64,000 bases of DNA. Source: a virus. Positions 1 to 64,000 of the stretch are shown here, one piece after another. Position numbers and translations under genes: made by a program. Below the pieces are notes generated by a model that saw nothing but the letters and a program-made list of their open reading frames with translations, ran no database searches and was not told where the DNA came from. The stretch is taken from IMG/VR virus record IMGVR_UViG_3300035198_000053, positions 1 to 64,000 of that record. One strand, given 5' to 3'. Every line of letters starts with the position of its first letter. The stretch's first letter is position 1.

Positions 1-63
1 CGCGCGGTAAATAAGGCGAAGACGCGGGAATTCATAAAGCGACAAGGGGAGCTCTTCTTATGA
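1..63 (+). CDS. 3' end of a CDS truncated by the window edge (...REFIKRQGELFL*)
   Basis: Open frame from base 1 to TGA 61-63, overlapping the next ATG (ATGA). Confidence 0.5.
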   Translation, partial: RAVNKAKTREFIKRQGELFL

Positions 64-461
64 TCGAGTTCACGGTCCAGGGTGTTGCGGTTCCATATAT
101 CCGGATGACGCAGGGACAGGTGAAGTTGATGAGGATCCCTGAATATAAACTGAGCCCGGCGCGGCTTAAAGTAAGGCAAAGGTTGAAGAAATACTTCGAC
201 TGGAAAGAATGGGTCTACGCTAATTCTCTGGGAAAGAATTTCGATCGACGGCCGAAGCGGAAGATCTATGTTGACGTGTTCGTTTACTTTCAGAACAAGG
301 CACACGGCGATGTTGATAACGTACTGAAGGGAATCTATGATTCACTTTTTGAGAACGACAAGATGGTGGCTGGATCTATGGACTTCGACTATGATGCCAC
401 GAACCCGAGATGCGAGATACGAATACATTCGGGGCAAAAGGAGGACACATGCTCTGGCTGA
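60..461 (+). CDS. rusA: RusA-family Holliday junction resolvase
   Basis: GDVDNVLKGIYDSL...NDKMV motif and C-terminal PRCEIRI strand, 133 aa. Confidence 0.8.
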   Translation: MIEFTVQGVAVPYIRMTQGQVKLMRIPEYKLSPARLKVRQRLKKYFDWKEWVYANSLGKNFDRRPKRKIYVDVFVYFQNKAHGDVDNVLKGIYDSLFENDKMVAGSMDFDYDATNPRCEIRIHSGQKEDTCSG

Positions 462-1177
462 TTCTTAAATATTGGTTTCGTGAAGAAGAAATAAAGGCAA
501 TCTCTACGCATCGAGAAACTGATGTATTCAATCTGTCAACAGAATGTGAGAATTATATCGCAAACGGATTTATTGTTCATAATTGCTACATGAAATCCAT
601 TCCGTTCCAGCCAAAAGAACCGACCTTTAGCGAGAAGGCCCTTTCCGACAACTTCGGCGCGGGGAAAAGGATATTCGTGGGTTCGTCCTTTGATATCTTT
701 TCCGAGAGCGTCCCCGAGGCCTGGATAGCCGAGACGATCAGGAAGTGCCGAAATAATCCCGAGAACTCATATCTTTTCCAGACCAAGAATCCGGGCAGGA
801 TGATCTATTTCGCGCTCGCGTTCCCGATCCAGGCGGAGGTTATGCTCGGGGTCACGCTCGAATCGAATAGAAATTATCCCGTCAGCGACGCGCCGAAGAT
901 ACAGGACAGAGTCACAGCGATGGAGGTTCTCCGGGAGGAATACGGTTTCCACGTCATGGTGAGCGTTGAGCCGGTGCTAGATTTCGACGTCAACGAGTTT
1001 GCGGACATGATCGGAGGAATACGTCCCGATTTTGTTTCCATCGGAGCGGACAGCAAGGGGCATGGGCTGATCGAGCCCCCGTGGGACAAGATCCGGGAGT
1101 TGATATCACTGCTGGAGATTTTTACCGAAGTAAAACAAAAGGACAATCTTTCACGATTGAAAAAGACGCAATGCTAA
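449..1177 (+). CDS. Gp37Gp68/DUF5131 radical-SAM-like protein, C-terminal part, preceded by a 45-aa intein C-fragment
   Basis: AGGAGG RBS then ATG 449; VFNLSTECENYIANGFIVHN/C intein blocks F/G; then CYMK, IFVGSSFDIF, YLFQTKNP, VSVEPVL. Confidence 0.8.
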   Translation: MLWLILKYWFREEEIKAISTHRETDVFNLSTECENYIANGFIVHNCYMKSIPFQPKEPTFSEKALSDNFGAGKRIFVGSSFDIFSESVPEAWIAETIRKCRNNPENSYLFQTKNPGRMIYFALAFPIQAEVMLGVTLESNRNYPVSDAPKIQDRVTAMEVLREEYGFHVMVSVEPVLDFDVNEFADMIGGIRPDFVSIGADSKGHGLIEPPWDKIRELISLLEIFTEVKQKDNLSRLKKTQC

Positions 1178-1368
1178 ATCGACAACCAGACAGCGATGAT
1201 ATGGTAGAGTTCCCGTTCGACCGCATAGAGAGGGAGATGGATTTGGCTCTCCTTGTAGATTTCGGCGACAAGAAGATCTGGCTGCCAAAAAGCGAAGTGG
1301 ACTACCGGGCGTGGTCTAAGATCATCGGCGTGAAAGCATGGCTGGCGGAGAGGAAGGGGCTTGTTTAA
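1171..1368 (+). CDS. small phage hypothetical protein (...ALLVDFGDKKIWLPKSEV...)
   Basis: ATG overlaps the upstream stop; resembles a common small phage beta-barrel family. Confidence 0.55.
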   Translation: MLNRQPDSDDMVEFPFDRIEREMDLALLVDFGDKKIWLPKSEVDYRAWSKIIGVKAWLAERKGLV

Positions 1369-1405
1369 GAGGTCACACCTTAACCAGGAGGGGGGAGGAA
1401 GGGTC

Positions 1406-2272
1406 ATGAAAGCAAGAGGGAGATGGATGATGGTTTTTGTTTTGGTGTTTGGTCTTCTTGGAGTGAATGGGGCCTACGCGGAGGGGAAGGACTGCCCGGA
1501 AGATCCAGGGGGCAATGCAACGGCGATCGCCACCGGGATCGGTATCGGAGGGCAGGGCGGTCAAGGAGGACAAGGGGGTCAAGGAGGACAAGGGGGTCAG
1601 GGAGGAAAGGGGGGGGATGCGCTGGCCATTGGGGGCGGGGCAAAGGTAGATAACACGGCGAACCCGACCAATACTTTTAACCCGACGAATATAGTTACCC
1701 CACAGCAGTCCCAGGGCCAAGATCAGAAACAGGGGCAGACTCAGGGACAGATGCAAGGCCAAGGGCAAGATCAGGGACAGGACCAGTTTGGTTTCGTGTC
1801 TGTAGACATCGATAATCCAAGGCCGTACCTGAATCCTCCGGCCATCCCGGTGCCGGAACTGAACTTCATCCCCGGCGCGTTCAAGAAGATCACGGATTTC
1901 TTCCCCAACCTTGACTTCCCGGCGAAGTACAACGGGAAGGACAAGATCAACCGGAAGCGGATCGCCGTTTTCGACGGATTCAAGTTACTTTTCGTGGCGG
2001 CCAGGATACGCCTTGAGGAGGCCGTGACGAAGATCGTGGAAAAGGCCGAGGATCTGTGGTTTCACCACGGCTGGGATCCGATGAAGATGGTCTATGAGGT
2101 CGTGGTCAGGGACGAGACTCAGGCCTGGACCACAGGGGGGAGCATCACCGGGGCCGTGGCGGCGAACAACGGCGGGACCGGAACGTCCGGAGTTGGGGGG
2201 TTAGTACCATCGTTTGGCTCCGTTCTGACAAACCCCAGGATCACGATTTTCATCTACGAGCTTGCCAGGTAG
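1406..2272 (+). CDS. secreted protein with Gly/Gln-rich low-complexity repeats
   Basis: Strong RBS; signal peptide ending AYA; (GGQ)5 and QGQ tracts. Confidence 0.7.
   Translation: MKARGRWMMVFVLVFGLLGVNGAYAEGKDCPEDPGGNATAIATGIGIGGQGGQGGQGGQGGQGGQGGKGGDALAIGGGAKVDNTANPTNTFNPTNIVTPQQSQGQDQKQGQTQGQMQGQGQDQGQDQFGFVSVDIDNPRPYLNPPAIPVPELNFIPGAFKKITDFFPNLDFPAKYNGKDKINRKRIAVFDGFKLLFVAARIRLEEAVTKIVEKAEDLWFHHGWDPMKMVYEVVVRDETQAWTTGGSITGAVAANNGGTGTSGVGGLVPSFGSVLTNPRITIFIYELAR
1548..1613 (+). repeat. coding tandem repeat, 9/18-nt period (GGQ)n
   Basis: ggtcaaggaggacaaggg repeated. Confidence 0.85.
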
Positions 2273-2436
2273 GGGAAAGGGTAGGGGGGATAGGTTTTCT
2301 CTCGTCCTGAGCGATCCTGGCTATTGTGGGGCGTATAAACGGAAGCAGCGGCGATTAAAATCCAGAAAAAGGCGGGGCGACGAGGGCAAAACGGGGGAAA
2401 CGCCCGGGGGTCTACCCCGCCGGAAAGGGGAGATAA

Positions 2437-2760
2437 ATGAAGAAGCGGGTATTTTTGTCTATAGTTTTGATTATTTGGGGAACGATTGGGCTGTTTGTCT
2501 TGATTCATTTAGCCGTGGCCGGGGAAAGGGAGGATCTTCAGCAGGCTTTTCAGCAGCGGCAGACGGCGCTCGGGCAGGCCAATACGCAGATCCAGGCGCA
2601 GCAGGCCGTCATAGACGCCGGAGTCAGGCAGATCACGGACGCGCAGAACCGGAAGGACCAGGCGGCAGGGCAGTTAAATCAATTGCAGATGGAGATGGGC
2701 GCGATACAAAGGCGGCTAATGGAACTTGAAAGGCCCCCGGTGGAACAGCCGGGCAAGTAA
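2437..2760 (+). CDS. N-terminally anchored or secreted Gln-rich coiled-coil protein
   Basis: Hydrophobic N-terminus, heptad Q/L pattern, RBS GGGGAG. Confidence 0.65.
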   Translation: MKKRVFLSIVLIIWGTIGLFVLIHLAVAGEREDLQQAFQQRQTALGQANTQIQAQQAVIDAGVRQITDAQNRKDQAAGQLNQLQMEMGAIQRRLMELERPPVEQPGK

Positions 2761-3215
2761 GCGAGGGAAGCGTCGGCGAGATCCAAGAACTTCTTGCTGA
2801 ATACGGAGCCTGCACCGTTGTGATCGAATACGAGAACAACGACATCAAGGCAGTGAGCTTCAAATACGAGACAGATGGGGAGAAGGTTCCCTACCGCCTT
2901 CCGTGCGAATGGCGGGCTATCAGCGAGATACTTTCGGGCCGGCACAAAAGGCGCTCGTACAAGAAGGATCTGGACGCGGAGGCAAAGAAGATAGCGTGGA
3001 GACAGGCAAGGCGTTGGGTCGAATCACAGCTCGCTTACCTTGAGACGAAGCAGGTCAAATTTGAGCAAGCCTTTTTGGCCTATCGACTTATCTCTCCCAC
3101 CTAAACGATTTATGAAAGGCTAGAGGCGATGAAATTTAAACTGATTCCTTTCAAGAAGGCGAAGGAAGACGTTGCGCAACACGAGAAAGACAATGCAATC
3201 GATATAGTGGGCTAA
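2757..3215 (+). pseudogene. degraded conserved phage hypothetical gene (start lost, internal TAA at 3102)
   Basis: Frame reads SVGEIQELLAEYGA...IAWRQARRWVESQLA...AFLAYRLISPT*TIYERLEAMKF; protein-like sequence continues past the stop. Confidence 0.55.
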
Positions 3216-3240
3216 GGTGGGATTAGTTGTTGCGGGTGCC

Positions 3241-3951
3241 ATGCGCGATTCCGCAACAGAAAGACAACTGACCGTGGGCAAGATGAAAGTCGATTACGAA
3301 CAGGCACTTAGGCTTTTCAATGAGGACCACCTATCCCCGGCGGAGATAGCGCGTCAATTCGGGGTCCACCGGAGCACGATCACGCGGGTTCTCCGGCAGC
3401 TTCAGGGGAAAATCCCGGAGGGGATGCCTAGCGTGGTGGCTGCCCACAAGGTGGCGCGATACGCGGACTACCAGTTCGGTTTCGTGGAGCAGCAGAACAA
3501 GGACGTGAAAATCCTGAACAACCTTCTGGACCGGATCATACGGTACATCAACGGGGACAAGACCGCGTTCACCCCGATGCAGAAGAAGGTGGAGTCGAGG
3601 TCGGCGGAGGGGGGGCAGGAAGAGAAAGCGAAGAAGGGTAAAGAGGGCGCCTCGAAAAAGACGAAGGTAGAGCAGAAGATCGAGACGTTCGACTTCTCCA
3701 TAGACCCCCGCCTTCTCATGGTTCAGGTGATCCGAGAGGTCAGGGAGCATATGAAGCTTCAGCTTGACGCCCTCAACATGCTGGCCAACGCGCAGAACGT
3801 CCTTGCCTTTCAGCGCCACGTCCTGGACGTGATAGGGGAGATCGAGCCGGGGGCCCGGGAGAAGATCGTCAACCGGCTCAGGTCGGAGCACGCCATAAGG
3901 GCGTCGTTGATAATCAGCAAACCGGAGCAAAAAGACGGACTGCAGAATTGA
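3241..3951 (+). CDS. HTH protein, probable terminase small subunit
   Basis: SPAEIARQFGVHRSTITRVL HTH plus helical body, upstream of TerL. Confidence 0.6.
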   Translation: MRDSATERQLTVGKMKVDYEQALRLFNEDHLSPAEIARQFGVHRSTITRVLRQLQGKIPEGMPSVVAAHKVARYADYQFGFVEQQNKDVKILNNLLDRIIRYINGDKTAFTPMQKKVESRSAEGGQEEKAKKGKEGASKKTKVEQKIETFDFSIDPRLLMVQVIREVREHMKLQLDALNMLANAQNVLAFQRHVLDVIGEIEPGAREKIVNRLRSEHAIRASLIISKPEQKDGLQN

Positions 3952-3967
3952 GGGATGTAAGGGGAGT

Positions 3968-4405
3968 TTGGTGTGGGTACCGAGGAAGGACCACTTTCCG
4001 GGACATATGAGATGCCTGATCTGCGGGACACCGCATACAATAAAAGGCCGCCTTTGGGCGAGGAAGGGGTCTTCAACTCACGGCGTGGAGATGTATCCGA
4101 GAGGGGATGCGATGGAAAATCCAGAAAGTCCGGGGGAAATTCTGTCTGAGAAGAAGCTCTGCAAGATCTGCGGCAAGGAGAGAACGCGCGGACACCATCA
4201 CGGAAAGGCGAAGACAAGTACGCTTCCGGCGATCGCCGCACAAACGGACGCAGAGGAGACAAGCCCCTCCGAAAGGCTGATCTCCGTCCTGGACAAACGT
4301 GTTCTTGAATTGCGGAACCTGTATCTGGCCATCAAGGTTCTGAACGAGAACGGGGCCGGGATAGAGTTGCCGGACCACCTGAAAAGCTTAACTTTGGGGA
4401 TGTAG
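3968..4405 (+). CDS. hypothetical protein with CxxC motifs
   Basis: CLICG and CKICG; ends 1 nt before the TerL start; start uncertain. Confidence 0.5.
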   Translation: MVWVPRKDHFPGHMRCLICGTPHTIKGRLWARKGSSTHGVEMYPRGDAMENPESPGEILSEKKLCKICGKERTRGHHHGKAKTSTLPAIAAQTDAEETSPSERLISVLDKRVLELRNLYLAIKVLNENGAGIELPDHLKSLTLGM

Positions 4406-4406
4406 A

Positions 4407-5723
4407 ATGCCGGACAATTTCACGCCAGACCAGCTTTACGAGGGGCTTCTTTCCTCCATCGAGGACACGTACCGGATAACAAAGGACCCGATGGATATAG
4501 AGATCAAATTGAAAGAGGCTTTTCCTAAGCAAAGGTCTGCGATCGATGATCCGGCAAAGAGGAAAATTTTCAAGGTGGGCCGGCGCGGTGGTAAAACAGT
4601 TGGAGTGTCGATATTGGCGATCGAGGGATTGAAGAAGAAAAGAAGAGTCCTTTACGGCGCGCCCACTTCGGAGCAGCTCGACCAATTCTGGGCCGAGATC
4701 ACACAAGCTCTTGCCGAACCGATAGCCGACGGAAGGCTTTACAAGAACGAGACCCGGCACCTGATCGAGATGCGGGGGACACCGTACAGAATCAGGGCTA
4801 AAACGTGTTGGAATTCTGACATGCTCAGGGGAGATTGGGGTGATCTTTTGATCCTGGACGAATGGCAGCTCATGAGCGAGGACACGTGGGACCGCGTGGG
4901 TGCGCCGATGCTGATAGACAACAATGGCGATGCCGTCTTTCTCTACACGCCACCATCGCTCCATTCGAGATCGCTTTCCAAAGCAAAGGACCCGATGCAC
5001 GCGAGCAGGATGTTCAAAAAGGCGAAAGAGGATAAGACCGGATTGTGGGCGGCCTTTGAATGGACATCGCACGAGAACCCGCACTTAAGCGAGGAAGGAC
5101 TGAATAACGTCACCAAAGACATGAGCAGTCTCGCCTATCGCATGGAGATCCTAGTCCAAGAAGAGACGGAGGCTCCCGGAGCGCTCTGGAAGCGAAAGGA
5201 CATTGATGATCACAGAGTGAACGAGGTCCCGCAACTGACACGGATTGTGGTCGGAGTTGACCCGTCCGCATCCAGCACCGGCAACGAGGCCGGGATAATC
5301 ACGGCGGGGAAGAACGGGCAGGATGCTTACGTTCTGTCGGACAACTCCTTGCAGGGAAGCCCACTGACATGGGCGACGGCAGCGGTTAAGGCTTACGATG
5401 ATTTCAAGGCAGATTGCATAGTCGCCGAAGCGAATCAGGGCGGAGAGATGGTGGCGACTACTATCCATCAAATACGCAAGAATGTGAAGGTGAAGCTCGT
5501 CCATGCATCCAGGGGGAAGCAGACCAGGGCGGAACCCGTGTCCGCACAGGGAGAGAAGGGCCGGGTCCACCACGTTGGCACTTTCAATCAATTGGAAGAT
5601 GAGCTTTGTTTGTGGGTGCCGGGCGATGATTCCCCGAATAGGCTCGACGCCTACGTGTGGGCACTGACTGAACTCATGCTCGGAGGCGTCCCCGGCTTTA
5701 TCTTCATCGGGGGAAGGGGTTAA
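4407..5723 (+). CDS. terL: terminase large subunit
   Basis: Walker A GRRGGKT, Walker B LILDEW, nuclease VGVDP and DSPNRLDA. Confidence 0.95.
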   Translation: MPDNFTPDQLYEGLLSSIEDTYRITKDPMDIEIKLKEAFPKQRSAIDDPAKRKIFKVGRRGGKTVGVSILAIEGLKKKRRVLYGAPTSEQLDQFWAEITQALAEPIADGRLYKNETRHLIEMRGTPYRIRAKTCWNSDMLRGDWGDLLILDEWQLMSEDTWDRVGAPMLIDNNGDAVFLYTPPSLHSRSLSKAKDPMHASRMFKKAKEDKTGLWAAFEWTSHENPHLSEEGLNNVTKDMSSLAYRMEILVQEETEAPGALWKRKDIDDHRVNEVPQLTRIVVGVDPSASSTGNEAGIITAGKNGQDAYVLSDNSLQGSPLTWATAAVKAYDDFKADCIVAEANQGGEMVATTIHQIRKNVKVKLVHASRGKQTRAEPVSAQGEKGRVHHVGTFNQLEDELCLWVPGDDSPNRLDAYVWALTELMLGGVPGFIFIGGRG

Positions 5724-5774
5724 ATTCTGAGATCCGATCCGGACTTCGACACACGATACGAGGCCGTTTGCAGA

Positions 5775-6101
5775 GTGATGTCAGTCTACTTTGGGGACCC
5801 CAATTTCGTTCCCAAAAGGGATGACGTAGACCCGTTGAGGGAACAGGTGAAGGAGGACAGAAAGGTCAAGATGTTCTCTATCGAGTCGGCGGCGGAATGG
5901 CGGGTGAAGGTCCGCAACTCGTGGCGACGCATGGACGAACTCTATGATTGGGAGAAGATCTGGTTCAGGCGCTACCTGACGAACCGGGAGTACTTCGGGT
6001 TCTGGAAGTTCTATTTCGACGGGGTTTGGATACCGGAGGTGCAGGACGCGGTGAGAAAGATACATAGGAACATGGAGAAAAGCTATGTGTTTTTTGGCTG
6101 A
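5775..6101 (+). CDS. hypothetical aromatic-rich protein
   Basis: ORF fills the gap; codon usage matches neighbours. Confidence 0.5.
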   Translation: MMSVYFGDPNFVPKRDDVDPLREQVKEDRKVKMFSIESAAEWRVKVRNSWRRMDELYDWEKIWFRRYLTNREYFGFWKFYFDGVWIPEVQDAVRKIHRNMEKSYVFFG

Positions 6102-6115
6102 GAAAGTGTGTAGCA

Positions 6116-7141
6116 ATGAATCGTAATAGACTTATTTTGATTGCTGCATGGCTTCTCCTGTTCGGGACCGTCCTGGTCTACTACCCCTCCCGCGCCGAGG
6201 ACTATGACATCTTCTATCATCTGAGATTCGGAGAGTATTTCGTGACCCACCACACCTTTCAGCTCGACCACTCCATCTTTTCCTGGACGCCCGCAGACTC
6301 GAGCTGGCGCTACGGGATCTGGCTCGGAAGCACAGCCCTTTATCTCGCATACAGGGCGTTCGGCCCGGCGGGTTTCTTCATAATCCAGTGGGGGATATTC
6401 CTGGCGATAGTCCTGCTCTACCTGCGGTTTGTGAGGAAGATCGGGGGAAGGGTCGGGCCGATCCACGTCTTTTCCCTCTTGCTTGCCTTCGTCGCGCTGA
6501 ATCTGACGGCAATATACATCAAGCCGGAGTTGTTCAGCACGCTGTTCTTTGCGGTATCGGCCTTCATCTACATCGCGGGGAAGACGGGACAGAAGAGACT
6601 TCTGTGGCTGCATCCTCCGCTCTTCCTTCTCTGGGTTAATACGCATGGGGGCTATCTGGCGGGACTAACCTTTTTGGGGATCGCGCTTGCCGGTGAGGTG
6701 TTGAACGGGATGTACTTCCAGGATAGGCGAATGGTAGTGCCGCTGGCGACGGTGTTTGTGCTGTCCTGCATTGCGGTGATGTTCAACCCCTACGGTCCGG
6801 CCTACCACGTGGGCATAATCAACACCTTCATCGGGGACGAGACTTACATGAGCTACGCCCGGCGGGTCTACGCATGGGTTGATATGTGGAGATACCTATT
6901 CCCGAAGGACGAGTTCGCCTTTAGGTTCGTGGACACGGCGTGGTGCCTGGTGATCATGATCGGGTCGTTCTCCACATTGGTCGCTTATCGGTTCGTGAAG
7001 ACGAAACGGGCAGACGTCGCCCTGATCCTCGTCAACGCGGCCTTCTTCTGGGAGGGGATGAGCGCGGCGCGGGTGACGATCTTCCTGCCGCTGATCTGGC
7101 TGTTCTCGATGGTGTATCTTGCGCATGAGGAAAAATCATGA
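6116..7141 (+). CDS. multi-pass membrane protein, GT-C-like glycosyltransferase, N-terminal half
   Basis: About 9-10 hydrophobic segments; DYDIFYHLRFGE first-loop motif, KPELFS, LWVNTHGGY, FNPYG. Confidence 0.7.
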   Translation: MNRNRLILIAAWLLLFGTVLVYYPSRAEDYDIFYHLRFGEYFVTHHTFQLDHSIFSWTPADSSWRYGIWLGSTALYLAYRAFGPAGFFIIQWGIFLAIVLLYLRFVRKIGGRVGPIHVFSLLLAFVALNLTAIYIKPELFSTLFFAVSAFIYIAGKTGQKRLLWLHPPLFLLWVNTHGGYLAGLTFLGIALAGEVLNGMYFQDRRMVVPLATVFVLSCIAVMFNPYGPAYHVGIINTFIGDETYMSYARRVYAWVDMWRYLFPKDEFAFRFVDTAWCLVIMIGSFSTLVAYRFVKTKRADVALILVNAAFFWEGMSAARVTIFLPLIWLFSMVYLAHEEKS

Positions 7142-8421
7142 CGTGGAGAATGTTGGATCTTTTTTCAGGCATCGGAGGTTTCAGCCTTGCCGCTCAATGG
7201 TGTTGGGGAGACGACCTTGAGATTCAGGCATTCGTGGAGATTGACAAGTTTTGTCAGAAGGTTCTCAAGAAGCATTGGCCGGAGGTTCCGATAATTGAAG
7301 ACATCACAAAGGTTGAGTGGGTTGTTGCCGACACCGCAGAGTATGGATGCACTGGACATCCCGAACGGAAATCAGGAGGAGAGGAAAAAGAAGGGTGGAT
7401 GTGCGAATCTGGGACAGAAAATCAGCGGATTGCTTCCAACTCCTCACGGATTCAGCCCAGATGGGAAGAGCAACGGACCCACGGGGAACGAATTAGGGTT
7501 TGCCTTAAATCACCGATCAACCTCCTCACCGGCGGATTCCCCTGCCAACCTTTTTCCTGCGCTGGGAAAAGAGCAGGAACAGAAGATGACCGCTTTCTCT
7601 GGCCAGAGATGCTTAGAGCGATTCAGGCAATTAAACCACGGTGGGTCTTGGCAGAGAATGTTTCTGGACTGCTTAGTCAACAAGACGGATTGGTATTCGA
7701 GAGAGTGTGTACTGACCTGGAAGCTGAAGAGTACGAGGTTCAGCCGGTTGTTATTCCAGCTTGCGGTGTCGGGGCGCCGCACAGAAGCGACAGGGTTTGG
7801 ATTGTTGCCCATAGCCTCAGGCAATCAATTCGAGGAAGATCCAATAACTTGGAACGAGAGAAACGACAAGATAAAAATAGATCCCCATTATCACGGAAGT
7901 TCGGGGAAACCGTTAGCGGTGAAGATCGCCATGCTTCACACGCCATCTGGACGGGAACCAGGGATATCTGTAGAGAGGTTTCAGGCGAGGGAAGGCGAAC
8001 CGGCCAAGATAGGCGAGAGGGCATACGACAGGGAAACAGGCAGGCTTGCTCAAGTGGGATTGCATTAACAGATTGCGATGCTTCCGACACCCAGGGCGAA
8101 CAAGCATTCCCCTCGGAGCCCGGAGGACTTCACCCCGAATCTTGCGGCAAGGATAGAGATGTTGCCGACACCGACCGGAAGGGATCACAAGTCGGAGAAA
8201 TGCTCAGAGGAAACCTGGGAGAGGAACGCCAGACCCCTTTCGGAAACTCTTGGCAAGAACACTGGTATGAAGTTGCAACCCGCCTTTGTCGAGTGGATGA
8301 TGGGGTTCCCCGAAGGGTGGACAGGCTTAAATCACTCGGAAACGCCATAGTGCCACAAGTGGCATTTCAGATCATGAAGGCGATAAAGGAAGTGGAAAAT
8401 AATGAGAACTCAAAAGATTAA
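7138..8421 (+). CDS. DNA (cytosine-5) methyltransferase, main (alpha) frame
   Basis: Motif I DLFSGIGG, IV GFPCQPFS, VI ENV, VIII (H)RSDRVW, X LGNAIVP. Confidence 0.92.
   Translation: MTWRMLDLFSGIGGFSLAAQWCWGDDLEIQAFVEIDKFCQKVLKKHWPEVPIIEDITKVEWVVADTAEYGCTGHPERKSGGEEKEGWMCESGTENQRIASNSSRIQPRWEEQRTHGERIRVCLKSPINLLTGGFPCQPFSCAGKRAGTEDDRFLWPEMLRAIQAIKPRWVLAENVSGLLSQQDGLVFERVCTDLEAEEYEVQPVVIPACGVGAPHRSDRVWIVAHSLRQSIRGRSNNLEREKRQDKNRSPLSRKFGETVSGEDRHASHAIWTGTRDICREVSGEGRRTGQDRREGIRQGNRQACSSGIALTDCDASDTQGEQAFPSEPGGLHPESCGKDRDVADTDRKGSQVGEMLRGNLGEERQTPFGNSWQEHWYEVATRLCRVDDGVPRRVDRLKSLGNAIVPQVAFQIMKAIKEVENNENSKD
7295..8350 (+). CDS. overlapping +1-frame polypeptide of the methyltransferase (LPTP repeats and motif IX-like end); one in-frame TAA at 8066, distal ORF 8078-8350
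   Basis: Six L/M-L-P-T-P-like units; KLQPAFVEWMMGFPEGWT. Confidence 0.65.
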
Positions 8422-9112
8422 AGACAAATACATTCTGATCGCCATGGCCCTGATCTTCGTCTTCATCGGCCGAATGACCCTGCTCAACCTTGAGGACCGC
8501 TCCTGGTTCGGGAAGAACCTGATCGAATACGCACCGGTGAAGGAGGTCGAGTTCGTGAAGAAGTACAGACTGCCCGGCCCCATCCTCAACGACTACCTGA
8601 TCGGGGGCTACCTGATCTGGGCACTCTACCCAGACTACAAGGTCTTTATCGACCCGCGCTACGGTCCCTACTGGAAGGAGACGGGACCGGATTATTTCGA
8701 GTTCATGGCGCACCTGAACCCGGAGACATTGAGGAAATTCAACCAGAAGTACCCATTTAGGACGATCATTTTGAGCATGAGGGAGATCACGCTTATAAAC
8801 TTCCTAATCGGTCAGCCGGAGTGGAGGCTGATCTATTTCGACAAGGCGGCGGTCGTGATAGTACACTCCTCCGTCATCCCGACGCTGAGCCGGGAGGCGC
8901 TCTCGACGGACATGAGCCCGCAGAAGTTCGGGGACGTGGTCAACCCCATCGTCCTTGAGAACCTCTTCAACTTCTATCTCATGATCGGGCCGCAGTACGC
9001 CAGGGTGATAGCGGACATCTTCACGCGGAATGTGACCGTGTTCAATCAGACCAAGGGCGTGAAGTTGGCGGAGATGCGGAACAGGATAGCGCAGCGAGAA
9101 GGACAGAAATGA
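8402..9112 (+). CDS. GT-C-like membrane protein, C-terminal half (last TM plus extracytoplasmic domain)
   Basis: PVKEVEFVK...GPILNDYLIGGYLIW..YPDYKVFIDPRY, the usual C-terminal motif of the family begun at 6116. Confidence 0.7.
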   Translation: MRTQKIKDKYILIAMALIFVFIGRMTLLNLEDRSWFGKNLIEYAPVKEVEFVKKYRLPGPILNDYLIGGYLIWALYPDYKVFIDPRYGPYWKETGPDYFEFMAHLNPETLRKFNQKYPFRTIILSMREITLINFLIGQPEWRLIYFDKAAVVIVHSSVIPTLSREALSTDMSPQKFGDVVNPIVLENLFNFYLMIGPQYARVIADIFTRNVTVFNQTKGVKLAEMRNRIAQREGQK

Positions 9113-9531
9113 GAGCTTCAGATAATTTGTGGCTTGTTGGGAATAGAGGAAGTTTTATAGTTCACGTTCCTGAATGTGAATTTGCAGATAAAATCCATCC
9201 AGATAATTTTGAGGAATTTGAGTCTTTAGAAAATGCATTTTCATACGGTTATAGAGAATGTATTTACTGCATGGGGGGCGGTAGAGAAAAGGAGATTCAA
9301 TGGATATTGAAAAAGCAATTATCTGATTCACTTAAATCTTCACAAAATGATGCTGGATGCTGTATTTGCGGCTATAAGAAAGCAGTTCAAAAAGCCCATC
9401 TGCATCCAAGAAGTAAAGGAGGCATAGCAATAATTCCTCTTTGTCCTAATTGTCATTGGAATTATGAGCATAATTTACTTTCAAATAAACAAAAAACGAG
9501 GCTTATAGATTATTTGAGGGGGCAGAAATGA
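9109..9531 (+). CDS. HNH endonuclease with N-terminal Ada-like Zn-binding domain
   Basis: GNRGSFIVHVPEC...GYRECIYC; CCICG...AHLHPRSKGG...LCPNCH; AT-rich. Confidence 0.8.
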   Translation: MRASDNLWLVGNRGSFIVHVPECEFADKIHPDNFEEFESLENAFSYGYRECIYCMGGGREKEIQWILKKQLSDSLKSSQNDAGCCICGYKKAVQKAHLHPRSKGGIAIIPLCPNCHWNYEHNLLSNKQKTRLIDYLRGQK

Positions 9532-10667
9532 GGGTCGAATTCTTCCGACACAGCATCGACGAAGAAGACATCGCAAGGCTGGCCGAGACGGCAAGGTCCG
9601 TCTTCCTGACCACGGGGCCGCAGGTCGAAAAGTTCGAGAATGCATTGGGAGAGTATCTCGGCGGTCATGCCGTAGCGGTGACGAGTTGCACGGCGGCTAT
9701 GCACCTCTGTCTCCTGGCATGGGAGATAGGCCCGGACTGCGAGGTCATCACTACACCCCTGAGCTTCTGCGCCACGGCCAACGTCACCCTGCACACCTGG
9801 GCGACTCCCGTGTTTGTGGACGTGGAAGAGGAGACCGGGAATATCGACGCCGATCTGATAGAGGGGAAGATCACGGGCAGGACCAGGGCGATCATGCCCG
9901 TGCACCTTTACGGGCAGATGTGCGACATGCGGAGGATAAGACAGATAGCCAAAAAACACAAATTGATAATCATCGAGGATGCGGCCCACTGTGTCGAGGG
10001 CGTGCGGGAAGGGATACTTCCGGGGCAATTCGGGAATGCAGCCTGCTTCAGCTTTTACGCGACCAAGAATATCACTTCGGGCGAGGGCGGGGCGATAGTC
10101 ACAGACAATCGGATGAAAGCAGATCTGTTAAAGCAACTCCGGCTCCACGGAATAGACGAATCGGCGGCGGATCGCTACACGGGGGAATACAGACATTACG
10201 ACATGGGTATGCTCGGCTGGAAGTATAACATGGACGATCTTCAGGCCTCGCTGCTTATCGGCCAGTTGGAAAGAATAGACGAACTATGGAATAGAAGGGA
10301 GATTATTTGTCGGGATTATGAAATGGCGTTCGCTAAAGTAGAGGGGATAAGACTCATCAAGCCAACGCACGATATTTATCCGTCTAATCGTCACGCTCGG
10401 CACCTGTTCACCATTCAGGTGGCGCCGGAGCACAGGGACGCGATTCTCCATGAACTGCAAAAGAAGGATATCGGCGTGGCGGTGCACTTCAGGCCGATTC
10501 ATCTCATGTCCTACTATCGGGAGCGGTTCGGGTATAAGGAAGGAGACTTTCCCGTGGCGGAGCGGATCGGGGCAAGCACGATCTCCCTACCCCTTTATCC
10601 CAGACTGACGGATGAGGAAGTGGAGTACGTGATCAAGGCGGTGAAGGAGGTCCTAGCCTCGGCATGA
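9528..10667 (+). CDS. DegT/DnrJ/EryC1/StrS nucleotide-sugar aminotransferase
   Basis: PVHLYG, IIEDAAH, FSFYATKNIT.GEGG (PLP lysine), SLPLYP. Confidence 0.95.
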   Translation: MRVEFFRHSIDEEDIARLAETARSVFLTTGPQVEKFENALGEYLGGHAVAVTSCTAAMHLCLLAWEIGPDCEVITTPLSFCATANVTLHTWATPVFVDVEEETGNIDADLIEGKITGRTRAIMPVHLYGQMCDMRRIRQIAKKHKLIIIEDAAHCVEGVREGILPGQFGNAACFSFYATKNITSGEGGAIVTDNRMKADLLKQLRLHGIDESAADRYTGEYRHYDMGMLGWKYNMDDLQASLLIGQLERIDELWNRREIICRDYEMAFAKVEGIRLIKPTHDIYPSNRHARHLFTIQVAPEHRDAILHELQKKDIGVAVHFRPIHLMSYYRERFGYKEGDFPVAERIGASTISLPLYPRLTDEEVEYVIKAVKEVLASA

Positions 10668-10671
10668 AAAA

Positions 10672-10752
10672 ATGGTATGTCATAGAGGGATAATTTTGGT
10701 AGTCACTTGGTTTTTTCTGTTGGGTTGCATTCTGAAATCGTGCGGAGCGTGA
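10672..10752 (+). CDS. putative 26-aa hydrophobic micro-peptide MVCHRGIILVVTWFFLLGCILKSCGA
   Basis: Fills the gap between DegT and rSAM genes; single TM. Confidence 0.35.
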   Translation: MVCHRGIILVVTWFFLLGCILKSCGA

Positions 10753-10755
10753 TGA

Positions 10756-11649
10756 ATGAATAGACTTGAGGATGCGGGTTATTTCCCCAAAGTGATTCTC
10801 ATCGACACCTGTTCCTTCTGCGATCTCCGTTGCTCAATGTGCGCCCACAAGGACATGAAGCGGAAGAAGGGCGTCATGACCTGGAGGCTCTTCACCAAGA
10901 TCATAAATGAGATAGCGGAGAGAGACAGGAACGCGCGCGTGTGGCTGGTCTTCTTCGGAGAGGCGCTTATTTTAAAGAACAGCAGGCCGTCGATATTTGA
11001 CATGATCGCGTACTCCAAAAAGAAGGGGTTGACAGATGTCGTGCTAAATACGAACGGAAAGCTGCTCGATATAGATGCCGCAGATAAGCTGATCGAATCC
11101 GGCCTGGATGCGATCTATGTGGGGATAGATGCTTTTACCCCCGAGACGTATGACAGGCTGAGGATTGGCGGGGATTATTGGAGCGTTGTTCGAAACGTGG
11201 AATCGTTCATGGCGTACAAAGAGGGATTGGAGATCAGGCACCCGAAAATATTCGTTCAGTTTGTGGAAATGGAAGAGAACTTTGAAGAGCGGGATCAGTT
11301 TGTCCGCTATTGGACGCACAGGGGCGCGGAGGTGAAGATCCGCCCCAAGGTGAGCTGGGCCGGGGCTGTGGACGCTCCTAACCTGACGGCGGGGAACATG
11401 GAGCGGCATCCCTGCTATTGGGCTATGCAGACGATGTCGATCACGAACGAGGGGAAGGTGGTCACGTGCGCCGTGGACGTAGAGGCCAAGTTCGTGGCCG
11501 GGGACGTGAACAATAATTCCCTGTCCGAGATCTGGAACGGGACGCTGAAGGATCTGAGGGCGATGCACCTGGCGGGAGATTATTCCTGGCTGCCCCATCA
11601 TTGTTTCTCGTGCCGGGACTGGCAGGCGGCGAGGGCGGAGTTCTATTGA
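10756..11649 (+). CDS. radical SAM/SPASM-twitch enzyme
   Basis: CDLRCSMC; C-terminal PCYW...VTC..D...G.V....L.EIWNG...CFSC. Confidence 0.92.
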   Translation: MNRLEDAGYFPKVILIDTCSFCDLRCSMCAHKDMKRKKGVMTWRLFTKIINEIAERDRNARVWLVFFGEALILKNSRPSIFDMIAYSKKKGLTDVVLNTNGKLLDIDAADKLIESGLDAIYVGIDAFTPETYDRLRIGGDYWSVVRNVESFMAYKEGLEIRHPKIFVQFVEMEENFEERDQFVRYWTHRGAEVKIRPKVSWAGAVDAPNLTAGNMERHPCYWAMQTMSITNEGKVVTCAVDVEAKFVAGDVNNNSLSEIWNGTLKDLRAMHLAGDYSWLPHHCFSCRDWQAARAEFY

Positions 11650-11650
11650 G

Positions 11651-11734
11651 ATGAAAAACAGAATCTTCATGCTTGTCGTCTGGGTAGTGTTCGCAATCGG
11701 ATTGTTGAAATTCCTGTGGATGTGCGGAAAGTGA
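11651..11734 (+). CDS. putative 27-aa hydrophobic micro-peptide MKNRIFMLVVWVVFAIGLLKFLWMCGK
   Basis: ATG 1 nt after the rSAM stop; ends at the asnB RBS. Confidence 0.45.
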   Translation: MKNRIFMLVVWVVFAIGLLKFLWMCGK

Positions 11735-11741
11735 GGAGAAT

Positions 11742-13499
11742 ATGTGTGGGATTTGTGGCTTCTCTGGATCTGCGGACCTATCGACTTTGAGGAGAATGAC
11801 AGATGTCATCGCCCACCGGGGGCCTGATGATGAGGGTTTCTATTGCGACGGAGAAATGAATCTAGCCATGAAGCGGTTGGCTATCGTGGACTTGAAGGCG
11901 CGGCAGCCGGTCCACAATGAGAACGAGACGATCTGGGTCGTCTTCAACGGCGAGATTTACAACCATGCGGAGTTGAGGGACAGGCTTGAGAAACTGGGGC
12001 ACCGGTTCTACACCGACCACTCGGATACGGAGGTCATCGTCCATATTTACGAAGAAGACATATCCTTTCCCATGAATGGTATGTTCACTTTCGCTCTTTG
12101 GAATAAGGAAAAAGAAAGGCTTCTGCTCGTTCGGGACCGCTTTGGAGTGAAACCTCTTTTCTATGCTCTGGTCGATGGACAAATAGTTTTCGCTTCTGAG
12201 ATAAAAGCGATTCTTGCCTATCCCAAATATCAGAAGCGGATGAACTATGAGGCGGTCTATCATTACTTCACTTTCAAGAACATTTCCTCTCCTATGACTG
12301 CCTTCGAGGGAATATACGCAGTAAGGCCGGGAGGGGCAGTTGTTTTCGAGAATGGAAAGATAGAGAAAATGACGTGGTATAAACTGAATTTTGCCGAAGA
12401 CAATTGCATCACGGAAAAAGAGGCGGCGGCCCAAATCATTTATCTGCTTGAGGAGGCCGTTAAATCCCGCATGCAGATGGATGTTCCTTTCGGAGCCTAT
12501 TTGAGCGGAGGAGTCGATTCGAGCGCCGTCGTGGCTCTCATGAGCCGTCATTCGACGAAGCCAATCAGGACCTTCTGCCTGGGCTATGAGGATGAGCTGA
12601 AGAACAAGGAGGCGGACATCTACCACGCTCGGAGGGTCGCCAAAGTCTTCGGGACCGACCATCACGAGTACATCATGTCGGCGAAGGAACTAATTGAGGA
12701 CATCGACAATGTGGTTCGCTCTTTCGACCAGCCGTTCTCCGGGACTATCTCAACTTATTTCCTAACGAAGTTGATTTCGAAGCACGTCAAGGTAGCGCTC
12801 TCCGGGGACGGGGCGGACGAGCTGTTCGGGAGCTACCTATCGCACAGACTCGCTCAGGAAATGCATGATCGCGGCCAAAATGAATCAGCATGGAGGTATG
12901 ACCTAACGGTTTTCAAGGGCAGTGAGAAACAAGATTTGTTGAGCGAAGAGTTTGTAGAGAATCGAAGGCAAGAGCGGAACACGCAGACTTCCTTCACCCT
13001 ATTGGAAAATTGCTTTTCGAGTCTTTCGGGACAAGACCCTCTTAACCGCATTTTAGAAATGGAGTGGAACACCCAGCTCCCCGACCAGGTGCTCGCGTTT
13101 GTGGACTTCCTTTCGATGACGCACTCAGTCGAGATCCGATCCCCGTTCCTTGACTATCGGCTCGTGGAGTTCGTGGCCTCGCTTCCGGGGTTGATGAAGA
13201 TCAAGAACGGAAGGACCAAGCACATCCTGAAGGAGGCGGTCAAGGGTCTGCTCCCGGAGGGGATCGTGGACAGGCTGAAGGAGGGGTTCGTCCTGCCCAT
13301 CTATGATTGGCTGCAAAATCAACTTGAGGGCTACGTGGCAGATAGTCTCGCAGGATGGAGATTGAAGAAGCACGGATTGTTTAACGTGGACATCGTAAAG
13401 GAAATTTTGAATCGGTATTACAGCGGCGATAGGCAGTTGGCCGCGAAGATCTGGAACCTCGTGATGTTCCAGAAGTGGTGGGAGGTGTATTTTGGATAG
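11742..13499 (+). CDS. asnB: AsnB-like glutamine amidotransferase (sugar amidation type)
   Basis: MCGICG, HRGPD, FNGEIYN, LSGGVDSS, SGDGADELFG. Confidence 0.93.
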   Translation: MCGICGFSGSADLSTLRRMTDVIAHRGPDDEGFYCDGEMNLAMKRLAIVDLKARQPVHNENETIWVVFNGEIYNHAELRDRLEKLGHRFYTDHSDTEVIVHIYEEDISFPMNGMFTFALWNKEKERLLLVRDRFGVKPLFYALVDGQIVFASEIKAILAYPKYQKRMNYEAVYHYFTFKNISSPMTAFEGIYAVRPGGAVVFENGKIEKMTWYKLNFAEDNCITEKEAAAQIIYLLEEAVKSRMQMDVPFGAYLSGGVDSSAVVALMSRHSTKPIRTFCLGYEDELKNKEADIYHARRVAKVFGTDHHEYIMSAKELIEDIDNVVRSFDQPFSGTISTYFLTKLISKHVKVALSGDGADELFGSYLSHRLAQEMHDRGQNESAWRYDLTVFKGSEKQDLLSEEFVENRRQERNTQTSFTLLENCFSSLSGQDPLNRILEMEWNTQLPDQVLAFVDFLSMTHSVEIRSPFLDYRLVEFVASLPGLMKIKNGRTKHILKEAVKGLLPEGIVDRLKEGFVLPIYDWLQNQLEGYVADSLAGWRLKKHGLFNVDIVKEILNRYYSGDRQLAAKIWNLVMFQKWWEVYFG

Positions 13500-13644
13500 G
13501 GAAAGAGTAATTGACCTGCGGTGGGAGCCGGAATTTGTTTATCAATACGTGGCGTTGCGAAATGAATATATTCATTCTCAAAGACTTTTTGAAAGGAACG
13601 AATTTGAAAAATACAGCATCAGATACTTCAAAAGGATCGGTTGA
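13492..13644 (+). pseudogene. internally deleted GNAT acetyltransferase remnant (50 aa)
   Basis: GGAGG RBS plus TTG; ...QYVALRNEY joined to IHSQRLFERNEFEK, resembling GNAT motif B. Confidence 0.4.
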
Positions 13645-14584
13645 GCACAAGCAGAAAGAGTACGGCATCCGCCCCGAGGCGAAAGACTTCCCCATGATGT
13701 GCGTTCTATCCATGACCTACGTTTGCAACGCGCAATGTCCGAACTGCCCCTATACGAATTCGGAGATCCGGGAGGGCTTCAAGGACCAGCCCATGATGAG
13801 CGAGGGAACGTTCAAGATCATCGCCGACCAGTGCGGGGAGCACGGGGCCTGGATTCGGATCTCCGGGGGCGGGGAGCCGATGCTCCATCCCAAGGCCGTG
13901 GAGCTGATCGAGTACGCGAAGTTCAGGGGCGCGAAGGTGGGACTCATCACGAACGGGTCAAAATTCAATGCCGTCAATGCGCTGAGGCTGCTTAACGCGC
14001 AGACCGATATGATCGAATTCAGCGTGGACGCGGCGGACAGCGAGACATACGCGAAGGTCAGGAATGGACTCGACTGGAAACTCCTCCTGTCCAATGCGAT
14101 GCAGATGGTGAGCCTCAGGAATAGCCTTCATAGCTCGACTCGAATCATCGCCAGCGGGGTGAATCAGGTCGGGGTGGATATTAAAGCCGTCGGCAAATTC
14201 TGGCGCCACATCGTAGACGAGTTCCAAGAGAGGAAGTTTTTGACCTGGGGGATCAATGATGAATCGAAGTCGGCGGACCCCACGCCATACCTTCCTCCGG
14301 AGGAGCGTATTCCCTGTCCCTTCATCTTTGAGCGGCTGAACATCGACACGCGGGGCCGGGTCATGGTGTGCGGATTCGACATCGCGGGGAAGACGGACCT
14401 GGGGAACATCCACAAGAAGTCGATAGCAGACATCTGGCTCGGAAAGTCGTTTCAGTTCTACCGGGAGAGGCACTTAGCGGGGCGCGGGCATGAAATTCCC
14501 TTGTGCGGAAGCTGCCCCGATTGGCAGTATCGATCGTGGCAGCACAATTACTGGAAGCTGGTGAAAAATGCCAGAAAAGAATGA
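13604..14584 (+). CDS. radical SAM/SPASM-twitch enzyme
   Basis: CNAQCPNC, GGGEPM, PCPF...VCGFD...CGSC; TTG start after AAAGGA is inferred. Confidence 0.9.
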   Translation: MKNTASDTSKGSVEHKQKEYGIRPEAKDFPMMCVLSMTYVCNAQCPNCPYTNSEIREGFKDQPMMSEGTFKIIADQCGEHGAWIRISGGGEPMLHPKAVELIEYAKFRGAKVGLITNGSKFNAVNALRLLNAQTDMIEFSVDAADSETYAKVRNGLDWKLLLSNAMQMVSLRNSLHSSTRIIASGVNQVGVDIKAVGKFWRHIVDEFQERKFLTWGINDESKSADPTPYLPPEERIPCPFIFERLNIDTRGRVMVCGFDIAGKTDLGNIHKKSIADIWLGKSFQFYRERHLAGRGHEIPLCGSCPDWQYRSWQHNYWKLVKNARKE

Positions 14585-14771
14585 AACTCCCATTATTTAC
14601 GACAAGATCTGGTATTGGAAAAAGAGATTTCCTGGCCGCAAGGGGCAGTCTTGCCGGATAGTTTCAAGAAGCAAGGTTAGCGTTTTAGTTGAGTTTGAAG
14701 ATGGGTTTAGAGCGGTAACAAGTTGGTATGGAGTAAGAAAAAATAAGGGGGTGGTGGACCATGCTGGGTAA
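14568..14771 (+). CDS. small AT-rich hypothetical protein
   Basis: 67-aa ORF overlapping both neighbours. Confidence 0.55.
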   Translation: MPEKNETPIIYDKIWYWKKRFPGRKGQSCRIVSRSKVSVLVEFEDGFRAVTSWYGVRKNKGVVDHAG

Positions 14772-15473
14772 GAGAACTATTGCAATTTTGCAACCAGGTT
14801 ATCTTCCCTGGCTGTGACGCTCGGGTTTTTTGAGCAGATGTGGCGCAGCGATGTCTTCGTTCTCCTCGACGACGTGCAGTACGACAAGGAGGGTTGGCGC
14901 AACCGGAACAGGATCAAGACGGCGAAGGGGCCGCAATGGCTAACGGTGCCGGTGCTGACGAAGGGCAGGGAGGGGCAGAAGATCTACGAGGTCGAGATCA
15001 ACAACGGGGTAGATTGGAGGAAAAAGCATCTGGAGGCGATAAGACAGAACTATTCTAAAGCCCCATTTTTTAAAAAGTACATCTCTCTGTTTGAGCAAGC
15101 TTATGCTCTCAAATGGGAAAGCCTGAACGATCTGAACCGATGGTTTATATCTTCTTTGGCTTCGCTCCTGGGGATCTGGAAGGTAGAAAGCATCGGATCT
15201 TTGACCCTTGGAATAAAGGGTGACAGGATCGAGAGGCTTATTAATTTGTGCCATTATTTCACCGCAGACGTTTTCTATGAGGGCGCAGCCGGAATAAACT
15301 ACATTAACGAAAAAGTTTTCTCCGAGCGCGGCATCAAGGTCGAGTTCCAGGACTACCAGCACCCGGTATATCCGCAACTGTACGGAGAATTCGTTTCTCA
15401 TCTATCCGTGATCGATCTACTTTTCAATTGCGGGCCGGAGAGCCTGAAGATATTGACGGGAGGGCAAAAGTGA
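14761..15473 (+). pseudogene. WbqC-family protein with an 8-nt frameshifting insertion near codon 18
   Basis: ILQPGYLPWL* then LGFFEQM...DDVQY...WRNRNRIK...LSVIDLLFN in another frame. Confidence 0.85.
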
Positions 15474-15592
15474 AATTAAGGAATGATTATGGGAATTTTG
15501 TAAGAGTTCATCAACCATGGTCATTAGATAATTTCGACGATATTGTAGCCCTAAATGTTATTACCAAAAGAGAGTATTTAAAGGGGGACCCG

Positions 15593-16642
15593 ATGCCTAA
15601 GAAAAGCATTTTAATTACCGGCGGATGTGGCTTTGTGGGGAGCAATTTCGTTCGTTACCTCTACCAGAAATATCCTGACTACAAGATCATCATCCTCGAT
15701 GCCCTGACCTACGCGGGGGCGATCGAGAATCTGCCCGTCGATCTCAATCGGGTGGATCAGTGCAAACGCGAAGACCGGATCTGCTTCTGGTACGGGAACG
15801 TGCGGAACGCCGAGCTTGTGGACACGCTTGTCTCGCAGGCGGACATTGTCGTGCACCTTGCGGCAGAAACTCATATAACCCGCTCCATCTATGACAACCT
15901 GATCTTCTTCGAGACCGACGTTCTGGGGACGCAGATCGTGGCCAATGCGGTTCTGAAGCACCGGGAAACGGTGGAGCAGTTCATTCACATTTCGACCTCG
16001 GAAGTCTACGGCACCGCGCTTGAAAAGCGGATGGACGAGAAACACCCCCTCATGCCGATGAGCCCCTATGCGGCCGCCAAGTGCGGGGCGGATAGGCTGG
16101 TCTATTCATACTGGACAACCTACGAGCTGCCGATCACAATCATTCGGCCATTCAATATGTACGGTCCCAGCCAGCATCTTGAGAAAGCAATCCCCCGATT
16201 CATCACGAGTTGCATTCTCGGGGAGCCGCTGAGGATCCACGGCCGCGGAAGTGCGTCAAGAGACTACGTTCATGTGCATGACACCTGCGCGGCTATAGAT
16301 ATTGTGATGCACGCGGACAGGGAGGCGGTTGCGGGAGAGGTCTTCAACGTGGCCTTCGGTTTGGACCGGTCCATCCTTTCGATCGCGCAGGACGTCATCA
16401 GACTCATGGGTTCGGATTCTGCGATAACGTTCGTGGGTGATAGGCCCGGGCAGGTGTTCCGCCACACCGGGGACCGCAAGAAGATATGGGAAGTTCTGGG
16501 TTGGTGTCCGATGATAGACTGGGAGGATGGCCTCAGGGAGACGATCCTTTGGTATCGGGAGAACCGGAAATGGTGGGAGAAGCAGCTATGGAGCAGGGCA
16601 ATACCGATCATCACGAAGACGGGGGAAAGGGAGCTGCACTGA
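15593..16642 (+). CDS. RmlB-like NDP-sugar 4,6-dehydratase
   Basis: ITGGCGFVGSN, DALTYAG, HLAAETH, STSEVYG, YAAAK, DRPG. Confidence 0.92.
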   Translation: MPKKSILITGGCGFVGSNFVRYLYQKYPDYKIIILDALTYAGAIENLPVDLNRVDQCKREDRICFWYGNVRNAELVDTLVSQADIVVHLAAETHITRSIYDNLIFFETDVLGTQIVANAVLKHRETVEQFIHISTSEVYGTALEKRMDEKHPLMPMSPYAAAKCGADRLVYSYWTTYELPITIIRPFNMYGPSQHLEKAIPRFITSCILGEPLRIHGRGSASRDYVHVHDTCAAIDIVMHADREAVAGEVFNVAFGLDRSILSIAQDVIRLMGSDSAITFVGDRPGQVFRHTGDRKKIWEVLGWCPMIDWEDGLRETILWYRENRKWWEKQLWSRAIPIITKTGERELH

Positions 16643-17388
16643 AAAAGTTTGACCGCAGCGTCTCCCTGCTCTGCTGGGCATACAACGAGCAGGATTCGAT
16701 TATGGAGTTTTTGGCCAGGGCCTCAAGGCTGTTGGACGAGTCGGTGAGGGATTACGAGATCATCCTGATCGACGACGGGAGTTGTGACAAGACGGCGCGG
16801 TATGCCTATTATTTTAACCGAGATCATCCGCACTCGAGGCTGAAATATTTCCGCAACGGGCGCAATCTGAACGTGGGTTTGTCCTGCCGAAAGGCGATCC
16901 AGAAGGCCTCGAAGGAGTTCCTGTTCTGGCAGACGGTCGACTGGGCGTATGACATCTCTAACCTCCGGGAGTACCTTGAGCTTTTGAAGACTTACGACAT
17001 CGTCCAGGGGATGAGGCCAGGCGGGTTCCACGTGGCACATATCCTGAAGCGCTCTGATTCTATTGGAAAAGCCGTAATCTCCCTCGTGAATTACTGGCTC
17101 ATCCGCTTGTTTTACCGGGTGTCCCTCCACGACTTCCAGAACGTGACCTTCTACCCGACGAAGTGGGCTCAGTCGATCGACTATGAGGCGACCACGTCCT
17201 TCGTCAATCCGGAGGGGCTGATAAAGTCCCACTGGGCCGGGAAGACGATCAAGGAGGTGCCGATAGGGTTCATGCCGAGGAGGCGGGGGAAGGCAAAGGG
17301 GACGAGACTGGGATTTGTGGTGAGGTCCATGAGGGAAGTGTTCAAGTTCTGGGTGAAGTGGGTCGTCTTGAAGAGGAGGAAGCGATGA
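16639..17388 (+). CDS. GT2 polyprenol-phosphate glycosyltransferase (DPM1/GtrB-like)
   Basis: AYNEQ, EIILIDDGSCD, EVPIGFMPRRRGKAK; start apparently CTG overlapping the upstream TGA. Confidence 0.85.
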   Translation: MKKFDRSVSLLCWAYNEQDSIMEFLARASRLLDESVRDYEIILIDDGSCDKTARYAYYFNRDHPHSRLKYFRNGRNLNVGLSCRKAIQKASKEFLFWQTVDWAYDISNLREYLELLKTYDIVQGMRPGGFHVAHILKRSDSIGKAVISLVNYWLIRLFYRVSLHDFQNVTFYPTKWAQSIDYEATTSFVNPEGLIKSHWAGKTIKEVPIGFMPRRRGKAKGTRLGFVVRSMREVFKFWVKWVVLKRRKR

Positions 17389-17600
17389 AGGTAGTAGATT
17401 TTTGGGAAGTGAGGGAATTCTGGGGCAGCGAGTACAAACTCTCCGACGGGAACAGGCTGTTTCTGAAGGTGATACTCACCAAGGTGGTCGACACCGGAAA
17501 CAAGAAGCCCACAGGGGAGTCGCTTTACAACGTGGAGTTTCAGGTCGTGGTAAGGGTGGAGGAGCCGGAATCGGTGACAAAGAATGCCGGGCACGCCTGA
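17385..17600 (+). CDS. small hypothetical protein
   Basis: ATGA-coupled, GAGGAGG RBS. Confidence 0.6.
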   Translation: MKVVDFWEVREFWGSEYKLSDGNRLFLKVILTKVVDTGNKKPTGESLYNVEFQVVVRVEEPESVTKNAGHA

Positions 17601-17782
17601 TGCGATTCGACAGGATCGAGCGGATGATTCTGGGCTGGACCGAGAACCCGAAACTCTGGCAGAAGGGGGTTATGATGCTGATCATGTTCGTGGGCTTCGT
17701 GATCCAGCCGATCTTCTTCCCGTTCATCCCGTTCCCGCATGCTTCGTTGATGGCGGCGTGGCAAAGCTTATGGAATAAGTAG
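17600..17782 (+). CDS. small membrane protein
   Basis: TGATG coupling; hydrophobic core. Confidence 0.55.
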   Translation: MRFDRIERMILGWTENPKLWQKGVMMLIMFVGFVIQPIFFPFIPFPHASLMAAWQSLWNK

Positions 17783-17795
17783 AGATGGTGAAAAT

Positions 17796-19421
17796 ATGAC
17801 CTATCTTGAAGCCGAGGCCCCCTTTCGATTCATTCTCGGGGCGATCTTCATTTTCCTTCTCCCAGGTCTGATCTGGAATCAGGTGTTCAGAATCAGGGCG
17901 AACCATATTTTGGAGACGATCGCGCTGTCTCTGGCGACCAGCCTAGCGGTTGAAATCTCGCTGATCCCGATTCCTTTCCTCTTCCATGAGGGCGTTTGGC
18001 TGTGGCTGGCCCTGATTTCGGCTTTCTGCATCGCTGGACTCGCGCTCCTGACCCTTAAAAGGCAAAGGCTGGCTCTTCCCTCATGGGATCTCAACTCGAT
18101 TCTATTTCTTATCGTCCTGGCCGGCCTCTCCCTCTTGACCTACCGCTGGGGGGAGAGCATCGAAAGCATAGACGGCGAGAAGATCCTGCACATGACCTAC
18201 ATCCGGTACTACTTCTCGATGCCGATGGAGCTGTCTAGGCTTGCGGTGATCCCCGGGCAGCCCCCGGCTAATCTAATCCACCTATGGGAGTTCCTGATCG
18301 CGGGGTGGGCCACGGTCTGCAGAGTGGATCCTCTATTCCTATTCAGCCGTTGCCGGTTTGTGGTCCCTTTCCTGGGGCTCTCTTCCATGTTTTTCATGGT
18401 GAAGATGATCTTCAAAGACAGGGAGAGATCGGAGGTGGTATTCTGGTCGATCCTGGCGATGTGCCTGGGCTGGTTCGTGCTCCTACCCCCCTCGAACCTG
18501 GGCTGGATAACGCAGAACGACCCGCTGAGAGGCATCTTCTCCTTCATGGGCACGACCCACCATTCGGATTCTGGAATGGAGATCCTGATCTCTCTCGACG
18601 TAGGGTTGGTCCTGCTCTGCCTGAGGGAGCCGAGATGGAGGCACCTGGCCATTCTGGCCGGCACCCTCGTGGCAACCTTCATGTGGCACGCGAGGGAGTT
18701 CTTCCAGGTCGGGATATACTTGGGTGTCTTCTGCCTGGCACTTTTGTTGCATAAATCCGGAAAGATGCGCAACGGGCTAGTTATGGTCGCGTGCATCTTC
18801 TGTCTTGTCTCGGCGTTCTTTTACATTGCCTCTCCGGTGCGCAACCATTCGGATGAAATGGGGTTTAAGGTCGCGGCCTTAGCCTACGCGGTGCGGGGAA
18901 TGTTCGATGTTCAGGAGCCGTTCCATTTCGCGAACGACGTAAGGCTGACCTACGGACTGAGCCGGGAGGAGACGGTGCCCTATGAGCAGCTTGTCCAGAC
19001 CCGCCGTAACTCCTGGAACTTCTACCCCTGGCTTATCCTTTCCGTCCTGCTCGTCCCGGTCCTGTCGATCTTCGGGGACAGGGAGGACCGTATGCTCTGC
19101 ACCTTCTACGTTCTGCTCTGGTTCATGTCCCTGATGTGGTTCTTCGGGCAGATGATGATGATCGTCCTAACGTACAGTGAGATCCTGTTCACCGCGCCGA
19201 GGATGCTCTATCTGTTCTCCTATGTGATCATCGGGTCGGGGATCTGGTGCATGGCGAAGATGAAATACGGCCCCCTGCTCGTCATCGGGGCAGGTCTGAT
19301 GTTCGGGGGGTGGTGGGCGCTCGGGGTGCCGGGGGCAAGGCAGTTCTCGCTGATAGCGCCGATATTGATGGCGGTGCCGTTTGCAAGGAGGATCAGATGG
19401 AAGATTATTGGGAACAACTAA
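17796..19421 (+). CDS. multi-pass membrane protein, probable GT-C-type transferase, N-terminal part
   Basis: More than 12 hydrophobic segments, loop IDGEKILH, located in a glycan cluster. Confidence 0.6.
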   Translation: MTYLEAEAPFRFILGAIFIFLLPGLIWNQVFRIRANHILETIALSLATSLAVEISLIPIPFLFHEGVWLWLALISAFCIAGLALLTLKRQRLALPSWDLNSILFLIVLAGLSLLTYRWGESIESIDGEKILHMTYIRYYFSMPMELSRLAVIPGQPPANLIHLWEFLIAGWATVCRVDPLFLFSRCRFVVPFLGLSSMFFMVKMIFKDRERSEVVFWSILAMCLGWFVLLPPSNLGWITQNDPLRGIFSFMGTTHHSDSGMEILISLDVGLVLLCLREPRWRHLAILAGTLVATFMWHAREFFQVGIYLGVFCLALLLHKSGKMRNGLVMVACIFCLVSAFFYIASPVRNHSDEMGFKVAALAYAVRGMFDVQEPFHFANDVRLTYGLSREETVPYEQLVQTRRNSWNFYPWLILSVLLVPVLSIFGDREDRMLCTFYVLLWFMSLMWFFGQMMMIVLTYSEILFTAPRMLYLFSYVIIGSGIWCMAKMKYGPLLVIGAGLMFGGWWALGVPGARQFSLIAPILMAVPFARRIRWKIIGNN

Positions 19422-19585
19422 TAACGGTCTGTGACAAATGTCTTACAGCTTCCTGTTGGCAAGGGCTTTTTATGTGCCGAGAATCTGAAAATGCAGGGAC
19501 TATACAAAAGACAAGACTGGACTTAAAAGCACTTCATCGAGAGCATCGGTCGTACTGGAAGACAGATAGTCAATTACAAAAGTGA
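19397..19585 (+). CDS. small AT-rich Cys-containing hypothetical protein
   Basis: GGAGG RBS; MEDYWEQLITVCDKCLTASCWQG. Confidence 0.6.
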   Translation: MEDYWEQLITVCDKCLTASCWQGLFMCRESENAGTIQKTRLDLKALHREHRSYWKTDSQLQK

Positions 19586-19594
19586 AAGGTATTT

Positions 19595-19996
19595 ATGAAA
19601 TCTCTTAAGCTCGCAATCTTGGTCCTTATCTTCTTCCTCCCCTCCATCGGCAAAGAATACCTCTCCATGGCCAAGCGGATGCTGACATCCCGCCCCCCCG
19701 TGGAGTGGGTGAAGAGGAGCCCGTTCGGGATCTCGGAGAAGTCGCTCAGGTTCTTCATGGCGTTGCCTCTTGGGCAGAAGATCTTGGTCGACCCGTTCGG
19801 AAAAGACTGCGTCTCAGTCTACGCGCCGCAGTACATGGCCGTCATCCCTGAGATCATGGGGGGAACGCTGGTCGAAATGATGCCGAGATACAGGGAGTTC
19901 AGGCAGGGGAGGCCGTGGGTGAACGAGGTGGCAGATTATGTTTTCCTTCATAACAAGGAGAAGGGGGAAGTGATTATTAAGAGGGAAACTAAATGA
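19595..19996 (+). CDS. single-TM protein, probable C-terminal part of the 17796 membrane protein
   Basis: One TM then a soluble domain; GC-rich codon style matches 17796-19421. Confidence 0.5.
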   Translation: MKSLKLAILVLIFFLPSIGKEYLSMAKRMLTSRPPVEWVKRSPFGISEKSLRFFMALPLGQKILVDPFGKDCVSVYAPQYMAVIPEIMGGTLVEMMPRYREFRQGRPWVNEVADYVFLHNKEKGEVIIKRETK

Positions 19997-20160
19997 TACC
20001 ATGTTTCCGGTGTAAAGAGGACAAGGGATTTCTGATCATGGGATTCTGCAAGGATTGCAGGCCGGATCTTCATCAAGAATTTGAATGGTGGATGTCTTTT
20101 ATGGAGAAGAAAGAGAACGAATTCGAAAGTCAGACCGGTAAGAAGTCCTTGCGAGCATGA
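19993..20160 (+). CDS. 55-aa zinc-finger-like protein
   Basis: CFRC...CKDC; ATGA-coupled. Confidence 0.55.
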   Translation: MIPCFRCKEDKGFLIMGFCKDCRPDLHQEFEWWMSFMEKKENEFESQTGKKSLRA

Positions 20161-20279
20161 TATGAATTCGAGCAGTGGCTTGAAGATAACCTTACGGATC
20201 ATGAGACTAAAAGATTGATTCTTTATGGTTATAAAAGTCAACTCGGTCGTACTCTCCTGCATTTCCCGAAAGAAAAAGC

Positions 20280-20311
20280 TTGACAAACGGTTTTGACTAT
20301 GCTAATAAACT
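20280..20311 (+). promoter_or_regulatory. candidate sigma70-type promoter
   Basis: Perfect TTGACA at 20280; TG-c-TAATAA at 17-nt spacing (imperfect -10). Confidence 0.45.
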
Positions 20312-20349
20312 TTCTAACCGCGCTTTGCGCAATTACTGTTCACTAAACT

Positions 20350-20760
20350 TTAGGCCCGCGCGATAGAGCTACAAAGAAACAGGTCCCATAAGATCGGAGA
20401 GAAAGACCATGAAATAGGTTCTTTTGAGATCTTAGCCTGGAAACGCGTGAATGGCCCCGGAGATGGGCGACAGGGAAAGTGGGATAGCAAGACTAAGCTG
20501 ATGTCTCCGGGTTGATTCTGATTTTTTCCAGCCAAAGAGGCATTGAACGGAAAAAATGTCGAAGGGAGGCCTGAGACGCTAACCCTGGCCTCCGCAGCAA
20601 ACGATAAGGGGGCGAGAAGCCCATGAGATAGGCCCGGTTGGGGAAACTTGATCGGGCCTTTTTATTTTGGGGAGCCAGCCTGCCCGCAACTGAAGTGGCT
20701 GGGGCAATACCTGACGGGCCGGGATTTAGAGCGGCGGCGGTTGCCCTCCGGCCCGTAAAT
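20350..20760 (+). ncRNA. candidate structured non-coding RNA or leader, family unassigned
   Basis: Largest gene-free gap in the window; multiple GC-rich hairpins between a promoter and terminators. Confidence 0.4.
20630..20668 (+). terminator. intrinsic terminator
   Basis: aggcccggttggg-gaaa-cttgatcgggcct followed by TTTTATTTT. Confidence 0.8.
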
Positions 20761-20761
20761 T

Positions 20762-20792
20762 AAGCCTCCCAAATCGGGGGGCTTTTTGTTTT
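20762..20792 (+). terminator. intrinsic terminator
   Basis: aagcctccc-aaatc-ggggggctt followed by a T-rich tail. Confidence 0.75.
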
Positions 20793-20803
20793 CGGAGGGG
20801 GGA

Positions 20804-21079
20804 ATGGACACAAGGACGGGCGAGATTCATACGGTGTCCCAACTGAAGGAAATCTTCAAGGGCAATACGATGACGGTCGAGGATCTTTTCGCACGGAGAT
20901 TTGATTCCCTCAAGGGGGACGCGAGATTCTACCGTCCCATGGAAGCAGCGCCTACCGAAAAACAGATGTCCCGCAGGCCTCCCAAGGTTGGCAGAAATGA
21001 GCCGTGCCCATGCGGGAGAAAAGACGAAAATGGGAAGCCGATTAAATTCAAGAAATGCTGCCTCAATTCTATAAAATAG
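20804..21079 (+). CDS. SEC-C motif protein
   Basis: KVGRNEPCPCG...KFKKCC. Confidence 0.8.
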   Translation: MDTRTGEIHTVSQLKEIFKGNTMTVEDLFARRFDSLKGDARFYRPMEAAPTEKQMSRRPPKVGRNEPCPCGRKDENGKPIKFKKCCLNSIK

Positions 21080-21080
21080 G

Positions 21081-21275
21081 ATGAGACCGATGCTAAAAAA
21101 AGGTGAGTCGCTTCTGATCGAGCAGGTATCGAACGGGTTCATAGTGAATCCTCAGACGATAACAGGCCTCACGAAAATCGAGGAGGACGTACACGTCTTC
21201 CCGGACATACAGGGCCTGAGTGATTTCCTGGCAAAGCATTTTGAGCGAGATGCGAAATTGAGGATGGTGAAATGA
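21081..21275 (+). CDS. small hypothetical protein
   Basis: IEQVSNGFIV...HVF pattern; coupled to the portal start. Confidence 0.6.
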   Translation: MRPMLKKGESLLIEQVSNGFIVNPQTITGLTKIEEDVHVFPDIQGLSDFLAKHFERDAKLRMVK

Positions 21276-24200
21276 ACCTGGCCTCTGGCACTCTTGACCG
21301 TCTGAGGAATCCACCCGCGATATCAGGCAAGGCCCAGACGGCCAGACCGAATGTGACCGTATCCGGCCCTCTTATCTCCTCTTATTACACCGCACACCAG
21401 GCGATAACTCCGCAGTGGCCATACTATGCCCTGGTGAATGCCTACAAAAGCTGGTGTTATACCTGTATTGACAAGGTCAGTAAGGCCGTAGCCATGGTCC
21501 CGAAAAAGCTCTACATTTACCGCCGCGCCGGGAAGAAGATGGTAGACCTGACCTGGCTTTCCTCGTATAAATTCAAAGCTGCGGGCAAGCCCCGGAGCCC
21601 CGCCGAGAAGAAATACTTCCTCAAGGAAATGAACCTCGAAAGAGTGGAGGTGACTGAACATCCCTTCCTGGAGTTGATGAAGCGGCCCAACGCCATGATG
21701 ACCCAGTTCTCCATCTGGTATGAGACCATGGTCAGGCTTGAGCTCGGGGGGCTCTGTGGGTGGCTGAAACTTAGGGACAAACTCGGCGTGACAAGGCAGT
21801 TGTGGCCATTGCCGCTGACCCAATTCGCGCTTCTCAAGCCGAAGGTTTCCCCTACCATGGAACTGCAGTACTGGGACTATCAGGATGGTAACATCAAGCA
21901 AAGGTTCGATCCGAAAGACATTTGCCTCTTTAAATACCCGCATCCGGCTTCCCCGTTTGAGGGAATGAGTCCCCTTATGGCGCAGACCTACCCGTACGAT
22001 ATAGACCTCTTCCTTTCCCAGCAGCAGCGGGCACTGTTCAAGAACGGCGCCTTCCCCGGCATCATACTCAACACGGATCAGGTGTGGGGTCCGGAGCAGG
22101 TGAACGAGTTCAAGGAGCAGTTCTCGGAGCAATATGAGGGGGTAAACCGGGCGGGCGGAGTTCTTGTCGGACACTCCGGTCTAAAGTTCGAGGGCATGGC
22201 CGGGACGACCGCCAGGGACGCCATGATCGATCGGGTGGCAAAGTTTGCCCGGGAAAAGCTGATTACCGCCTTCGACCTCAGCGAATCCAAAATCGGGTTG
22301 CAGGAGAACCAGAACCGCGCTTGCTATTCTGCTGACACTGAAACGTTGACTGAAAATGGATGGAAACTTTATAGCGAAATTGGGCCGGATGAAAAGATAG
22401 CCACATTTAATCCTGAGAATAATTATCTCGAATATCACAAACCAATTTCGAAGCATGTTTATCCTTATGCGGGTAAAATGATTCATTTTAAGACCAGGAC
22501 ATGTGACAGTCTCGTTACGCCCGATCACGACATCTGGGCAAGAACGTTAATGCATACGGGAGGATTCAGGAAAATTCACGCTTCCAAACTAGCGGAACGT
22601 AATGCAAAAATGAAATTTCAGGCATGTGTTAACTACGGAGGAAGAGAGCGAGCCAAGGCTATAATACCAAATGATATAGAGATTAAAATGGATACTTGGC
22701 TTGAATTCATGGGCTATTATTTGAGTGAAGGTGGACTTTCGCATTCGACAAAACCTTATCTCCTGACTCTTTCACAAAAAGATCAGATTAAAGCTGAGAA
22801 AATCGAGGCATGTCTAAAGGCACTTCCTTTTCACTGGAAACGTTATCCTATTCAAAAAGACGGCATGACACGCTGGAATGTTTATGGCAAGTCCCTATGC
22901 CAATACCTTATGGATAACGTTGGGGGATATTGTTTTGATAAAAGGATTCCTCGTGAACTCATGAACTTATCTCAGCGGCAATTGCGTATATTATTTGATG
23001 CCTTAATGTTGGGCGATGGATCATGGGATATGCGCAAGAACCGCAATTCTGGCAGCTATTATACTACATCAAAGAAGCTCGCTAATGATGTGCAAGAGTT
23101 ATCATTCAAACTTGGATATTGTGTTGGTCTAATAATAAGTAGGGATAATCGCCCGAATCGTCGAAAAGTCTATCGTTTGGTAATAAGCAATCGCAAAGAA
23201 CATACTCTTACGCCAAAGAGGCTTACCCGTACACCTTCCAGCATATATGAAATTGACTATGAAGGTCCAGTTTATTGTTTCAATGTGCCACATCATCTAT
23301 TTATTACGCGTCGTAATGGGAAGATTGGTATTCATGGGAATACGGCGGAGGTCATGGACGTGACCTTCGTCCGGGAGTGCATCCAGCCCAAGACGATGCT
23401 GATCGAGGAGGTCCTGGAGACCTTCTTCCTCACCGACTACGACGAGGGGCTGAGCCTCGACATGGAGTTGCCCGACTTCGACGACCGCGAGTTCAGGATG
23501 AAGGAGCGGGACTCGAATCTCCGCAATTTCTACTCCTCAATCAATCAGGAACGCGCGAAAGACGGGGAAGAGCCAGTCGAGTGGGGGGAGAAGCCCTGGA
23601 TCCCCTTCAGCGTGATGCAGATGGGGGAGAAACCCGAACCCGCGCTCCCAGCTCCGGAGGCCACGGGGAAATCTATTGAGAGTAAACGCTTAACCCGCGA
23701 CTTCTGGACCGAGAGGAAGAAGGACCTTTACTGGAAGATGTTCATGCGCACGCTCGACTCCTACCAGGGCATGATTGAGCGCCCGATGAAGCACTACTTC
23801 AAGGCCCTGAGGACGGAGGTCATAAACCGCCTTCACAGAAACGCCAACAAAGTGTACGGCCAGTTCAGCGGATGGTCCCGGGCGAAGGTGGAGAAGGCGC
23901 TGAAAGAGAGCAAGGCGATTCGAGACATAAACATCACCAGAGGCGTAGAGGAGAAGAAGCTTGAATCTCTCATCACGCCGGTGGTGAAATCGATTATCGC
24001 CGATGTGGGCAGGCGCAGGATAAAGGACCTCCTGGAGTCGTACAAGCTTGCGGCTACGTTCGACGAGAGCGCGGAGAGGATCACCAAGTGGCTTGGCAAT
24101 AGAATGCGGATGTTTTCCAAGGCTGTGGCCGGGACTACCTTTGACGAGATAGAAAAAATACTCAAAGAAGGATTTGCTAACGAAGATCCGGTGACCACAA

Positions 24201-24544
24201 TAGCCAGCACTATTTCGGATAAATTCGAGAGTTGGGACAAATACCGGGCGCCCTTGCTTGCACGTACAGAAACTTGTGCGTCTTTTTCGTTTGCAGATCT
24301 GGAATCCGTGAAGCAATCGGGGCTAGAAGATACACTTTTAAAGGCCTGGCTCAGTGCAAGGGACGATCATTGCAGGCCGACGCATCAGGCCGCGGATTTA
24401 AAATACAATGCCAACCCCATCGGTATTGACGAAGATTTCGAGGTCGGTGCCGATCATATGCTTTGCCCTGGAAACGGTGAGCTTGCAGAGGAAAATGTGC
24501 AGTGCCGTTGTACACAGATCTTTGTAGAAAAAGAGGGAGAGTAA
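21272..24544 (+). CDS. HK97-type portal protein with intein, fused to a MuF/SPP1 gp7-like minor head domain
   Basis: RPN, LWPL, FEGMSPL, FKNGAFP, SINQER; C-terminal ARTE, KAWLSARDDHCRPTH, VQCRC. Confidence 0.92.
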   Translation: MNLASGTLDRLRNPPAISGKAQTARPNVTVSGPLISSYYTAHQAITPQWPYYALVNAYKSWCYTCIDKVSKAVAMVPKKLYIYRRAGKKMVDLTWLSSYKFKAAGKPRSPAEKKYFLKEMNLERVEVTEHPFLELMKRPNAMMTQFSIWYETMVRLELGGLCGWLKLRDKLGVTRQLWPLPLTQFALLKPKVSPTMELQYWDYQDGNIKQRFDPKDICLFKYPHPASPFEGMSPLMAQTYPYDIDLFLSQQQRALFKNGAFPGIILNTDQVWGPEQVNEFKEQFSEQYEGVNRAGGVLVGHSGLKFEGMAGTTARDAMIDRVAKFAREKLITAFDLSESKIGLQENQNRACYSADTETLTENGWKLYSEIGPDEKIATFNPENNYLEYHKPISKHVYPYAGKMIHFKTRTCDSLVTPDHDIWARTLMHTGGFRKIHASKLAERNAKMKFQACVNYGGRERAKAIIPNDIEIKMDTWLEFMGYYLSEGGLSHSTKPYLLTLSQKDQIKAEKIEACLKALPFHWKRYPIQKDGMTRWNVYGKSLCQYLMDNVGGYCFDKRIPRELMNLSQRQLRILFDALMLGDGSWDMRKNRNSGSYYTTSKKLANDVQELSFKLGYCVGLIISRDNRPNRRKVYRLVISNRKEHTLTPKRLTRTPSSIYEIDYEGPVYCFNVPHHLFITRRNGKIGIHGNTAEVMDVTFVRECIQPKTMLIEEVLETFFLTDYDEGLSLDMELPDFDDREFRMKERDSNLRNFYSSINQERAKDGEEPVEWGEKPWIPFSVMQMGEKPEPALPAPEATGKSIESKRLTRDFWTERKKDLYWKMFMRTLDSYQGMIERPMKHYFKALRTEVINRLHRNANKVYGQFSGWSRAKVEKALKESKAIRDINITRGVEEKKLESLITPVVKSIIADVGRRRIKDLLESYKLAATFDESAERITKWLGNRMRMFSKAVAGTTFDEIEKILKEGFANEDPVTTIASTISDKFESWDKYRAPLLARTETCASFSFADLESVKQSGLEDTLLKAWLSARDDHCRPTHQAADLKYNANPIGIDEDFEVGADHMLCPGNGELAEENVQCRCTQIFVEKEGE
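22322..23341 (+). mobile_element. intein with LAGLIDADG homing endonuclease (340 aa)
   Basis: CYSADTETLTENGWK, VTPDH, FMGYYLSEG, LMLGDGS, VYCFNV...IHGN/T; AT-rich; splicing restores NRA|TAE. Confidence 0.95.
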
Positions 24545-24573
24545 ACTAAAAATCTAAAATCTATTTTTCTATT

Positions 24574-24613
24574 CCCCGAACCGCGGCGTTCCTAAAAGAG
24601 ACCGGGGTTTTTT
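24574..24613 (+). terminator. probable intrinsic terminator
   Basis: ccccg...cgggg stem followed by T6. Confidence 0.5.
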
Positions 24614-24630
24614 GTTGGAGGAAAGAGCAG

Positions 24631-27600
24631 ATGAAAGCCATCAGACTCCTGATCGTCCTTTTTTTCACCCTAGTAGTTGCCTCGACCGGGCTAGCGGAGA
24701 TGACCGACTACGGGACCGTGGATAGGAACGTCATCTACGCCCACAACAATCCCGTGCCGGTCGGCAGGATAGAGGGTACCAGAATCATGCTGGCCTCGAT
24801 CTCAGAATTCGGGTGGGCCGACTACGACGTGAAGCGCGGCGTCACAAGGATCATGACCGCAACGGCAGGGGAAGTCGGATATATGATATACGACACGCCC
24901 ACGGGCAGGACGAAGATATTCATCGACTCAGCGCTGATCGGAGGCGGGGCGACTCCGGCGGGTAGCGCGAACGACATCCAGTACAACCTGAATGGCACAG
25001 CCTTGGGTGCCTACAACAAGGTAGACACGTTAGGCAACCCGGGATCTACCAATAGCATCCCGAGCGAGTATGCGGTCAGGTCCGCGATAAGCGCGTCCGG
25101 GGGCGGGACCATAGGCGGGACGAGCGGAAGCACGGACAGGGCGATCATAATCGCCAACGGGGTTGGCGGGGCGACGATCCAGTCCTCTCTCGCGCAGATA
25201 ACGAGCGGCGGAGCCATCAATGCGGTCGGGGTCGTCTCTTCGGCGAGCGTCAATGCGCCGTCGTCCAGCATCGGGGCGGGCAACTACACATCTATTTCTG
25301 CGGTCAACGTTATTGTTTCCGGAGCCGTCAATGCGGCCACGGCCAGCATAGGGACGATCAACGCCACGACATACGCGGGGGTGAACGCGACCACCCTCCT
25401 CGGCAAGACCTGGGTGTCCCCGGGAGTGATTGGGCAGACGACCCCTGCGGCGGGGAACTTCACCAACCTCGGGGCGGGCGCGTTAAATGCGACCTCCATA
25501 GTCTCGGGCTCAATGAACTCATCCACGGCGGGGATCGGGGCCGGAAATTTCACGTCCATAATATCCGGCTCCATGAATAGCTCCACGGCGGGGATAGGCT
25601 CAGGTAACTTCACGTCTGTACTCGCCGGGACCGTGAACTCGACCAATGCGAACATAGGGGCTGGGAATTTCACCTCCGGGAACTTCGGCTCGACCTCAAT
25701 AGGGTCCGGGAATTTCTCGACCATACAGTCGGGGCCGGTCGGGGGGATCTCCACCCTCATATTGCTAGGCTCTCTGAACAGCGTCAACATAACCGCGTCT
25801 GGAGCGGTGAACGGAGCCACATCAAATATCGGGGCGGGCAACTACACGACGGTCACGGTATCCGGCTCCGGCAACTTCGGCAATGTCACATCCGGGGCTA
25901 TTAACTCCACCTCGGCCATTAATGCAACGCACCTATATTCGTCGGGAGCGTCGAACCTCTCTGGACTCCTGACAGTGGCGGGCATAAACTCTACGGCTGC
26001 GGTGAATGCCCCTAGCTTAACCTCCTCAGGTGCGGTAAACGGGGCCACGCTCTATTCTGCTGGCTCCGTCAACGGGGGCGCGGCCAATTTCCAGAGCGTG
26101 AATGCTAGTAGCTCCGGAAACTTCCTGAATGTCACGGCGGGGACTATAAACTCGACCGCGAACGTGAACGCGGTGAATCTCCTGGCCTACTCCGGCGCGG
26201 TCAACTCTTCCACGGCTAACATCGGGAGCGGGAATTTCACCTTCATAAACACGGCGGGGATGAACTCGACCGGCGCGATAAACGGTACGAACCTATTTAC
26301 CTCTGGCGCGGTCAATGCGGTCAGTTCAAATATCGGGGCGGGTAATTTCCAGACAGTGACCTCAACAGGCGCTGCTAACTTCGGGAGTGTGACGGCGGGG
26401 AGCATCAATTCTACGGGCACTCTGAATGCGGCCAACCTCTACTCCTCGGGTGCGGTCAACACGGCGACCTCGAACATAGGCGTTGGCAACTTCACGTCCG
26501 TCAAGTCGGGCGCGATCAATGGCACGGACGTCACGGCCTCGGGAGCCCTCAACGGGGCCACCGCGAACATAGGCGCCCTCAATGTTAGCTCGATCTCCTC
26601 CAACAGCGGGTTGAACGGCCTGCTCATGATGAACAACTCCGCTGGCGGAGTCAACGGTTTGCAGTGTGCGAACGGTAAGATCCCGAAGGTGACAAACGGC
26701 GTCTGGATCTGCAGCGACGACTCCACGGGCGGCACGCCAACCTTTGATGCCATAGCGAACGGGGTTAACATAAGCGCCGCGATGACGGTCAGCTCCGGGG
26801 CGAACCTCGGCTATGGCGGGACCGGTACCATAAACGCGACGCATCTTCTCGGGAGCACCTGGGCCTCTCCGGGACCAATAGGAACAACTACTGAGGGTGT
26901 GGGGAACTTCACGAACCTGGGAGCCGGGGCGATCAACGCGAGCAGCGGCAACTTCGGCGCGGCCAACGCGCAGACCCTCGGTAGCGCCTCCGCCAACATC
27001 ACAGGCCTGCTTTCGGTGGGAGCGATCAACTCAAGTGCGGCTATAAACGGGACCAACATCTACAGCAGCGGAGCAGTCAATGCGGTAACGTCTAATATAG
27101 GAACCGGCAATTACAGCATCCTGAGTGCGGGGAACATGGTTATCTCCGGCAGCGCCAATATGGGGGCAGCTCAATTCGGGACTGGTAATTTTATTTCGAT
27201 TTCTGGTGTAAATGCCACGATCACTGGCGCAGTAAATTTGGCGCGCGGCAACTACGGGGCGGGGAACTTCCAGACCGTCACCTCGGTTGGATCTGGCAAT
27301 TTCTCGAACATCACTTCTGGGGCGATCAATTCAACCTCGGCGATCAACGGCGCAAGCCTGACAGCGACAGGTGCGATCAACGGCGCGACTTTGTACTCGG
27401 CGGGATCGGTGAATGGAGGCGCTGCCAATTTCCAGACGGTGACCTCGTCCGGCGCTGCTAACTTCGCCAATGTGAGTTCGGGCGCGATCAATTCCACTTC
27501 CGCGATAAACGGCGTGAACCTCTACTCCTCGGGTGCGGCCAATATAGGGGGCTTATTGACGGTTGCGGGAGTGAATTCCACCGCTGCAATAAATACCAGC

Positions 27601-30600
27601 ACGCTGACGACCTCTGGGGCGGCCAACATCGCGGGGCTTCTCACGGCTGCGGGGCTCAACTCGACCGCTGCCATCAATACCAACGTCCTTATTACATCTG
27701 GCGCGGCCAATGTCGGAGGCCTCCTGACGGCGGCTGGCCTGAACTCTACGGGAGCCGTGAACGCCACGAATATTTTTGGCTCCGGCTCGGCGAACATCTC
27801 CGGCACCGCCACCGTCGGGGCTCTGAACGCCCTTGGCGCAATCAATGGCACGAATCTCTACGCCTACTCCGGGGCGATGAACTCATCCACATCGAACGTG
27901 GGTTCACAGAATGCCACAAATATCTCCGCGACGAATATCACGGTAACGGGGACGTTCAACTCCACTGGCTCGATGAACGTTCTCAGAGTCGTCGTCCAGG
28001 GGTCGGCGAATGTCGGTAATATCACTTCCGGGGCGATCAATTCGACATCTGCAGTCAATGCCGTCAACCTTCTCTCCTCCGGTGCCTCGAACATTGGCGG
28101 TCTTCTGTCGGTGGCGGGCGTGAACTCCACCGCAGCGGTAAACGCGACTACCCTCACGGCCTCGGCAGGGATCAATTCCGGAGCAGCGATCAACGGAGTA
28201 AGTCTTATCTCTTCCGGAGCCGCCAATGTAGGGGGGCTTCTGACTTCCGCAGGACTTAACTCTACCGGGGCTATAAACGCTCCCTACGTCGCGGCGGCAA
28301 ACTACAATCTCGGCTCCGGCAACGTGACCACGGACGGGGGCGGGAATGTCACCATCGCAAAACTGATAAACATAGGCGGTTCCAACGTCTATATGGACGC
28401 CTCCGGGAACCTGAAGGTCGCGAAGGAGATCGGGGCCGTCAACTTCAAGCTCAGCGGCAGCGCGAACATGGCTCACCTCAATGCATCCGGTAATATCACA
28501 TCAGCCCTTGTGAATATCGGGGCGGGTAATTTGATTATGGAGCCTGGGGGCAACGTCACGATCCTGCACCTCGTGGGCGCGGGAAATATCGGCGGCACTG
28601 TCGGCACGCTTGATAGGGCCATACCCGTGGCCAATGGGACGGGTGGATACACACTGCAGGGATCGGCGGCAAGGGTTGAAAGCGATGGTGGGGTCAACAT
28701 TCCTTCTGCAGCTTGCTACAAAATAAACGGAGACGACATCATCTGCGCCGGGTCTGACGGGTCGTATTACGTCAGCATCAAAAATAACACAACGTATACG
28801 GGCAGCGCCGGGAACTACAGATACCTTTTCGTGGGTGGCGTGCCGACGGTAGACTCCGACGGGACCGTGAACCCCATAGCGACGTTCAATGGGGCGGGGA
28901 ACTTTTCCAGCATCGCCGTGGGCGCTGGCAACATCTCGATGGATAGCGGAGGCAACCTCACAGTTAAGAGATTTTCCTCCCTGGGTGCGACGAGTCCGGG
29001 GGCCGCAAACCTGACCACAATCAATGTCGGGGCCAACAACATCCAGATGCTTGCGGCTGGTAATGTACTCATACCCAATCTCGACGGGGCAGTCAATGCC
29101 TCGAAGCTCCTCGGCTATACCTGGACCTCTCCGACCACGATCGGGGCCACTTCTCCTGCGGCGGCTAACTTCACGGCTATGGCAGTGGGCGCGGGTAACA
29201 TTTATATGCTGGCTGCGGGGAATACGTTTATCCCGCATCTCGACGGAGCGGTAAACGCCACGACTCTTATCGGGGCCACGTGGGCCGCCCCCCCGGCCAT
29301 CGGAAGCGCGACGGCTGCGGCGGCGAATTTTACAAACCTCGGGGCAGGGGCGGTAAATGCCAGCACGGCTGCGATTGCGGCTGGCAACTATGGGGCGCTC
29401 AATGCCACGACGATCACGTCCGGGACCGGGAACTTCTCCACGATAGCGGGGTCCACGAACATCGTCGTCACGGGTGCAATAAACGGGGCGACAATAATCG
29501 CCTCGGGCTCGATCAACTCCGGGGCCGCTGTGAATGCGGTAAACATCTTCACGTCCGGGGCTGCGAACCTGGGAGGCCTACTCACGGTGGCAGGGATCAA
29601 CTCGACCGCTGCCATCAATGCGCCCAATCTCCTGACAGCCGGGGCGGTGAACGCAGGGAGTACGGTCACGGCGGGGGGGTTCAACACGACCGGCTCGGTC
29701 AACGCGGCTAGCCTTGTCTCTTCAGGGGCCGTGAACGGTGCCACGATCCACTCCTCCGGTTCCATCAACGGCGGGGCTGCCAACTTCCAGACGATCAACG
29801 TCTCCGGCTCAATTAATGCCACGACGCTGACAGCATCCGGCGGGATCAACTCGTCTGCATCCATAAATGGAGTGAATCTGATCGCTTCGGGATCGGCCAA
29901 CATCACGGGGACGGGGACATTCGGAGGTGTCAACAGCGGGGGAACGATCAATGCGGCCCAGTTCATCTCCTCCGGCGGGTTCAACGGGGCCACAGCAGGA
30001 ATAGGGATAGGTAACTTTACCTCGATCGCCACGGCGAATATCACCTCTCCGATCATGAACTTCGGGGCCTCAAATGTGAAATTTACCGATGCAGGCGGGA
30101 ATCTGACCATAGCTAAGCTAGTGGACATCGGCGGGTCGAACATAAAGATGGAGAGCGGGGGCAACACGATATTCTCGAAGAGCATCTATGCGGGCGGCAA
30201 CGCGACTATAGCTGGATCAATGAATTCCGCCTCAGTGAGTACGGGGGCAATCAATGCTTCTGGGGCGGTGAATACTCTCAACCTGAGCACGGGGGCTATA
30301 AACGGGACATCCGCTCTTATAACGGGGGCGGTGAACTCGGGCTCGGTAAGCACCGGGACTGTAAACGCGACGAACGTCATCTCCACGGGGGCCGTCAACG
30401 GAGCCACCGCCAGCCTGGGCGCGATGAACGCCTCCTCCCTCACCGTCTATGGAACGATCGGCGGCAGACTTCCGATCCTGACGAGCAAAGGCGGAGCAAA
30501 TGACTTGACAGCCATACAGGTGAGCGGGTCATGGATGTACTTCACTGGGGCGGGAGTGGCGAACCTCCCGACCGCCAATGTTACCGGATACGCGATCTGC

Positions 30601-30798
30601 TTCGAGGCCCTAACGGGGGCCACGTCGTGGATTGATCCCTATGGCGCGGAGAAAATATCTCTTTCGGGGACGACCCTTGCCGCCGGAAACGCGATCCAGA
30701 ACACTTCCGCGACAAGCGGGGATTTCATCTGTCTTATCTCCTCCGACGGGGCCGGAAACTGGAGAAGTGGCGGCAAAAGTGGGACCTGGGCGCAGTGA
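24631..30798 (+). CDS. 2055-aa signal-peptide-bearing Asn/Gly/Ser/Thr/Ala-rich repeat protein (fibre- or adhesin-like)
   Basis: MKAIRLLIVLFFTLVVASTGLA; repeated GAINST/GAVNAT/GNFT units; four W..P..IG..(A/G)NFT fibre-type motifs. Confidence 0.85.
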   Translation: MKAIRLLIVLFFTLVVASTGLAEMTDYGTVDRNVIYAHNNPVPVGRIEGTRIMLASISEFGWADYDVKRGVTRIMTATAGEVGYMIYDTPTGRTKIFIDSALIGGGATPAGSANDIQYNLNGTALGAYNKVDTLGNPGSTNSIPSEYAVRSAISASGGGTIGGTSGSTDRAIIIANGVGGATIQSSLAQITSGGAINAVGVVSSASVNAPSSSIGAGNYTSISAVNVIVSGAVNAATASIGTINATTYAGVNATTLLGKTWVSPGVIGQTTPAAGNFTNLGAGALNATSIVSGSMNSSTAGIGAGNFTSIISGSMNSSTAGIGSGNFTSVLAGTVNSTNANIGAGNFTSGNFGSTSIGSGNFSTIQSGPVGGISTLILLGSLNSVNITASGAVNGATSNIGAGNYTTVTVSGSGNFGNVTSGAINSTSAINATHLYSSGASNLSGLLTVAGINSTAAVNAPSLTSSGAVNGATLYSAGSVNGGAANFQSVNASSSGNFLNVTAGTINSTANVNAVNLLAYSGAVNSSTANIGSGNFTFINTAGMNSTGAINGTNLFTSGAVNAVSSNIGAGNFQTVTSTGAANFGSVTAGSINSTGTLNAANLYSSGAVNTATSNIGVGNFTSVKSGAINGTDVTASGALNGATANIGALNVSSISSNSGLNGLLMMNNSAGGVNGLQCANGKIPKVTNGVWICSDDSTGGTPTFDAIANGVNISAAMTVSSGANLGYGGTGTINATHLLGSTWASPGPIGTTTEGVGNFTNLGAGAINASSGNFGAANAQTLGSASANITGLLSVGAINSSAAINGTNIYSSGAVNAVTSNIGTGNYSILSAGNMVISGSANMGAAQFGTGNFISISGVNATITGAVNLARGNYGAGNFQTVTSVGSGNFSNITSGAINSTSAINGASLTATGAINGATLYSAGSVNGGAANFQTVTSSGAANFANVSSGAINSTSAINGVNLYSSGAANIGGLLTVAGVNSTAAINTSTLTTSGAANIAGLLTAAGLNSTAAINTNVLITSGAANVGGLLTAAGLNSTGAVNATNIFGSGSANISGTATVGALNALGAINGTNLYAYSGAMNSSTSNVGSQNATNISATNITVTGTFNSTGSMNVLRVVVQGSANVGNITSGAINSTSAVNAVNLLSSGASNIGGLLSVAGVNSTAAVNATTLTASAGINSGAAINGVSLISSGAANVGGLLTSAGLNSTGAINAPYVAAANYNLGSGNVTTDGGGNVTIAKLINIGGSNVYMDASGNLKVAKEIGAVNFKLSGSANMAHLNASGNITSALVNIGAGNLIMEPGGNVTILHLVGAGNIGGTVGTLDRAIPVANGTGGYTLQGSAARVESDGGVNIPSAACYKINGDDIICAGSDGSYYVSIKNNTTYTGSAGNYRYLFVGGVPTVDSDGTVNPIATFNGAGNFSSIAVGAGNISMDSGGNLTVKRFSSLGATSPGAANLTTINVGANNIQMLAAGNVLIPNLDGAVNASKLLGYTWTSPTTIGATSPAAANFTAMAVGAGNIYMLAAGNTFIPHLDGAVNATTLIGATWAAPPAIGSATAAAANFTNLGAGAVNASTAAIAAGNYGALNATTITSGTGNFSTIAGSTNIVVTGAINGATIIASGSINSGAAVNAVNIFTSGAANLGGLLTVAGINSTAAINAPNLLTAGAVNAGSTVTAGGFNTTGSVNAASLVSSGAVNGATIHSSGSINGGAANFQTINVSGSINATTLTASGGINSSASINGVNLIASGSANITGTGTFGGVNSGGTINAAQFISSGGFNGATAGIGIGNFTSIATANITSPIMNFGASNVKFTDAGGNLTIAKLVDIGGSNIKMESGGNTIFSKSIYAGGNATIAGSMNSASVSTGAINASGAVNTLNLSTGAINGTSALITGAVNSGSVSTGTVNATNVISTGAVNGATASLGAMNASSLTVYGTIGGRLPILTSKGGANDLTAIQVSGSWMYFTGAGVANLPTANVTGYAICFEALTGATSWIDPYGAEKISLSGTTLAAGNAIQNTSATSGDFICLISSDGAGNWRSGGKSGTWAQ

Positions 30799-30844
30799 AA
30801 CAACTGACATCTTTAGAGTTGGAATAAAGGGAGGGCGTTGCCGC

Positions 30845-31078
30845 ATGAAAAGATTCCTGATATTCGCATGGGTAACCCCGGTCATCATCGCCTGTGGCAT
30901 TCTAGGGCTCGGCATATTCGAGGCGGGGGCCGCGAACCTCCCGTGGAAGGTGGTGGCGGGAGGAGGTACTTGTGCTGGTATATGGTACTACCGGGACAGC
31001 CACGGCCTGCAAGTTAGCAGTCTACCAATATACCGGCTCAGCGGGGTACACTCAAAGGACGCGAGAATAAGCTATTGA
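30845..31078 (+). CDS. short signal-peptide protein, possibly an internally deleted remnant
   Basis: Hydrophobic N-terminus; C-terminus resembles that of 32193-34700. Confidence 0.5.
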   Translation: MKRFLIFAWVTPVIIACGILGLGIFEAGAANLPWKVVAGGGTCAGIWYYRDSHGLQVSSLPIYRLSGVHSKDARISY

Positions 31079-31098
31079 CAAATGAAAGGAGAACCGGA

Positions 31099-31449
31099 AT
31101 GAAAAAACTACTCGGGATCATCTTTATTCTGTCGTTACTATTCGTCGGACAGGTGTATGCCGCAAGTCTTCAGTGGACAGCATCCACAGGGGCGGCAGGG
31201 TATCAGGTCAGCTACAAGACCCTTGCGGCCACCACCTACACGGTTGTAGACGTAGGCAATGTGGTTCAATGGACAATCCCGACTACTCTGGTAAAGGGGA
31301 CCCGGTACGAGTTCTTTGTGAATGTCTACGCGGGAACGCCAAAGTCTTACTCTGGAGACTCGGATCATATTCGGTGGACGATGCCTAGAGATCCAGTGAT
31401 CATCGAATTACCGGAAGGCCCGAACACCATCATTCTAAACATTCCGTGA
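31099..31449 (+). CDS. secreted FN3-like protein
   Basis: Signal peptide ending VYA; LQWTAS..AAGYQVSY...LVKGTRYEFFV. Confidence 0.75.
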   Translation: MKKLLGIIFILSLLFVGQVYAASLQWTASTGAAGYQVSYKTLAATTYTVVDVGNVVQWTIPTTLVKGTRYEFFVNVYAGTPKSYSGDSDHIRWTMPRDPVIIELPEGPNTIILNIP

Positions 31450-31457
31450 GGTGAGAC

Positions 31458-32186
31458 ATGAAACTGAAATCTCTGTTCCTTATATTCTTAATGGTCGGTT
31501 TGTGCCAGTTAAGTCTGGGTGCCGTCATTGAAGTCCCTGAGTCCATAGGGGCCGGTATCATGATGATAGGAGGGGGGGCTCCGGCGGCAGCGGGTCAGAC
31601 CTTTATGATCTCCGAAGATTTAGAGGGAGCAAGCACCTGTTACACGGGCGATGTTACGTTTATAAATTGTAATTTACCAGCAGCTAAATGGACCACATCG
31701 GGGAGCCCACTTTTTAAGCACAATGGAGGTGGATTGCTAGAAGGAAGTTATTCCTTAGATTGCACTGATGGGAGTGTAACAGGTTCAATAAGTCCAGCGC
31801 AGAGTAATTTCTTTTGGTTCTTTGAGTTTATGGGTACTCCCAATGATCAAGATATTTTCCAGATCAAGGATGCATCTGATAGTTTTGTTTTCACTTTGTC
31901 AGAATTATATGCAGGCACTTTCGGAGTTTGGGATGCCGTAGCCGGTAGCCATAGTACTGGATTCACCTGTGCTTCCAGTACTAAATACTATATTTGGGGA
32001 GAGTATAAAAACGGGGCCAGTGGATACATAAAGATCTATGTTAGTATCACCACCACTAAACCAGCAGCATATACACTGGCTACAACGAATGCCAACACCG
32101 CAGCGAAAATGATTCTGCTCGGTGGTTTCTTTGACCGTATCAGGGTTTCTACAACTGACATTACAGGTTATCCGACTTACCCATGA
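31458..32186 (+). CDS. secreted beta-sandwich (ConA/lectin-like) protein
   Basis: Signal peptide; beta-rich, ends FDRIRVST. Confidence 0.6.
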   Translation: MKLKSLFLIFLMVGLCQLSLGAVIEVPESIGAGIMMIGGGAPAAAGQTFMISEDLEGASTCYTGDVTFINCNLPAAKWTTSGSPLFKHNGGGLLEGSYSLDCTDGSVTGSISPAQSNFFWFFEFMGTPNDQDIFQIKDASDSFVFTLSELYAGTFGVWDAVAGSHSTGFTCASSTKYYIWGEYKNGASGYIKIYVSITTTKPAAYTLATTNANTAAKMILLGGFFDRIRVSTTDITGYPTYP

Positions 32187-32192
32187 GGTAAT

Positions 32193-34700
32193 ATGAGAAA
32201 GACACTTCTTTTCCTTCTTGCAATCATTTTCATTCCTCAAACGGTCCTTGCTACCTCCTGGTATCTCGACAATGCCGCTACTGGTTCAAACAATGGGACT
32301 TCATGGACCAATGCGTGGCATCACCCTGAACATATTGTTTGGGGAAGTTCCGGGGTTAAAGCAGGAGACACCTTGTTCATTTCAGGTGGAACAACTTCAA
32401 AGACCTACATTGTCGATAGAGATCAATGGTTAAGTGTAGATGCAGGGGGAACCAGTGATGCAAACCGGATAATCATTAGAATTGGTCAAGATTCAGGCCA
32501 CAACGGTACTGCCATCATTGAGATGGGGGGAAATCGCGTTCTAAATGGGGCAGGAGGATACAATCAAGCAATTCGACTCAACGGACACAACTGGATAACT
32601 ATCGACGGTGAGTACGGTGGAGCAAGACACATTACCATTCAGAACGTAAAACTTATCGGGCCCTACGATAGTAGCTACGGGAATATTGCCATCCATTCAG
32701 CAGGAGGCGTCGGTATCACTATAAAAGGAGTGACGATTTCCACATCCGACACAGGGATATATTACACCAGTAACAGTGATCCAGGCTCACCATATTTTGC
32801 GCTCGAAGTGAACAATTGCTCCATTACTGACATTAGATCACAAACGGCCATCTATTGCGTTGCAGCAGGTATTGCCCCCAGATACGATGTTGTCAGTATC
32901 CACAATTCTACAATCAGTGTCAACCATACAACGGGAGCCGATTGGGATGGACCTGACGGTATTCAAGTCGGTCACGGATTAACATTCTATAACAATACGA
33001 TTTATGCGGTATCTGATACTGATAATAGCAAAACCTACGGATGGAACGGCATATCGGGGTGCCTCATAGCCGATTGTCCCCCAGGTTCTGGCAATTGGTG
33101 GCAACATCAAGACCTAATTCAGTATGGCGGTAGAAATATTAAGGTTTACAATAATTACATGGCCGATGGAGCTAATTCGGCTATGTCTGTTGATAGGTAC
33201 GAACAGTACGATGATGGTTTTCTGCGTATTTACAATAATGTTATCCAATACAGTTATCAGCGTGGGACTCAGCCTTTACAGATTGGTTTTAACAGTGGTA
33301 ATCCAACTCTGATTACAGATGTATTGATTGTCAATAATACGTTTGCTGATTGTTCAGGGTATATCGTTGGACAAGGAGTGGATTGTGCAACTGGGGTAAC
33401 ATTAAACGCTTATAGATTTCAGAATAACATCATGGTGAATGCAACGGCAGAAAACGTTGGGTGTTGGGCAGCGGGATGCGTTACAACGGGTGTAATAACT
33501 GGATACAACGTAACGTTTCCTGGATCGTGGGGAACAAATGAGGTAGCCGTAGGAGGAGAGAGCTGTTGGTATCAACCTGCAACAATCTCTCACAGTTTGC
33601 CCGCATTCTCTCCGACTGCTTACACTGGACCATATTCGCTAACGAATACTGGATTTAGGCTCTCTGCAAGCGATACGGTAGCCAGGGGAACGGGAGTAAA
33701 TCTAACTTCTCTATGCACGAGCCTGAGCGAACCCGCCCTATGTATGGACAAGGATGGTGTTGCCCGTCCCGCGTCAGGGGCCTGGGACATCGGGGCGTAT
33801 CAGTATGGGGCAGGCGAACCAGACACAGACCCTCCTGTGATGTCGAATCCTCTTCCCTCTGGACAGCAAACTTGTTCAACAGGATGTTTAGAAACTCCGT
33901 TCATAGATCACTCAACCGGAATCAATGACTGGCGGAACATGGGTGATACAGATGCAAGACGATATCTTGGGTTTGCTTACACTCCAACAAATGATCTTTC
34001 TATCTGTAAAGTGACGTGGCAACCTAGACTTTTGGGTGGCAGTCTTGACGGAAAAACATTCTACACTGAGATATGGGACGGGTCCGGAGGGACCACGTTG
34101 CCTGCGAATCCGATAACGAATGGAAGCGCAACCGTCTCTTGTACTGGTAGTTCGTGTGCATGGGGAACTGGGACTGCTGTTGATTTTACATGGACCTCAA
34201 ACTACCCCCAGATTTCATCAGGAACCCAGTATTATTTCACAATGAGTCCTCACGGGACTGATGCGAGCAATTATAGCGGATTAAATACAAACACCAATGC
34301 CACAGGCTATACATTCATTCGGTGGACAAGCACAAAAACCGTAGACACAACTGATTCAAACGAGATCGAGTACGTTAAGGTGTATAATTATCAGGCCAGC
34401 AATGCCATACCGATTACCCTGGAACTGACTACGGATGAGGCGGCCACTTGTAAGTATTCCACCTCCGATGTTTCTTATGATTCAATGGCGTATACCTATT
34501 CGTCTACGGGCGGCACAACCCACACGCAAGCCTTAACGGGGTCTTGCGGAAGTTCTTACGTTTATTATAGTCGGTGTATGGATGGGTCAAACAACAAAGA
34601 TACCAGTTCGGCCACAACTTCATTCTCAATCGCAGGGGGAACAACCCCCATTACGCCTGTAAGCGGAGTGCATATAAAGGGCGGGGGAGTAAACTATTAG
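32193..34700 (+). CDS. secreted right-handed beta-helix (pectin-lyase-like) protein with extra Ig/lectin domains
   Basis: Signal peptide; NNGTSWTNAW, repeated IYNN/IVNNT, RP..GAWDIGAYQY. Confidence 0.8.
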   Translation: MRKTLLFLLAIIFIPQTVLATSWYLDNAATGSNNGTSWTNAWHHPEHIVWGSSGVKAGDTLFISGGTTSKTYIVDRDQWLSVDAGGTSDANRIIIRIGQDSGHNGTAIIEMGGNRVLNGAGGYNQAIRLNGHNWITIDGEYGGARHITIQNVKLIGPYDSSYGNIAIHSAGGVGITIKGVTISTSDTGIYYTSNSDPGSPYFALEVNNCSITDIRSQTAIYCVAAGIAPRYDVVSIHNSTISVNHTTGADWDGPDGIQVGHGLTFYNNTIYAVSDTDNSKTYGWNGISGCLIADCPPGSGNWWQHQDLIQYGGRNIKVYNNYMADGANSAMSVDRYEQYDDGFLRIYNNVIQYSYQRGTQPLQIGFNSGNPTLITDVLIVNNTFADCSGYIVGQGVDCATGVTLNAYRFQNNIMVNATAENVGCWAAGCVTTGVITGYNVTFPGSWGTNEVAVGGESCWYQPATISHSLPAFSPTAYTGPYSLTNTGFRLSASDTVARGTGVNLTSLCTSLSEPALCMDKDGVARPASGAWDIGAYQYGAGEPDTDPPVMSNPLPSGQQTCSTGCLETPFIDHSTGINDWRNMGDTDARRYLGFAYTPTNDLSICKVTWQPRLLGGSLDGKTFYTEIWDGSGGTTLPANPITNGSATVSCTGSSCAWGTGTAVDFTWTSNYPQISSGTQYYFTMSPHGTDASNYSGLNTNTNATGYTFIRWTSTKTVDTTDSNEIEYVKVYNYQASNAIPITLELTTDEAATCKYSTSDVSYDSMAYTYSSTGGTTHTQALTGSCGSSYVYYSRCMDGSNNKDTSSATTSFSIAGGTTPITPVSGVHIKGGGVNY

Positions 34701-34737
34701 CCTTACAAATATACAACCCAAACCAGGGGGAAACGAA

Positions 34738-34794
34738 ATGAAAATCGAACGCAAGGTTTTCGCGGCAGAGGTAAAGGAGTTCGACGAGGGATGA
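34738..34794 (+). pseudogene. 18-codon stub of the original prohead-protease N-terminus
   Basis: MKIERKVFAAEVKEFDEG* aligns with MNPIEHKIYQSEIKESD at 35827. Confidence 0.65.
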
Positions 34795-35840
34795 TTAGAC
34801 ACTGTCTAAATTGCGGTAAGGAGATGTCTGTTTTCAAGTCCCAGGTTTTGAATGGTTCCGGGAAATACTGTTGCTTTGAATGCTACCGACCGCACATGAA
34901 TAACGGCGAACGCATGAGGGGTAAACATTTCTCCGAGGAAGCAAAGAAGAATATGAGCGCGGTCAGGCTTGCAAGAAGAGATTGGCCTACCGAACATAGG
35001 TTTGTAGATGGGGTTGAGCATAAGTTCTGCAAATATTGCGAAGAGTGGGTGCCGATAACAGGGTTTTTCAAAAGCTCAATAGTCTATGATGGCCTTGACA
35101 ACAGATGCAAAAAGTGCTTTTCGAATCAACAAAAAGAAAGGGAGAAAATTGATAAGGAAAAGTACCTGAGGATGAGAAGGGAATGCACAAAGAAATGGAA
35201 AGCGAAAAATCCAGAAATGCCAAAGTTGTGGCGAGCCAAAAATCATGAAAAGGTAAGGTCTTATTGCAAGAGGTGGGCCGAGAATCATCCCGAAGAGAAC
35301 AGGAAAAGATATCATGATTATTATGAGAGAAATATAGATCAAATGAGGGCGAAGGCTAAGGAATACAATCAATCCGAGCGCGGAAGAGAAAGAAAGCTCA
35401 GGTGGATCGAAAACAACCGCGAGAAATATTTGGCCCAGGTAAAGAGATACAATGAAAAAAGGGCATCGGACCCGAAATACAGACTTTCTCATTCAATAAG
35501 TTCGGGAATCAACGCCGCATTGCAGGGACGCAAAAAAGGTATCCATTGGGAAACTCTTGTTGGATATACCTTGTCGGATTTGGCGGGTCATCTTGAACGG
35601 CAATTCAAAAAAGGAATGTGTTGGAGTAATTATGGCAAATGGCATCTGGATCATCGCGTTCCGGTAGCGGTTTTTAATTTTGAAAAACCCGAGGATATAG
35701 ATTTTGAGCGTTGTTGGGCATTGAGCAATCTTCAGCCTTTGTGGAGCGAGGAAAACATAAAAAAACAAGCAAAACTTTCAAAGCCATTCCAGCCGGCATT
35801 AAGAATCGCCGCAAAAGGAGAATGCCATGAACCCTATTGA
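34791..35840 (+). CDS. free-standing HNH-type homing endonuclease (NUMOD3 and Zn fingers)
   Basis: GKHFSEEAKKNMS, CKYC...CKKC, WSNYGKWHLDH..P...NLQPLW..EN..K; AT-rich. Confidence 0.8.
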   Translation: MIRHCLNCGKEMSVFKSQVLNGSGKYCCFECYRPHMNNGERMRGKHFSEEAKKNMSAVRLARRDWPTEHRFVDGVEHKFCKYCEEWVPITGFFKSSIVYDGLDNRCKKCFSNQQKEREKIDKEKYLRMRRECTKKWKAKNPEMPKLWRAKNHEKVRSYCKRWAENHPEENRKRYHDYYERNIDQMRAKAKEYNQSERGRERKLRWIENNREKYLAQVKRYNEKRASDPKYRLSHSISSGINAALQGRKKGIHWETLVGYTLSDLAGHLERQFKKGMCWSNYGKWHLDHRVPVAVFNFEKPEDIDFERCWALSNLQPLWSEENIKKQAKLSKPFQPALRIAAKGECHEPY

Positions 35841-38214
35841 GCACAAAATATACCAGAGTGAAATTAAGGAATCGGACCCAACGGAATTAAGCATCACACA
35901 CTTCATAAGCACTGAAAAACGTGATAGAGGTAATGACATCTTGATGGCGACAAAAAACGAGAAGGGGCGGGGAATGGTGCTTGAGGGTCGAGTTGTGGTC
36001 CTGTTTAATCATGGCTGGTCTAACATTGGGATGGAGGCTATCGCCAAACCAGCATGGATAAAACCGGGAGAATTCAAAGGAAACAAAGGGATAATGGCGA
36101 AAACTGTTTTCTACGACGACAAGGCCGGACGAGGCCGAGAGCTATGGGATAAAGCGAGCAAAGGCTTCCTTGTTAATTGGTCCGTTGGTTGGAGGCCATT
36201 AATTTGGGATATTAGGAAGGAAACTGATGGCAGTGAGACAAGAGTGGTTTATGAATGGGATTGCGTGGAATATAGTTTATTGGGCGGGGTGCCTATGAAC
36301 CCCGATGCACAAAATATTAATGCCATGACAGACGGCCTCAGCTTCAAATTCCTCCCCTGCATCTGCGGCACTCCCTGCAAGGAGGGCGAGGCCTGCCAGT
36401 ATGAGAAGTACGGCGACATCATAGCCTGGAAGAATCAGGATGGTGCATGGGAAGAGAAACCGTATCCATCTGAACATAGTTGCCGGTTGGAATCTCCTGA
36501 AAAATTTATCCGCATCCGCCGCCAGAACGACAAGTTCGGCAAGGGCATCCACGCGATTTGGGGCGTCCAGGGAGGTGGAAAGCCGGTCGAACTGCAGGCG
36601 ATCCGATTCAGCAAGGACAAGTTCACCACTAAGGAGGCCCGCGCCTGGCTGAAGAATCACGATTACAAGTGCATGATGTTCGAGCCCGCCTCCGAGAAGT
36701 GCGAGAAGTGCGGGAAACTGATGCTAATCAAATGGGATCAGGACGTCAGCGGGGAGAAGTGCGGCCTCACCTGCGAGGCCGAGTTCTCCTATGTTCACGA
36801 TGGAGAGTGCAAGGACGGGGATGGCGTGGAGAAGAAGGGGGCCATCCCCTACAAGAAGACCCCGCTTGCCCCGGAGGGGGAAAAGTGGAATGCGGGTGCG
36901 GAGGTTAGGAAAGCCGACACGGCCGCCCTCAAGATAATGTGCGCGTGGTACGATTCCGACAATCCGGATGTCAAGGGGTCATACAAACTTCCTCACCACA
37001 AGGGGGACGGGGAACACGCCTGCGTATGGAACGGGGTCCGAGGAGCCGCGGCGGTCATAATGGGGGCAAGGGGCGGGGCTGATATCCCGGCGGGGGATCT
37101 CGGCAGGGTCCGCGCCCATATCGCGGGGCACTACAAGGATTTCGACAAAGGTGATCCGCCGTGGAAGGGCAAGGACGGAGAGGCATTCCTTGAGGCAACG
37201 GAGATCTTGTTCAGAGGCGGGAAGGAAAAGATGGACGATCCGAAGGTCAGGGAGGCATTCGGGAAATCGATCCACGGATTGAGTCTTCATTTCCTCCCGG
37301 ACCTGGCAGAGTTCTTCGCTCCAGAGATGAAGCAGACGGAGGATGAATGGGCCCCCGACCCCTGCTCCGACGAGGACGTGTCTTTCATGATGGTTGATGC
37401 CGACAAGGTCCGCGAGGAGAACGGGACCGAGGATTTCGCCCACGGAGGCCACCACTACACCTTCGACTTCATCCCGGAACCAGAGATCTGGGTAGACCAG
37501 CGGATGACCGATGAGGACATCATGCAGGCCAAGACATCCCTTTTCTCCGAGCGCCAGTGCATGAAATACTGCGGAACGGACTGCCAGGTGGGAGGGGAGA
37601 CGGGATCAATAGGCGGGAAGGTCATGCGCCACATGATGGACCCAAATGCAGACAATGGGGGGAACCACGACGAGCAGGACCATCACTGGTACGAGCACGG
37701 CGGAAACCACTTTCATGCGAGGGGAATGACGTATCGGTACAATCCGGGAAGCGGGCTATACGAGACACATGCCATGCCCAACGGGGAAACCATTCCAAAA
37801 GATAAGGCGGAATTCTTCGCCAAGGATGTAGACGAGGCCGTAAAATCCGTCATCGCCAAGTACGCGCCCGGGAAACCGGGACCGGACGCCGAAGGGAAGG
37901 ACGGGAAATTGTGCGGAGACCCCCCGGAGCACTTCGTCCTGAAGTGCAAGGTTTGCGGGAAGGTCATGGACTCTTGCAGGTGCGATGCCGAAGACAAGAC
38001 GGTTAAGTTTGACGTCTGCGAGGACTGCAAGAGAAAGGAGTCTGAACCCACACAGATAGCCGTCATCAACAGTGTCGAGGATGAGAAAAAGGCCCTCGCC
38101 GAGATGTCGAGACAGCTATCTAAGCAGTTGACCGATTTCGGCAAGGGATTTACAGACGACATGCGTGCGCTGGTGAGGGCAGAGATCAGAAAGGTCACCG
38201 GCAAGGTGGATTGA
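35827..38214 (+). CDS. HK97-type prohead protease with long C-terminal accessory and scaffold domains
   Basis: STEKRDRGNDI, VLFNH, WSVGW, EYSL...PMNPDA. Confidence 0.88.
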   Translation: MNPIEHKIYQSEIKESDPTELSITHFISTEKRDRGNDILMATKNEKGRGMVLEGRVVVLFNHGWSNIGMEAIAKPAWIKPGEFKGNKGIMAKTVFYDDKAGRGRELWDKASKGFLVNWSVGWRPLIWDIRKETDGSETRVVYEWDCVEYSLLGGVPMNPDAQNINAMTDGLSFKFLPCICGTPCKEGEACQYEKYGDIIAWKNQDGAWEEKPYPSEHSCRLESPEKFIRIRRQNDKFGKGIHAIWGVQGGGKPVELQAIRFSKDKFTTKEARAWLKNHDYKCMMFEPASEKCEKCGKLMLIKWDQDVSGEKCGLTCEAEFSYVHDGECKDGDGVEKKGAIPYKKTPLAPEGEKWNAGAEVRKADTAALKIMCAWYDSDNPDVKGSYKLPHHKGDGEHACVWNGVRGAAAVIMGARGGADIPAGDLGRVRAHIAGHYKDFDKGDPPWKGKDGEAFLEATEILFRGGKEKMDDPKVREAFGKSIHGLSLHFLPDLAEFFAPEMKQTEDEWAPDPCSDEDVSFMMVDADKVREENGTEDFAHGGHHYTFDFIPEPEIWVDQRMTDEDIMQAKTSLFSERQCMKYCGTDCQVGGETGSIGGKVMRHMMDPNADNGGNHDEQDHHWYEHGGNHFHARGMTYRYNPGSGLYETHAMPNGETIPKDKAEFFAKDVDEAVKSVIAKYAPGKPGPDAEGKDGKLCGDPPEHFVLKCKVCGKVMDSCRCDAEDKTVKFDVCEDCKRKESEPTQIAVINSVEDEKKALAEMSRQLSKQLTDFGKGFTDDMRALVRAEIRKVTGKVD

Positions 38215-38258
38215 CATTAATCCCCGGTCCTGACGGGGGGATTTTCGAGCCTTAAAAG

Positions 38259-38294
38259 AACCGCAGTTCCGATCCTCGAATATGCGGTTTTTTT
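38259..38294 (+). terminator. terminator-like hairpin before the capsid gene
   Basis: aaccgca...tgcggtt plus T run; a second hairpin at 38219-38243. Confidence 0.55.
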
Positions 38295-38340
38295 GTGCCC
38301 GGAAAACGAGGACAAACCAAAAAAACAAGGAGGAGATCTT

Positions 38341-39687
38341 ATGGATCCCATGAACGTTGATGTCAAGAAGAAAGAAGACGGCACCTTTTATTTCGACATG
38401 GCTGCCGTTGCGGAACACTTGAAGAACGGCACGCTCGGCGCTATCAGGGCCGAGATGAAAGACGCCCTCGAGGCGGAGAAGCGGAAGATATTCCCCACAA
38501 GCGCAGACGGGAAGGTCCTGGAGACCGCAACCGGATCGATCATCGACACATCTTTCTTCAACCGCAAGACCTATGGGGAGCGGAAGGCGGAGTCGCTCGA
38601 CGGATTCGAGCTCGGCCAGAGGATGAGGGCCTCGGGAGGCCCCTTCATCAAGTTGTCCCCCGCGATGGAGAAGTTCGCGGAAATGGTTAGGATCGGATTC
38701 GATGGCGGCAGGATGAACGCCAAAGGCGTCAATCTCAACGACTACAACAAGGAAATGATGGAGTGGAACCAGAAGACGGCGGCCTATAGCCTCACCACGA
38801 CCGATGTGGGAGCCCTCGTTCCCATTGAGTTTTTGGCCACGGTCATCGAGTTCGCCATCCAGGCGTCGCAGATCCTGCCCAAACTGTGGAGGATTCCGAT
38901 GGGCTCCATGACGACCAGGATCCCCGTCCTCTCTCAGAGCGCTGGGTCATATTTCGGCGGTATCATCCTCTACCATCCGGACGAGGCAGAGCTGAAAGTC
39001 GCCACGAAGCCTGCGTTCAGCTACAAGACCTTTACCGCGCACAAAACCATCGGTTTGTGCCCGCTGACCGACGAGCTCGTGATGGACAGCGCGATCAACA
39101 TCATCAATTACATCACGGGACTCTTCACCCGCGCCATCCAGTACTACACGGAGCGCGAGGTGATCAACGGCGAGGGGACCGGCGGACAGATGCTCGGCAT
39201 CGTCAATGACCCCGGCGTCAACTTCGTGGACCGCACGACAGGGTCCAACGCCGACTACTCCAAGAACGACGTCAAGGCGGACGACGTGATCAACCTGGAA
39301 TCCGCGATCGACGAGAATATCCAAGACCTCACCTACATCCTGAGAAGGCTCACCCTCAACAAACTCCGGCTGCAGAAGACCACGGGCGGCGCTCCGGTTT
39401 ACTACGACACCACGGTCCAGGGGTTGACGGTCCCCATCGGTCCGATGTTGAATGGGTATCCGGCGATCAGGACGCGCAACGCACCCGCCCTCGGGCACCA
39501 GGGCGACATCATCTGCGGGGATCTGGGGTTCTACATCTGGGCCCTGCGGCAGGACATTACCATCGAGATGTCCAAAGAGAGGTATTTCGAGTACGACATG
39601 ACGGCGCTGAGGTTCGTCATGAGGCAGGACGGGAAGCCGGGCGTTCCGGAAGCTTTCTCCATCCTGCAGGGACCTCCGCAGTCATAA
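38341..39687 (+). CDS. major capsid protein (HK97 fold)
   Basis: GALVPIEF, ELVMDS, VINGEGT..MLGI, GDLGFY, FEYDMTALRF.MRQDG. Confidence 0.93.
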   Translation: MDPMNVDVKKKEDGTFYFDMAAVAEHLKNGTLGAIRAEMKDALEAEKRKIFPTSADGKVLETATGSIIDTSFFNRKTYGERKAESLDGFELGQRMRASGGPFIKLSPAMEKFAEMVRIGFDGGRMNAKGVNLNDYNKEMMEWNQKTAAYSLTTTDVGALVPIEFLATVIEFAIQASQILPKLWRIPMGSMTTRIPVLSQSAGSYFGGIILYHPDEAELKVATKPAFSYKTFTAHKTIGLCPLTDELVMDSAINIINYITGLFTRAIQYYTEREVINGEGTGGQMLGIVNDPGVNFVDRTTGSNADYSKNDVKADDVINLESAIDENIQDLTYILRRLTLNKLRLQKTTGGAPVYYDTTVQGLTVPIGPMLNGYPAIRTRNAPALGHQGDIICGDLGFYIWALRQDITIEMSKERYFEYDMTALRFVMRQDGKPGVPEAFSILQGPPQS

Positions 39688-39772
39688 GGGTTTTCTTCCA
39701 CCCCACTCCTTTTTCCATAGCACCTTGGCCGTAGATAAGGTTAAACGGCCAAATATTCACGAATGGGATGCA

Positions 39773-40894
39773 ATGGACATTAACGATTTCGTCCTCACCG
39801 ACGACAAAGCCATGGTCCTGGTCGAGTACCTTTTGCCCGGGTATAACAACCAGAAGTCCTATGTTGGAGTGGACCGCGCGCTCAAAGGGCAGGCGATCGG
39901 GAAATGGAAACTCGTTCCAAGGCCGGACAAAAGGGACAAATACGAGACGCGCATGATGACCGCCAGCGGGGTGCCAGACGCGCTGACCCGCGACGACATG
40001 CTAGGGAAGCAGACCTACGAGACGAAGAGCCTAAAAAAAAAGCGGATAGCATGGGTGGAGGACTCATGGGTTATCGGAGGGGCGGAGATCTCGGGCCAAA
40101 CCATGACTAGAATCGGTGAGGAGTGCGGCTTCGAGATAGAGCGCGTCACCGGCAAGACCGATACTATGTTAATAGGGGAGATACTATCGGGGAGCGACCT
40201 GATAGTGCTCAACAACGTATGGGGTTTCTCGCAGGAGCAGATGGCGAAGATATTGACCGCCATCGAAAGGGTGCCCTATGTCAAGTACGAGCACGACCAC
40301 AGGGAGATCGAGCACAGGCGGGACATTTCGGAAAAGCTATTCAGGGGGTCGGTCCTCAACTTTTTTTTATCTCCCATTCACATGTCGAATCACATGGAGA
40401 CGTTTCAAATCCAGGGTATTTGTCTTCCTCTTGCGATCGACGTTGAGATTTTTCGTCCGGTGGCAGGTGTTGAAAGAAAGATGGGCACAGCTCTAGTCTG
40501 CAATGTAAGAGGATGGAAGACCTGGAAAACGCTAAAGGAGTTCATCGACAGCCATCCGGAGATTCATTTTGATATCCTCTCCAAGGGAGAACTCATCACC
40601 GGACCGAATGTAACCAGCATTCCGATGGTCCCATATGAGGAGATGCCGAAGCTCTATTCCGCGCACGAATGGCTTGTCCACATGCTCGACGGATGGGGTG
40701 CGGGGGAGCGCGTGGTGTTCGAGGCGGCCCTCTGCGGCTGCCGCGTGATAGCCAACGAACGCGTTGGTCATATGTCCTGGGGCAAAGATTTGACCGACGT
40801 TAAAGGATTGCGGGAATGGCTGAGGGCTGCCCCTTATCTTTTCTGGCGCGAGGTCGACCGGCTGACAAAGCAGACAGAGGCGAAGGCGGCATGA
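39773..40894 (+). CDS. GT4-like glycosyltransferase
   Basis: GGAE, HD motif, EMPKLY, ERVVFEAALCGC. Confidence 0.8.
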   Translation: MDINDFVLTDDKAMVLVEYLLPGYNNQKSYVGVDRALKGQAIGKWKLVPRPDKRDKYETRMMTASGVPDALTRDDMLGKQTYETKSLKKKRIAWVEDSWVIGGAEISGQTMTRIGEECGFEIERVTGKTDTMLIGEILSGSDLIVLNNVWGFSQEQMAKILTAIERVPYVKYEHDHREIEHRRDISEKLFRGSVLNFFLSPIHMSNHMETFQIQGICLPLAIDVEIFRPVAGVERKMGTALVCNVRGWKTWKTLKEFIDSHPEIHFDILSKGELITGPNVTSIPMVPYEEMPKLYSAHEWLVHMLDGWGAGERVVFEAALCGCRVIANERVGHMSWGKDLTDVKGLREWLRAAPYLFWREVDRLTKQTEAKAA

Positions 40895-41514
40895 TGGAAT
40901 CCAGGCTCGACTACTGGGAGAACCGATACAGGAAGCAGGGATTAAAGACTGTGGGGTGTTGCTCCTTTTCTGAATCCCAGTTTCAAGCTAAGACGGGTGC
41001 CGTCATGGATATGATCCGCCCCACGCTTGAGCCGATATTCCGGGGGAAGACAGTTTTGGATTTCGGGTGCGGATGGGGCAGACTAAGCAAGATGCTTTTT
41101 GCCTTCTGCCACTCCGTCTACGGGATAGATATCTCCCCGTGGGCTATCAGGCAGGCCAAAAACCACTCACCCGGCTGTGACTTCCGGGACTATGACGGGG
41201 AACATATACCCTTTGGAGACGGTTGCTTTGAGGGTTGCCTATCATGGACGGTTTTGCAGCACGTCCCCCCGGAACAGATCGGGAAGACATGCGGGGAGAT
41301 TTCGCGCGTCCTCGGCAAAGACGCCCATCTTGTTATTTATGAGAATGTATCGACTTGGTGCGAGGATATGACACATGTCTGGTTCAGAAGGCCGAAGGAC
41401 TACATGATGCTGTTCGAACAATTCCGGGTTGAACGGGAAACCATTGTCAAGGACTTCGACGGAACCGGGGAAAACCATGTTTTGATGGTCCTCAGAAGGG
41501 GGGATGGGAAATGA
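40891..41514 (+). CDS. class I SAM-dependent methyltransferase
   Basis: YWENRY, VLDFGCGWGR, GIDIS, TVLQHV. Confidence 0.9.
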   Translation: MMESRLDYWENRYRKQGLKTVGCCSFSESQFQAKTGAVMDMIRPTLEPIFRGKTVLDFGCGWGRLSKMLFAFCHSVYGIDISPWAIRQAKNHSPGCDFRDYDGEHIPFGDGCFEGCLSWTVLQHVPPEQIGKTCGEISRVLGKDAHLVIYENVSTWCEDMTHVWFRRPKDYMMLFEQFRVERETIVKDFDGTGENHVLMVLRRGDGK

Positions 41515-42263
41515 AAAGGTGGATTGCGGTAGTTTTAATGATTCTGGTTTGGACTTCATTTTCTTACGCGGTATCCCAAGACGGTTTCGTGCTCAACATA
41601 GTTCATGATGCCCAATTCTCGAAGGAGATCTCCGGACAGGTATTCTTACCCTTCCAGACCGAGTACAAGATAAGGCTCAAGAACGCGCACAATTTGAGAG
41701 CCGTTGCCTCGGTCACCGTGGACGGCAGGCCGGTAAGCAACCTCGGAGATATCGTGATCCCCGCCAATGGAGAGTTAAGCATTGAACGATTCCTTAACGA
41801 GTCCTTGTCGGAAGGCAGGCGATTTAAGTTCGTACCATTGAGTGATCCACAGGTAGATGATCCCTATAGTAATGATAACGGCATCATCAAAGTGAAGTTC
41901 AGACTTGAGAAGAAGATTCCACCTCCTATCTATTGGATTGTGCCAGATAATCCAAAATTTAAAATTAATGAGAATTTCCCCTCTACATTGCCTCTGGCAT
42001 CTTTAACTACCGGCACCCCTAACTCTTCTTTGACTACCGGGACCGTTGATTCTTTTGCAACCGGAGAATTCAATAGCGGAATTACAAATACGAACTGCTC
42101 TGCATGCGGAGCCACTATCGGCGGGAGTATTTCAAATCAAGCGTTCCATGAAGTGAGTCTCGACATTGACGACCAGATTACGATTTTGGAGCTGAGGATA
42201 TTGGGGATAAGCCATACCAGTTTTATAAGGCGGTTTGATGGTACGGGAATAATGCAATGGTAA
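41511..42263 (+). CDS. signal-peptide-bearing phage hypothetical protein
   Basis: Signal peptide ending SYA; EYKIRLKN...IERFL...RFKF. Confidence 0.65.
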   Translation: MKRWIAVVLMILVWTSFSYAVSQDGFVLNIVHDAQFSKEISGQVFLPFQTEYKIRLKNAHNLRAVASVTVDGRPVSNLGDIVIPANGELSIERFLNESLSEGRRFKFVPLSDPQVDDPYSNDNGIIKVKFRLEKKIPPPIYWIVPDNPKFKINENFPSTLPLASLTTGTPNSSLTTGTVDSFATGEFNSGITNTNCSACGATIGGSISNQAFHEVSLDIDDQITILELRILGISHTSFIRRFDGTGIMQW

Positions 42264-42934
42264 AGAATATCGTTGCCATTGGCGGGGCCGTGATTAAAAC
42301 GGCCTGGAATGAAATCAGAAATCTCGCCAGTAATGGTGCTTTTGACGTGCTGATCCACAACGGGGCCTCCCTGTTCCATGACTTCCAAAGGGCCACGGAG
42401 GAGTTGCCGGGCCACTCATATTCGCTGGCCGACCTTTTGGAGGATTATCGAAAGGACGAAGCAGCCAGCCTGTTGGTGTGGGAGTTTCTAAGGGAGAACG
42501 CAAGAGCTCCAAAGGACAGTCTAACCCGGATCTGCGAAGACCAGGGGATAAACGTTCTCTTGGCGGTCGCACTTGGGACGGACTTCTGGCATCTGTTCGA
42601 CCAGGATTGGGGGCTGATAGCCCGGCGATGTCGAAACGATTTTCTAGGCCTGATCGAACATATGGGGACCCCATTCAAGTTTTTTTGCCTGGGCTCAGCG
42701 GTGATCCATCCGGAGCTGTTCGCCAAGGCGCTTGCGGTCGCAAAATCGGAACAGTTCACGACCGTGGTGGTGGATTTCAGGGAGATGTACCGCCCGAGAT
42801 CGCGGGTTGCAGTCTATGGGCAGTACCTTCTCATGGAACACAAGGAATTCCTCAACTCCTGGATCGAATCGCGCAAGAGGGAAAGGAATGAAGCGGACAA
42901 AGCAGAGACGCAAGCCCATAGACCGACGCTTTGA
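42257..42934 (+). CDS. deoxyhypusine-synthase-like (GSU2086-type) protein
   Basis: NGASLFHDFQ, LGTDFWH, GSAVIHPELFAKAL, DF...YRP. Confidence 0.6.
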   Translation: MVKNIVAIGGAVIKTAWNEIRNLASNGAFDVLIHNGASLFHDFQRATEELPGHSYSLADLLEDYRKDEAASLLVWEFLRENARAPKDSLTRICEDQGINVLLAVALGTDFWHLFDQDWGLIARRCRNDFLGLIEHMGTPFKFFCLGSAVIHPELFAKALAVAKSEQFTTVVVDFREMYRPRSRVAVYGQYLLMEHKEFLNSWIESRKRERNEADKAETQAHRPTL

Positions 42935-43037
42935 CAAGCGCGCCATGGAGCAGGCGTGGCTGAAATCCTTCGAGCAGAACTACAAGAAGAAAGAGCCGTT
43001 CGTGCCGAGATTCCAGGAGGGGACGGGGGATGGATGA
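42888..43037 (+). CDS. small basic hypothetical protein
   Basis: RBS plus ATG; coupled to the next gene. Confidence 0.4.
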   Translation: MKRTKQRRKPIDRRFDKRAMEQAWLKSFEQNYKKKEPFVPRFQEGTGDG

Positions 43038-43711
43038 ACTACCACATCGTCAAGCTGTATTTTAAGCGCGAGTCGGGCGTGACCGACGAGTGGATAGCAA
43101 AACGCATAGACTTCTTTACGCGATACACCTTGAGGAGTCTGCAAAGGCAGACCTTCACCGACTTCTCGCTGTGGATATGGTGCCAACCCGGGATGGAGCA
43201 GGCCATGAAACCGCTAGTCCGCTTTTTGCCGAAAGATGGGGTGATGACGTTCGGGCAGCATTTCACGGAAAAGGCGCCGATGCCGGTCTTCCACAGGCTC
43301 AATGAATCCGATCATGTCTATGTCACGCGCATAGACTCTGACGATCTTTACAGGGCCGATGCCATGCAGATCATCTCCGACCAGCAGCCCATTGACCGTT
43401 CAAGGATAGAGTGCGCGATGTTCAGGTGGGGGTATTTGTACGAGCTAAAGACGGAGCGCGTCGGAACGTATTTCAAACACAGCACGCCCTTTCACTGCGT
43501 CATGTGGCCGGCAGACATCTTCTGCAATAGGGAAAAGCACGACGAGGCGTTCTGCGGGGACCACGCGAGGGTGAAGGACGCCTACCCGACGAGGTTCCTG
43601 CCAGATTGGAAATTCTGCGTCCTCGTGCACGGGGATAACTTCAGCTCGACGTTCGATTCTCTGGTACAGAAGCGGTACAGGGACGACTTCGACCTGATGG
43701 AGTTTATGTGA
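43034..43711 (+). CDS. GT-A fold (putative rhamnosyltransferase-like) glycosyltransferase
   Basis: FTRYTLRSLQRQTFTDF, TRIDSDD, VHGDN. Confidence 0.75.
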   Translation: MNYHIVKLYFKRESGVTDEWIAKRIDFFTRYTLRSLQRQTFTDFSLWIWCQPGMEQAMKPLVRFLPKDGVMTFGQHFTEKAPMPVFHRLNESDHVYVTRIDSDDLYRADAMQIISDQQPIDRSRIECAMFRWGYLYELKTERVGTYFKHSTPFHCVMWPADIFCNREKHDEAFCGDHARVKDAYPTRFLPDWKFCVLVHGDNFSSTFDSLVQKRYRDDFDLMEFM

Positions 43712-44268
43712 TGGACAAGCCGGTGATATTCGATGTGGATGACTTTTGCGACATGTGGGAATGTCTGACGGACATTGAGATATTGAAGCACACATATCCC
43801 AACTTCAAAGCAACATTGTTCACGATCCCATTCAGGACGAGCCCGGCGATGCTGCTCAGGGTCAAGAAGCTGGGATACGTCGAACTTGCCGTCCACGGAT
43901 TTCTGCACAGTCCGAACCTCATGGAGATGCTCGGTCTGGAGAAGTGGCAGATCGTCGAACTCTTCAAGAAGGTGGACTTCAGGTTCTACTGCCATGGATT
44001 CCGACCTCCGGGCTGGCACATGAACCAAACCGTTGTAGATGCCTGCAATGAGGCCGGTCTGTGGGTGGCCATGCATAGGAACGATAGGAAACTCGCCGCG
44101 AAGTGCATCCACGGGTACTATATCGCGGAGGACAAGTACCCATGCTGGCACGGGCATACGCACAATGTCTGCAACAACTGGATACGGAAGGCCATCCCCG
44201 ATCTCGTCAAGAGGTGGCCGCAGGACCAGGAGTTCATGTTCGTAAGCGAGGCGGTGCAGAAGACATGA
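43708..44268 (+). CDS. polysaccharide-deacetylase-like protein
   Basis: FDVDDF, TLFTIP, LAVHGFLH, GFRPPGW, HGH. Confidence 0.75.
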   Translation: MMDKPVIFDVDDFCDMWECLTDIEILKHTYPNFKATLFTIPFRTSPAMLLRVKKLGYVELAVHGFLHSPNLMEMLGLEKWQIVELFKKVDFRFYCHGFRPPGWHMNQTVVDACNEAGLWVAMHRNDRKLAAKCIHGYYIAEDKYPCWHGHTHNVCNNWIRKAIPDLVKRWPQDQEFMFVSEAVQKT

Positions 44269-44323
44269 CGGGAGAACTCGACAAAATGATCTTTCACACT
44301 GCTATTATACGCCGCTGAAAGGC

Positions 44324-44479
44324 ATGATAAGATTTTTCGTGAACAAAGAAGATCTTTGGAAAGAGGCAACTCTCAAACTTGCAGTCCTTAATAAGCTGAT
44401 TGAAGTGAAATGCGAGAAGTGCGGCGGAAAGATGTATAAGGTTGCGATACACCGCTGCTTTTCATGCGAGGCCAAATGA
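44324..44479 (+). CDS. 51-aa zinc-ribbon protein
   Basis: CEKCGG...CFSC; coupled to the next gene. Confidence 0.5.
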   Translation: MIRFFVNKEDLWKEATLKLAVLNKLIEVKCEKCGGKMYKVAIHRCFSCEAK

Positions 44480-44676
44480 GCAAGGTCTATATGGGTGAAC
44501 ACAGTTACGGGAAGATCAAGATCCTGACTCACAACGGTGGCCGCAATGTGTATGTGGGGGAATATACGTCCATAGGTGATGGCGTTGTCGTGGCGGCAGG
44601 CGCGATCCTCACAAAGAATCCCGAACCATATGAGATATGGGGCGGCAATCCGGCCATACGTATAGGCGTAAGATGA
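44476..44676 (+). pseudogene. internally deleted CatB-type (left-handed beta-helix) O-acetyltransferase
   Basis: MGEHSYG...GEYTSIG joined to DGVVVAAGAILTK...PYEIWGGNPA; only 66 aa. Confidence 0.65.
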
Positions 44677-45404
44677 TAGATGTGATCCTGACCACCTATA
44701 ACCGGCTTCCCTTGCTGAAGCGGACTGTGGACTCCCTTGTCAAGAATACCACGGATTTCCGCCTGTTCATCAACGACGATTGCTCCGAGGATGACACAAG
44801 GGATTATCTGTTGAAATTGGAGGCGAGAGAAATCGCCAAAATAATCTTGAACGGGCAGAGGAAGGGCGTCGTCCCGGGCTTCAATGCGCTGTGGGAAATG
44901 GTAGAGCATAGCGACAGCGAGTATGTCTGCTATCTCCAGGACGACATGCTAGTCAACTCCTACGGATGGTTGGACGTGCTGACGGGGATCCACAAGGAGA
45001 TATCCGGGACGCTGTCGGTGGGATTTGCGTCCGGGTACGACGCGAGAGAGCATCCGGAAATCACGAGGATACAGTGGGCAGGGAGGGAGGTCCTGTTCAA
45101 AAACAGCACGTCTGCCACAAATCTGATCGCGACGAAACATTTTTGGAGGTCTCTCGGGCTTCCGATCCCCCTTCTGAATCCCAATGGGAGACTGAGAGGG
45201 TTCCCGAACGACGGCCACGGGTCGAACATAGACGTTTACCTGACCGGGTGCATCAGCATGTCGAGGGTCAGCCGGAGGGATTCCTCCCCCACGTCCTCCT
45301 ACAAGCAGGGGAAGGTTGTCATGGTGATACCGGGGCTTTTGGAGCATCTCGGGGCGGCAAGGCAGTTCTCCTCGTGGAGGCAGAACAGGGCGAGCGGGTT
45401 CTGA
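44673..45404 (+). CDS. GT2 glycosyltransferase
   Basis: TTYNR, INDDCSED, YLQDD. Confidence 0.88.
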   Translation: MIDVILTTYNRLPLLKRTVDSLVKNTTDFRLFINDDCSEDDTRDYLLKLEAREIAKIILNGQRKGVVPGFNALWEMVEHSDSEYVCYLQDDMLVNSYGWLDVLTGIHKEISGTLSVGFASGYDAREHPEITRIQWAGREVLFKNSTSATNLIATKHFWRSLGLPIPLLNPNGRLRGFPNDGHGSNIDVYLTGCISMSRVSRRDSSPTSSYKQGKVVMVIPGLLEHLGAARQFSSWRQNRASGF

Positions 45405-45405
45405 C

Positions 45406-46338
45406 ATGGCTAAAGGAAAAGCGATTTCTTTCTTCGGGAACGGCCTCGGAAACATGGTGATGCTCATGCCAGCGCTGGCAGCCATGAGCACTCTCACCGA
45501 AACCGGGAAAATCGACATCGTTCTCGATGATCGATGGCGGGATATGCGCAGACCCGCCGTAGAGGAGATACTTTTCAACTGGAAGGTGATCGACAGAGTG
45601 ATAAGCTGGCCCAGGGAGACCTTCGACCCTCGGGAATATGACCTCTGGTACTACAGCGGCCATGGGAACGGAAGCTGCCAGATAGTGGACCTGTTCATCC
45701 AGAAGCTCAGGTACGTCGTGGCGAAGCCGAGCTGGCGAGGATCTAAGATGCACGAGAGCAACCACTACATGGAGGTTGCCTACGCCCAGGGGTACGAAGG
45801 ACCGGTCCCAGAGGTCAATTTCCCCCTAGCGGATGGTCCTATCCTCGACCTACCTCATCCCATTATCGGGCTTTGCAACGGCTGGTTCCGGGGGACTAAA
45901 TATTGGGAGAAAAAGGGGTGGCCGCATTTCGAGCGTCTTAGCAGCGTCCTGAAGATGTATTTCCCCGGGGGGGCCTTGGTAGGAGTAGGACTAGAGGGCG
46001 AACTGCCCACGGGCACGCGCCTGGACGCAGACTATGGGGGTAAATTGACGATATTGCAGACGGCGAAGGTTATTTCACAGATTGACCTGCTCATAACGAC
46101 GGACACCGGCAACATGCACATAGCCGACACGCTGGACGTGCCTCTGATCGCGTTGTTCGGGCCGACGCTGACGACCAAGAACAGGCCAATAGGAAAGAGA
46201 TCCCACGTTCTGACGGCGAGCATGGAGTGCGTGCCCTGCCAGGACACGCGGGCGTTTTCTTCGTGCGAGAAGGCCATCTGCATGGAGGAGATCAAGTCGG
46301 GGGACGTGATGGCCGTCGCCAGGGAGATGCTGAGATGA
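45406..46338 (+). CDS. GT9 (heptosyltransferase-like) glycosyltransferase
   Basis: GLGNMV, KGWPHF, TTDTGNMHIA, ALFGPT, CVPCQ...CM. Confidence 0.9.
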   Translation: MAKGKAISFFGNGLGNMVMLMPALAAMSTLTETGKIDIVLDDRWRDMRRPAVEEILFNWKVIDRVISWPRETFDPREYDLWYYSGHGNGSCQIVDLFIQKLRYVVAKPSWRGSKMHESNHYMEVAYAQGYEGPVPEVNFPLADGPILDLPHPIIGLCNGWFRGTKYWEKKGWPHFERLSSVLKMYFPGGALVGVGLEGELPTGTRLDADYGGKLTILQTAKVISQIDLLITTDTGNMHIADTLDVPLIALFGPTLTTKNRPIGKRSHVLTASMECVPCQDTRAFSSCEKAICMEEIKSGDVMAVAREMLR

Positions 46339-47141
46339 AACTTATCAGCTTTTACGAGATCCAGCAGTGGCTCGACCCGACCGTGAGGGATACAGATGTG
46401 GCCAAGATGACCATCGTCGAGGCCGGGGTAGTCGCCGATTTTGAGAAGGAAATAGGGGCCAAACTGGTGGGCGTCTCCGCCGAGATTGTCTATCTCGACG
46501 GTGGGAGAAATTACCTGTATCTTCCCCACTTCAACGTGTCAAATGTGAGTGTCTACGAGGATACGGATAGGGCCTTCGGGAGCGACACGCTGCTTGACTC
46601 CGAAGACTACCAGGTCTATGCCGAGAGAGGGGTGCTCAGGATAGGAAACCTAAAAAAGAGCGACGGGGATGGGATCTCGCAGCTGGAGCGATATCCTGCG
46701 GAATGGCTCTTCGATGATTTCTTCGGGGGTCGGCAGCAGTTTTTGTCCGGCCGCCAAGTGATCAAGGTACAGTATGATGGCGGATACTCACCGGCGAGCG
46801 TGGTCGTGGGTACGGATTCGAAGTTCTACACGTGCTTCATCTCTCATACCGCGGCCAGTGCGAACAAACCCATAACCGGGGCCAACTACTCCGCCTACTG
46901 GGTGCAAGGGGGAGCAGATGGCGCGACATGGACCTCCGGGGCCGCATATTCCACGGGGGGTCTCCCGGAAGACCTCAAGTTGGCACTCCTTGAACAGATC
47001 AGCTACGTGTGGAGGCGCAGAAACGATCCCGGCCTGTCCTCTGTCACATACCCGGACGGGTCGGTGAACAAATTCCAACTGAAAAAATTCCTCTCCCAGG
47101 TGCAGGTTACCCTGGACGCCTACAGGCGGACGGCGATATGA
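46335..47141 (+). CDS. head-tail connector (gp6/gp15-like) with inserted domain
   Basis: YLDG, IKVQYDGGY, LPEDLKLAL, LDAYRR. Confidence 0.75.
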   Translation: MKLISFYEIQQWLDPTVRDTDVAKMTIVEAGVVADFEKEIGAKLVGVSAEIVYLDGGRNYLYLPHFNVSNVSVYEDTDRAFGSDTLLDSEDYQVYAERGVLRIGNLKKSDGDGISQLERYPAEWLFDDFFGGRQQFLSGRQVIKVQYDGGYSPASVVVGTDSKFYTCFISHTAASANKPITGANYSAYWVQGGADGATWTSGAAYSTGGLPEDLKLALLEQISYVWRRRNDPGLSSVTYPDGSVNKFQLKKFLSQVQVTLDAYRRTAI

Positions 47142-47773
47142 GCGAGGTGATCCTTGAGAGCAAGCTCGACCAGGTTCAGCCGAACCTCGCGAGGAAGGTG
47201 ATTAAGCAACTCGATATCGAATCGCGCTGGCTACAGAGATATATCCGCGAGCAGCACATGACGGGGCCGACCTCGGAAAGTGCGGTGAGCGCGAGAAGCG
47301 GCACACTCAGAGCGTCTGTGATGGCGCTAAAGGCGGAGATTCAGGGGGAATCTATACGCGCTGGTGTCTCAATGGGCGGGCCGACCCCTTCCGGCGCGTA
47401 CGTCCGGGTCCATGTGGGGCCGAGGGGACAGATGACGAGTATAGTCCCCCGCTATTCCAACTGGCTGACCATTCCTCTCGCTGCTGCGAAGACGGCGGCG
47501 GGTGTGGCCAAATCCGCCTATGCGCTCAAGGGGCCGTGGGGCGATACTTTCGTAAGGAGATCGAAAGCAGGGAATCTGATCGTTTTCGGCAAATTGGCTT
47601 ACACGAAGGGTGCGAGGGCCGGGCAGACGCACGGGGAGATAGTACCGCTTTTCGTCCTCAAAAAGATGGTCCGCATCCCGGCGAGGATACATCCGGAGGA
47701 GATAATCGACGCCTTCTCACTTAAGGTTCAAGGGGACCTGCAGGCGATAGGGATAAACATGACGGGAGCATGA
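47138..47773 (+). CDS. neck/tail-completion protein (HK97 gp10-like)
   Basis: RSGTLRAS, WLTIPL, IPAR; position. Confidence 0.65.
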   Translation: MSEVILESKLDQVQPNLARKVIKQLDIESRWLQRYIREQHMTGPTSESAVSARSGTLRASVMALKAEIQGESIRAGVSMGGPTPSGAYVRVHVGPRGQMTSIVPRYSNWLTIPLAAAKTAAGVAKSAYALKGPWGDTFVRRSKAGNLIVFGKLAYTKGARAGQTHGEIVPLFVLKKMVRIPARIHPEEIIDAFSLKVQGDLQAIGINMTGA

Positions 47774-47774
47774 G

Positions 47775-48212
47775 ATGACGACACCCGCGAAGACAGCGTT
47801 CATGACCCTAGTGACAAATGCGCTGGCGGCGATAACATCCATAAAAGATACCCATCCGCGCCCCGCAATGCCCACGGATTGGGACAGCGCGAAGCTGCCC
47901 ATGACGTGCTACAGCTACACGGTTTCAAGGAAGACGAGAAAAAACCGGATTCAGCAATGCGAATTCAACCTGCAATTTGAAACGCTCATCATGAGGCAGT
48001 CCGACACGCTGGACGCGGAGACGGTCGCGGAGTCCATACTCGCGGAGATAGACACGAAGATTGTTGCCATTGAGGGTCACAAACCCTGCATCAAGATCAA
48101 TCCGTTGCAGGACGACATCCTCTATTTTGACGACAAGCTGGACAAGGTCATGGCGATATCGGTCTATGAGGTGACAGTTGCCCATGAATATGGGGATCAG
48201 ACTGCATATTAG
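47775..48212 (+). CDS. tail terminator-like protein
   Basis: Size and position before the tail tube. Confidence 0.6.
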   Translation: MTTPAKTAFMTLVTNALAAITSIKDTHPRPAMPTDWDSAKLPMTCYSYTVSRKTRKNRIQQCEFNLQFETLIMRQSDTLDAETVAESILAEIDTKIVAIEGHKPCIKINPLQDDILYFDDKLDKVMAISVYEVTVAHEYGDQTAY

Positions 48213-48245
48213 CTGATCCGAACTGAAGGGAACCCCTAACAAAGA

Positions 48246-48283
48246 GGCCCGGTTTCACGGTTTGTGAGTCGGGCTTTTTTATT
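48246..48283 (+). terminator. intrinsic terminator
   Basis: ggcccggtttcac-ggttt-gtgagtcgggct plus T run. Confidence 0.75.
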
Positions 48284-48311
48284 GGCCAAAACCAAAAGGA
48301 GGAGGAATAAG

Positions 48312-48848
48312 ATGGAAAAGAAATCGCATGATTTGGGTCTGTTTAGACTCGGTAAGGGCATCGTCAAGTTCGACCGGTTCGACGAGAACGGCCTACCGAC
48401 GGGGCTGCGGGACCTGGGGAACGTCCCCAGCTTGACCATAACCCCCACGGAAGAGGTGATCGAGCACTACACTTCAAGGGAAGGCACCAAAGTCCTGGAT
48501 ACGATAATCCCTGTCAGTATCAAAGCCACGTTCAAGTTCACGCTGGAGGAATTCGACAGGGAGAACCTCCGCATGGCCCTCTTTGGATCTACGGGTTCAT
48601 GGGCGATCCACGGGTTGACCTCGTTTATCGTTGAGGGGCTTCTTGACTTCTGGCCGACGAACGAGCAGGGGCCGAAGTACCACCTTCAGGTCTGGAAGGC
48701 GCGGCTGCGGCCCACTGGCGATATCGGGCTGATCGACGACACGGCGCTCGGCAAGTTGGATTTCGAGTTCGTGGCGCAGAATGACGCCGCAAACCATCCA
48801 CCCCCCGCCAGCCCGTACTTCGACTACACGCTGATTGGTGAGTCATAA
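48312..48848 (+). CDS. major tail tube protein
   Basis: RDLGNVP, EHYTSREG, TLEEFDRENL, LRPTGDIGLI. Confidence 0.85.
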   Translation: MEKKSHDLGLFRLGKGIVKFDRFDENGLPTGLRDLGNVPSLTITPTEEVIEHYTSREGTKVLDTIIPVSIKATFKFTLEEFDRENLRMALFGSTGSWAIHGLTSFIVEGLLDFWPTNEQGPKYHLQVWKARLRPTGDIGLIDDTALGKLDFEFVAQNDAANHPPPASPYFDYTLIGES

Positions 48849-48861
48849 GAGGGGAGGGACC

Positions 48862-49287
48862 ATGACCGAAGGGCAAGAGAAAAAGAGCGAGGAGGAGGTC
48901 CTGTTCCCCGGCATCGAGATATATGGCCACACTGTGATGCCGTGGACGTGGGACCAATTCGGTCTAGTTGCTGTTGACCTATTGAGGATGAAGAACATCC
49001 TTAAGGGTGGCGGAGATCTTCAGGCCGAGGTATTCAAAATCGGGGCTGACACTGACCCCGATGCAATTTTCCAGACCCTCGCCGCATTGATCCCCCTTAT
49101 CCCGGCGAAGGAAATCATATCAAAAACCCTTGATATTGACGCCGGGGAAGTTGCCAAGTGGCCGTTCGACAAGACATCCGGGATTCTGGTTGTTGTCGTC
49201 CTTCAGAATATCAGGCAAATAAAAAACTTGTTTGGCCTCGCCCCGCTCGTGATGAAACTGTGGGAAAGGTTTCTGACAACCCCCTGA
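48862..49287 (+). CDS. tail assembly chaperone (gpG-like)
   Basis: Between tube and tape measure; slippery A AAA AAC at 49221-49227. Confidence 0.75.
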   Translation: MTEGQEKKSEEEVLFPGIEIYGHTVMPWTWDQFGLVAVDLLRMKNILKGGGDLQAEVFKIGADTDPDAIFQTLAALIPLIPAKEIISKTLDIDAGEVAKWPFDKTSGILVVVVLQNIRQIKNLFGLAPLVMKLWERFLTTP

Positions 49288-49586
49288 GCGAGGCCTTCCA
49301 CGTTTTGATATCTGAGGGATACGGGACACTGCGGGACCTGTGCTCCAAATACACTATGGAACAGGTCGAGCACTTCGCACGCATCGCGCTGAGGAACAAG
49401 CAATACAAGTTGATTGATCTCGCCCTCGCCACCAACACGGCGATGTGGGGAGATGAACGGTCCTGGAAAAGATTCATGGACAGAATGCTCCCCAAAAAAG
49501 AGGAATACGCAAAGGAACCAAAAGTGGCGAGCAAGCAGGATATGGAATCTCTGAAGAATTGGAGCAAGGGCAGATATGGCAAATGA
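49221..49586 (+). CDS. -1 frameshift extension of the tail chaperone (gpGT-like)
   Basis: The -1 frame is open from the slippery site to the tape-measure start. Confidence 0.7.
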   Translation, partial: KKLVWPRPARDETVGKVSDNPLSEAFHVLISEGYGTLRDLCSKYTMEQVEHFARIALRNKQYKLIDLALATNTAMWGDERSWKRFMDRMLPKKEEYAKEPKVASKQDMESLKNWSKGRYGK

Positions 49587-52212
49587 GCAGGAAATCGCCA
49601 AACTCATCATCCGCATAACGGCAGAGACGGCGCAGATGAAGGCGCAGTTGGCGGATATTCAGTCCCAGCTCAAGCAGAACGTTATCGGCACGCAGAGCAT
49701 GCTGTCCGATCTCAAGAGTGCTTGGGTGAAAACGAGCGCCGAGATTATGGCGGCGTACCTTATGGTGAGAAAGGCGATCGACTGGACTGAGATCGGCGCG
49801 AAGGCGATGGAGGCCGAGGAGACCTACGGGAGCGTGACGCGGAGCATGGCCGTGGATGGGGAAAAACTGATCGACCGGCTCAAGCAGGTCGGATACGTCT
49901 TCGTTGACACGACGGAACTCATGTCGAAGTCATCTCGCCTCCTGATGGAGGGCATCAAGCCGGACCAGATCGTAATGATGATGCAAGCGGCGGTCGTCGC
50001 GGCCAAGAAGATGCAGATCGACGTCTCGGATGCCTTTGATCAGATAACCGAGGCTGTCGTGCGGTTCAACATCCGTGGGGGACTGAAATCCATCTTTCCG
50101 ATGGACGTAAATCAGGTGTTCGATGATTTTGCCGCTAGGTCGGGCCGAATGGGCAAGGATCTGAACGACATGGGCAAGCGCCAGGCCATGCTTGAGGAGC
50201 TGAGCAAGAGGCTTACCGATCAGACGCAAAAGATGGGGAACGCCTTCGACCCTGACGCCAGCATGAAAATCCAGAAGTTTAAGAGCGCCCTGAGCGGGCT
50301 TGTCGAGATGATGGGGACGGCCCTCGCCAACGTCTTCAGCATGGTCTACGACCAGTTCGACGAGTCCATGAAGACGCTCGAATACCTGTGGGGGAAGATA
50401 CCGGAGCGCTTCAAGGCGACAGTCGTGGACGCCCTCCGGAAGCTTTGGACCGAGATATACGGCGCGGAGACGGCCAACAAGGCGATCGACCAACTGACGA
50501 AATTCATAAGCATGATGACGGAGAAGGGGGTACCTAAAACCGCCGCTCCGGGTGTGCCTCCTCCGCCCAAGCCTGAAGACGTGACGGGTCTTTTCAGGGA
50601 GAAGACGGTCGAAGAGAAGGCGCGGGAAAGGCTCGACACCCTCAAGTCGATGATGGAGCAGGGGATCGACATCCGCAAAGCCGCGCTTGAGAAGGGGAAG
50701 GCGATAACCGAGGAACTTCTTGCAGTCGAGGAGAAGGCATGGCAGGAGGGCGTGACCTCCGAGAAGGAATACAACCGGAACCGAGCCGAGCTGGAGCAGG
50801 CCTCGATCAAAGATCAGATGTCGGCAGTGAGCGACGAAATCAACATCACGAAGATAGGCTACCGCGAAATGCTGGAGGTCGTTGGCCTAACGGACGACGA
50901 GAGGATAAAGCTGCGCGCGGAGAGGGACAAGCAGTTCCTGGCCCTAGAAACGCAGTATTTCGTCCTTGAGCAGCAAATGCAGAAGTCCTCGATCGACGCG
51001 TCGATAAAGGCTACGGATCTTGAATACAGGATGCGTCTCCAAAATGGCGAGAACCTTCTGAAGCTCATGCAGGAGCAGGCAGACCGCGAGAAGGAGATAA
51101 ATGCAGAGAAGATCTCCATGGGCATCATAAGGCCCGGCTACGCGGCGATCCAGGAGATGGACAATCAGATCAAGATCAACAACGCAACCGTATTGAACCT
51201 GCAGCTTCAGCGCGACCTGGCTAAGAACGACGCGGAGAAACTTGCGAAGGAGGGCGAGATCAGCCGCCTCCAGGAACAGCAGAACACCCTTGCCGAGAAA
51301 AGGGAACTGATGGTCAGACAGGAGGCGAAGGATCTGAACGACCTCTATCTCAACACGAAGAAGAGCGTCGAGGAGCTTCGGGGCGGATACGTAGCGATGA
51401 AAGACGCGGACCTTCAACTTCTTGATATCGAGCGGAAGCGGATCCTTGTGCTTGAGGGGATCGACGAGAAAACCCGGAACATCCTCTTGCAGGAGAATCA
51501 GCTCAAAGAACAGAGCATCAAGGCCGAAAGAGATATGGATGCTGCGGCCCTCATCGGCATTGGAACTAAACAGGCGGCGATAGACGCGAATACGGTCCTT
51601 GCTAACCAGTATAAGAACCTGTTGCCTGCCGCGATCGATGTCGCACTCAATACGGAAAGCAGTCTCTTCGATAGCGCCATCAGGGGAACATTCGACTGGA
51701 GAACTGCGCTGAGAGGCGTGATAGCGGACTTCTCCAATCTGGTAAAACAGATCGGTCTCGCCATCGCGAAGCAAGAAATTCTCAACGCCTTGAGCAAGGG
51801 TGGAGGAGGAGGCGCGGGGGCAGGCGGGATCGCGGGGTTCCTCGGCAGCATATTGGAAGGGATTTTCGGGGGCGGTGCTGCGGCTGAATTACCCTCTGCC
51901 GGTGAGGCTGGCGCGACCTCCGCGCTAATCGCTCTTCCAGCCCAGCACGGACTCTCGGGCTGGACACGGGGAATTACGCCGTTCCTGGCGGGCGAAGGCG
52001 GGGAGTCGGAGTTCGTCTCAATCACGCCCAAATCGGCATTCTCCGCTCAGGCTGCGGCAAGAGGGAAGGGCGTAAACGGGGAGATCCGCGTAACCCTCGA
52101 CCCTGGACTTGTGGCACAGTGGAAGCCGGGGCCAGATGAAATGGATCAGACCATCGCCGTAAAGGTAAGGCAGAAGGGCGCGACCTACCGGGCGCTGAAG
52201 GAGACGAGATGA
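49576..52212 (+). CDS. tail tape measure protein
   Basis: 878 aa, helical; LIIRITAET N-terminus; LAGEGGESEF C-terminus. Confidence 0.88.
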   Translation: MANEQEIAKLIIRITAETAQMKAQLADIQSQLKQNVIGTQSMLSDLKSAWVKTSAEIMAAYLMVRKAIDWTEIGAKAMEAEETYGSVTRSMAVDGEKLIDRLKQVGYVFVDTTELMSKSSRLLMEGIKPDQIVMMMQAAVVAAKKMQIDVSDAFDQITEAVVRFNIRGGLKSIFPMDVNQVFDDFAARSGRMGKDLNDMGKRQAMLEELSKRLTDQTQKMGNAFDPDASMKIQKFKSALSGLVEMMGTALANVFSMVYDQFDESMKTLEYLWGKIPERFKATVVDALRKLWTEIYGAETANKAIDQLTKFISMMTEKGVPKTAAPGVPPPPKPEDVTGLFREKTVEEKARERLDTLKSMMEQGIDIRKAALEKGKAITEELLAVEEKAWQEGVTSEKEYNRNRAELEQASIKDQMSAVSDEINITKIGYREMLEVVGLTDDERIKLRAERDKQFLALETQYFVLEQQMQKSSIDASIKATDLEYRMRLQNGENLLKLMQEQADREKEINAEKISMGIIRPGYAAIQEMDNQIKINNATVLNLQLQRDLAKNDAEKLAKEGEISRLQEQQNTLAEKRELMVRQEAKDLNDLYLNTKKSVEELRGGYVAMKDADLQLLDIERKRILVLEGIDEKTRNILLQENQLKEQSIKAERDMDAAALIGIGTKQAAIDANTVLANQYKNLLPAAIDVALNTESSLFDSAIRGTFDWRTALRGVIADFSNLVKQIGLAIAKQEILNALSKGGGGGAGAGGIAGFLGSILEGIFGGGAAAELPSAGEAGATSALIALPAQHGLSGWTRGITPFLAGEGGESEFVSITPKSAFSAQAAARGKGVNGEIRVTLDPGLVAQWKPGPDEMDQTIAVKVRQKGATYRALKETR

Positions 52213-52213
52213 C

Positions 52214-53890
52214 ATGATAAGCTATTCACAAATCCAGTTGAGGAGGGGCTCGGCGGCGGAGTGGACGGAGGCGAATCCGACGCTCCTGTCCGGTGAGCCC
52301 GGGTATGAGACGGACACAAGGTTTCTGAAGATCGGGGACGGCTCCACCCCGTGGGTCACCCTGCCCTATTATCAGCAGGGGAGCGGGATTTTCGATGTCC
52401 GCAACTACTCATCCATCAATGCCGCCATTGCCGCCATCGGGTCCACGCAGGGAACCATTCTGGTCTCAACAGCGCAGACACTCACGGACGATCTCATTGT
52501 CCCGTCAACGCTCTCTCTTGTCATCCCCAAAGGGGGATCAATCGCCAAGGCGTCAAACCACACTTTGACAATCAACGGGCCGCTTGAAGCTGGGGATTAT
52601 CCGGTTTTTAGTGGTTTTAATAATGGAGATGTTACTTTTGGACCGGGGGCAGTCAAAGAAGTCCCTATTATGTGGTTTCTTCCCGCCGATTATGTCGCTG
52701 ATGGATCTATAGATTATTCGACTCAGATCCAGACGGCGGCTACAGCAGCGGCTACGGCAGGTAAACCCTTATTAATTCCTGCCGGTAAATGGCAGATCGC
52801 AGGACAGGTAGTAATGCCAGTGGGACTTAAAATATATGGATATTCCAAACATGGAACAATCATCCCTGGGACGGGATTGGCAACTCTGACCAATGGTTCT
52901 GTCATCTATTGTACCGGAACGACATTGGCCCCATTTTTATACACTTCTGGAAATCACTTTGAGGGGTTGACTTTCTATTATCCAAATCAACTTCGGACGG
53001 CAGAAACTCCAACAGTGTACCCGGCGACATTTCTTCACGCCACAGTTGGAAGTGAAGATCCTCCAATGGTTAACGTCTCCTGGAGGGATTGCCAGTTTGT
53101 TAATTCATATAAGTGGATTGACGCCTTAGTCGGGCATCTGGACTTTGAGTTCACAAACCTGGTCGGTTGCCCAATATCCATAGGAATAGAAATTGATGGT
53201 TCCGGGGGGACAGATCGCCTTAGTAATATTCACCAGTCCTGGTATTATTGGTGCCAGGCGGGAGATGCGGCGGCGACATGGATACAGGCGCATTCCTTAG
53301 GTATTCGAGTGGGAAGGGCGGATGCAATAGAGATGGATCGAATCTTTACTGCCAATCTCAATTATGGGATGCAGTTCTTTTACGGATCGGTCAATACCGC
53401 TTCCGGACCCTACGGGTATCTAAGTAGCTATTCCTCTGATGGCTGTAATGTCGGAATATTCGTTGAGGCTACACACCCAATTGGGATGGCGTTATCAAAT
53501 CCCATGATTAATGCAAAAATAGCTGGGATATGGGCGTATAGCGCAAGTTCCTATCCTGTTAATTTATCCATAACGGGGGGGAAATTCTGGGGGGCAGTCG
53601 AACGTCAGATCAGAATGGCCTCGGATGGGATCTTAAGGGTAAGTAACGTGGAGTTTTGGGATTCCACCGTTTTTCACACAACTGTTGATGTGGCTGCGTG
53701 CGATATAAGTCTGGCTAACTGCAAGTTTGAGGCGGGTGTGGCCCCTCTATACAGTGATGGGGTAATATGTAATACATTAATGCTTTCTAATAACGAATTT
53801 GGCCAAGCCCCGGTCTTAAACGCCACTCCGGCTACAATCTATAGGTACAGGGGAAACACTTATCTGGCAGACGCAGCGGGTGGCGGATGA
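52214..53890 (+). CDS. tail spike/fibre: Mtd-like N-terminal domain plus beta-helix depolymerase
   Basis: IQLRRG.AAEW...NP.L..GE.GYETDT...KIGDG; pectin-lyase-like body. Confidence 0.8.
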   Translation: MISYSQIQLRRGSAAEWTEANPTLLSGEPGYETDTRFLKIGDGSTPWVTLPYYQQGSGIFDVRNYSSINAAIAAIGSTQGTILVSTAQTLTDDLIVPSTLSLVIPKGGSIAKASNHTLTINGPLEAGDYPVFSGFNNGDVTFGPGAVKEVPIMWFLPADYVADGSIDYSTQIQTAATAAATAGKPLLIPAGKWQIAGQVVMPVGLKIYGYSKHGTIIPGTGLATLTNGSVIYCTGTTLAPFLYTSGNHFEGLTFYYPNQLRTAETPTVYPATFLHATVGSEDPPMVNVSWRDCQFVNSYKWIDALVGHLDFEFTNLVGCPISIGIEIDGSGGTDRLSNIHQSWYYWCQAGDAAATWIQAHSLGIRVGRADAIEMDRIFTANLNYGMQFFYGSVNTASGPYGYLSSYSSDGCNVGIFVEATHPIGMALSNPMINAKIAGIWAYSASSYPVNLSITGGKFWGAVERQIRMASDGILRVSNVEFWDSTVFHTTVDVAACDISLANCKFEAGVAPLYSDGVICNTLMLSNNEFGQAPVLNATPATIYRYRGNTYLADAAGGG

Positions 53891-53995
53891 TAGAGGAGAC
53901 GGATTGATTTTTGATACACCATTTTTTCAATACTACATTCGCTTAATTCTATTCTGGGGACTTGATCAATCGCCAATTAAGCTGGGGGTACAAGA

Positions 53996-54580
53996 TTGAC
54001 AGACATCCTTGACGGGGGGGCGCCGTCTGGCTTTCCCGCCTACACGGGTATCCCGTATTTCCCGATATTCGATCCGCAGGATCCGGACCCGTATACCGTA
54101 GACTGGCCCCTCAAGGAAAATCAGTTTCTGGGTCCCGAATCTGAGCGGTGCTCGAAGGAGTACAAGGTCCGAACCTGGAAAACCCGGTTCATCGCCCAGG
54201 ACAAATGGCGGAACGCGGGGACATGGCAGGCGAGCCATGCCTATTCGGTCGGTGACTGCGTCAAGGATGGGAGCTACGTCTACATGGCGGTCGAGGACGG
54301 CGTGAGTGGAGGATCGACACCATCATGGCCCACCACGGAGGAGGACACCGTCGATGACGGGAGTGTCACCTGGATCTGTTACAACAGCAGCCAGATTACA
54401 TGTCTACTCAATTTCATAGACAACCGGCAGGGGGGGGCGCAGTCGTTCTACGTCTGGATGCCTCTCATGCAGGAATGGGTACTCGCCGTGTTACCGAAGG
54501 ACCCCTTTGAGATAACGCCCGTCGGCGGAGGGATGATAAATGCGGTGTATGTCGAGATAAAATTCGAGGAGATCCAATAG
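53996..54580 (+). CDS. distal tail (gpM-like) protein with CBM-like insertion
   Basis: Position; FIDNRQGGAQSF; WQASHAYSVGD...DGSVTW insert. Confidence 0.6.
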   Translation: MTDILDGGAPSGFPAYTGIPYFPIFDPQDPDPYTVDWPLKENQFLGPESERCSKEYKVRTWKTRFIAQDKWRNAGTWQASHAYSVGDCVKDGSYVYMAVEDGVSGGSTPSWPTTEEDTVDDGSVTWICYNSSQITCLLNFIDNRQGGAQSFYVWMPLMQEWVLAVLPKDPFEITPVGGGMINAVYVEIKFEEIQ

Positions 54581-55594
54581 ATGCCACTGACGGCCTCGGA
54601 CGACCTCAAAACCGAAAAGAATAAGACAGAGCAGATTTCAGCATGGCTCAAGCTGTTCAAGGTCGAGGGGCCGTCAAGGACGAACCTGATTCCGTCTTCT
54701 GAGGACTTTACGGGGTGGACAACCTCCAACGCCTCCGTGACGGCAGACCAGGCCGAGGCCCCCGACAGCAACATTACCGGAGACAAGGTCACGATATCCT
54801 CCGCAAATGGATACATCGAATACACCTACACTGAAGCGGACCCGAGGGGTAAAAGTTATACGTTCTCCGTCTTCGCCAAGAAGGGAACGATCAATCCGAA
54901 TTTCAACTCCTTCAGACTGCGCATTTGCCGAGGCTCCGATCTTGAGCCTGTTCTGGCCTACGGAAACCGGATACCGTGGATCCCCTGCTATAACGGATGG
55001 TTGAGGGGTAAGGTGTCGGTCGCGTTCTCCGACCCGACGGCGGGCACCAACGTGAAAGTGTCGGTCCGCGCCTCGAAGACCGGGGATTTTTACCTTTGGG
55101 GAGCGATGCTCGAGGCACTTTCAACCCTGAGCTTCTACCTTCCCACAACCGGCACCGGACGGACCTCCACATACCTGCACTTGGTCGACTTCAACCGCTA
55201 CATCTCCTTCGGCGGCGAGTGCTATTCTCCCTTTCCGATCAAGCTCGACAAGCTGACAGCAGCCACTCAGGGCGCGAGTCCGTCCGTAAGTGTCATGGTA
55301 TCCAACGCCGGGCGGTACTTGACGAGCTATCTTCGGGACAACCAGGGCATGGTAGACAAGACCGTGGAAATAACGTGGGTGAACCGGGCCTTCCTGTCGG
55401 ACCCGGCACTGACTGCGATTACAGAGTCTTTCGAGATCCAGGGGCAGGCGGAAGACTCGGCCACGGAGATGGCCTCTTTCAGCCTGGGAATCGGCAAGGG
55501 CCAAAACATCGAGGGGCCGGTGGGAGATTTCAACCGCTCCTTCGCGCCGTCCATTCCGATCGTGAGCCCGCGCGTGAGCATCGGAATCATCTAA
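54581..55594 (+). CDS. minor tail protein (gpL-like) with carbohydrate-binding insertion
   Basis: EKNK, ISFGGECYSPFPI, VMVSN; RTNLIPSSEDF...WGAMLE insert. Confidence 0.65.
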   Translation: MPLTASDDLKTEKNKTEQISAWLKLFKVEGPSRTNLIPSSEDFTGWTTSNASVTADQAEAPDSNITGDKVTISSANGYIEYTYTEADPRGKSYTFSVFAKKGTINPNFNSFRLRICRGSDLEPVLAYGNRIPWIPCYNGWLRGKVSVAFSDPTAGTNVKVSVRASKTGDFYLWGAMLEALSTLSFYLPTTGTGRTSTYLHLVDFNRYISFGGECYSPFPIKLDKLTAATQGASPSVSVMVSNAGRYLTSYLRDNQGMVDKTVEITWVNRAFLSDPALTAITESFEIQGQAEDSATEMASFSLGIGKGQNIEGPVGDFNRSFAPSIPIVSPRVSIGII

Positions 55595-55606
55595 CCGAGG
55601 CACAAT

Positions 55607-55954
55607 ATGATCACGGCGGACGAGATAATAGACAAATACCTCGGAAAAAGAATAGGAGTGGGGCCCTCGGTCTGCTTCAGATTCGTGAAGGAAGTTCTCC
55701 GGCAGGAGTTCGGCTTTGTCCTCCAAGATGACTATCTGGAGATGCTGGGGAGATTCAAACAGATCCATAGCCCTAAATTGGGGGACATCGTATTAATGAG
55801 AACGCATCCGGTCGTCCCGAACCATGTCGGGATCTACTTGCGCGACGGCAAGTTCATCCATTGCGGGCTAAGGCAATCCGGCGAGGTCGTACTCTCCGAT
55901 GTCAAGGACGTTTTCTATGGCATGAGGATCGTGGCGTTTCTGAGGTACAGATGA
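55607..55954 (+). CDS. NlpC/P60 tail assembly protein (gpK-like)
   Basis: C, GDIVL, HVGIYL..GKFIH. Confidence 0.85.
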   Translation: MITADEIIDKYLGKRIGVGPSVCFRFVKEVLRQEFGFVLQDDYLEMLGRFKQIHSPKLGDIVLMRTHPVVPNHVGIYLRDGKFIHCGLRQSGEVVLSDVKDVFYGMRIVAFLRYR

Positions 55955-58900
55955 TCACAATCCGCTTTCCGCAGGGCATCAAAAAAGAGGGTCGCGTTGA
56001 CTGGGGAGTGGAGAGAAAACCATTCCGTCTGGGCGTTCCCCTCTCCGCATACATCCCTGAAAACCTGAAGTCCCTGCCCGTAAACAGAATTATCTGCTCC
56101 GGCCGCATGATCCCCGAAAAGCCCCCACATGATTTCGTGCCCACCGACCCTAAAGTCTTTGATGCACTCTTTCCCCGCGACGAAGACGAGATAACGATCA
56201 TCCCGGCGATACAGGAACCCGCTTCAGGCTCGATATTACTCAGCATAGCCATCGACCTGGCGATCGCCGCCGCGATGACAGGGCTATCCATCCTCGTCAA
56301 CAAACTGCTTGCTCCCCACCCGCAGAAGACGTCCCTTCCCAACAGTCCCCCCACAACGCAGGGGTGGAATGGCCTTCAAAATACCTACGGGCCGGGCAAC
56401 CCCATACCCGTCATTTTCGGAGAGACCAGATGCCCTGTGGAGGTGCTCTATTGGATCGTCCGGCAGGAATACGTCAAGAAAAACGGCAAGAAAATCGATC
56501 TCTCAAAGACAAAATCATGGGCAATGTTCGGCGGGAGTTTCGGGAGGAAAGTCCACGCGATCTCCAATGTGATGATCAACGGCAACCCGTACACGAACTA
56601 TGGGGACGACGTCGAGGTCTTCACCAGGCTGGGGGCGATAGGACAGTCCGCCGTCCCGGGATTCAACGAGCAGGGCGTCACCTACGAAGTAGACACTGAG
56701 ATCACGGATGGTGGCCCATTTACTTACACAACCACGGGGACGAACCTCACGGCCCTTGAACTGCTCTTCAGCGCCCCTCAGGGCATAGCCCAGATAGACG
56801 GGAACGGGAACATCCGCGCCTACAAGGTCAAGTACACGGTGCGGTATAAGAAACACTCCCTATCCGTGCCTCCAGGCTCATGGACCGACCTCGGGGAGCA
56901 CGAGGCCTCCGCGAACACGACGAATATCTGCCGCTGGAACAAAAGGATCGACGAGCTCGACGAGGATCGATACGATGTCGAGTTGCAGCGGACCTCGGCG
57001 ATCGGGACATCCAAGTTCGGGCAGCTTTTCCTGCACAGTGTAACCGAGTTCACCGAAACAGAGGCCCTGGCCTATGAGGGGCTCTCGACGGTCTGGATCA
57101 AGGCACTTGCGGCCGAGGGGCTGTCGGACCAGCCCTTCACGGTGACGGCGGACATCCAGGGGATAGAGTGTCCGATCTGGGATCGCGACACCGGTTTGTG
57201 GACAACAAACGTCTATTACACCGACAACCCCGCCGCGCATTGCCGGGAGATCATGGCCAACGACGAGGTGATCAAATGCAACGGAGTGGACCTTCCTCCG
57301 TGGGGGTTTGGCCCGTGGTGCGGCGCGGGAAAGATAGACGATGACTCATGGGGTGCGTTCTACGAATACTGCGCGGAGGCAAACCTTCTGACTTGGTCTG
57401 AGAAGTTCGATGACGACGACTGGGTCAAGACCGACATGACTGTCACGCCGGATGCGGGCACGGCCCCGAATGACCCCGACGACCTGACCTTCTGCCAGAC
57501 TCTGACGGCTACCGGGGCAAACGCGACGATCCTCCAGGCATATTCAGGGGCAAGCGCCGAAAGAACTTTTTCGGTCTATCTCAAAAGAAAGACGGGGACC
57601 GGAAATATCCAAATCACCCAGGACGGGGGGTCGAGCTGGGAGACGGTGACGATCACGAACACGGATTTTACCCGCGTGGACATGACCGATGCGGTCTCGA
57701 ATCCCTCCGTGGGAATCAGGATTGTCGCAAGCGGAGATGAGATCTACGCCTTCGGGGCGATGCTCAATATTGGGGACGCGCCGTTCTCCTACCTCGCCTC
57801 CGATGCCGTGGGCGGGATCCCAAGGCACAGCAACAATCTAGTTTGGAACTCCCGCAAAACCATGGACGGGATACTTGACGACATACTGTTCGCCTCCAGG
57901 GGGAAGAAATCCCGTTTCCGGGGAAAGTGGAGGGTTTCCCCGCGCAGACTTAGCGACCCGTCGCAGAAGTTCAACAGCGGGAATCTTATCGCGTGCCAGA
58001 TGGAGCGCGGGAAGGAGATCCGCGACTACAATGCTCTGCAGGTGACGTACATATCCAAGGACCAGAACTATACGCCCACGTCGTTTCAGGCCGACCTTGG
58101 GATCTCCCCGCTGAAAGTCAAGAATATATCGGTCTACGGCATCAACAATGCCAGGGAGGCGTATCGACTTGCCCGCTTCCTCTTGAATCTTGCCTACTAT
58201 ACCATCGAACGGCCCAAACTGAAGGCCTCCATCGACGCCATCCTCTGCATGCCGGGGGACACGATCCGGTTCAGTGATGCGGCTGCGGGGATCGGGATAT
58301 ACGACGGGCGTGTGAAGTACGACTCGACCGTCCTGGATACTGTTCGGGTTGAACAGCAGTTGACAGCGGAGGCTGGAAAGACCTACCAAGTGGTCATTCG
58401 GTACTCCGGCGGGGCAAACCCGGATCTGATTGAGACAAGGGACGTTGCTACCGTGTCGGGGGATATTGTGACTGTAGTTCCAAATTTCACGCAACTACCG
58501 AAACGGGGGGACCTGATCACGTTCGGGGAGACACACCTCGTTACCAAGACCTATTGGGTGGACGATTGGGCAAGCGCCGACGAGGAGGTCATCGACCTAG
58601 TGTGCTCGGAAGAGAACTCCCTGATTTATAACGACTGGGGGACGCCTCCGGTGGAGGAGGCTGCCTCATACCCATATGCAGACGTTCCTCCGAACCAGAT
58701 CCAGACCATGAACGTGACCGAGGAAACCTACATGAGTCAGGACGGGCAGTGGACGACGAATCTCAGACTCTTCTGGCAGATGCCGGCCGCGGACCCCGAC
58801 AAGGGGTTCTACCGCTCCGCAAATCTCTATTACTCTATCCCGGATTTGATCGAATACCTGGGGACCTTCGAGTCAGGCGAGACGTGGAGTGGGGGCGCGG

Positions 58901-60063
58901 CGGACACCACATGGCCCGAGTTCCGCGAGCGGGAGGGCACGAGGAGCAGGAAAATCGCACCCACCACCGACGGGAACTGGATCCAATCCGAAAGGACCGA
59001 CTGCTCTCCGTTCGACCTCTCCGGAAGCGCGGATTTCGTCTGCTCGGTCTGGTGTTACATTAACGAGATCCTGAAGGCGTATAATGGCAACTGCGTTGGA
59101 ATAGTCCTCAAAACCGATGAATCAAATTATTTCTTGAAGGAGTTCAACCGTAACAGCCTTGACTCGGGTTGGCAACTTCTGATAGCAACAAAGGCCGAGC
59201 TTGAGGCCGGACAGATAGGCTCCCCGGATTGGGCCTCGGTCATTCCGGTGGTGGAGTTCAGGCGCGGCAAATCGGGAGGATATGCCTGCTTCGACACCTT
59301 CCGCTGTGTGGGGTCTCCGAGCTGGATCTTCCTCGACAGCGCGCCCGGTACTGACTACTACTGGCCGAACGCTCAGCAGGGCACCTTCTTCCTCTTCAAA
59401 GCGGAGGCAGTCTCCGGCCTCGGCGCCGTGAATACGGTCAACCCGCCGTATGCGGGGATCCTCACCATGGGCAAGACGGACTACCCAACCGATGTTGTGT
59501 TTGATGATGTCAACAGCAACTTCGACGGGGAATACCCGGTAATAGAATGGTCGGAGATCACCGACGCGGACCTTCAGGGCGTTGAACTTAGGTATGGAGC
59601 CTCCTGGGCGGAGGGGACGAAAATAGACCTCTTTTCTAAAAAAACGACCAAATTCAAATGGATCAAGTACAAGGCGGAGTACGGATCCAGCGGGGGGAGA
59701 GTCGTCACGGTCTGGGGCAAGGCTCTGGACAACTATGGCAACTATTCCCTTGCGGAGGATTCGATTACTCTGATCAACCCAGCCGAAGACATGTCCGGCA
59801 TCACAATCACGGTGAAGTCGGTTAGGCACGGGACAAAGAAAAATTACACGATCGGATGGGCATCTTACAGCCTCCCGCCGGACCATGACCACTGCGATGT
59901 TTATGGATCCGCGGAGGCTACCTGCACTATCACGGACGCCAACAAGCTAATTCCCGGAGTAAAAGGAAAGTCTGCGTCCATAATTGGGCTTCCCGCTGGC
60001 ATTGTGTACGACTGGCGGGTTGTCGGGGCGGACGTGTTCGGGGACGGAACGCCAACCAATTAG
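55951..60063 (+). CDS. central tail tip / host-specificity protein (gpI-J-like)
   Basis: PIPVIFGE, TDNPA, PGDTI, FN3-like C-terminus. Confidence 0.85.
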   Translation: MITIRFPQGIKKEGRVDWGVERKPFRLGVPLSAYIPENLKSLPVNRIICSGRMIPEKPPHDFVPTDPKVFDALFPRDEDEITIIPAIQEPASGSILLSIAIDLAIAAAMTGLSILVNKLLAPHPQKTSLPNSPPTTQGWNGLQNTYGPGNPIPVIFGETRCPVEVLYWIVRQEYVKKNGKKIDLSKTKSWAMFGGSFGRKVHAISNVMINGNPYTNYGDDVEVFTRLGAIGQSAVPGFNEQGVTYEVDTEITDGGPFTYTTTGTNLTALELLFSAPQGIAQIDGNGNIRAYKVKYTVRYKKHSLSVPPGSWTDLGEHEASANTTNICRWNKRIDELDEDRYDVELQRTSAIGTSKFGQLFLHSVTEFTETEALAYEGLSTVWIKALAAEGLSDQPFTVTADIQGIECPIWDRDTGLWTTNVYYTDNPAAHCREIMANDEVIKCNGVDLPPWGFGPWCGAGKIDDDSWGAFYEYCAEANLLTWSEKFDDDDWVKTDMTVTPDAGTAPNDPDDLTFCQTLTATGANATILQAYSGASAERTFSVYLKRKTGTGNIQITQDGGSSWETVTITNTDFTRVDMTDAVSNPSVGIRIVASGDEIYAFGAMLNIGDAPFSYLASDAVGGIPRHSNNLVWNSRKTMDGILDDILFASRGKKSRFRGKWRVSPRRLSDPSQKFNSGNLIACQMERGKEIRDYNALQVTYISKDQNYTPTSFQADLGISPLKVKNISVYGINNAREAYRLARFLLNLAYYTIERPKLKASIDAILCMPGDTIRFSDAAAGIGIYDGRVKYDSTVLDTVRVEQQLTAEAGKTYQVVIRYSGGANPDLIETRDVATVSGDIVTVVPNFTQLPKRGDLITFGETHLVTKTYWVDDWASADEEVIDLVCSEENSLIYNDWGTPPVEEAASYPYADVPPNQIQTMNVTEETYMSQDGQWTTNLRLFWQMPAADPDKGFYRSANLYYSIPDLIEYLGTFESGETWSGGAADTTWPEFREREGTRSRKIAPTTDGNWIQSERTDCSPFDLSGSADFVCSVWCYINEILKAYNGNCVGIVLKTDESNYFLKEFNRNSLDSGWQLLIATKAELEAGQIGSPDWASVIPVVEFRRGKSGGYACFDTFRCVGSPSWIFLDSAPGTDYYWPNAQQGTFFLFKAEAVSGLGAVNTVNPPYAGILTMGKTDYPTDVVFDDVNSNFDGEYPVIEWSEITDADLQGVELRYGASWAEGTKIDLFSKKTTKFKWIKYKAEYGSSGGRVVTVWGKALDNYGNYSLAEDSITLINPAEDMSGITITVKSVRHGTKKNYTIGWASYSLPPDHDHCDVYGSAEATCTITDANKLIPGVKGKSASIIGLPAGIVYDWRVVGADVFGDGTPTN

Positions 60064-60078
60064 AACAGGAAAATATCA

Positions 60079-61338
60079 ATGACTAAAGAGTCAGAGGCCG
60101 AAATCGCGAGGCTGAGGGTGACGGCAGGCCCTCCGGATTCATCCGAGGCGGAGATCACGACCGAGATCATGCCTCAACTCATCAACTGCGATTCGCTGAC
60201 GGGCTGGTCCGTAGAATCCGGCGCGGGGGTCACGGTTGAGCTCGACACGTCCGAGAACGTCGAGGGGACAGGCTCGATCAAGATCACCGTGCCCGAGGCC
60301 ATTACGGGCGTTGTGAAGTATACAAAACCGACCGGAAGTTGGGACTTGTCAGGCCAAGGCATGCTAAAAATCTCTATCAGGGTGGACGGTCTGCATATTG
60401 AGGGGGCGACCACTGACGACGTGGCTCTCTGCTTTGGCGAGACTGCCTACAACGAACAGACCAAAGAGCTGCTCGATGTGCCCTACGCAGGATGGACGGA
60501 CTATTTCTGGAACATCAAACCCATCGCCGACGCATCGAAGAACGCGGTAACGATATTCGCAGTCAGAATCCAAAATACCGGGACGGGGGCAATGACCGTG
60601 AGGGTCGATGACGTCCGTCTGCTTTCTTCAACCCGCGTAGAGATCATGAGGCCGGAGGGATTGACGCGCCTTTTTCCAATCGAGTTATCAAGAGATCCCA
60701 CGGTCGCATTCGAGTTCCTGGAAGACTTCCTGGCGTTCTGGGACGACACCGGGAATGGCATTCTCCATGCAGACAAACTCTGGACCTATGTCGCACCTCC
60801 AATCGCTCTGGCAGCCGTGGGGGGGAAGATAGAACTAACCGGCACCAGCGGGGCAAGCAATGCAATGCATCCGCTAGGCCAGGACGCGCTCAAGCCTTTC
60901 CAGGTGCTAGGGCTGACAATACGGGTAATGGTGCGGCAGGCTCAGTATGGGAGCGGGGCTTCCACGCGCCGGATAGGATTGGCGGATGGAGATCTCGATG
61001 CGGACCCTGTGAACGGAATCTTCTTCCGGTATGACGACGGAGGGGATTATTACGGCGTCTGCAGGGCGGCGAGTGCCGAGTCATCCGTATCGACATCGGG
61101 GTACGCGGCGGCCAATGGGGTCCAGGACGACCTGATGATCGAGATCACGAAAGACGTTGTAACAGAGATCCCGTACTACGCAACGCCTCGAATCAACTTC
61201 TATGTAAATAGTTATTTGATCGGCTCGATTACGGACAACATCCCGAGCGTGGGCCTCTATTTTAGCCTGGGGACGAGCAATATACACGTGACCCGAGGGC
61301 TTGATCTTGATTATGTCCACATAGTCCAGGAGCGCTGA
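60079..61338 (+). CDS. tail-associated beta-sandwich protein
   Basis: EGTGSIK, FLEDF, LDLDYV; position. Confidence 0.6.
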   Translation: MTKESEAEIARLRVTAGPPDSSEAEITTEIMPQLINCDSLTGWSVESGAGVTVELDTSENVEGTGSIKITVPEAITGVVKYTKPTGSWDLSGQGMLKISIRVDGLHIEGATTDDVALCFGETAYNEQTKELLDVPYAGWTDYFWNIKPIADASKNAVTIFAVRIQNTGTGAMTVRVDDVRLLSSTRVEIMRPEGLTRLFPIELSRDPTVAFEFLEDFLAFWDDTGNGILHADKLWTYVAPPIALAAVGGKIELTGTSGASNAMHPLGQDALKPFQVLGLTIRVMVRQAQYGSGASTRRIGLADGDLDADPVNGIFFRYDDGGDYYGVCRAASAESSVSTSGYAAANGVQDDLMIEITKDVVTEIPYYATPRINFYVNSYLIGSITDNIPSVGLYFSLGTSNIHVTRGLDLDYVHIVQER

Positions 61339-61366
61339 ACAACCACGAGTATTTGGGACGACTAAC

Positions 61367-61756
61367 ATGATCCTCAAGCATTTCCGGCGGCAGCAGACAA
61401 CTGAGAGCGTGATCGGCGAAATCTACATTGACTCCCCGAGAGAGTGCTTCACGCTTGAAGACGCGAAGACGCTCTATCCTGACGGAGAGTACTCAATCGC
61501 CCTTTACGCCTCTCCCAGAAACAAGAGGATGGTCGCCCTCTTACTCAACGTCCCTGGCCATACCTATATCGAGATCCACATCGGAAACTCCGCGAAGGAC
61601 GTGGAGGGGTGCGTCGCCGTCGGGACGTCGCGCTCCCCGAACTGGATCGGAAACTCGGAGCTGGCCTTCCTGCGGCTAATCAACAAAATACACATAGCCA
61701 TACAGGGAGGGGAGCAGGTCCTCATCCAGACGAAGACCGAATTGTTTCCAGATTAG
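61367..61756 (+). CDS. DUF5675-family protein, candidate endolysin
   Basis: CFTLE, G.Y, NVPG...IEIHIGN..KD.EGC.AVG. Confidence 0.75.
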   Translation: MILKHFRRQQTTESVIGEIYIDSPRECFTLEDAKTLYPDGEYSIALYASPRNKRMVALLLNVPGHTYIEIHIGNSAKDVEGCVAVGTSRSPNWIGNSELAFLRLINKIHIAIQGGEQVLIQTKTELFPD

Positions 61757-61774
61757 AAATGAAAGGAGAGATCT

Positions 61775-62488
61775 ATGAACAGCGAAATTGTAATAGGAGG
61801 GTTCACACTGGCGGCAGTTCTCACCGCGTTGCAGGGGGTCATCTATCAGGCATTTGCGATTCCCGATAAGCTGAAGCCCGCGATCTCCGGCATCCTGGGC
61901 GTCGCCATGGGGCTGGTGGCGATGTGGGGCACGCAGACATATCCCTATTCCCCAGCCGTGATTCTCGCCTTCACCGTTGGCGGATTCATGACGGCGGCGG
62001 CGTCTTCGGGGATCTACTCCTGGATAAAGCCCAGAAACGGGGACGTGAGAAAGATCGTGCCGATCGTGCTGCTTCTGATAATGTTTGGAACGATGTCTGG
62101 ATGCGCGACCCTCGGCAAGCTCGACGTGAAGGCCGACAAGGACTTTTATCAAGGCTTTAAGGCCGCCGCGATGCAGAAGGCTGCAAGCTGGCCTATAAAG
62201 GCTGGCTGTTTCGATGGGTGGGGGGGATTTAATCCCGCGCCTGCGCCGACAGCGCAAGACCCTATGATCCTGCGGTCCCTGGACGAGCTGAAGAAACTTT
62301 TGAGCACGCAGTCGGTATCCGTGGAGATGGCCGCGATCAAGGAGAAATTCGGAGACAAATGGAGCCTTGAGGATTACAACCTCGGCTATATCTACTGCGC
62401 CCAACTGAAGGTGGGAATGCAAACGGGGATATCCACAGCTCAGGATACCATCCCCATTATCATAAAGATCATCGGGATGTTTCAGTGA
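61775..62488 (+). CDS. holin-like membrane protein fused to a lipoprotein-like segment
   Basis: Three N-terminal TMs, AASSGIYSW, then RKIVPIVLLLIMFGTMSGC. Confidence 0.55.
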   Translation: MNSEIVIGGFTLAAVLTALQGVIYQAFAIPDKLKPAISGILGVAMGLVAMWGTQTYPYSPAVILAFTVGGFMTAAASSGIYSWIKPRNGDVRKIVPIVLLLIMFGTMSGCATLGKLDVKADKDFYQGFKAAAMQKAASWPIKAGCFDGWGGFNPAPAPTAQDPMILRSLDELKKLLSTQSVSVEMAAIKEKFGDKWSLEDYNLGYIYCAQLKVGMQTGISTAQDTIPIIIKIIGMFQ

Positions 62489-62514
62489 ATATGCCGTAGA
62501 GGTTTAGAGCAAAA

Positions 62515-62946
62515 ATGGAAGACCTTAAAGAGCACATAGGGACCGTCCTTGCGATTAGCGCCGGCATGTGGGGGGTGATTGTCATCCTTGCCGGAGTGAT
62601 ATGGCGGCAACTCCGGGAGGAGTCCAGAAGGTTCCCCGAATGGCTCACCGAAGTAAACAAACAGGGGGGCATAGTAACCTCCAATAGACTGCACGACGAT
62701 CTGAAGGCCCACGATGAAGCCTACAACAAATTTGTGACACAAGTGACGGTTCAGATAGCCACGTCTGAACAGCATCAAAAGGACGTGTTGGACCGCACGG
62801 AAAGACACTTCAAGGATCTTATCGAAGGCCAGGGGAAACTCATATCCAGGCTTCAAGAGATACAGAATATGGTTATGGAAAATCAGAATCAGTTGCGGCA
62901 AGACATGCAAAACGTAGCATTGGCGATAAACAAGAAAAATAACTGA
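62515..62946 (+). CDS. single-TM coiled-coil protein (lysis region)
   Basis: N-terminal TM, coiled-coil tail. Confidence 0.55.
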   Translation: MEDLKEHIGTVLAISAGMWGVIVILAGVIWRQLREESRRFPEWLTEVNKQGGIVTSNRLHDDLKAHDEAYNKFVTQVTVQIATSEQHQKDVLDRTERHFKDLIEGQGKLISRLQEIQNMVMENQNQLRQDMQNVALAINKKNN

Positions 62947-62992
62947 CGGAGAATGCGGAGCTTTGAAATGTCTTGGTTCGAAGTGTACTGAT

Positions 62993-63619
62993 ATGCCTCA
63001 AAAGACAATCCCAATAACCTGCGAGGGCGCTGGCCTGATCGACTTCTCATCCCTTGAACCTTTCCAGGACAACCTCAAGGATCTTCACAAAACCGAGTTT
63101 GAAAAGCTAAGGCAGTCGATCATAAAATACGGCATTTCAGCGCCGTTCTTTGTTTGGGGCAACAAGTGCCTCGATGGGCATCAGAGAATTCGGGTCATCT
63201 CGGAAATGCTCAAAGAGGGCTACATCCTCAAAGACGGAAAAGTCCCGTTCGTGGAGATCGAGGCCAAGAACAAGAAGGAGGCCAAGGAAAAGATTCTACT
63301 ATTCGCGTCTGTGTACGGCAGAGTGACGCCCGAATCTCTTTATGAGTTCATGTCTCTCGAAAGTATTTCCATCGACGACATCAAAATTGATGTGGAACTC
63401 CCGGAGATCGACTTTGAGAAGTTTGAGACAGAGTTCTTTGATAGAGAAAATGTCAGAACAGAGGAAAGCGACTATTATACGTTGATGTTCAAATTTCAAA
63501 AAGACGATGCTGCTTACGTGCAAGAATTGCTTCATAGAAATCGAGAACAACATAACGAGCAGATAGATCAACAATGGAGGGAAAGATGTCTTTTGAGACT
63601 TTTAAAAAATATGGATTGA
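62993..63619 (+). CDS. ParB/Srx-like N-terminal domain protein
   Basis: PFQDNLK, LRQSIIKYG..P, LDGHQR. Confidence 0.8.
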   Translation: MPQKTIPITCEGAGLIDFSSLEPFQDNLKDLHKTEFEKLRQSIIKYGISAPFFVWGNKCLDGHQRIRVISEMLKEGYILKDGKVPFVEIEAKNKKEAKEKILLFASVYGRVTPESLYEFMSLESISIDDIKIDVELPEIDFEKFETEFFDRENVRTEESDYYTLMFKFQKDDAAYVQELLHRNREQHNEQIDQQWRERCLLRLLKNMD

Positions 63620-64000
63620 TCTTCAGAGAGGCAGTCAAAGAAGATTTTCCGAAAATTCTTGCTTTCGTGGATATTTTTCTTAGGAGAGATTATTTTCTTC
63701 GGCGCTCAGAACTTTTTACAAAGATGGAAATGGCGACAATGATCATCGTATTTCATAATGATAAATTGGTAGCATTAGCGGTGATGGGGAAAAATAAAAC
63801 GTTGTGGCATTTGCTTGTTCATCCGAAATATAGAGGAAAACATATCGGAGAGACATTAGTACAAAAACTTCGCCCTGAAATTATACGCTCTAAATTAGAT
63901 CAAAGCACGGGAGATCCAACAGGATTTTACGAAAAAATTGGATATCGAATTGAAGCGAGCAAAAAGGGGAGAAAAAGAAACATCAACATTATGGAGAGAG
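63616..64000 (+). CDS. GNAT acetyltransferase, truncated by the window end
   Basis: Not in the ORF track; hand translation gives LLVHPKYRGKHIG and GFYEKIGY. Confidence 0.75.
   Translation, partial: MIFREAVKEDFPKILAFVDIFLRRDYFLRRSELFTKMEMATMIIVFHNDKLVALAVMGKNKTLWHLLVHPKYRGKHIGETLVQKLRPEIIRSKLDQSTGDPTGFYEKIGYRIEASKKGRKRNINIMER

What the first reader, a model, noticed from the sequence alone, without database searches (positions are those of the whole stretch)
6116..46338. Candidate phage-encoded glycoprotein system: two glycan cassettes plus exported fibre-like substrates inside the head operon
Seen: about 30 kb of non-core genes split the terL-portal-protease-capsid-connector run at three points. 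These are cassette I (sugar synthesis, DPM1-like GT2, two GT-C-like membrane proteins), a block of five signal-peptide proteins, and cassette II (four soluble GTs plus tailoring enzymes). Known: GT2 plus GT-C pairs transfer lipid-linked sugars outside the membrane (GtrABC seroconversion, PMT/STT3); some actinophages glycosylate virions with a few soluble GTs; Mimivirus makes viosamine for its fibrils. Inference: this phage may make a rare sugar and attach it to its own exported proteins or the host surface, while cassette II decorates the capsid. I do not recognise a described phage combining all three modules.
Basis: partly seen in the sequence, partly recalled or inferred. Interest (0 to 1): 0.9.

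Follow-up and report, generated by a model that had tools for sequence, protein, structure and literature searches.

The report
Phage head region with three glycan/export islands
An uncultured sediment phage carries three separate add-ons in its head-gene region: a sugar-modification operon captured whole from bacteria, a set of exported fibre-like proteins, and a sugar-transferase island that its whole family keeps beside the capsid gene. They look like independent modules, not one glycoprotein machine.

Summary
About 33 kb of accessory genes split terL, portal, protease, capsid and connector at three points.

**Block A (5.7-21.3 kb)** is a bacterial operon captured whole. It encodes DegT, two radical SAM/SPASM enzymes, an AsnB-like enzyme, WbqC, a 4,6-dehydratase, a GT2 and a GT-C. 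The order and 55-74% identity match 34 metagenome loci.
- The 541-aa protein has a GT-C fold.
- The 341-aa protein could not be classified.
- Both membrane genes are split in the phage, one by an inserted DNA methylase gene.

**Block B** has four Sec-type signal-peptide proteins, not five. The fifth gene is an HNH endonuclease.

**Block C** is family-wide. A GT gene follows the capsid gene in 52 of 54 relatives, within a 2.9-9.7 kb variable island.

The blocks do not travel together:
- A and B are absent from 16 whole related records.
- A's bacterial homologues have no B-like neighbours.
- Other phages carrying B-like beta-helix proteins lack A.

Most likely reading: A modifies the host envelope in the Gtr/Arn manner, C glycosylates the virion, and B is a hot spot for exported or fibre proteins of unknown role. 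Coupling of A to B stays possible, at about 15%.

This scan has found predicted virion-glycosylation cassettes before, on other DNA. No glycan has been measured.

The parts
4407..5723 (+). Large terminase (core gene, left border of block A)
   Evidence: Pfam Terminase_6C E 9e-14. 59-71% identical homologues in 8 related loci.
6116..7141 (+). 341-aa polytopic membrane protein. It is the N-terminal half of a 694-aa bacterial protein, with a conserved E/D-D-Y-D...HLR-F/Y-GE motif after TM1. GT-C status is unresolved.
   Evidence: About 7 hydrophobic segments. Fused to the 236-aa part in L093 and L098. AF2 model poor, pLDDT 46.7. Atlas gives only weak STT3/PMT_2 leads.
7138..8421 (+). C5 cytosine DNA methyltransferase gene, inserted between the two halves of the split membrane-protein gene
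   Evidence: Pfam DNA_methylase E 6e-42. Absent from the bacterial versions of the operon. GC3 0.49 against 0.66-0.82 for its neighbours.
8402..9112 (+). 236-aa N-terminally anchored protein. It is the C-terminal extracytoplasmic half of the same 694-aa bacterial protein.
   Evidence: One N-terminal TM. Homologous to the C-terminal part of L093/L098 and to the start of L080.
9109..9531 (+). Small possible HNH endonuclease, inserted (selfish element)
   Evidence: Pfam HNH_2 E 0.0098, below the family cut-off. GC 0.35. Absent from the bacterial operons.
9528..10667 (+). DegT/PseC/ArnB-type sugar aminotransferase
   Evidence: Pfam DegT_DnrJ_EryC1 E 5e-117. NCBIfam PseC and ArnB models score below their cut-offs. 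58-66% identical in bacterial loci.
10756..11649 (+). Radical SAM/SPASM enzyme 1
   Evidence: Pfam Radical_SAM plus SPASM. 55-62% identical in bacterial loci.
11742..13499 (+). AsnB-like glutamine amidotransferase
   Evidence: Pfam Asn_synthase E 2e-94 plus GATase_7. NCBIfam asn_synth_AEB 468 bits.
13511..14584 (+). Radical SAM/SPASM enzyme 2
   Evidence: Pfam Radical_SAM plus SPASM. 67-74% identical in bacterial loci.
14814..15473 (+). WbqC-family protein (sugar tailoring, function untested)
   Evidence: Pfam WbqC E 7e-73.
15428..16642 (+). NDP-hexose 4,6-dehydratase (RmlB-like)
   Evidence: Pfam GDP_Man_Dehyd and Epimerase. NCBIfam dTDP-glucose 4,6-dehydratase 320 bits, cut-off 365.
16486..17388 (+). 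GT2 glycosyltransferase, candidate polyprenyl-phosphate sugar transferase (ArnC/DPM1-like). The true start is probably near residue 50 of the ORF.
   Evidence: Pfam Glycos_transf_2 E 1.5e-13. Best solved relatives are ArnC and DPMS, E 2e-5 to 9e-4. No TM segment.
17796..19421 (+). 541-aa GT-C-fold glycosyltransferase (membrane part of an ~800-aa bacterial protein)
   Evidence: AF2 pTM 0.83. VIA Z 13.2-8.1 to AglB, AftD, STT3B, ArnT, DPY19, ALG12, AftA, ALG9, PglB, Pmt4, Pmt1-Pmt2 and EmbA-EmbB. Foldseek top hits are the same families. 15 homologues besides the phage's own protein, mostly 787-861 aa.
19595..19996 (+). 133-aa anchored protein. It is the shortened C-terminal extracytoplasmic domain of the same GT-C, here a separate ORF in another frame.
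   Evidence: tblastn of the bacterial homologues: residues ~625-729 match 19628-19936 in frame 2. It is one ORF in bacteria.
20630..20784 (+). Two strong intrinsic-terminator-like hairpins, closing the terL/cassette I unit before the portal operon
   Evidence: 13-bp and 9-bp stems, each followed by a T-run. They are the strongest sites in 50 kb scanned.
21272..24544 (+). Portal protein with a LAGLIDADG intein (nt 22322-23341) and a C-terminal Mu-F domain
   Evidence: Pfam Phage_portal, LAGLIDADG_3 and Phage_Mu_F. Intein borders read from the sequence.
24631..30798 (+). 2055-aa signal-peptide protein. It is a low-charge Gly/Asn/Ser/Thr repeat fibre with 99 N-x-S/T, an N-terminal ~18-aa-repeat module (aa 45-112) and a C-terminal globular end.
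   Evidence: Signal peptide and composition. 99 sequons against 55.9 +/- 6.2 in shuffles. One distant relative, P0287. Module shared with junction proteins of relatives.
31075..31449 (+). Signal peptide plus a single fn3/Ig-like domain (likely start 31099)
   Evidence: N-terminus MKKLLGIIFILSLLFVGQVYA/AS. Weak PHROG match to the Ig-like part of a tail protein. Shine-Dalgarno sequence.
31458..32186 (+). 242-aa signal-peptide protein, no known family
   Evidence: GC3 0.41, unlike the core genes.
32193..34700 (+). 835-aa signal-peptide protein. It has an N-terminal ~540-aa beta-helix-like domain of a large unnamed family and a C-terminal Ig/fn3-like domain.
   Evidence: 2646 relatives. The C-terminal repeat occurs in giant Ig-domain surface proteins. 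The family occurs in 21 other viral loci, at least 10 with signal peptides.
34791..35840 (+). HNH (endonuclease VII-like) homing endonuclease. This is not a signal-peptide protein.
   Evidence: PHROG endonuclease VII E 1e-14. 38-41% identical copies at the same junction in L005-L011.
35827..38214 (+). Head maturation protease with scaffold-like extension
   Evidence: PHROG head maturation protease. Homologues in 65 loci.
38293..39687 (+). HK97-type major capsid protein
   Evidence: Pfam Phage_capsid E 1e-37. 153 relatives.
39725..40894 (+). GT-B-like glycosyltransferase, the family-wide gene that follows the capsid gene
   Evidence: Pfam Glyco_trans_1_2 E 1e-5. Homologue after the capsid gene in 52 of 54 relatives.
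40816..41514 (+). SAM methyltransferase (DVU_1556-like)
   Evidence: Pfam Methyltransf_25 and Methyltransf_11. NCBIfam. Present in 15 related loci.
41511..42263 (+). 250-aa signal-peptide protein inside cassette II, found only in this phage
42257..42934 (+). GSU2086-domain protein. In relatives it sits between portal and protease.
   Evidence: NCBIfam GSU2086_dom E 4e-15. Positions in L001-L003, L016 and L017.
42956..43711 (+). Rhamno_transf-like glycosyltransferase
   Evidence: Pfam PF11316 E 1e-7.
43708..44268 (+). 186-aa protein of unknown function, shared with 5 relatives' islands
44637..45404 (+). GT2 glycosyltransferase (soluble)
   Evidence: Pfam Glycos_transf_2 E 2e-13. Present in 11 related loci.
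45406..46338 (+). GT9 (heptosyltransferase-like) glycosyltransferase, closing the island
   Evidence: Pfam Glyco_transf_9 E 2e-17. PDB WaaF and WaaC. Present in 33 related loci.

Best explanation
The 40-kb stretch is the packaging and head region of a lambda-like-tailed, HK97-capsid phage from sediment. Its host is probably in or near the Desulfobacterota. Three junctions have each collected a different accessory module, and the modules work separately.

**A. Between terL and portal: a captured envelope-glycan operon.**
- The phage picked up, in one piece, a bacterial operon for modifying a cell-envelope glycan.
- Inferred pathway: an RmlB-like dehydratase and a DegT aminotransferase make an NDP-4-amino-4,6-dideoxyhexose from a host NDP-hexose.
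- WbqC, an AsnB-like amidotransferase and two radical SAM/SPASM enzymes then tailor the sugar.
- A GT2 loads it onto polyprenyl phosphate. After flipping, probably by a host flippase, a GT-C enzyme transfers it to an acceptor outside the cytoplasmic membrane.
- By analogy with phage gtrABC and with Arn, the likeliest acceptor is a host surface polysaccharide. The likely benefit is to block superinfection or the re-binding of progeny.

**B. Between portal and protease: a variable slot for large proteins.**
- This family-wide slot collects large fibre-, Ig- or beta-helix-type proteins.
- Here four of them carry Sec signal peptides and are exported.
- Their role is unknown. Candidates are envelope-bound fibres or glycan-degrading enzymes acting at release.

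**C. Between capsid and connector: a glycosyltransferase island.**
- The whole phage family keeps an island of soluble glycosyltransferases with variable content.
- It most likely glycosylates the capsid or other virion proteins in the cytoplasm, as shown for some mycobacteriophages.

**Shown versus inferred.**
- Shown: gene content, the GT-C fold, the bacterial origin and synteny of A, the conservation of C, and the independent distribution of the three blocks.
- Inferred: the sugar, all acceptors, and export itself.
For: **A has a bacterial origin**
- 34 metagenome loci were found with relatives of the 541-aa protein.
- About a dozen of them keep most or all of the same gene order (anchored 236-aa protein, DegT, radical SAM 1, AsnB, radical SAM 2, WbqC, dehydratase, GT2, GT-C) at 55-74% identity. 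Some of the 34 loci lie on contigs up to 201-234 kb, including one of these syntenic loci (L080, 201 kb).
- The neighbours there are an ABC-2 permease, an ABC ATPase with SLH domains, a GT4, Bac_transf, LPG_synthase_TM and a secreted SLH/Ig protein. This is a cell-envelope polysaccharide setting.

**GT-C fold**
- The AF2 model has pTM 0.83.
- The twelve best of 48,161 chains are all GT-C enzymes, Z 13.2-8.1. Unrelated short-helix rows score Z 6.6 or lower.
- Foldseek agrees.
- All invariant residues of the family are kept in the phage copy.

**GT2**
- Its best solved relatives are ArnC and DPMS.

**Known logic**
- Three-component periplasmic glycosylation (polyprenyl-P GT, flippase, GT-C) drives phage seroconversion (PMC11127046, read).
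- The phage's own Mtd-type fibre has a weak, sub-threshold pectate-lyase-like match. That would fit a glycan receptor.

**A is a separate transcription unit**
- Two strong terminators lie at 20630-20784.

**C is conserved**
- The post-capsid GT is present in 52 of 54 relatives.
- GT9 is in 33 loci, and the island measures 2.9-9.7 kb.
- In relatives the island holds other sugar genes: PIG-L, a hexapeptide acetyltransferase, an epimerase, DegT and WbqC.
- Virion glycosylation by phage GTs is known (Freeman 2023, as cited in PMC11256854).

**The blocks are independent**

**B is a hot spot**
- The portal-to-protease gap is 7 nt to 6.8 kb in 53 relatives.
- L006 and L041/L042 also carry signal-peptide proteins there.

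**The contig is real**
Against: - No glycan, acceptor or export has been measured.
- No flippase (GtrA) is found in the record.
- The GT2 lacks the TM helices of GtrB and ArnC.
- Both GT-C-type genes are split in the phage, and two selfish genes sit inside the operon. The pathway may therefore be impaired.
- No integrase was found, although the record is only 61% complete. Classical seroconversion cassettes belong to temperate phages and lie near attP.
- Block B is rich in Asn, Ser and Thr, and lies in the same phage as an extracytoplasmic GT-C. That is exactly what the single-system reading predicts.
- The target of island C is inferred from position only. GT9 enzymes normally act on the LPS core.
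Confidence: 0.55

Rival explanations
1. **Single glycoprotein system.** The Sec-exported, Asn/Ser/Thr-rich proteins of block B are the acceptors of the cassette I GT-C. Together they give a phage-specified glycoprotein coat or glycosylated fibres outside the membrane.
For: - A GT-C enzyme and its donor pathway sit in the same phage as four exported proteins.
- The 2055-aa protein has 99 N-x-S/T against 55.9 +/- 6.2 expected.
- GT-C enzymes such as STT3, AglB, PglB, PMT and DPY19 do glycosylate proteins, and they are among the best fold matches.
- One bacterial version of the operon (L087) encloses a secreted SLH/Ig protein.
Against: - There is no co-occurrence. The GT-C and the two large exported proteins are absent from 16 related records, apart from one marginal partial match for the 2055-aa protein.
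- No B-like gene lies beside 34 bacterial copies of A.
- No A gene lies beside 21 viral beta-helix loci, and the GT-C family was not found elsewhere in IMG/VR.
- There are zero D/E-x-N-x-S/T sequons.
- The GT-C family profile shows no sequence similarity to any solved chain, OSTs included.
- A and B lie in different transcription units.
- Two of the exported proteins have a GC3 (0.41-0.42) unlike A (0.66-0.82). This points to a separate origin.
Confidence: 0.15
2. **Cassette I is decaying cargo.** It was captured by accident and no longer makes or transfers a sugar.
For: - Both GT-C-type genes are broken into two ORFs. About 60 residues with two TM helices are lost from one, and a methylase gene is inserted in the other.
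- An HNH-like gene is inserted.
- A GNAT gene present in L080 is missing.
- There is no flippase.
- 1.3 kb with only small, unassigned ORFs follows it.
Against: - Apart from the two gene fissions, every gene kept from the bacterial operon has an intact reading frame over 11 kb.
- All family-invariant residues are kept in both membrane proteins.
- The splits fall at domain borders. Each downstream half has its own start, TM anchor and overlap or ribosome-binding site.
- Composition matches the phage core: tetranucleotide r 0.80.
- Pieces of cassette I with few differences occur in a second, independent sample.
Confidence: 0.15
3. **Block B proteins are virion fibres (head or neck fibres).** Their N-terminal hydrophobic segments are not cleaved export signals, or the fibres join the particle outside the cytoplasm.
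For: - The ~18-aa-repeat module right after the hydrophobic segment of the 2055-aa protein also occurs in junction proteins of L001, L004, L016 and L017. Those proteins have no such segment and sit at the same place after the portal.
- The same beta-helix domain is fused into 1.5-2.7k-aa proteins without a signal peptide in other phages.
- The genes are tightly packed with head genes and have good ribosome-binding sites.
Against: - Four consecutive proteins have canonical n-h-c regions and small residues at -1 and -3.
- The junction is empty in about half of the relatives, so no essential virion part lies there.
- There is no match to any GenBank phage protein.
Confidence: 0.2
4. **Island C acts on the host, not the virion.** It might alter the LPS core or another lipid-linked glycan from the cytoplasmic side.
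For: - The GT9's nearest relatives are the LPS heptosyltransferases WaaF, WaaC and WaaQ.
- The GT2 resembles EPS and teichuronic acid enzymes.
- There is no match to the TibC-type protein heptosyltransferase model.
Against: - The island keeps a fixed position between capsid and connector in 52 of 54 relatives, and it is translationally packed into the head operon.
- All scores are far below the family cut-offs.
- Virion glycosylation by soluble phage GTs is documented.
Confidence: 0.2

Closest known systems
Three-component periplasmic glycosylation systems: phage gtrABC of Shigella and Salmonella phages, ArnC/ArnT, CsbB/GtcA/YfhO, and the Citrobacter pentofuranose system (Mann & Whitfield 2016; Kelly et al. 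2024, PMC11127046)
   Same: - A GT2 next to a GT-C-fold enzyme.
- A lipid-linked donor is implied.
- It is carried by a phage.
- The expected result is a changed cell surface.
   Different: - No flippase gene.
- The GT2 has no TM helices.
- It brings a seven-enzyme pathway for its own rare amino sugar, including two radical SAM enzymes.
- A second large membrane protein is present.
- It lies between terL and portal, not near an attachment site.
- The GT-C belongs to an unnamed family with no Pfam or NCBIfam match.
- Both membrane genes are split.
Mycobacteriophage virion glycosylation (Che8, Rita and others; Freeman et al. 2023, Cell Host Microbe, as cited in PMC11256854)
   Same: - Soluble phage-encoded GTs.
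- The capsid is the likely target.
- Glycan content varies between relatives.
   Different: - The hosts are not actinobacteria.
- The island sits directly after the capsid gene. In the Che8-like phage Maravista the GTs lie near the 3' end of the genome.
- It is larger, with 4 GTs plus tailoring genes, and up to 9.7 kb in relatives.
- No glycan has been measured here.
E. coli O121 / Shigella dysenteriae 7 O-antigen genes (source of the name WbqC) and other NDP-4-amino-4,6-dideoxyhexose pathways. From my own knowledge; no paper on it was found in the held library.
   Same: 4,6-dehydratase, DegT aminotransferase, WbqC and an AsnB-like amidotransferase occur together.
   Different: - Two radical SAM/SPASM enzymes are present.
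- Delivery is through GT2 and GT-C, not into a repeat unit by cytoplasmic GTs.
Protein-glycosylating GT-C enzymes (STT3/AglB/PglB, PMT, DPY19)
   Same: Fold-level similarity, Z 13.2-8.8.
   Different: - No sequence-level relation.
- No large C-terminal OST domain and no MIR domain.
- No bacterial D/E-x-N-x-S/T sequon in the candidate substrate.
- The polysaccharide- and lipid-modifying GT-Cs AftD and ArnT score about as well.
Haemophilus HMW1 adhesin with the HMW1C N-glycosyltransferase, and TibA/TibC (from my own knowledge)
   Same: A very large secreted repeat protein rich in N-x-S/T or Ser, glycosylated by a soluble GT before export. Island C could act on the 2055-aa protein in this way.
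   Different: - No GT41 or BAHT match.
- Island C is conserved in relatives that lack the 2055-aa protein.

Membership tests
GT-C fold glycosyltransferases (541-aa protein) | Polytopic membrane fold shared by STT3, ArnT, PMT, Emb/Aft and ALG enzymes | tested here: met
   Model pTM 0.83. The top 12 of 48,161 chains are all GT-C, Z 13.2-8.1, with 306-347 residues aligned. Foldseek gives the same families at probability ~1.
GT-C fold glycosyltransferases (541-aa protein) | Conserved acidic residues in the first extracytoplasmic loop | tested here: inconclusive
   E120, E128 and D178 are invariant in the 16-member family. The loop 119-160 is poorly modelled, so their position in the fold is not fixed.
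GT-C fold glycosyltransferases (341-aa protein) | GT-C fold | tested here: inconclusive
   AF2 pLDDT 46.7, pTM 0.37. hhalign to the 541-aa family gives probability 1.4%. No Pfam, NCBIfam or PDB match. Only weak Atlas leads of 0.90-0.91 to STT3_N and PMT_2. The architecture (membrane domain plus extracytoplasmic domain, acidic motif after TM1) is compatible.
Three-component (Gtr/Arn-type) extracytoplasmic glycosylation system | GT2 that charges polyprenyl phosphate | tested here: inconclusive
   GT2 domain E 1.5e-13. The nearest solved relatives are ArnC and DPMS, but only at E 2e-5 to 9e-4. No TM helix. Always adjacent to the GT-C in bacteria.
Three-component (Gtr/Arn-type) extracytoplasmic glycosylation system | Dedicated flippase (GtrA, ArnE/F or similar) | tested here: not met
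   No PF04138 match in the 76-kb record, while the control genomes match. No small 4-TM protein in the cassette. An LPG_synthase_TM protein follows the operon in L080 but is not in the phage.
Three-component (Gtr/Arn-type) extracytoplasmic glycosylation system | GT-C transferase | tested here: met
Three-component (Gtr/Arn-type) extracytoplasmic glycosylation system | Acceptor is a surface glycan (O-antigen, lipid A, teichoic acid) | not testable with these tools
   Only context is available: the bacterial copies lie among polysaccharide export and SLH genes.
Phage serotype-conversion cassette | Carried by a temperate phage, next to integrase/attP | tested here: not met
   It lies between terL and portal. 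No tyrosine integrase is found in the record. The record is only 61% complete, so lifestyle stays open.
N-oligosaccharyltransferase (PglB/AglB/STT3) | Sequence membership (STT3 family, WWDYG-type motif in a C-terminal domain) | tested here: not met
   No Pfam or NCBIfam STT3 match. The family profile finds no solved OST at E up to 10. The C-terminal domain is a 133-aa fragment. A WW-x-x-G is present at residue 506, but inside the membrane part.
N-oligosaccharyltransferase (PglB/AglB/STT3) | Bacterial acceptor sequon D/E-x-N-x-S/T in the candidate substrates | tested here: not met
   0 such sequons among the 99 N-x-S/T of the 2055-aa protein.
Phage virion glycosylation (Che8 type) | Soluble phage-encoded glycosyltransferases expressed with structural genes | tested here: met
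   Four GT domains without TM segments lie between capsid and connector. The position is conserved in 52 of 54 relatives.
Phage virion glycosylation (Che8 type) | Glycan covalently bound to capsid or tail proteins | not testable with these tools
   This needs virions.
Sec-exported proteins (block B) | N-terminal signal peptide with n-, h- and c-regions and a -3/-1 rule site | tested here: met
   By hydropathy scan and inspection only, for the proteins starting at 24631, 31099, 32193 and, with a less typical Leu at -3, 31458. Not for the one at 34791. No SignalP was available.

The most novel reading that the evidence does not exclude
The phage uses its captured GT2/GT-C pathway to put a rare, radical-SAM-tailored amino sugar on its own Sec-exported proteins. 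Chief among them is a 2055-aa fibre with 99 N-x-S/T. The result would be a phage-specified glycoprotein layer on the infected cell, or fibres that are glycosylated outside the cytoplasm and join or shield the progeny. That would be the first extracytoplasmic protein-glycosylation system described for a tailed phage.
Probability: 0.15. Interest if true: 0.85.

Novelty: new variant of a known kind. Interest (0 to 1): 0.55.

Why it matters
**If block A works**, it is much more than a three-gene gtr cassette. It would mean a phage carrying a complete pathway for a rare lipid-linked amino sugar, including two radical SAM enzymes of unknown chemistry. It would also tag a conserved, uncharacterised bacterial operon and an unnamed GT-C family for study.

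**Island C** extends predicted virion glycosylation from actinophages to a large family of sediment and wetland phages, with a fixed and easily recognised position after the capsid gene.

**Signal-peptide fibre and beta-helix proteins** recur in phage structural regions: three lineages of this family and at least 10 other viral contigs. I cannot explain this observation. It bears on how phages handle the envelope at release.

**The negative result also matters.** Three glycan-related blocks lying next to each other in one genome do not make a system.

Tried and rejected
Gene neighbourhoods of protein hits came from the search for related loci instead.
- The genome search cannot reach metagenome loci. 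I could not see whether the 341-aa part is fused upstream of L080.

**Searches that found little or nothing**
- Single-protein scans of IMG/VR with the capsid and the 541-aa protein found nothing. Alignment-based scans were needed.
- Genome contigs gave one 3.5-kb contig in a Paceibacterota bin. That is too short to name a host.
- The 341- and 541-aa proteins, and the 541-aa family profile, found no credible relative among solved chains by sequence.
- Neither the first 320 nor the last 775 residues of the 2055-aa protein matched any GenBank phage. Only one distant relative exists in 5.8 billion proteins.
- No solved relative was found for the post-capsid GT or the GSU2086-like protein.
- Rfam and tRNA scans of the window were empty.
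- The long gap 19996-21272 has no similarity to the bacterial loci.
- A paper search for 'WbqC' gave nothing useful.

**Tests that failed or were negative**
- The structure of the 341-aa protein failed (pLDDT 46.7), so I ran no fold search on it.
- hhalign of the two membrane families was negative.
- The sigma-70 promoter scan was not informative.

**Ideas rejected**
- Assembly chimera.
- PglB-type N-glycosylation of the fibre: no D/E-x-N-x-S/T sequon.
- A TibC/BAHT identity for the GT9.
- A fifth signal-peptide protein. That gene is an HNH endonuclease.

**Caveat.** GC3 values for three genes whose starts I shifted out of frame are not valid and are not used.

Full report
**1. What the window is**

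The window is the first 64 kb of a single 76,429-bp virus record, which CheckV rates 61% complete. All genes run on the + strand.
- Core genes: large terminase 4407-5723, portal 21272-24544, protease/scaffold 35827-38214 and HK97-type capsid 38293-39687.
- The portal carries a LAGLIDADG intein at nt 22322-23341 and a Mu-F domain.
- Connector and tail genes follow. They include an Mtd_N fibre with a weak pectate-lyase-like match and a GpJ-like tip protein.
- The record is not an assembly artefact. Contigs of 38 and 65 kb from two runs of the probable source sample span 5001-25000 with no difference, at 72x and 39x. A run from another sample and study holds pieces of both cassette I and the portal at 3-5x, with few differences.

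**2. The observation**

Accessory DNA sits at three junctions: 15.5 kb between terL and portal, 11.3 kb between portal and protease, and 6.5 kb between capsid and connector.
- Four proteins in the middle block (2055, 124, 242 and 835 aa) have canonical Sec-type N-termini. The fifth gene is an HNH endonuclease.
- Only one of the two membrane proteins could be shown to be GT-C.

**3. Block A is a captured bacterial operon**

*Origin and synteny*
- The 541-aa membrane protein has 15 homologues besides its own record, mostly 787-861 aa. One is named from a Nitrospirae bin.
- A scan of metagenome contigs with their alignment returned 34 loci.
- About a dozen of them hold most or all of the same genes in the same order: anchored 236-aa protein, DegT, radical SAM 1, AsnB-like, radical SAM 2, WbqC, 4,6-dehydratase, GT2, GT-C. 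Identity is 55-74%.
- Some of the 34 loci lie on contigs of 201-234 kb, so the family is chromosomal. One of them, L080 (201 kb), carries the full syntenic operon.
- Neighbours there are an ABC-2 permease, an ABC ATPase fused to SLH domains, a GT4, methyltransferases, an LPG_synthase_TM protein, a Bac_transf priming enzyme and, in L087, a secreted Ig/SLH protein. This is a cell-envelope polysaccharide setting.

*How the phage copy differs*
- In bacteria the GT-C is one ORF. In the phage it is split into 17796-19421 and, in another frame, 19595-19996. About 60 residues are lost between them.
- The 341-aa and 236-aa proteins are one 694-aa protein in L093 and L098. In the phage a C5 DNA methylase gene lies between them.
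- A small AT-rich gene with a weak HNH match is inserted before DegT.
- A GNAT gene seen in L080 is missing.

*Signs the operon is still maintained*
- Apart from the two gene fissions, every retained gene has an intact reading frame, and all family-invariant residues are kept.
- Composition matches the phage core.
- Two strong terminator hairpins at 20630-20784 close the unit before the portal operon.

*The enzymes*
- The AF2 model of the 541-aa protein has pTM 0.83.
- It matches GT-C enzymes only at the top of an all-against-all structural search: AglB Z 13.2, AftD 12.7, STT3B 12.6, ArnT 11.9, then DPY19, ALG12, AftA, ALG9, PglB, Pmt4, Pmt1-Pmt2 and EmbA-EmbB. Foldseek agrees.
- The GT2's nearest solved relatives are ArnC and DPMS.
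- NCBIfam places the dehydratase near RmlB and the aminotransferase near PseC and ArnB, both below the equivalog cut-offs.

*Best reading*
- Block A is a Gtr/Arn-like pathway that builds its own tailored 4-amino-4,6-dideoxyhexose on a polyprenyl carrier. It then transfers the sugar outside the membrane.
- No flippase is present.
- The 341-aa protein stays unclassified.

**4. Block C is a family trait**

- The capsid has 153 relatives, two of them from Desulfobacterales bins. There are 76 IMG/VR loci.
- Of 54 loci with more than 1.5 kb after the capsid gene, 52 carry a homologue of the GT-B-like gene 39725-40894 just downstream.
- GT9 occurs in 33 loci, the methyltransferase in 15 and the GT2 in 11.
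- The distance from the capsid to the first connector homologue ranges from 2.9 to 9.7 kb.
- The 100%-complete relative L004 has a different filling: GT2_4, PIG-L, a hexapeptide acetyltransferase, an epimerase, GT2 and GT9. Other relatives hold DegT, WbqC or dehydratase genes in this island.
- A fixed place in the head operon with variable sugar chemistry fits glycosylation of a virion protein. This is known for Che8-type mycobacteriophages (Freeman 2023, as cited in PMC11256854).
- The target is inferred from position only. The GT9 scores nearest to LPS heptosyltransferases and not to TibC-type enzymes.

**5. Block B is a hot spot**

*The junction varies*
- In 53 relatives the portal-to-protease gap runs from 7 nt to 6.8 kb. 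About half have no insert.
- L006 carries three signal-peptide proteins followed by a homologous HNH gene. L041/L042 carry a signal-peptide fibre-like protein. L004, L005, L045 and L066 carry large proteins without signal peptides.

*The 2055-aa protein*
- It is a near-orphan, with one distant relative and no GenBank phage match.
- Only 4% of its residues are charged.
- It has 99 N-x-S/T against 55.9 +/- 6.2 in shuffles, but none in the bacterial D/E-x-N-x-S/T form.
- Residues 45-112, right after the signal peptide, form an ~18-aa-repeat module (T-R-I-Y-L-x-D-G-T-x-x-G-Y...). L006's signal-peptide protein shares it, and so do signal-less junction proteins of L001, L004, L016 and L017.

*The 835-aa protein*
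- Its N-terminal ~540 residues belong to an unnamed family with 2646 members. Most are ~500-aa proteins that align from their own N-termini.
- Its C-terminal domain is an Ig/fn3-like repeat found in giant surface proteins.
- The family occurs in 21 other IMG/VR loci. At least ten have signal peptides. Three are fused inside 1.5-2.7k-aa proteins without one.

I cannot say what these exported proteins do. Possibilities are envelope-bound fibres, glycan-degrading enzymes acting at release, or virion fibres with an unusual assembly route.

**6. Do the blocks form one system?**

- The GT-C (541 aa), the 835-aa protein and, apart from one marginal partial match, the 2055-aa protein are absent from the whole records of 16 relatives.
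- The other cassette I and block B genes have no homologues within 10 kb of any relative's capsid gene.
- The terL-to-portal gap is 87-1857 nt in eight relatives.
- The GT-C family was not found elsewhere in IMG/VR.
- No block-B-like gene lies near the 34 bacterial copies of A.
- No A gene lies near the 21 viral beta-helix loci.
- A and B are separated by terminators.
- The 242- and 835-aa genes have GC3 of 0.41-0.42, against 0.66-0.82 for A.

So the blocks are independent acquisitions. C is ancestral to the family, while A and B are particular to this phage. This lowers the single-system reading but does not exclude coupling within this phage. An extracytoplasmic GT-C and exported Asn/Ser/Thr-rich proteins in one genome remain suggestive. 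I put that at about 0.15.

**7. Comparison and novelty**

- Block A works like a three-component seroconversion system (PMC11127046). It fails the flippase and temperate-phage features, brings a long rare-sugar pathway and uses an unnamed GT-C family.
- Block C works like actinophage virion glycosylation, in a new phage family and at a fixed position.
- This scan has reported predicted virion-glycosylation cassettes in other phages before.
- Overall this is a new variant of known kinds. It leaves two open items: the exported fibre and beta-helix proteins, and the chemistry of the bacterial operon.

Everything about sugars, acceptors and export is inference. No experiment exists.

Noticed in passing
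window 22322-23341 (inside portal 21272-24544): A 340-aa LAGLIDADG intein interrupts the portal protein. It runs from Cys after ...NQNRA to ...HGN before Thr. The portal also has a C-terminal Mu-F domain. L004's portal (717 aa) has no intein.
   Followed up: partly
L080 1-12835, L079, L082-L087, L102, L103 (metagenome loci): The bacterial parent of cassette I is a conserved operon for which I found no description: DegT, radical SAM, AsnB, GNAT in L080 and L087, radical SAM, WbqC, RmlB-like, GT2, and an ~800-970-aa GT-C of an unnamed family. It may be worth study in its own right.
   Followed up: partly
L080 16088-17479: An ABC-transporter ATPase carries C-terminal S-layer-homology (SLH) domains. 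This is an odd fusion for a cytoplasmic subunit. It lies next to an ABC-2 permease downstream of the operon.
   Followed up: no
window 24763-24966 (aa 45-112 of the 2055-aa protein); L004 4773-6773; L006 3651-5279; L016 351-968; L001; L017: An ~18-aa repeat (T-R-I-Y-L-A-D-G-T-P-W-G-Y-x-E-Y-D...) is shared by otherwise unrelated proteins encoded right after the portal gene, both with and without signal peptides. In shape it recalls cell-wall- or choline-binding repeats, but no Pfam family matched.
   Followed up: partly
L115-L121, L126, L128, L129 (IMG/VR loci): At least ten other viral contigs encode stand-alone members of the 835-aa protein's beta-helix family with clear signal peptides. In L122, L123 and L125 the same domain is embedded in 1.5-2.7k-aa proteins without one.
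   Followed up: partly
window 20786-21079 and 20933-21067: A 97-aa ORF ending in a SEC-C-type motif (PCPCG...KKCC) precedes the portal. The independent sample X3 carries a variant with a 135-nt in-frame deletion inside it.
   Followed up: no
window 52214-53890: The Mtd_N fibre, which also has a weak sub-threshold pectate-lyase-like match, has GC3 0.50 against 0.60-0.82 for other core genes. This suggests a recently swapped receptor-binding protein. No reverse transcriptase was looked for.
   Followed up: no
window 410-1177: A DUF5131 protein has an intein-splicing-domain match at its N-terminus (residues 26-58).
   Followed up: no
window 40816-41514 and 42257-42934: The methyltransferase is nearest to the DVU_1556 family and the 225-aa protein to the GSU2086 family. 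Both are named after Desulfovibrio and Geobacter genes. This fits the Desulfobacterales labels on two capsid relatives as a host hint.
   Followed up: partly
window 1361-2272: A further 303-aa protein with a clear signal peptide (…GVNGAYA/EG) is encoded upstream of the terminase. It has no family match.
   Followed up: no
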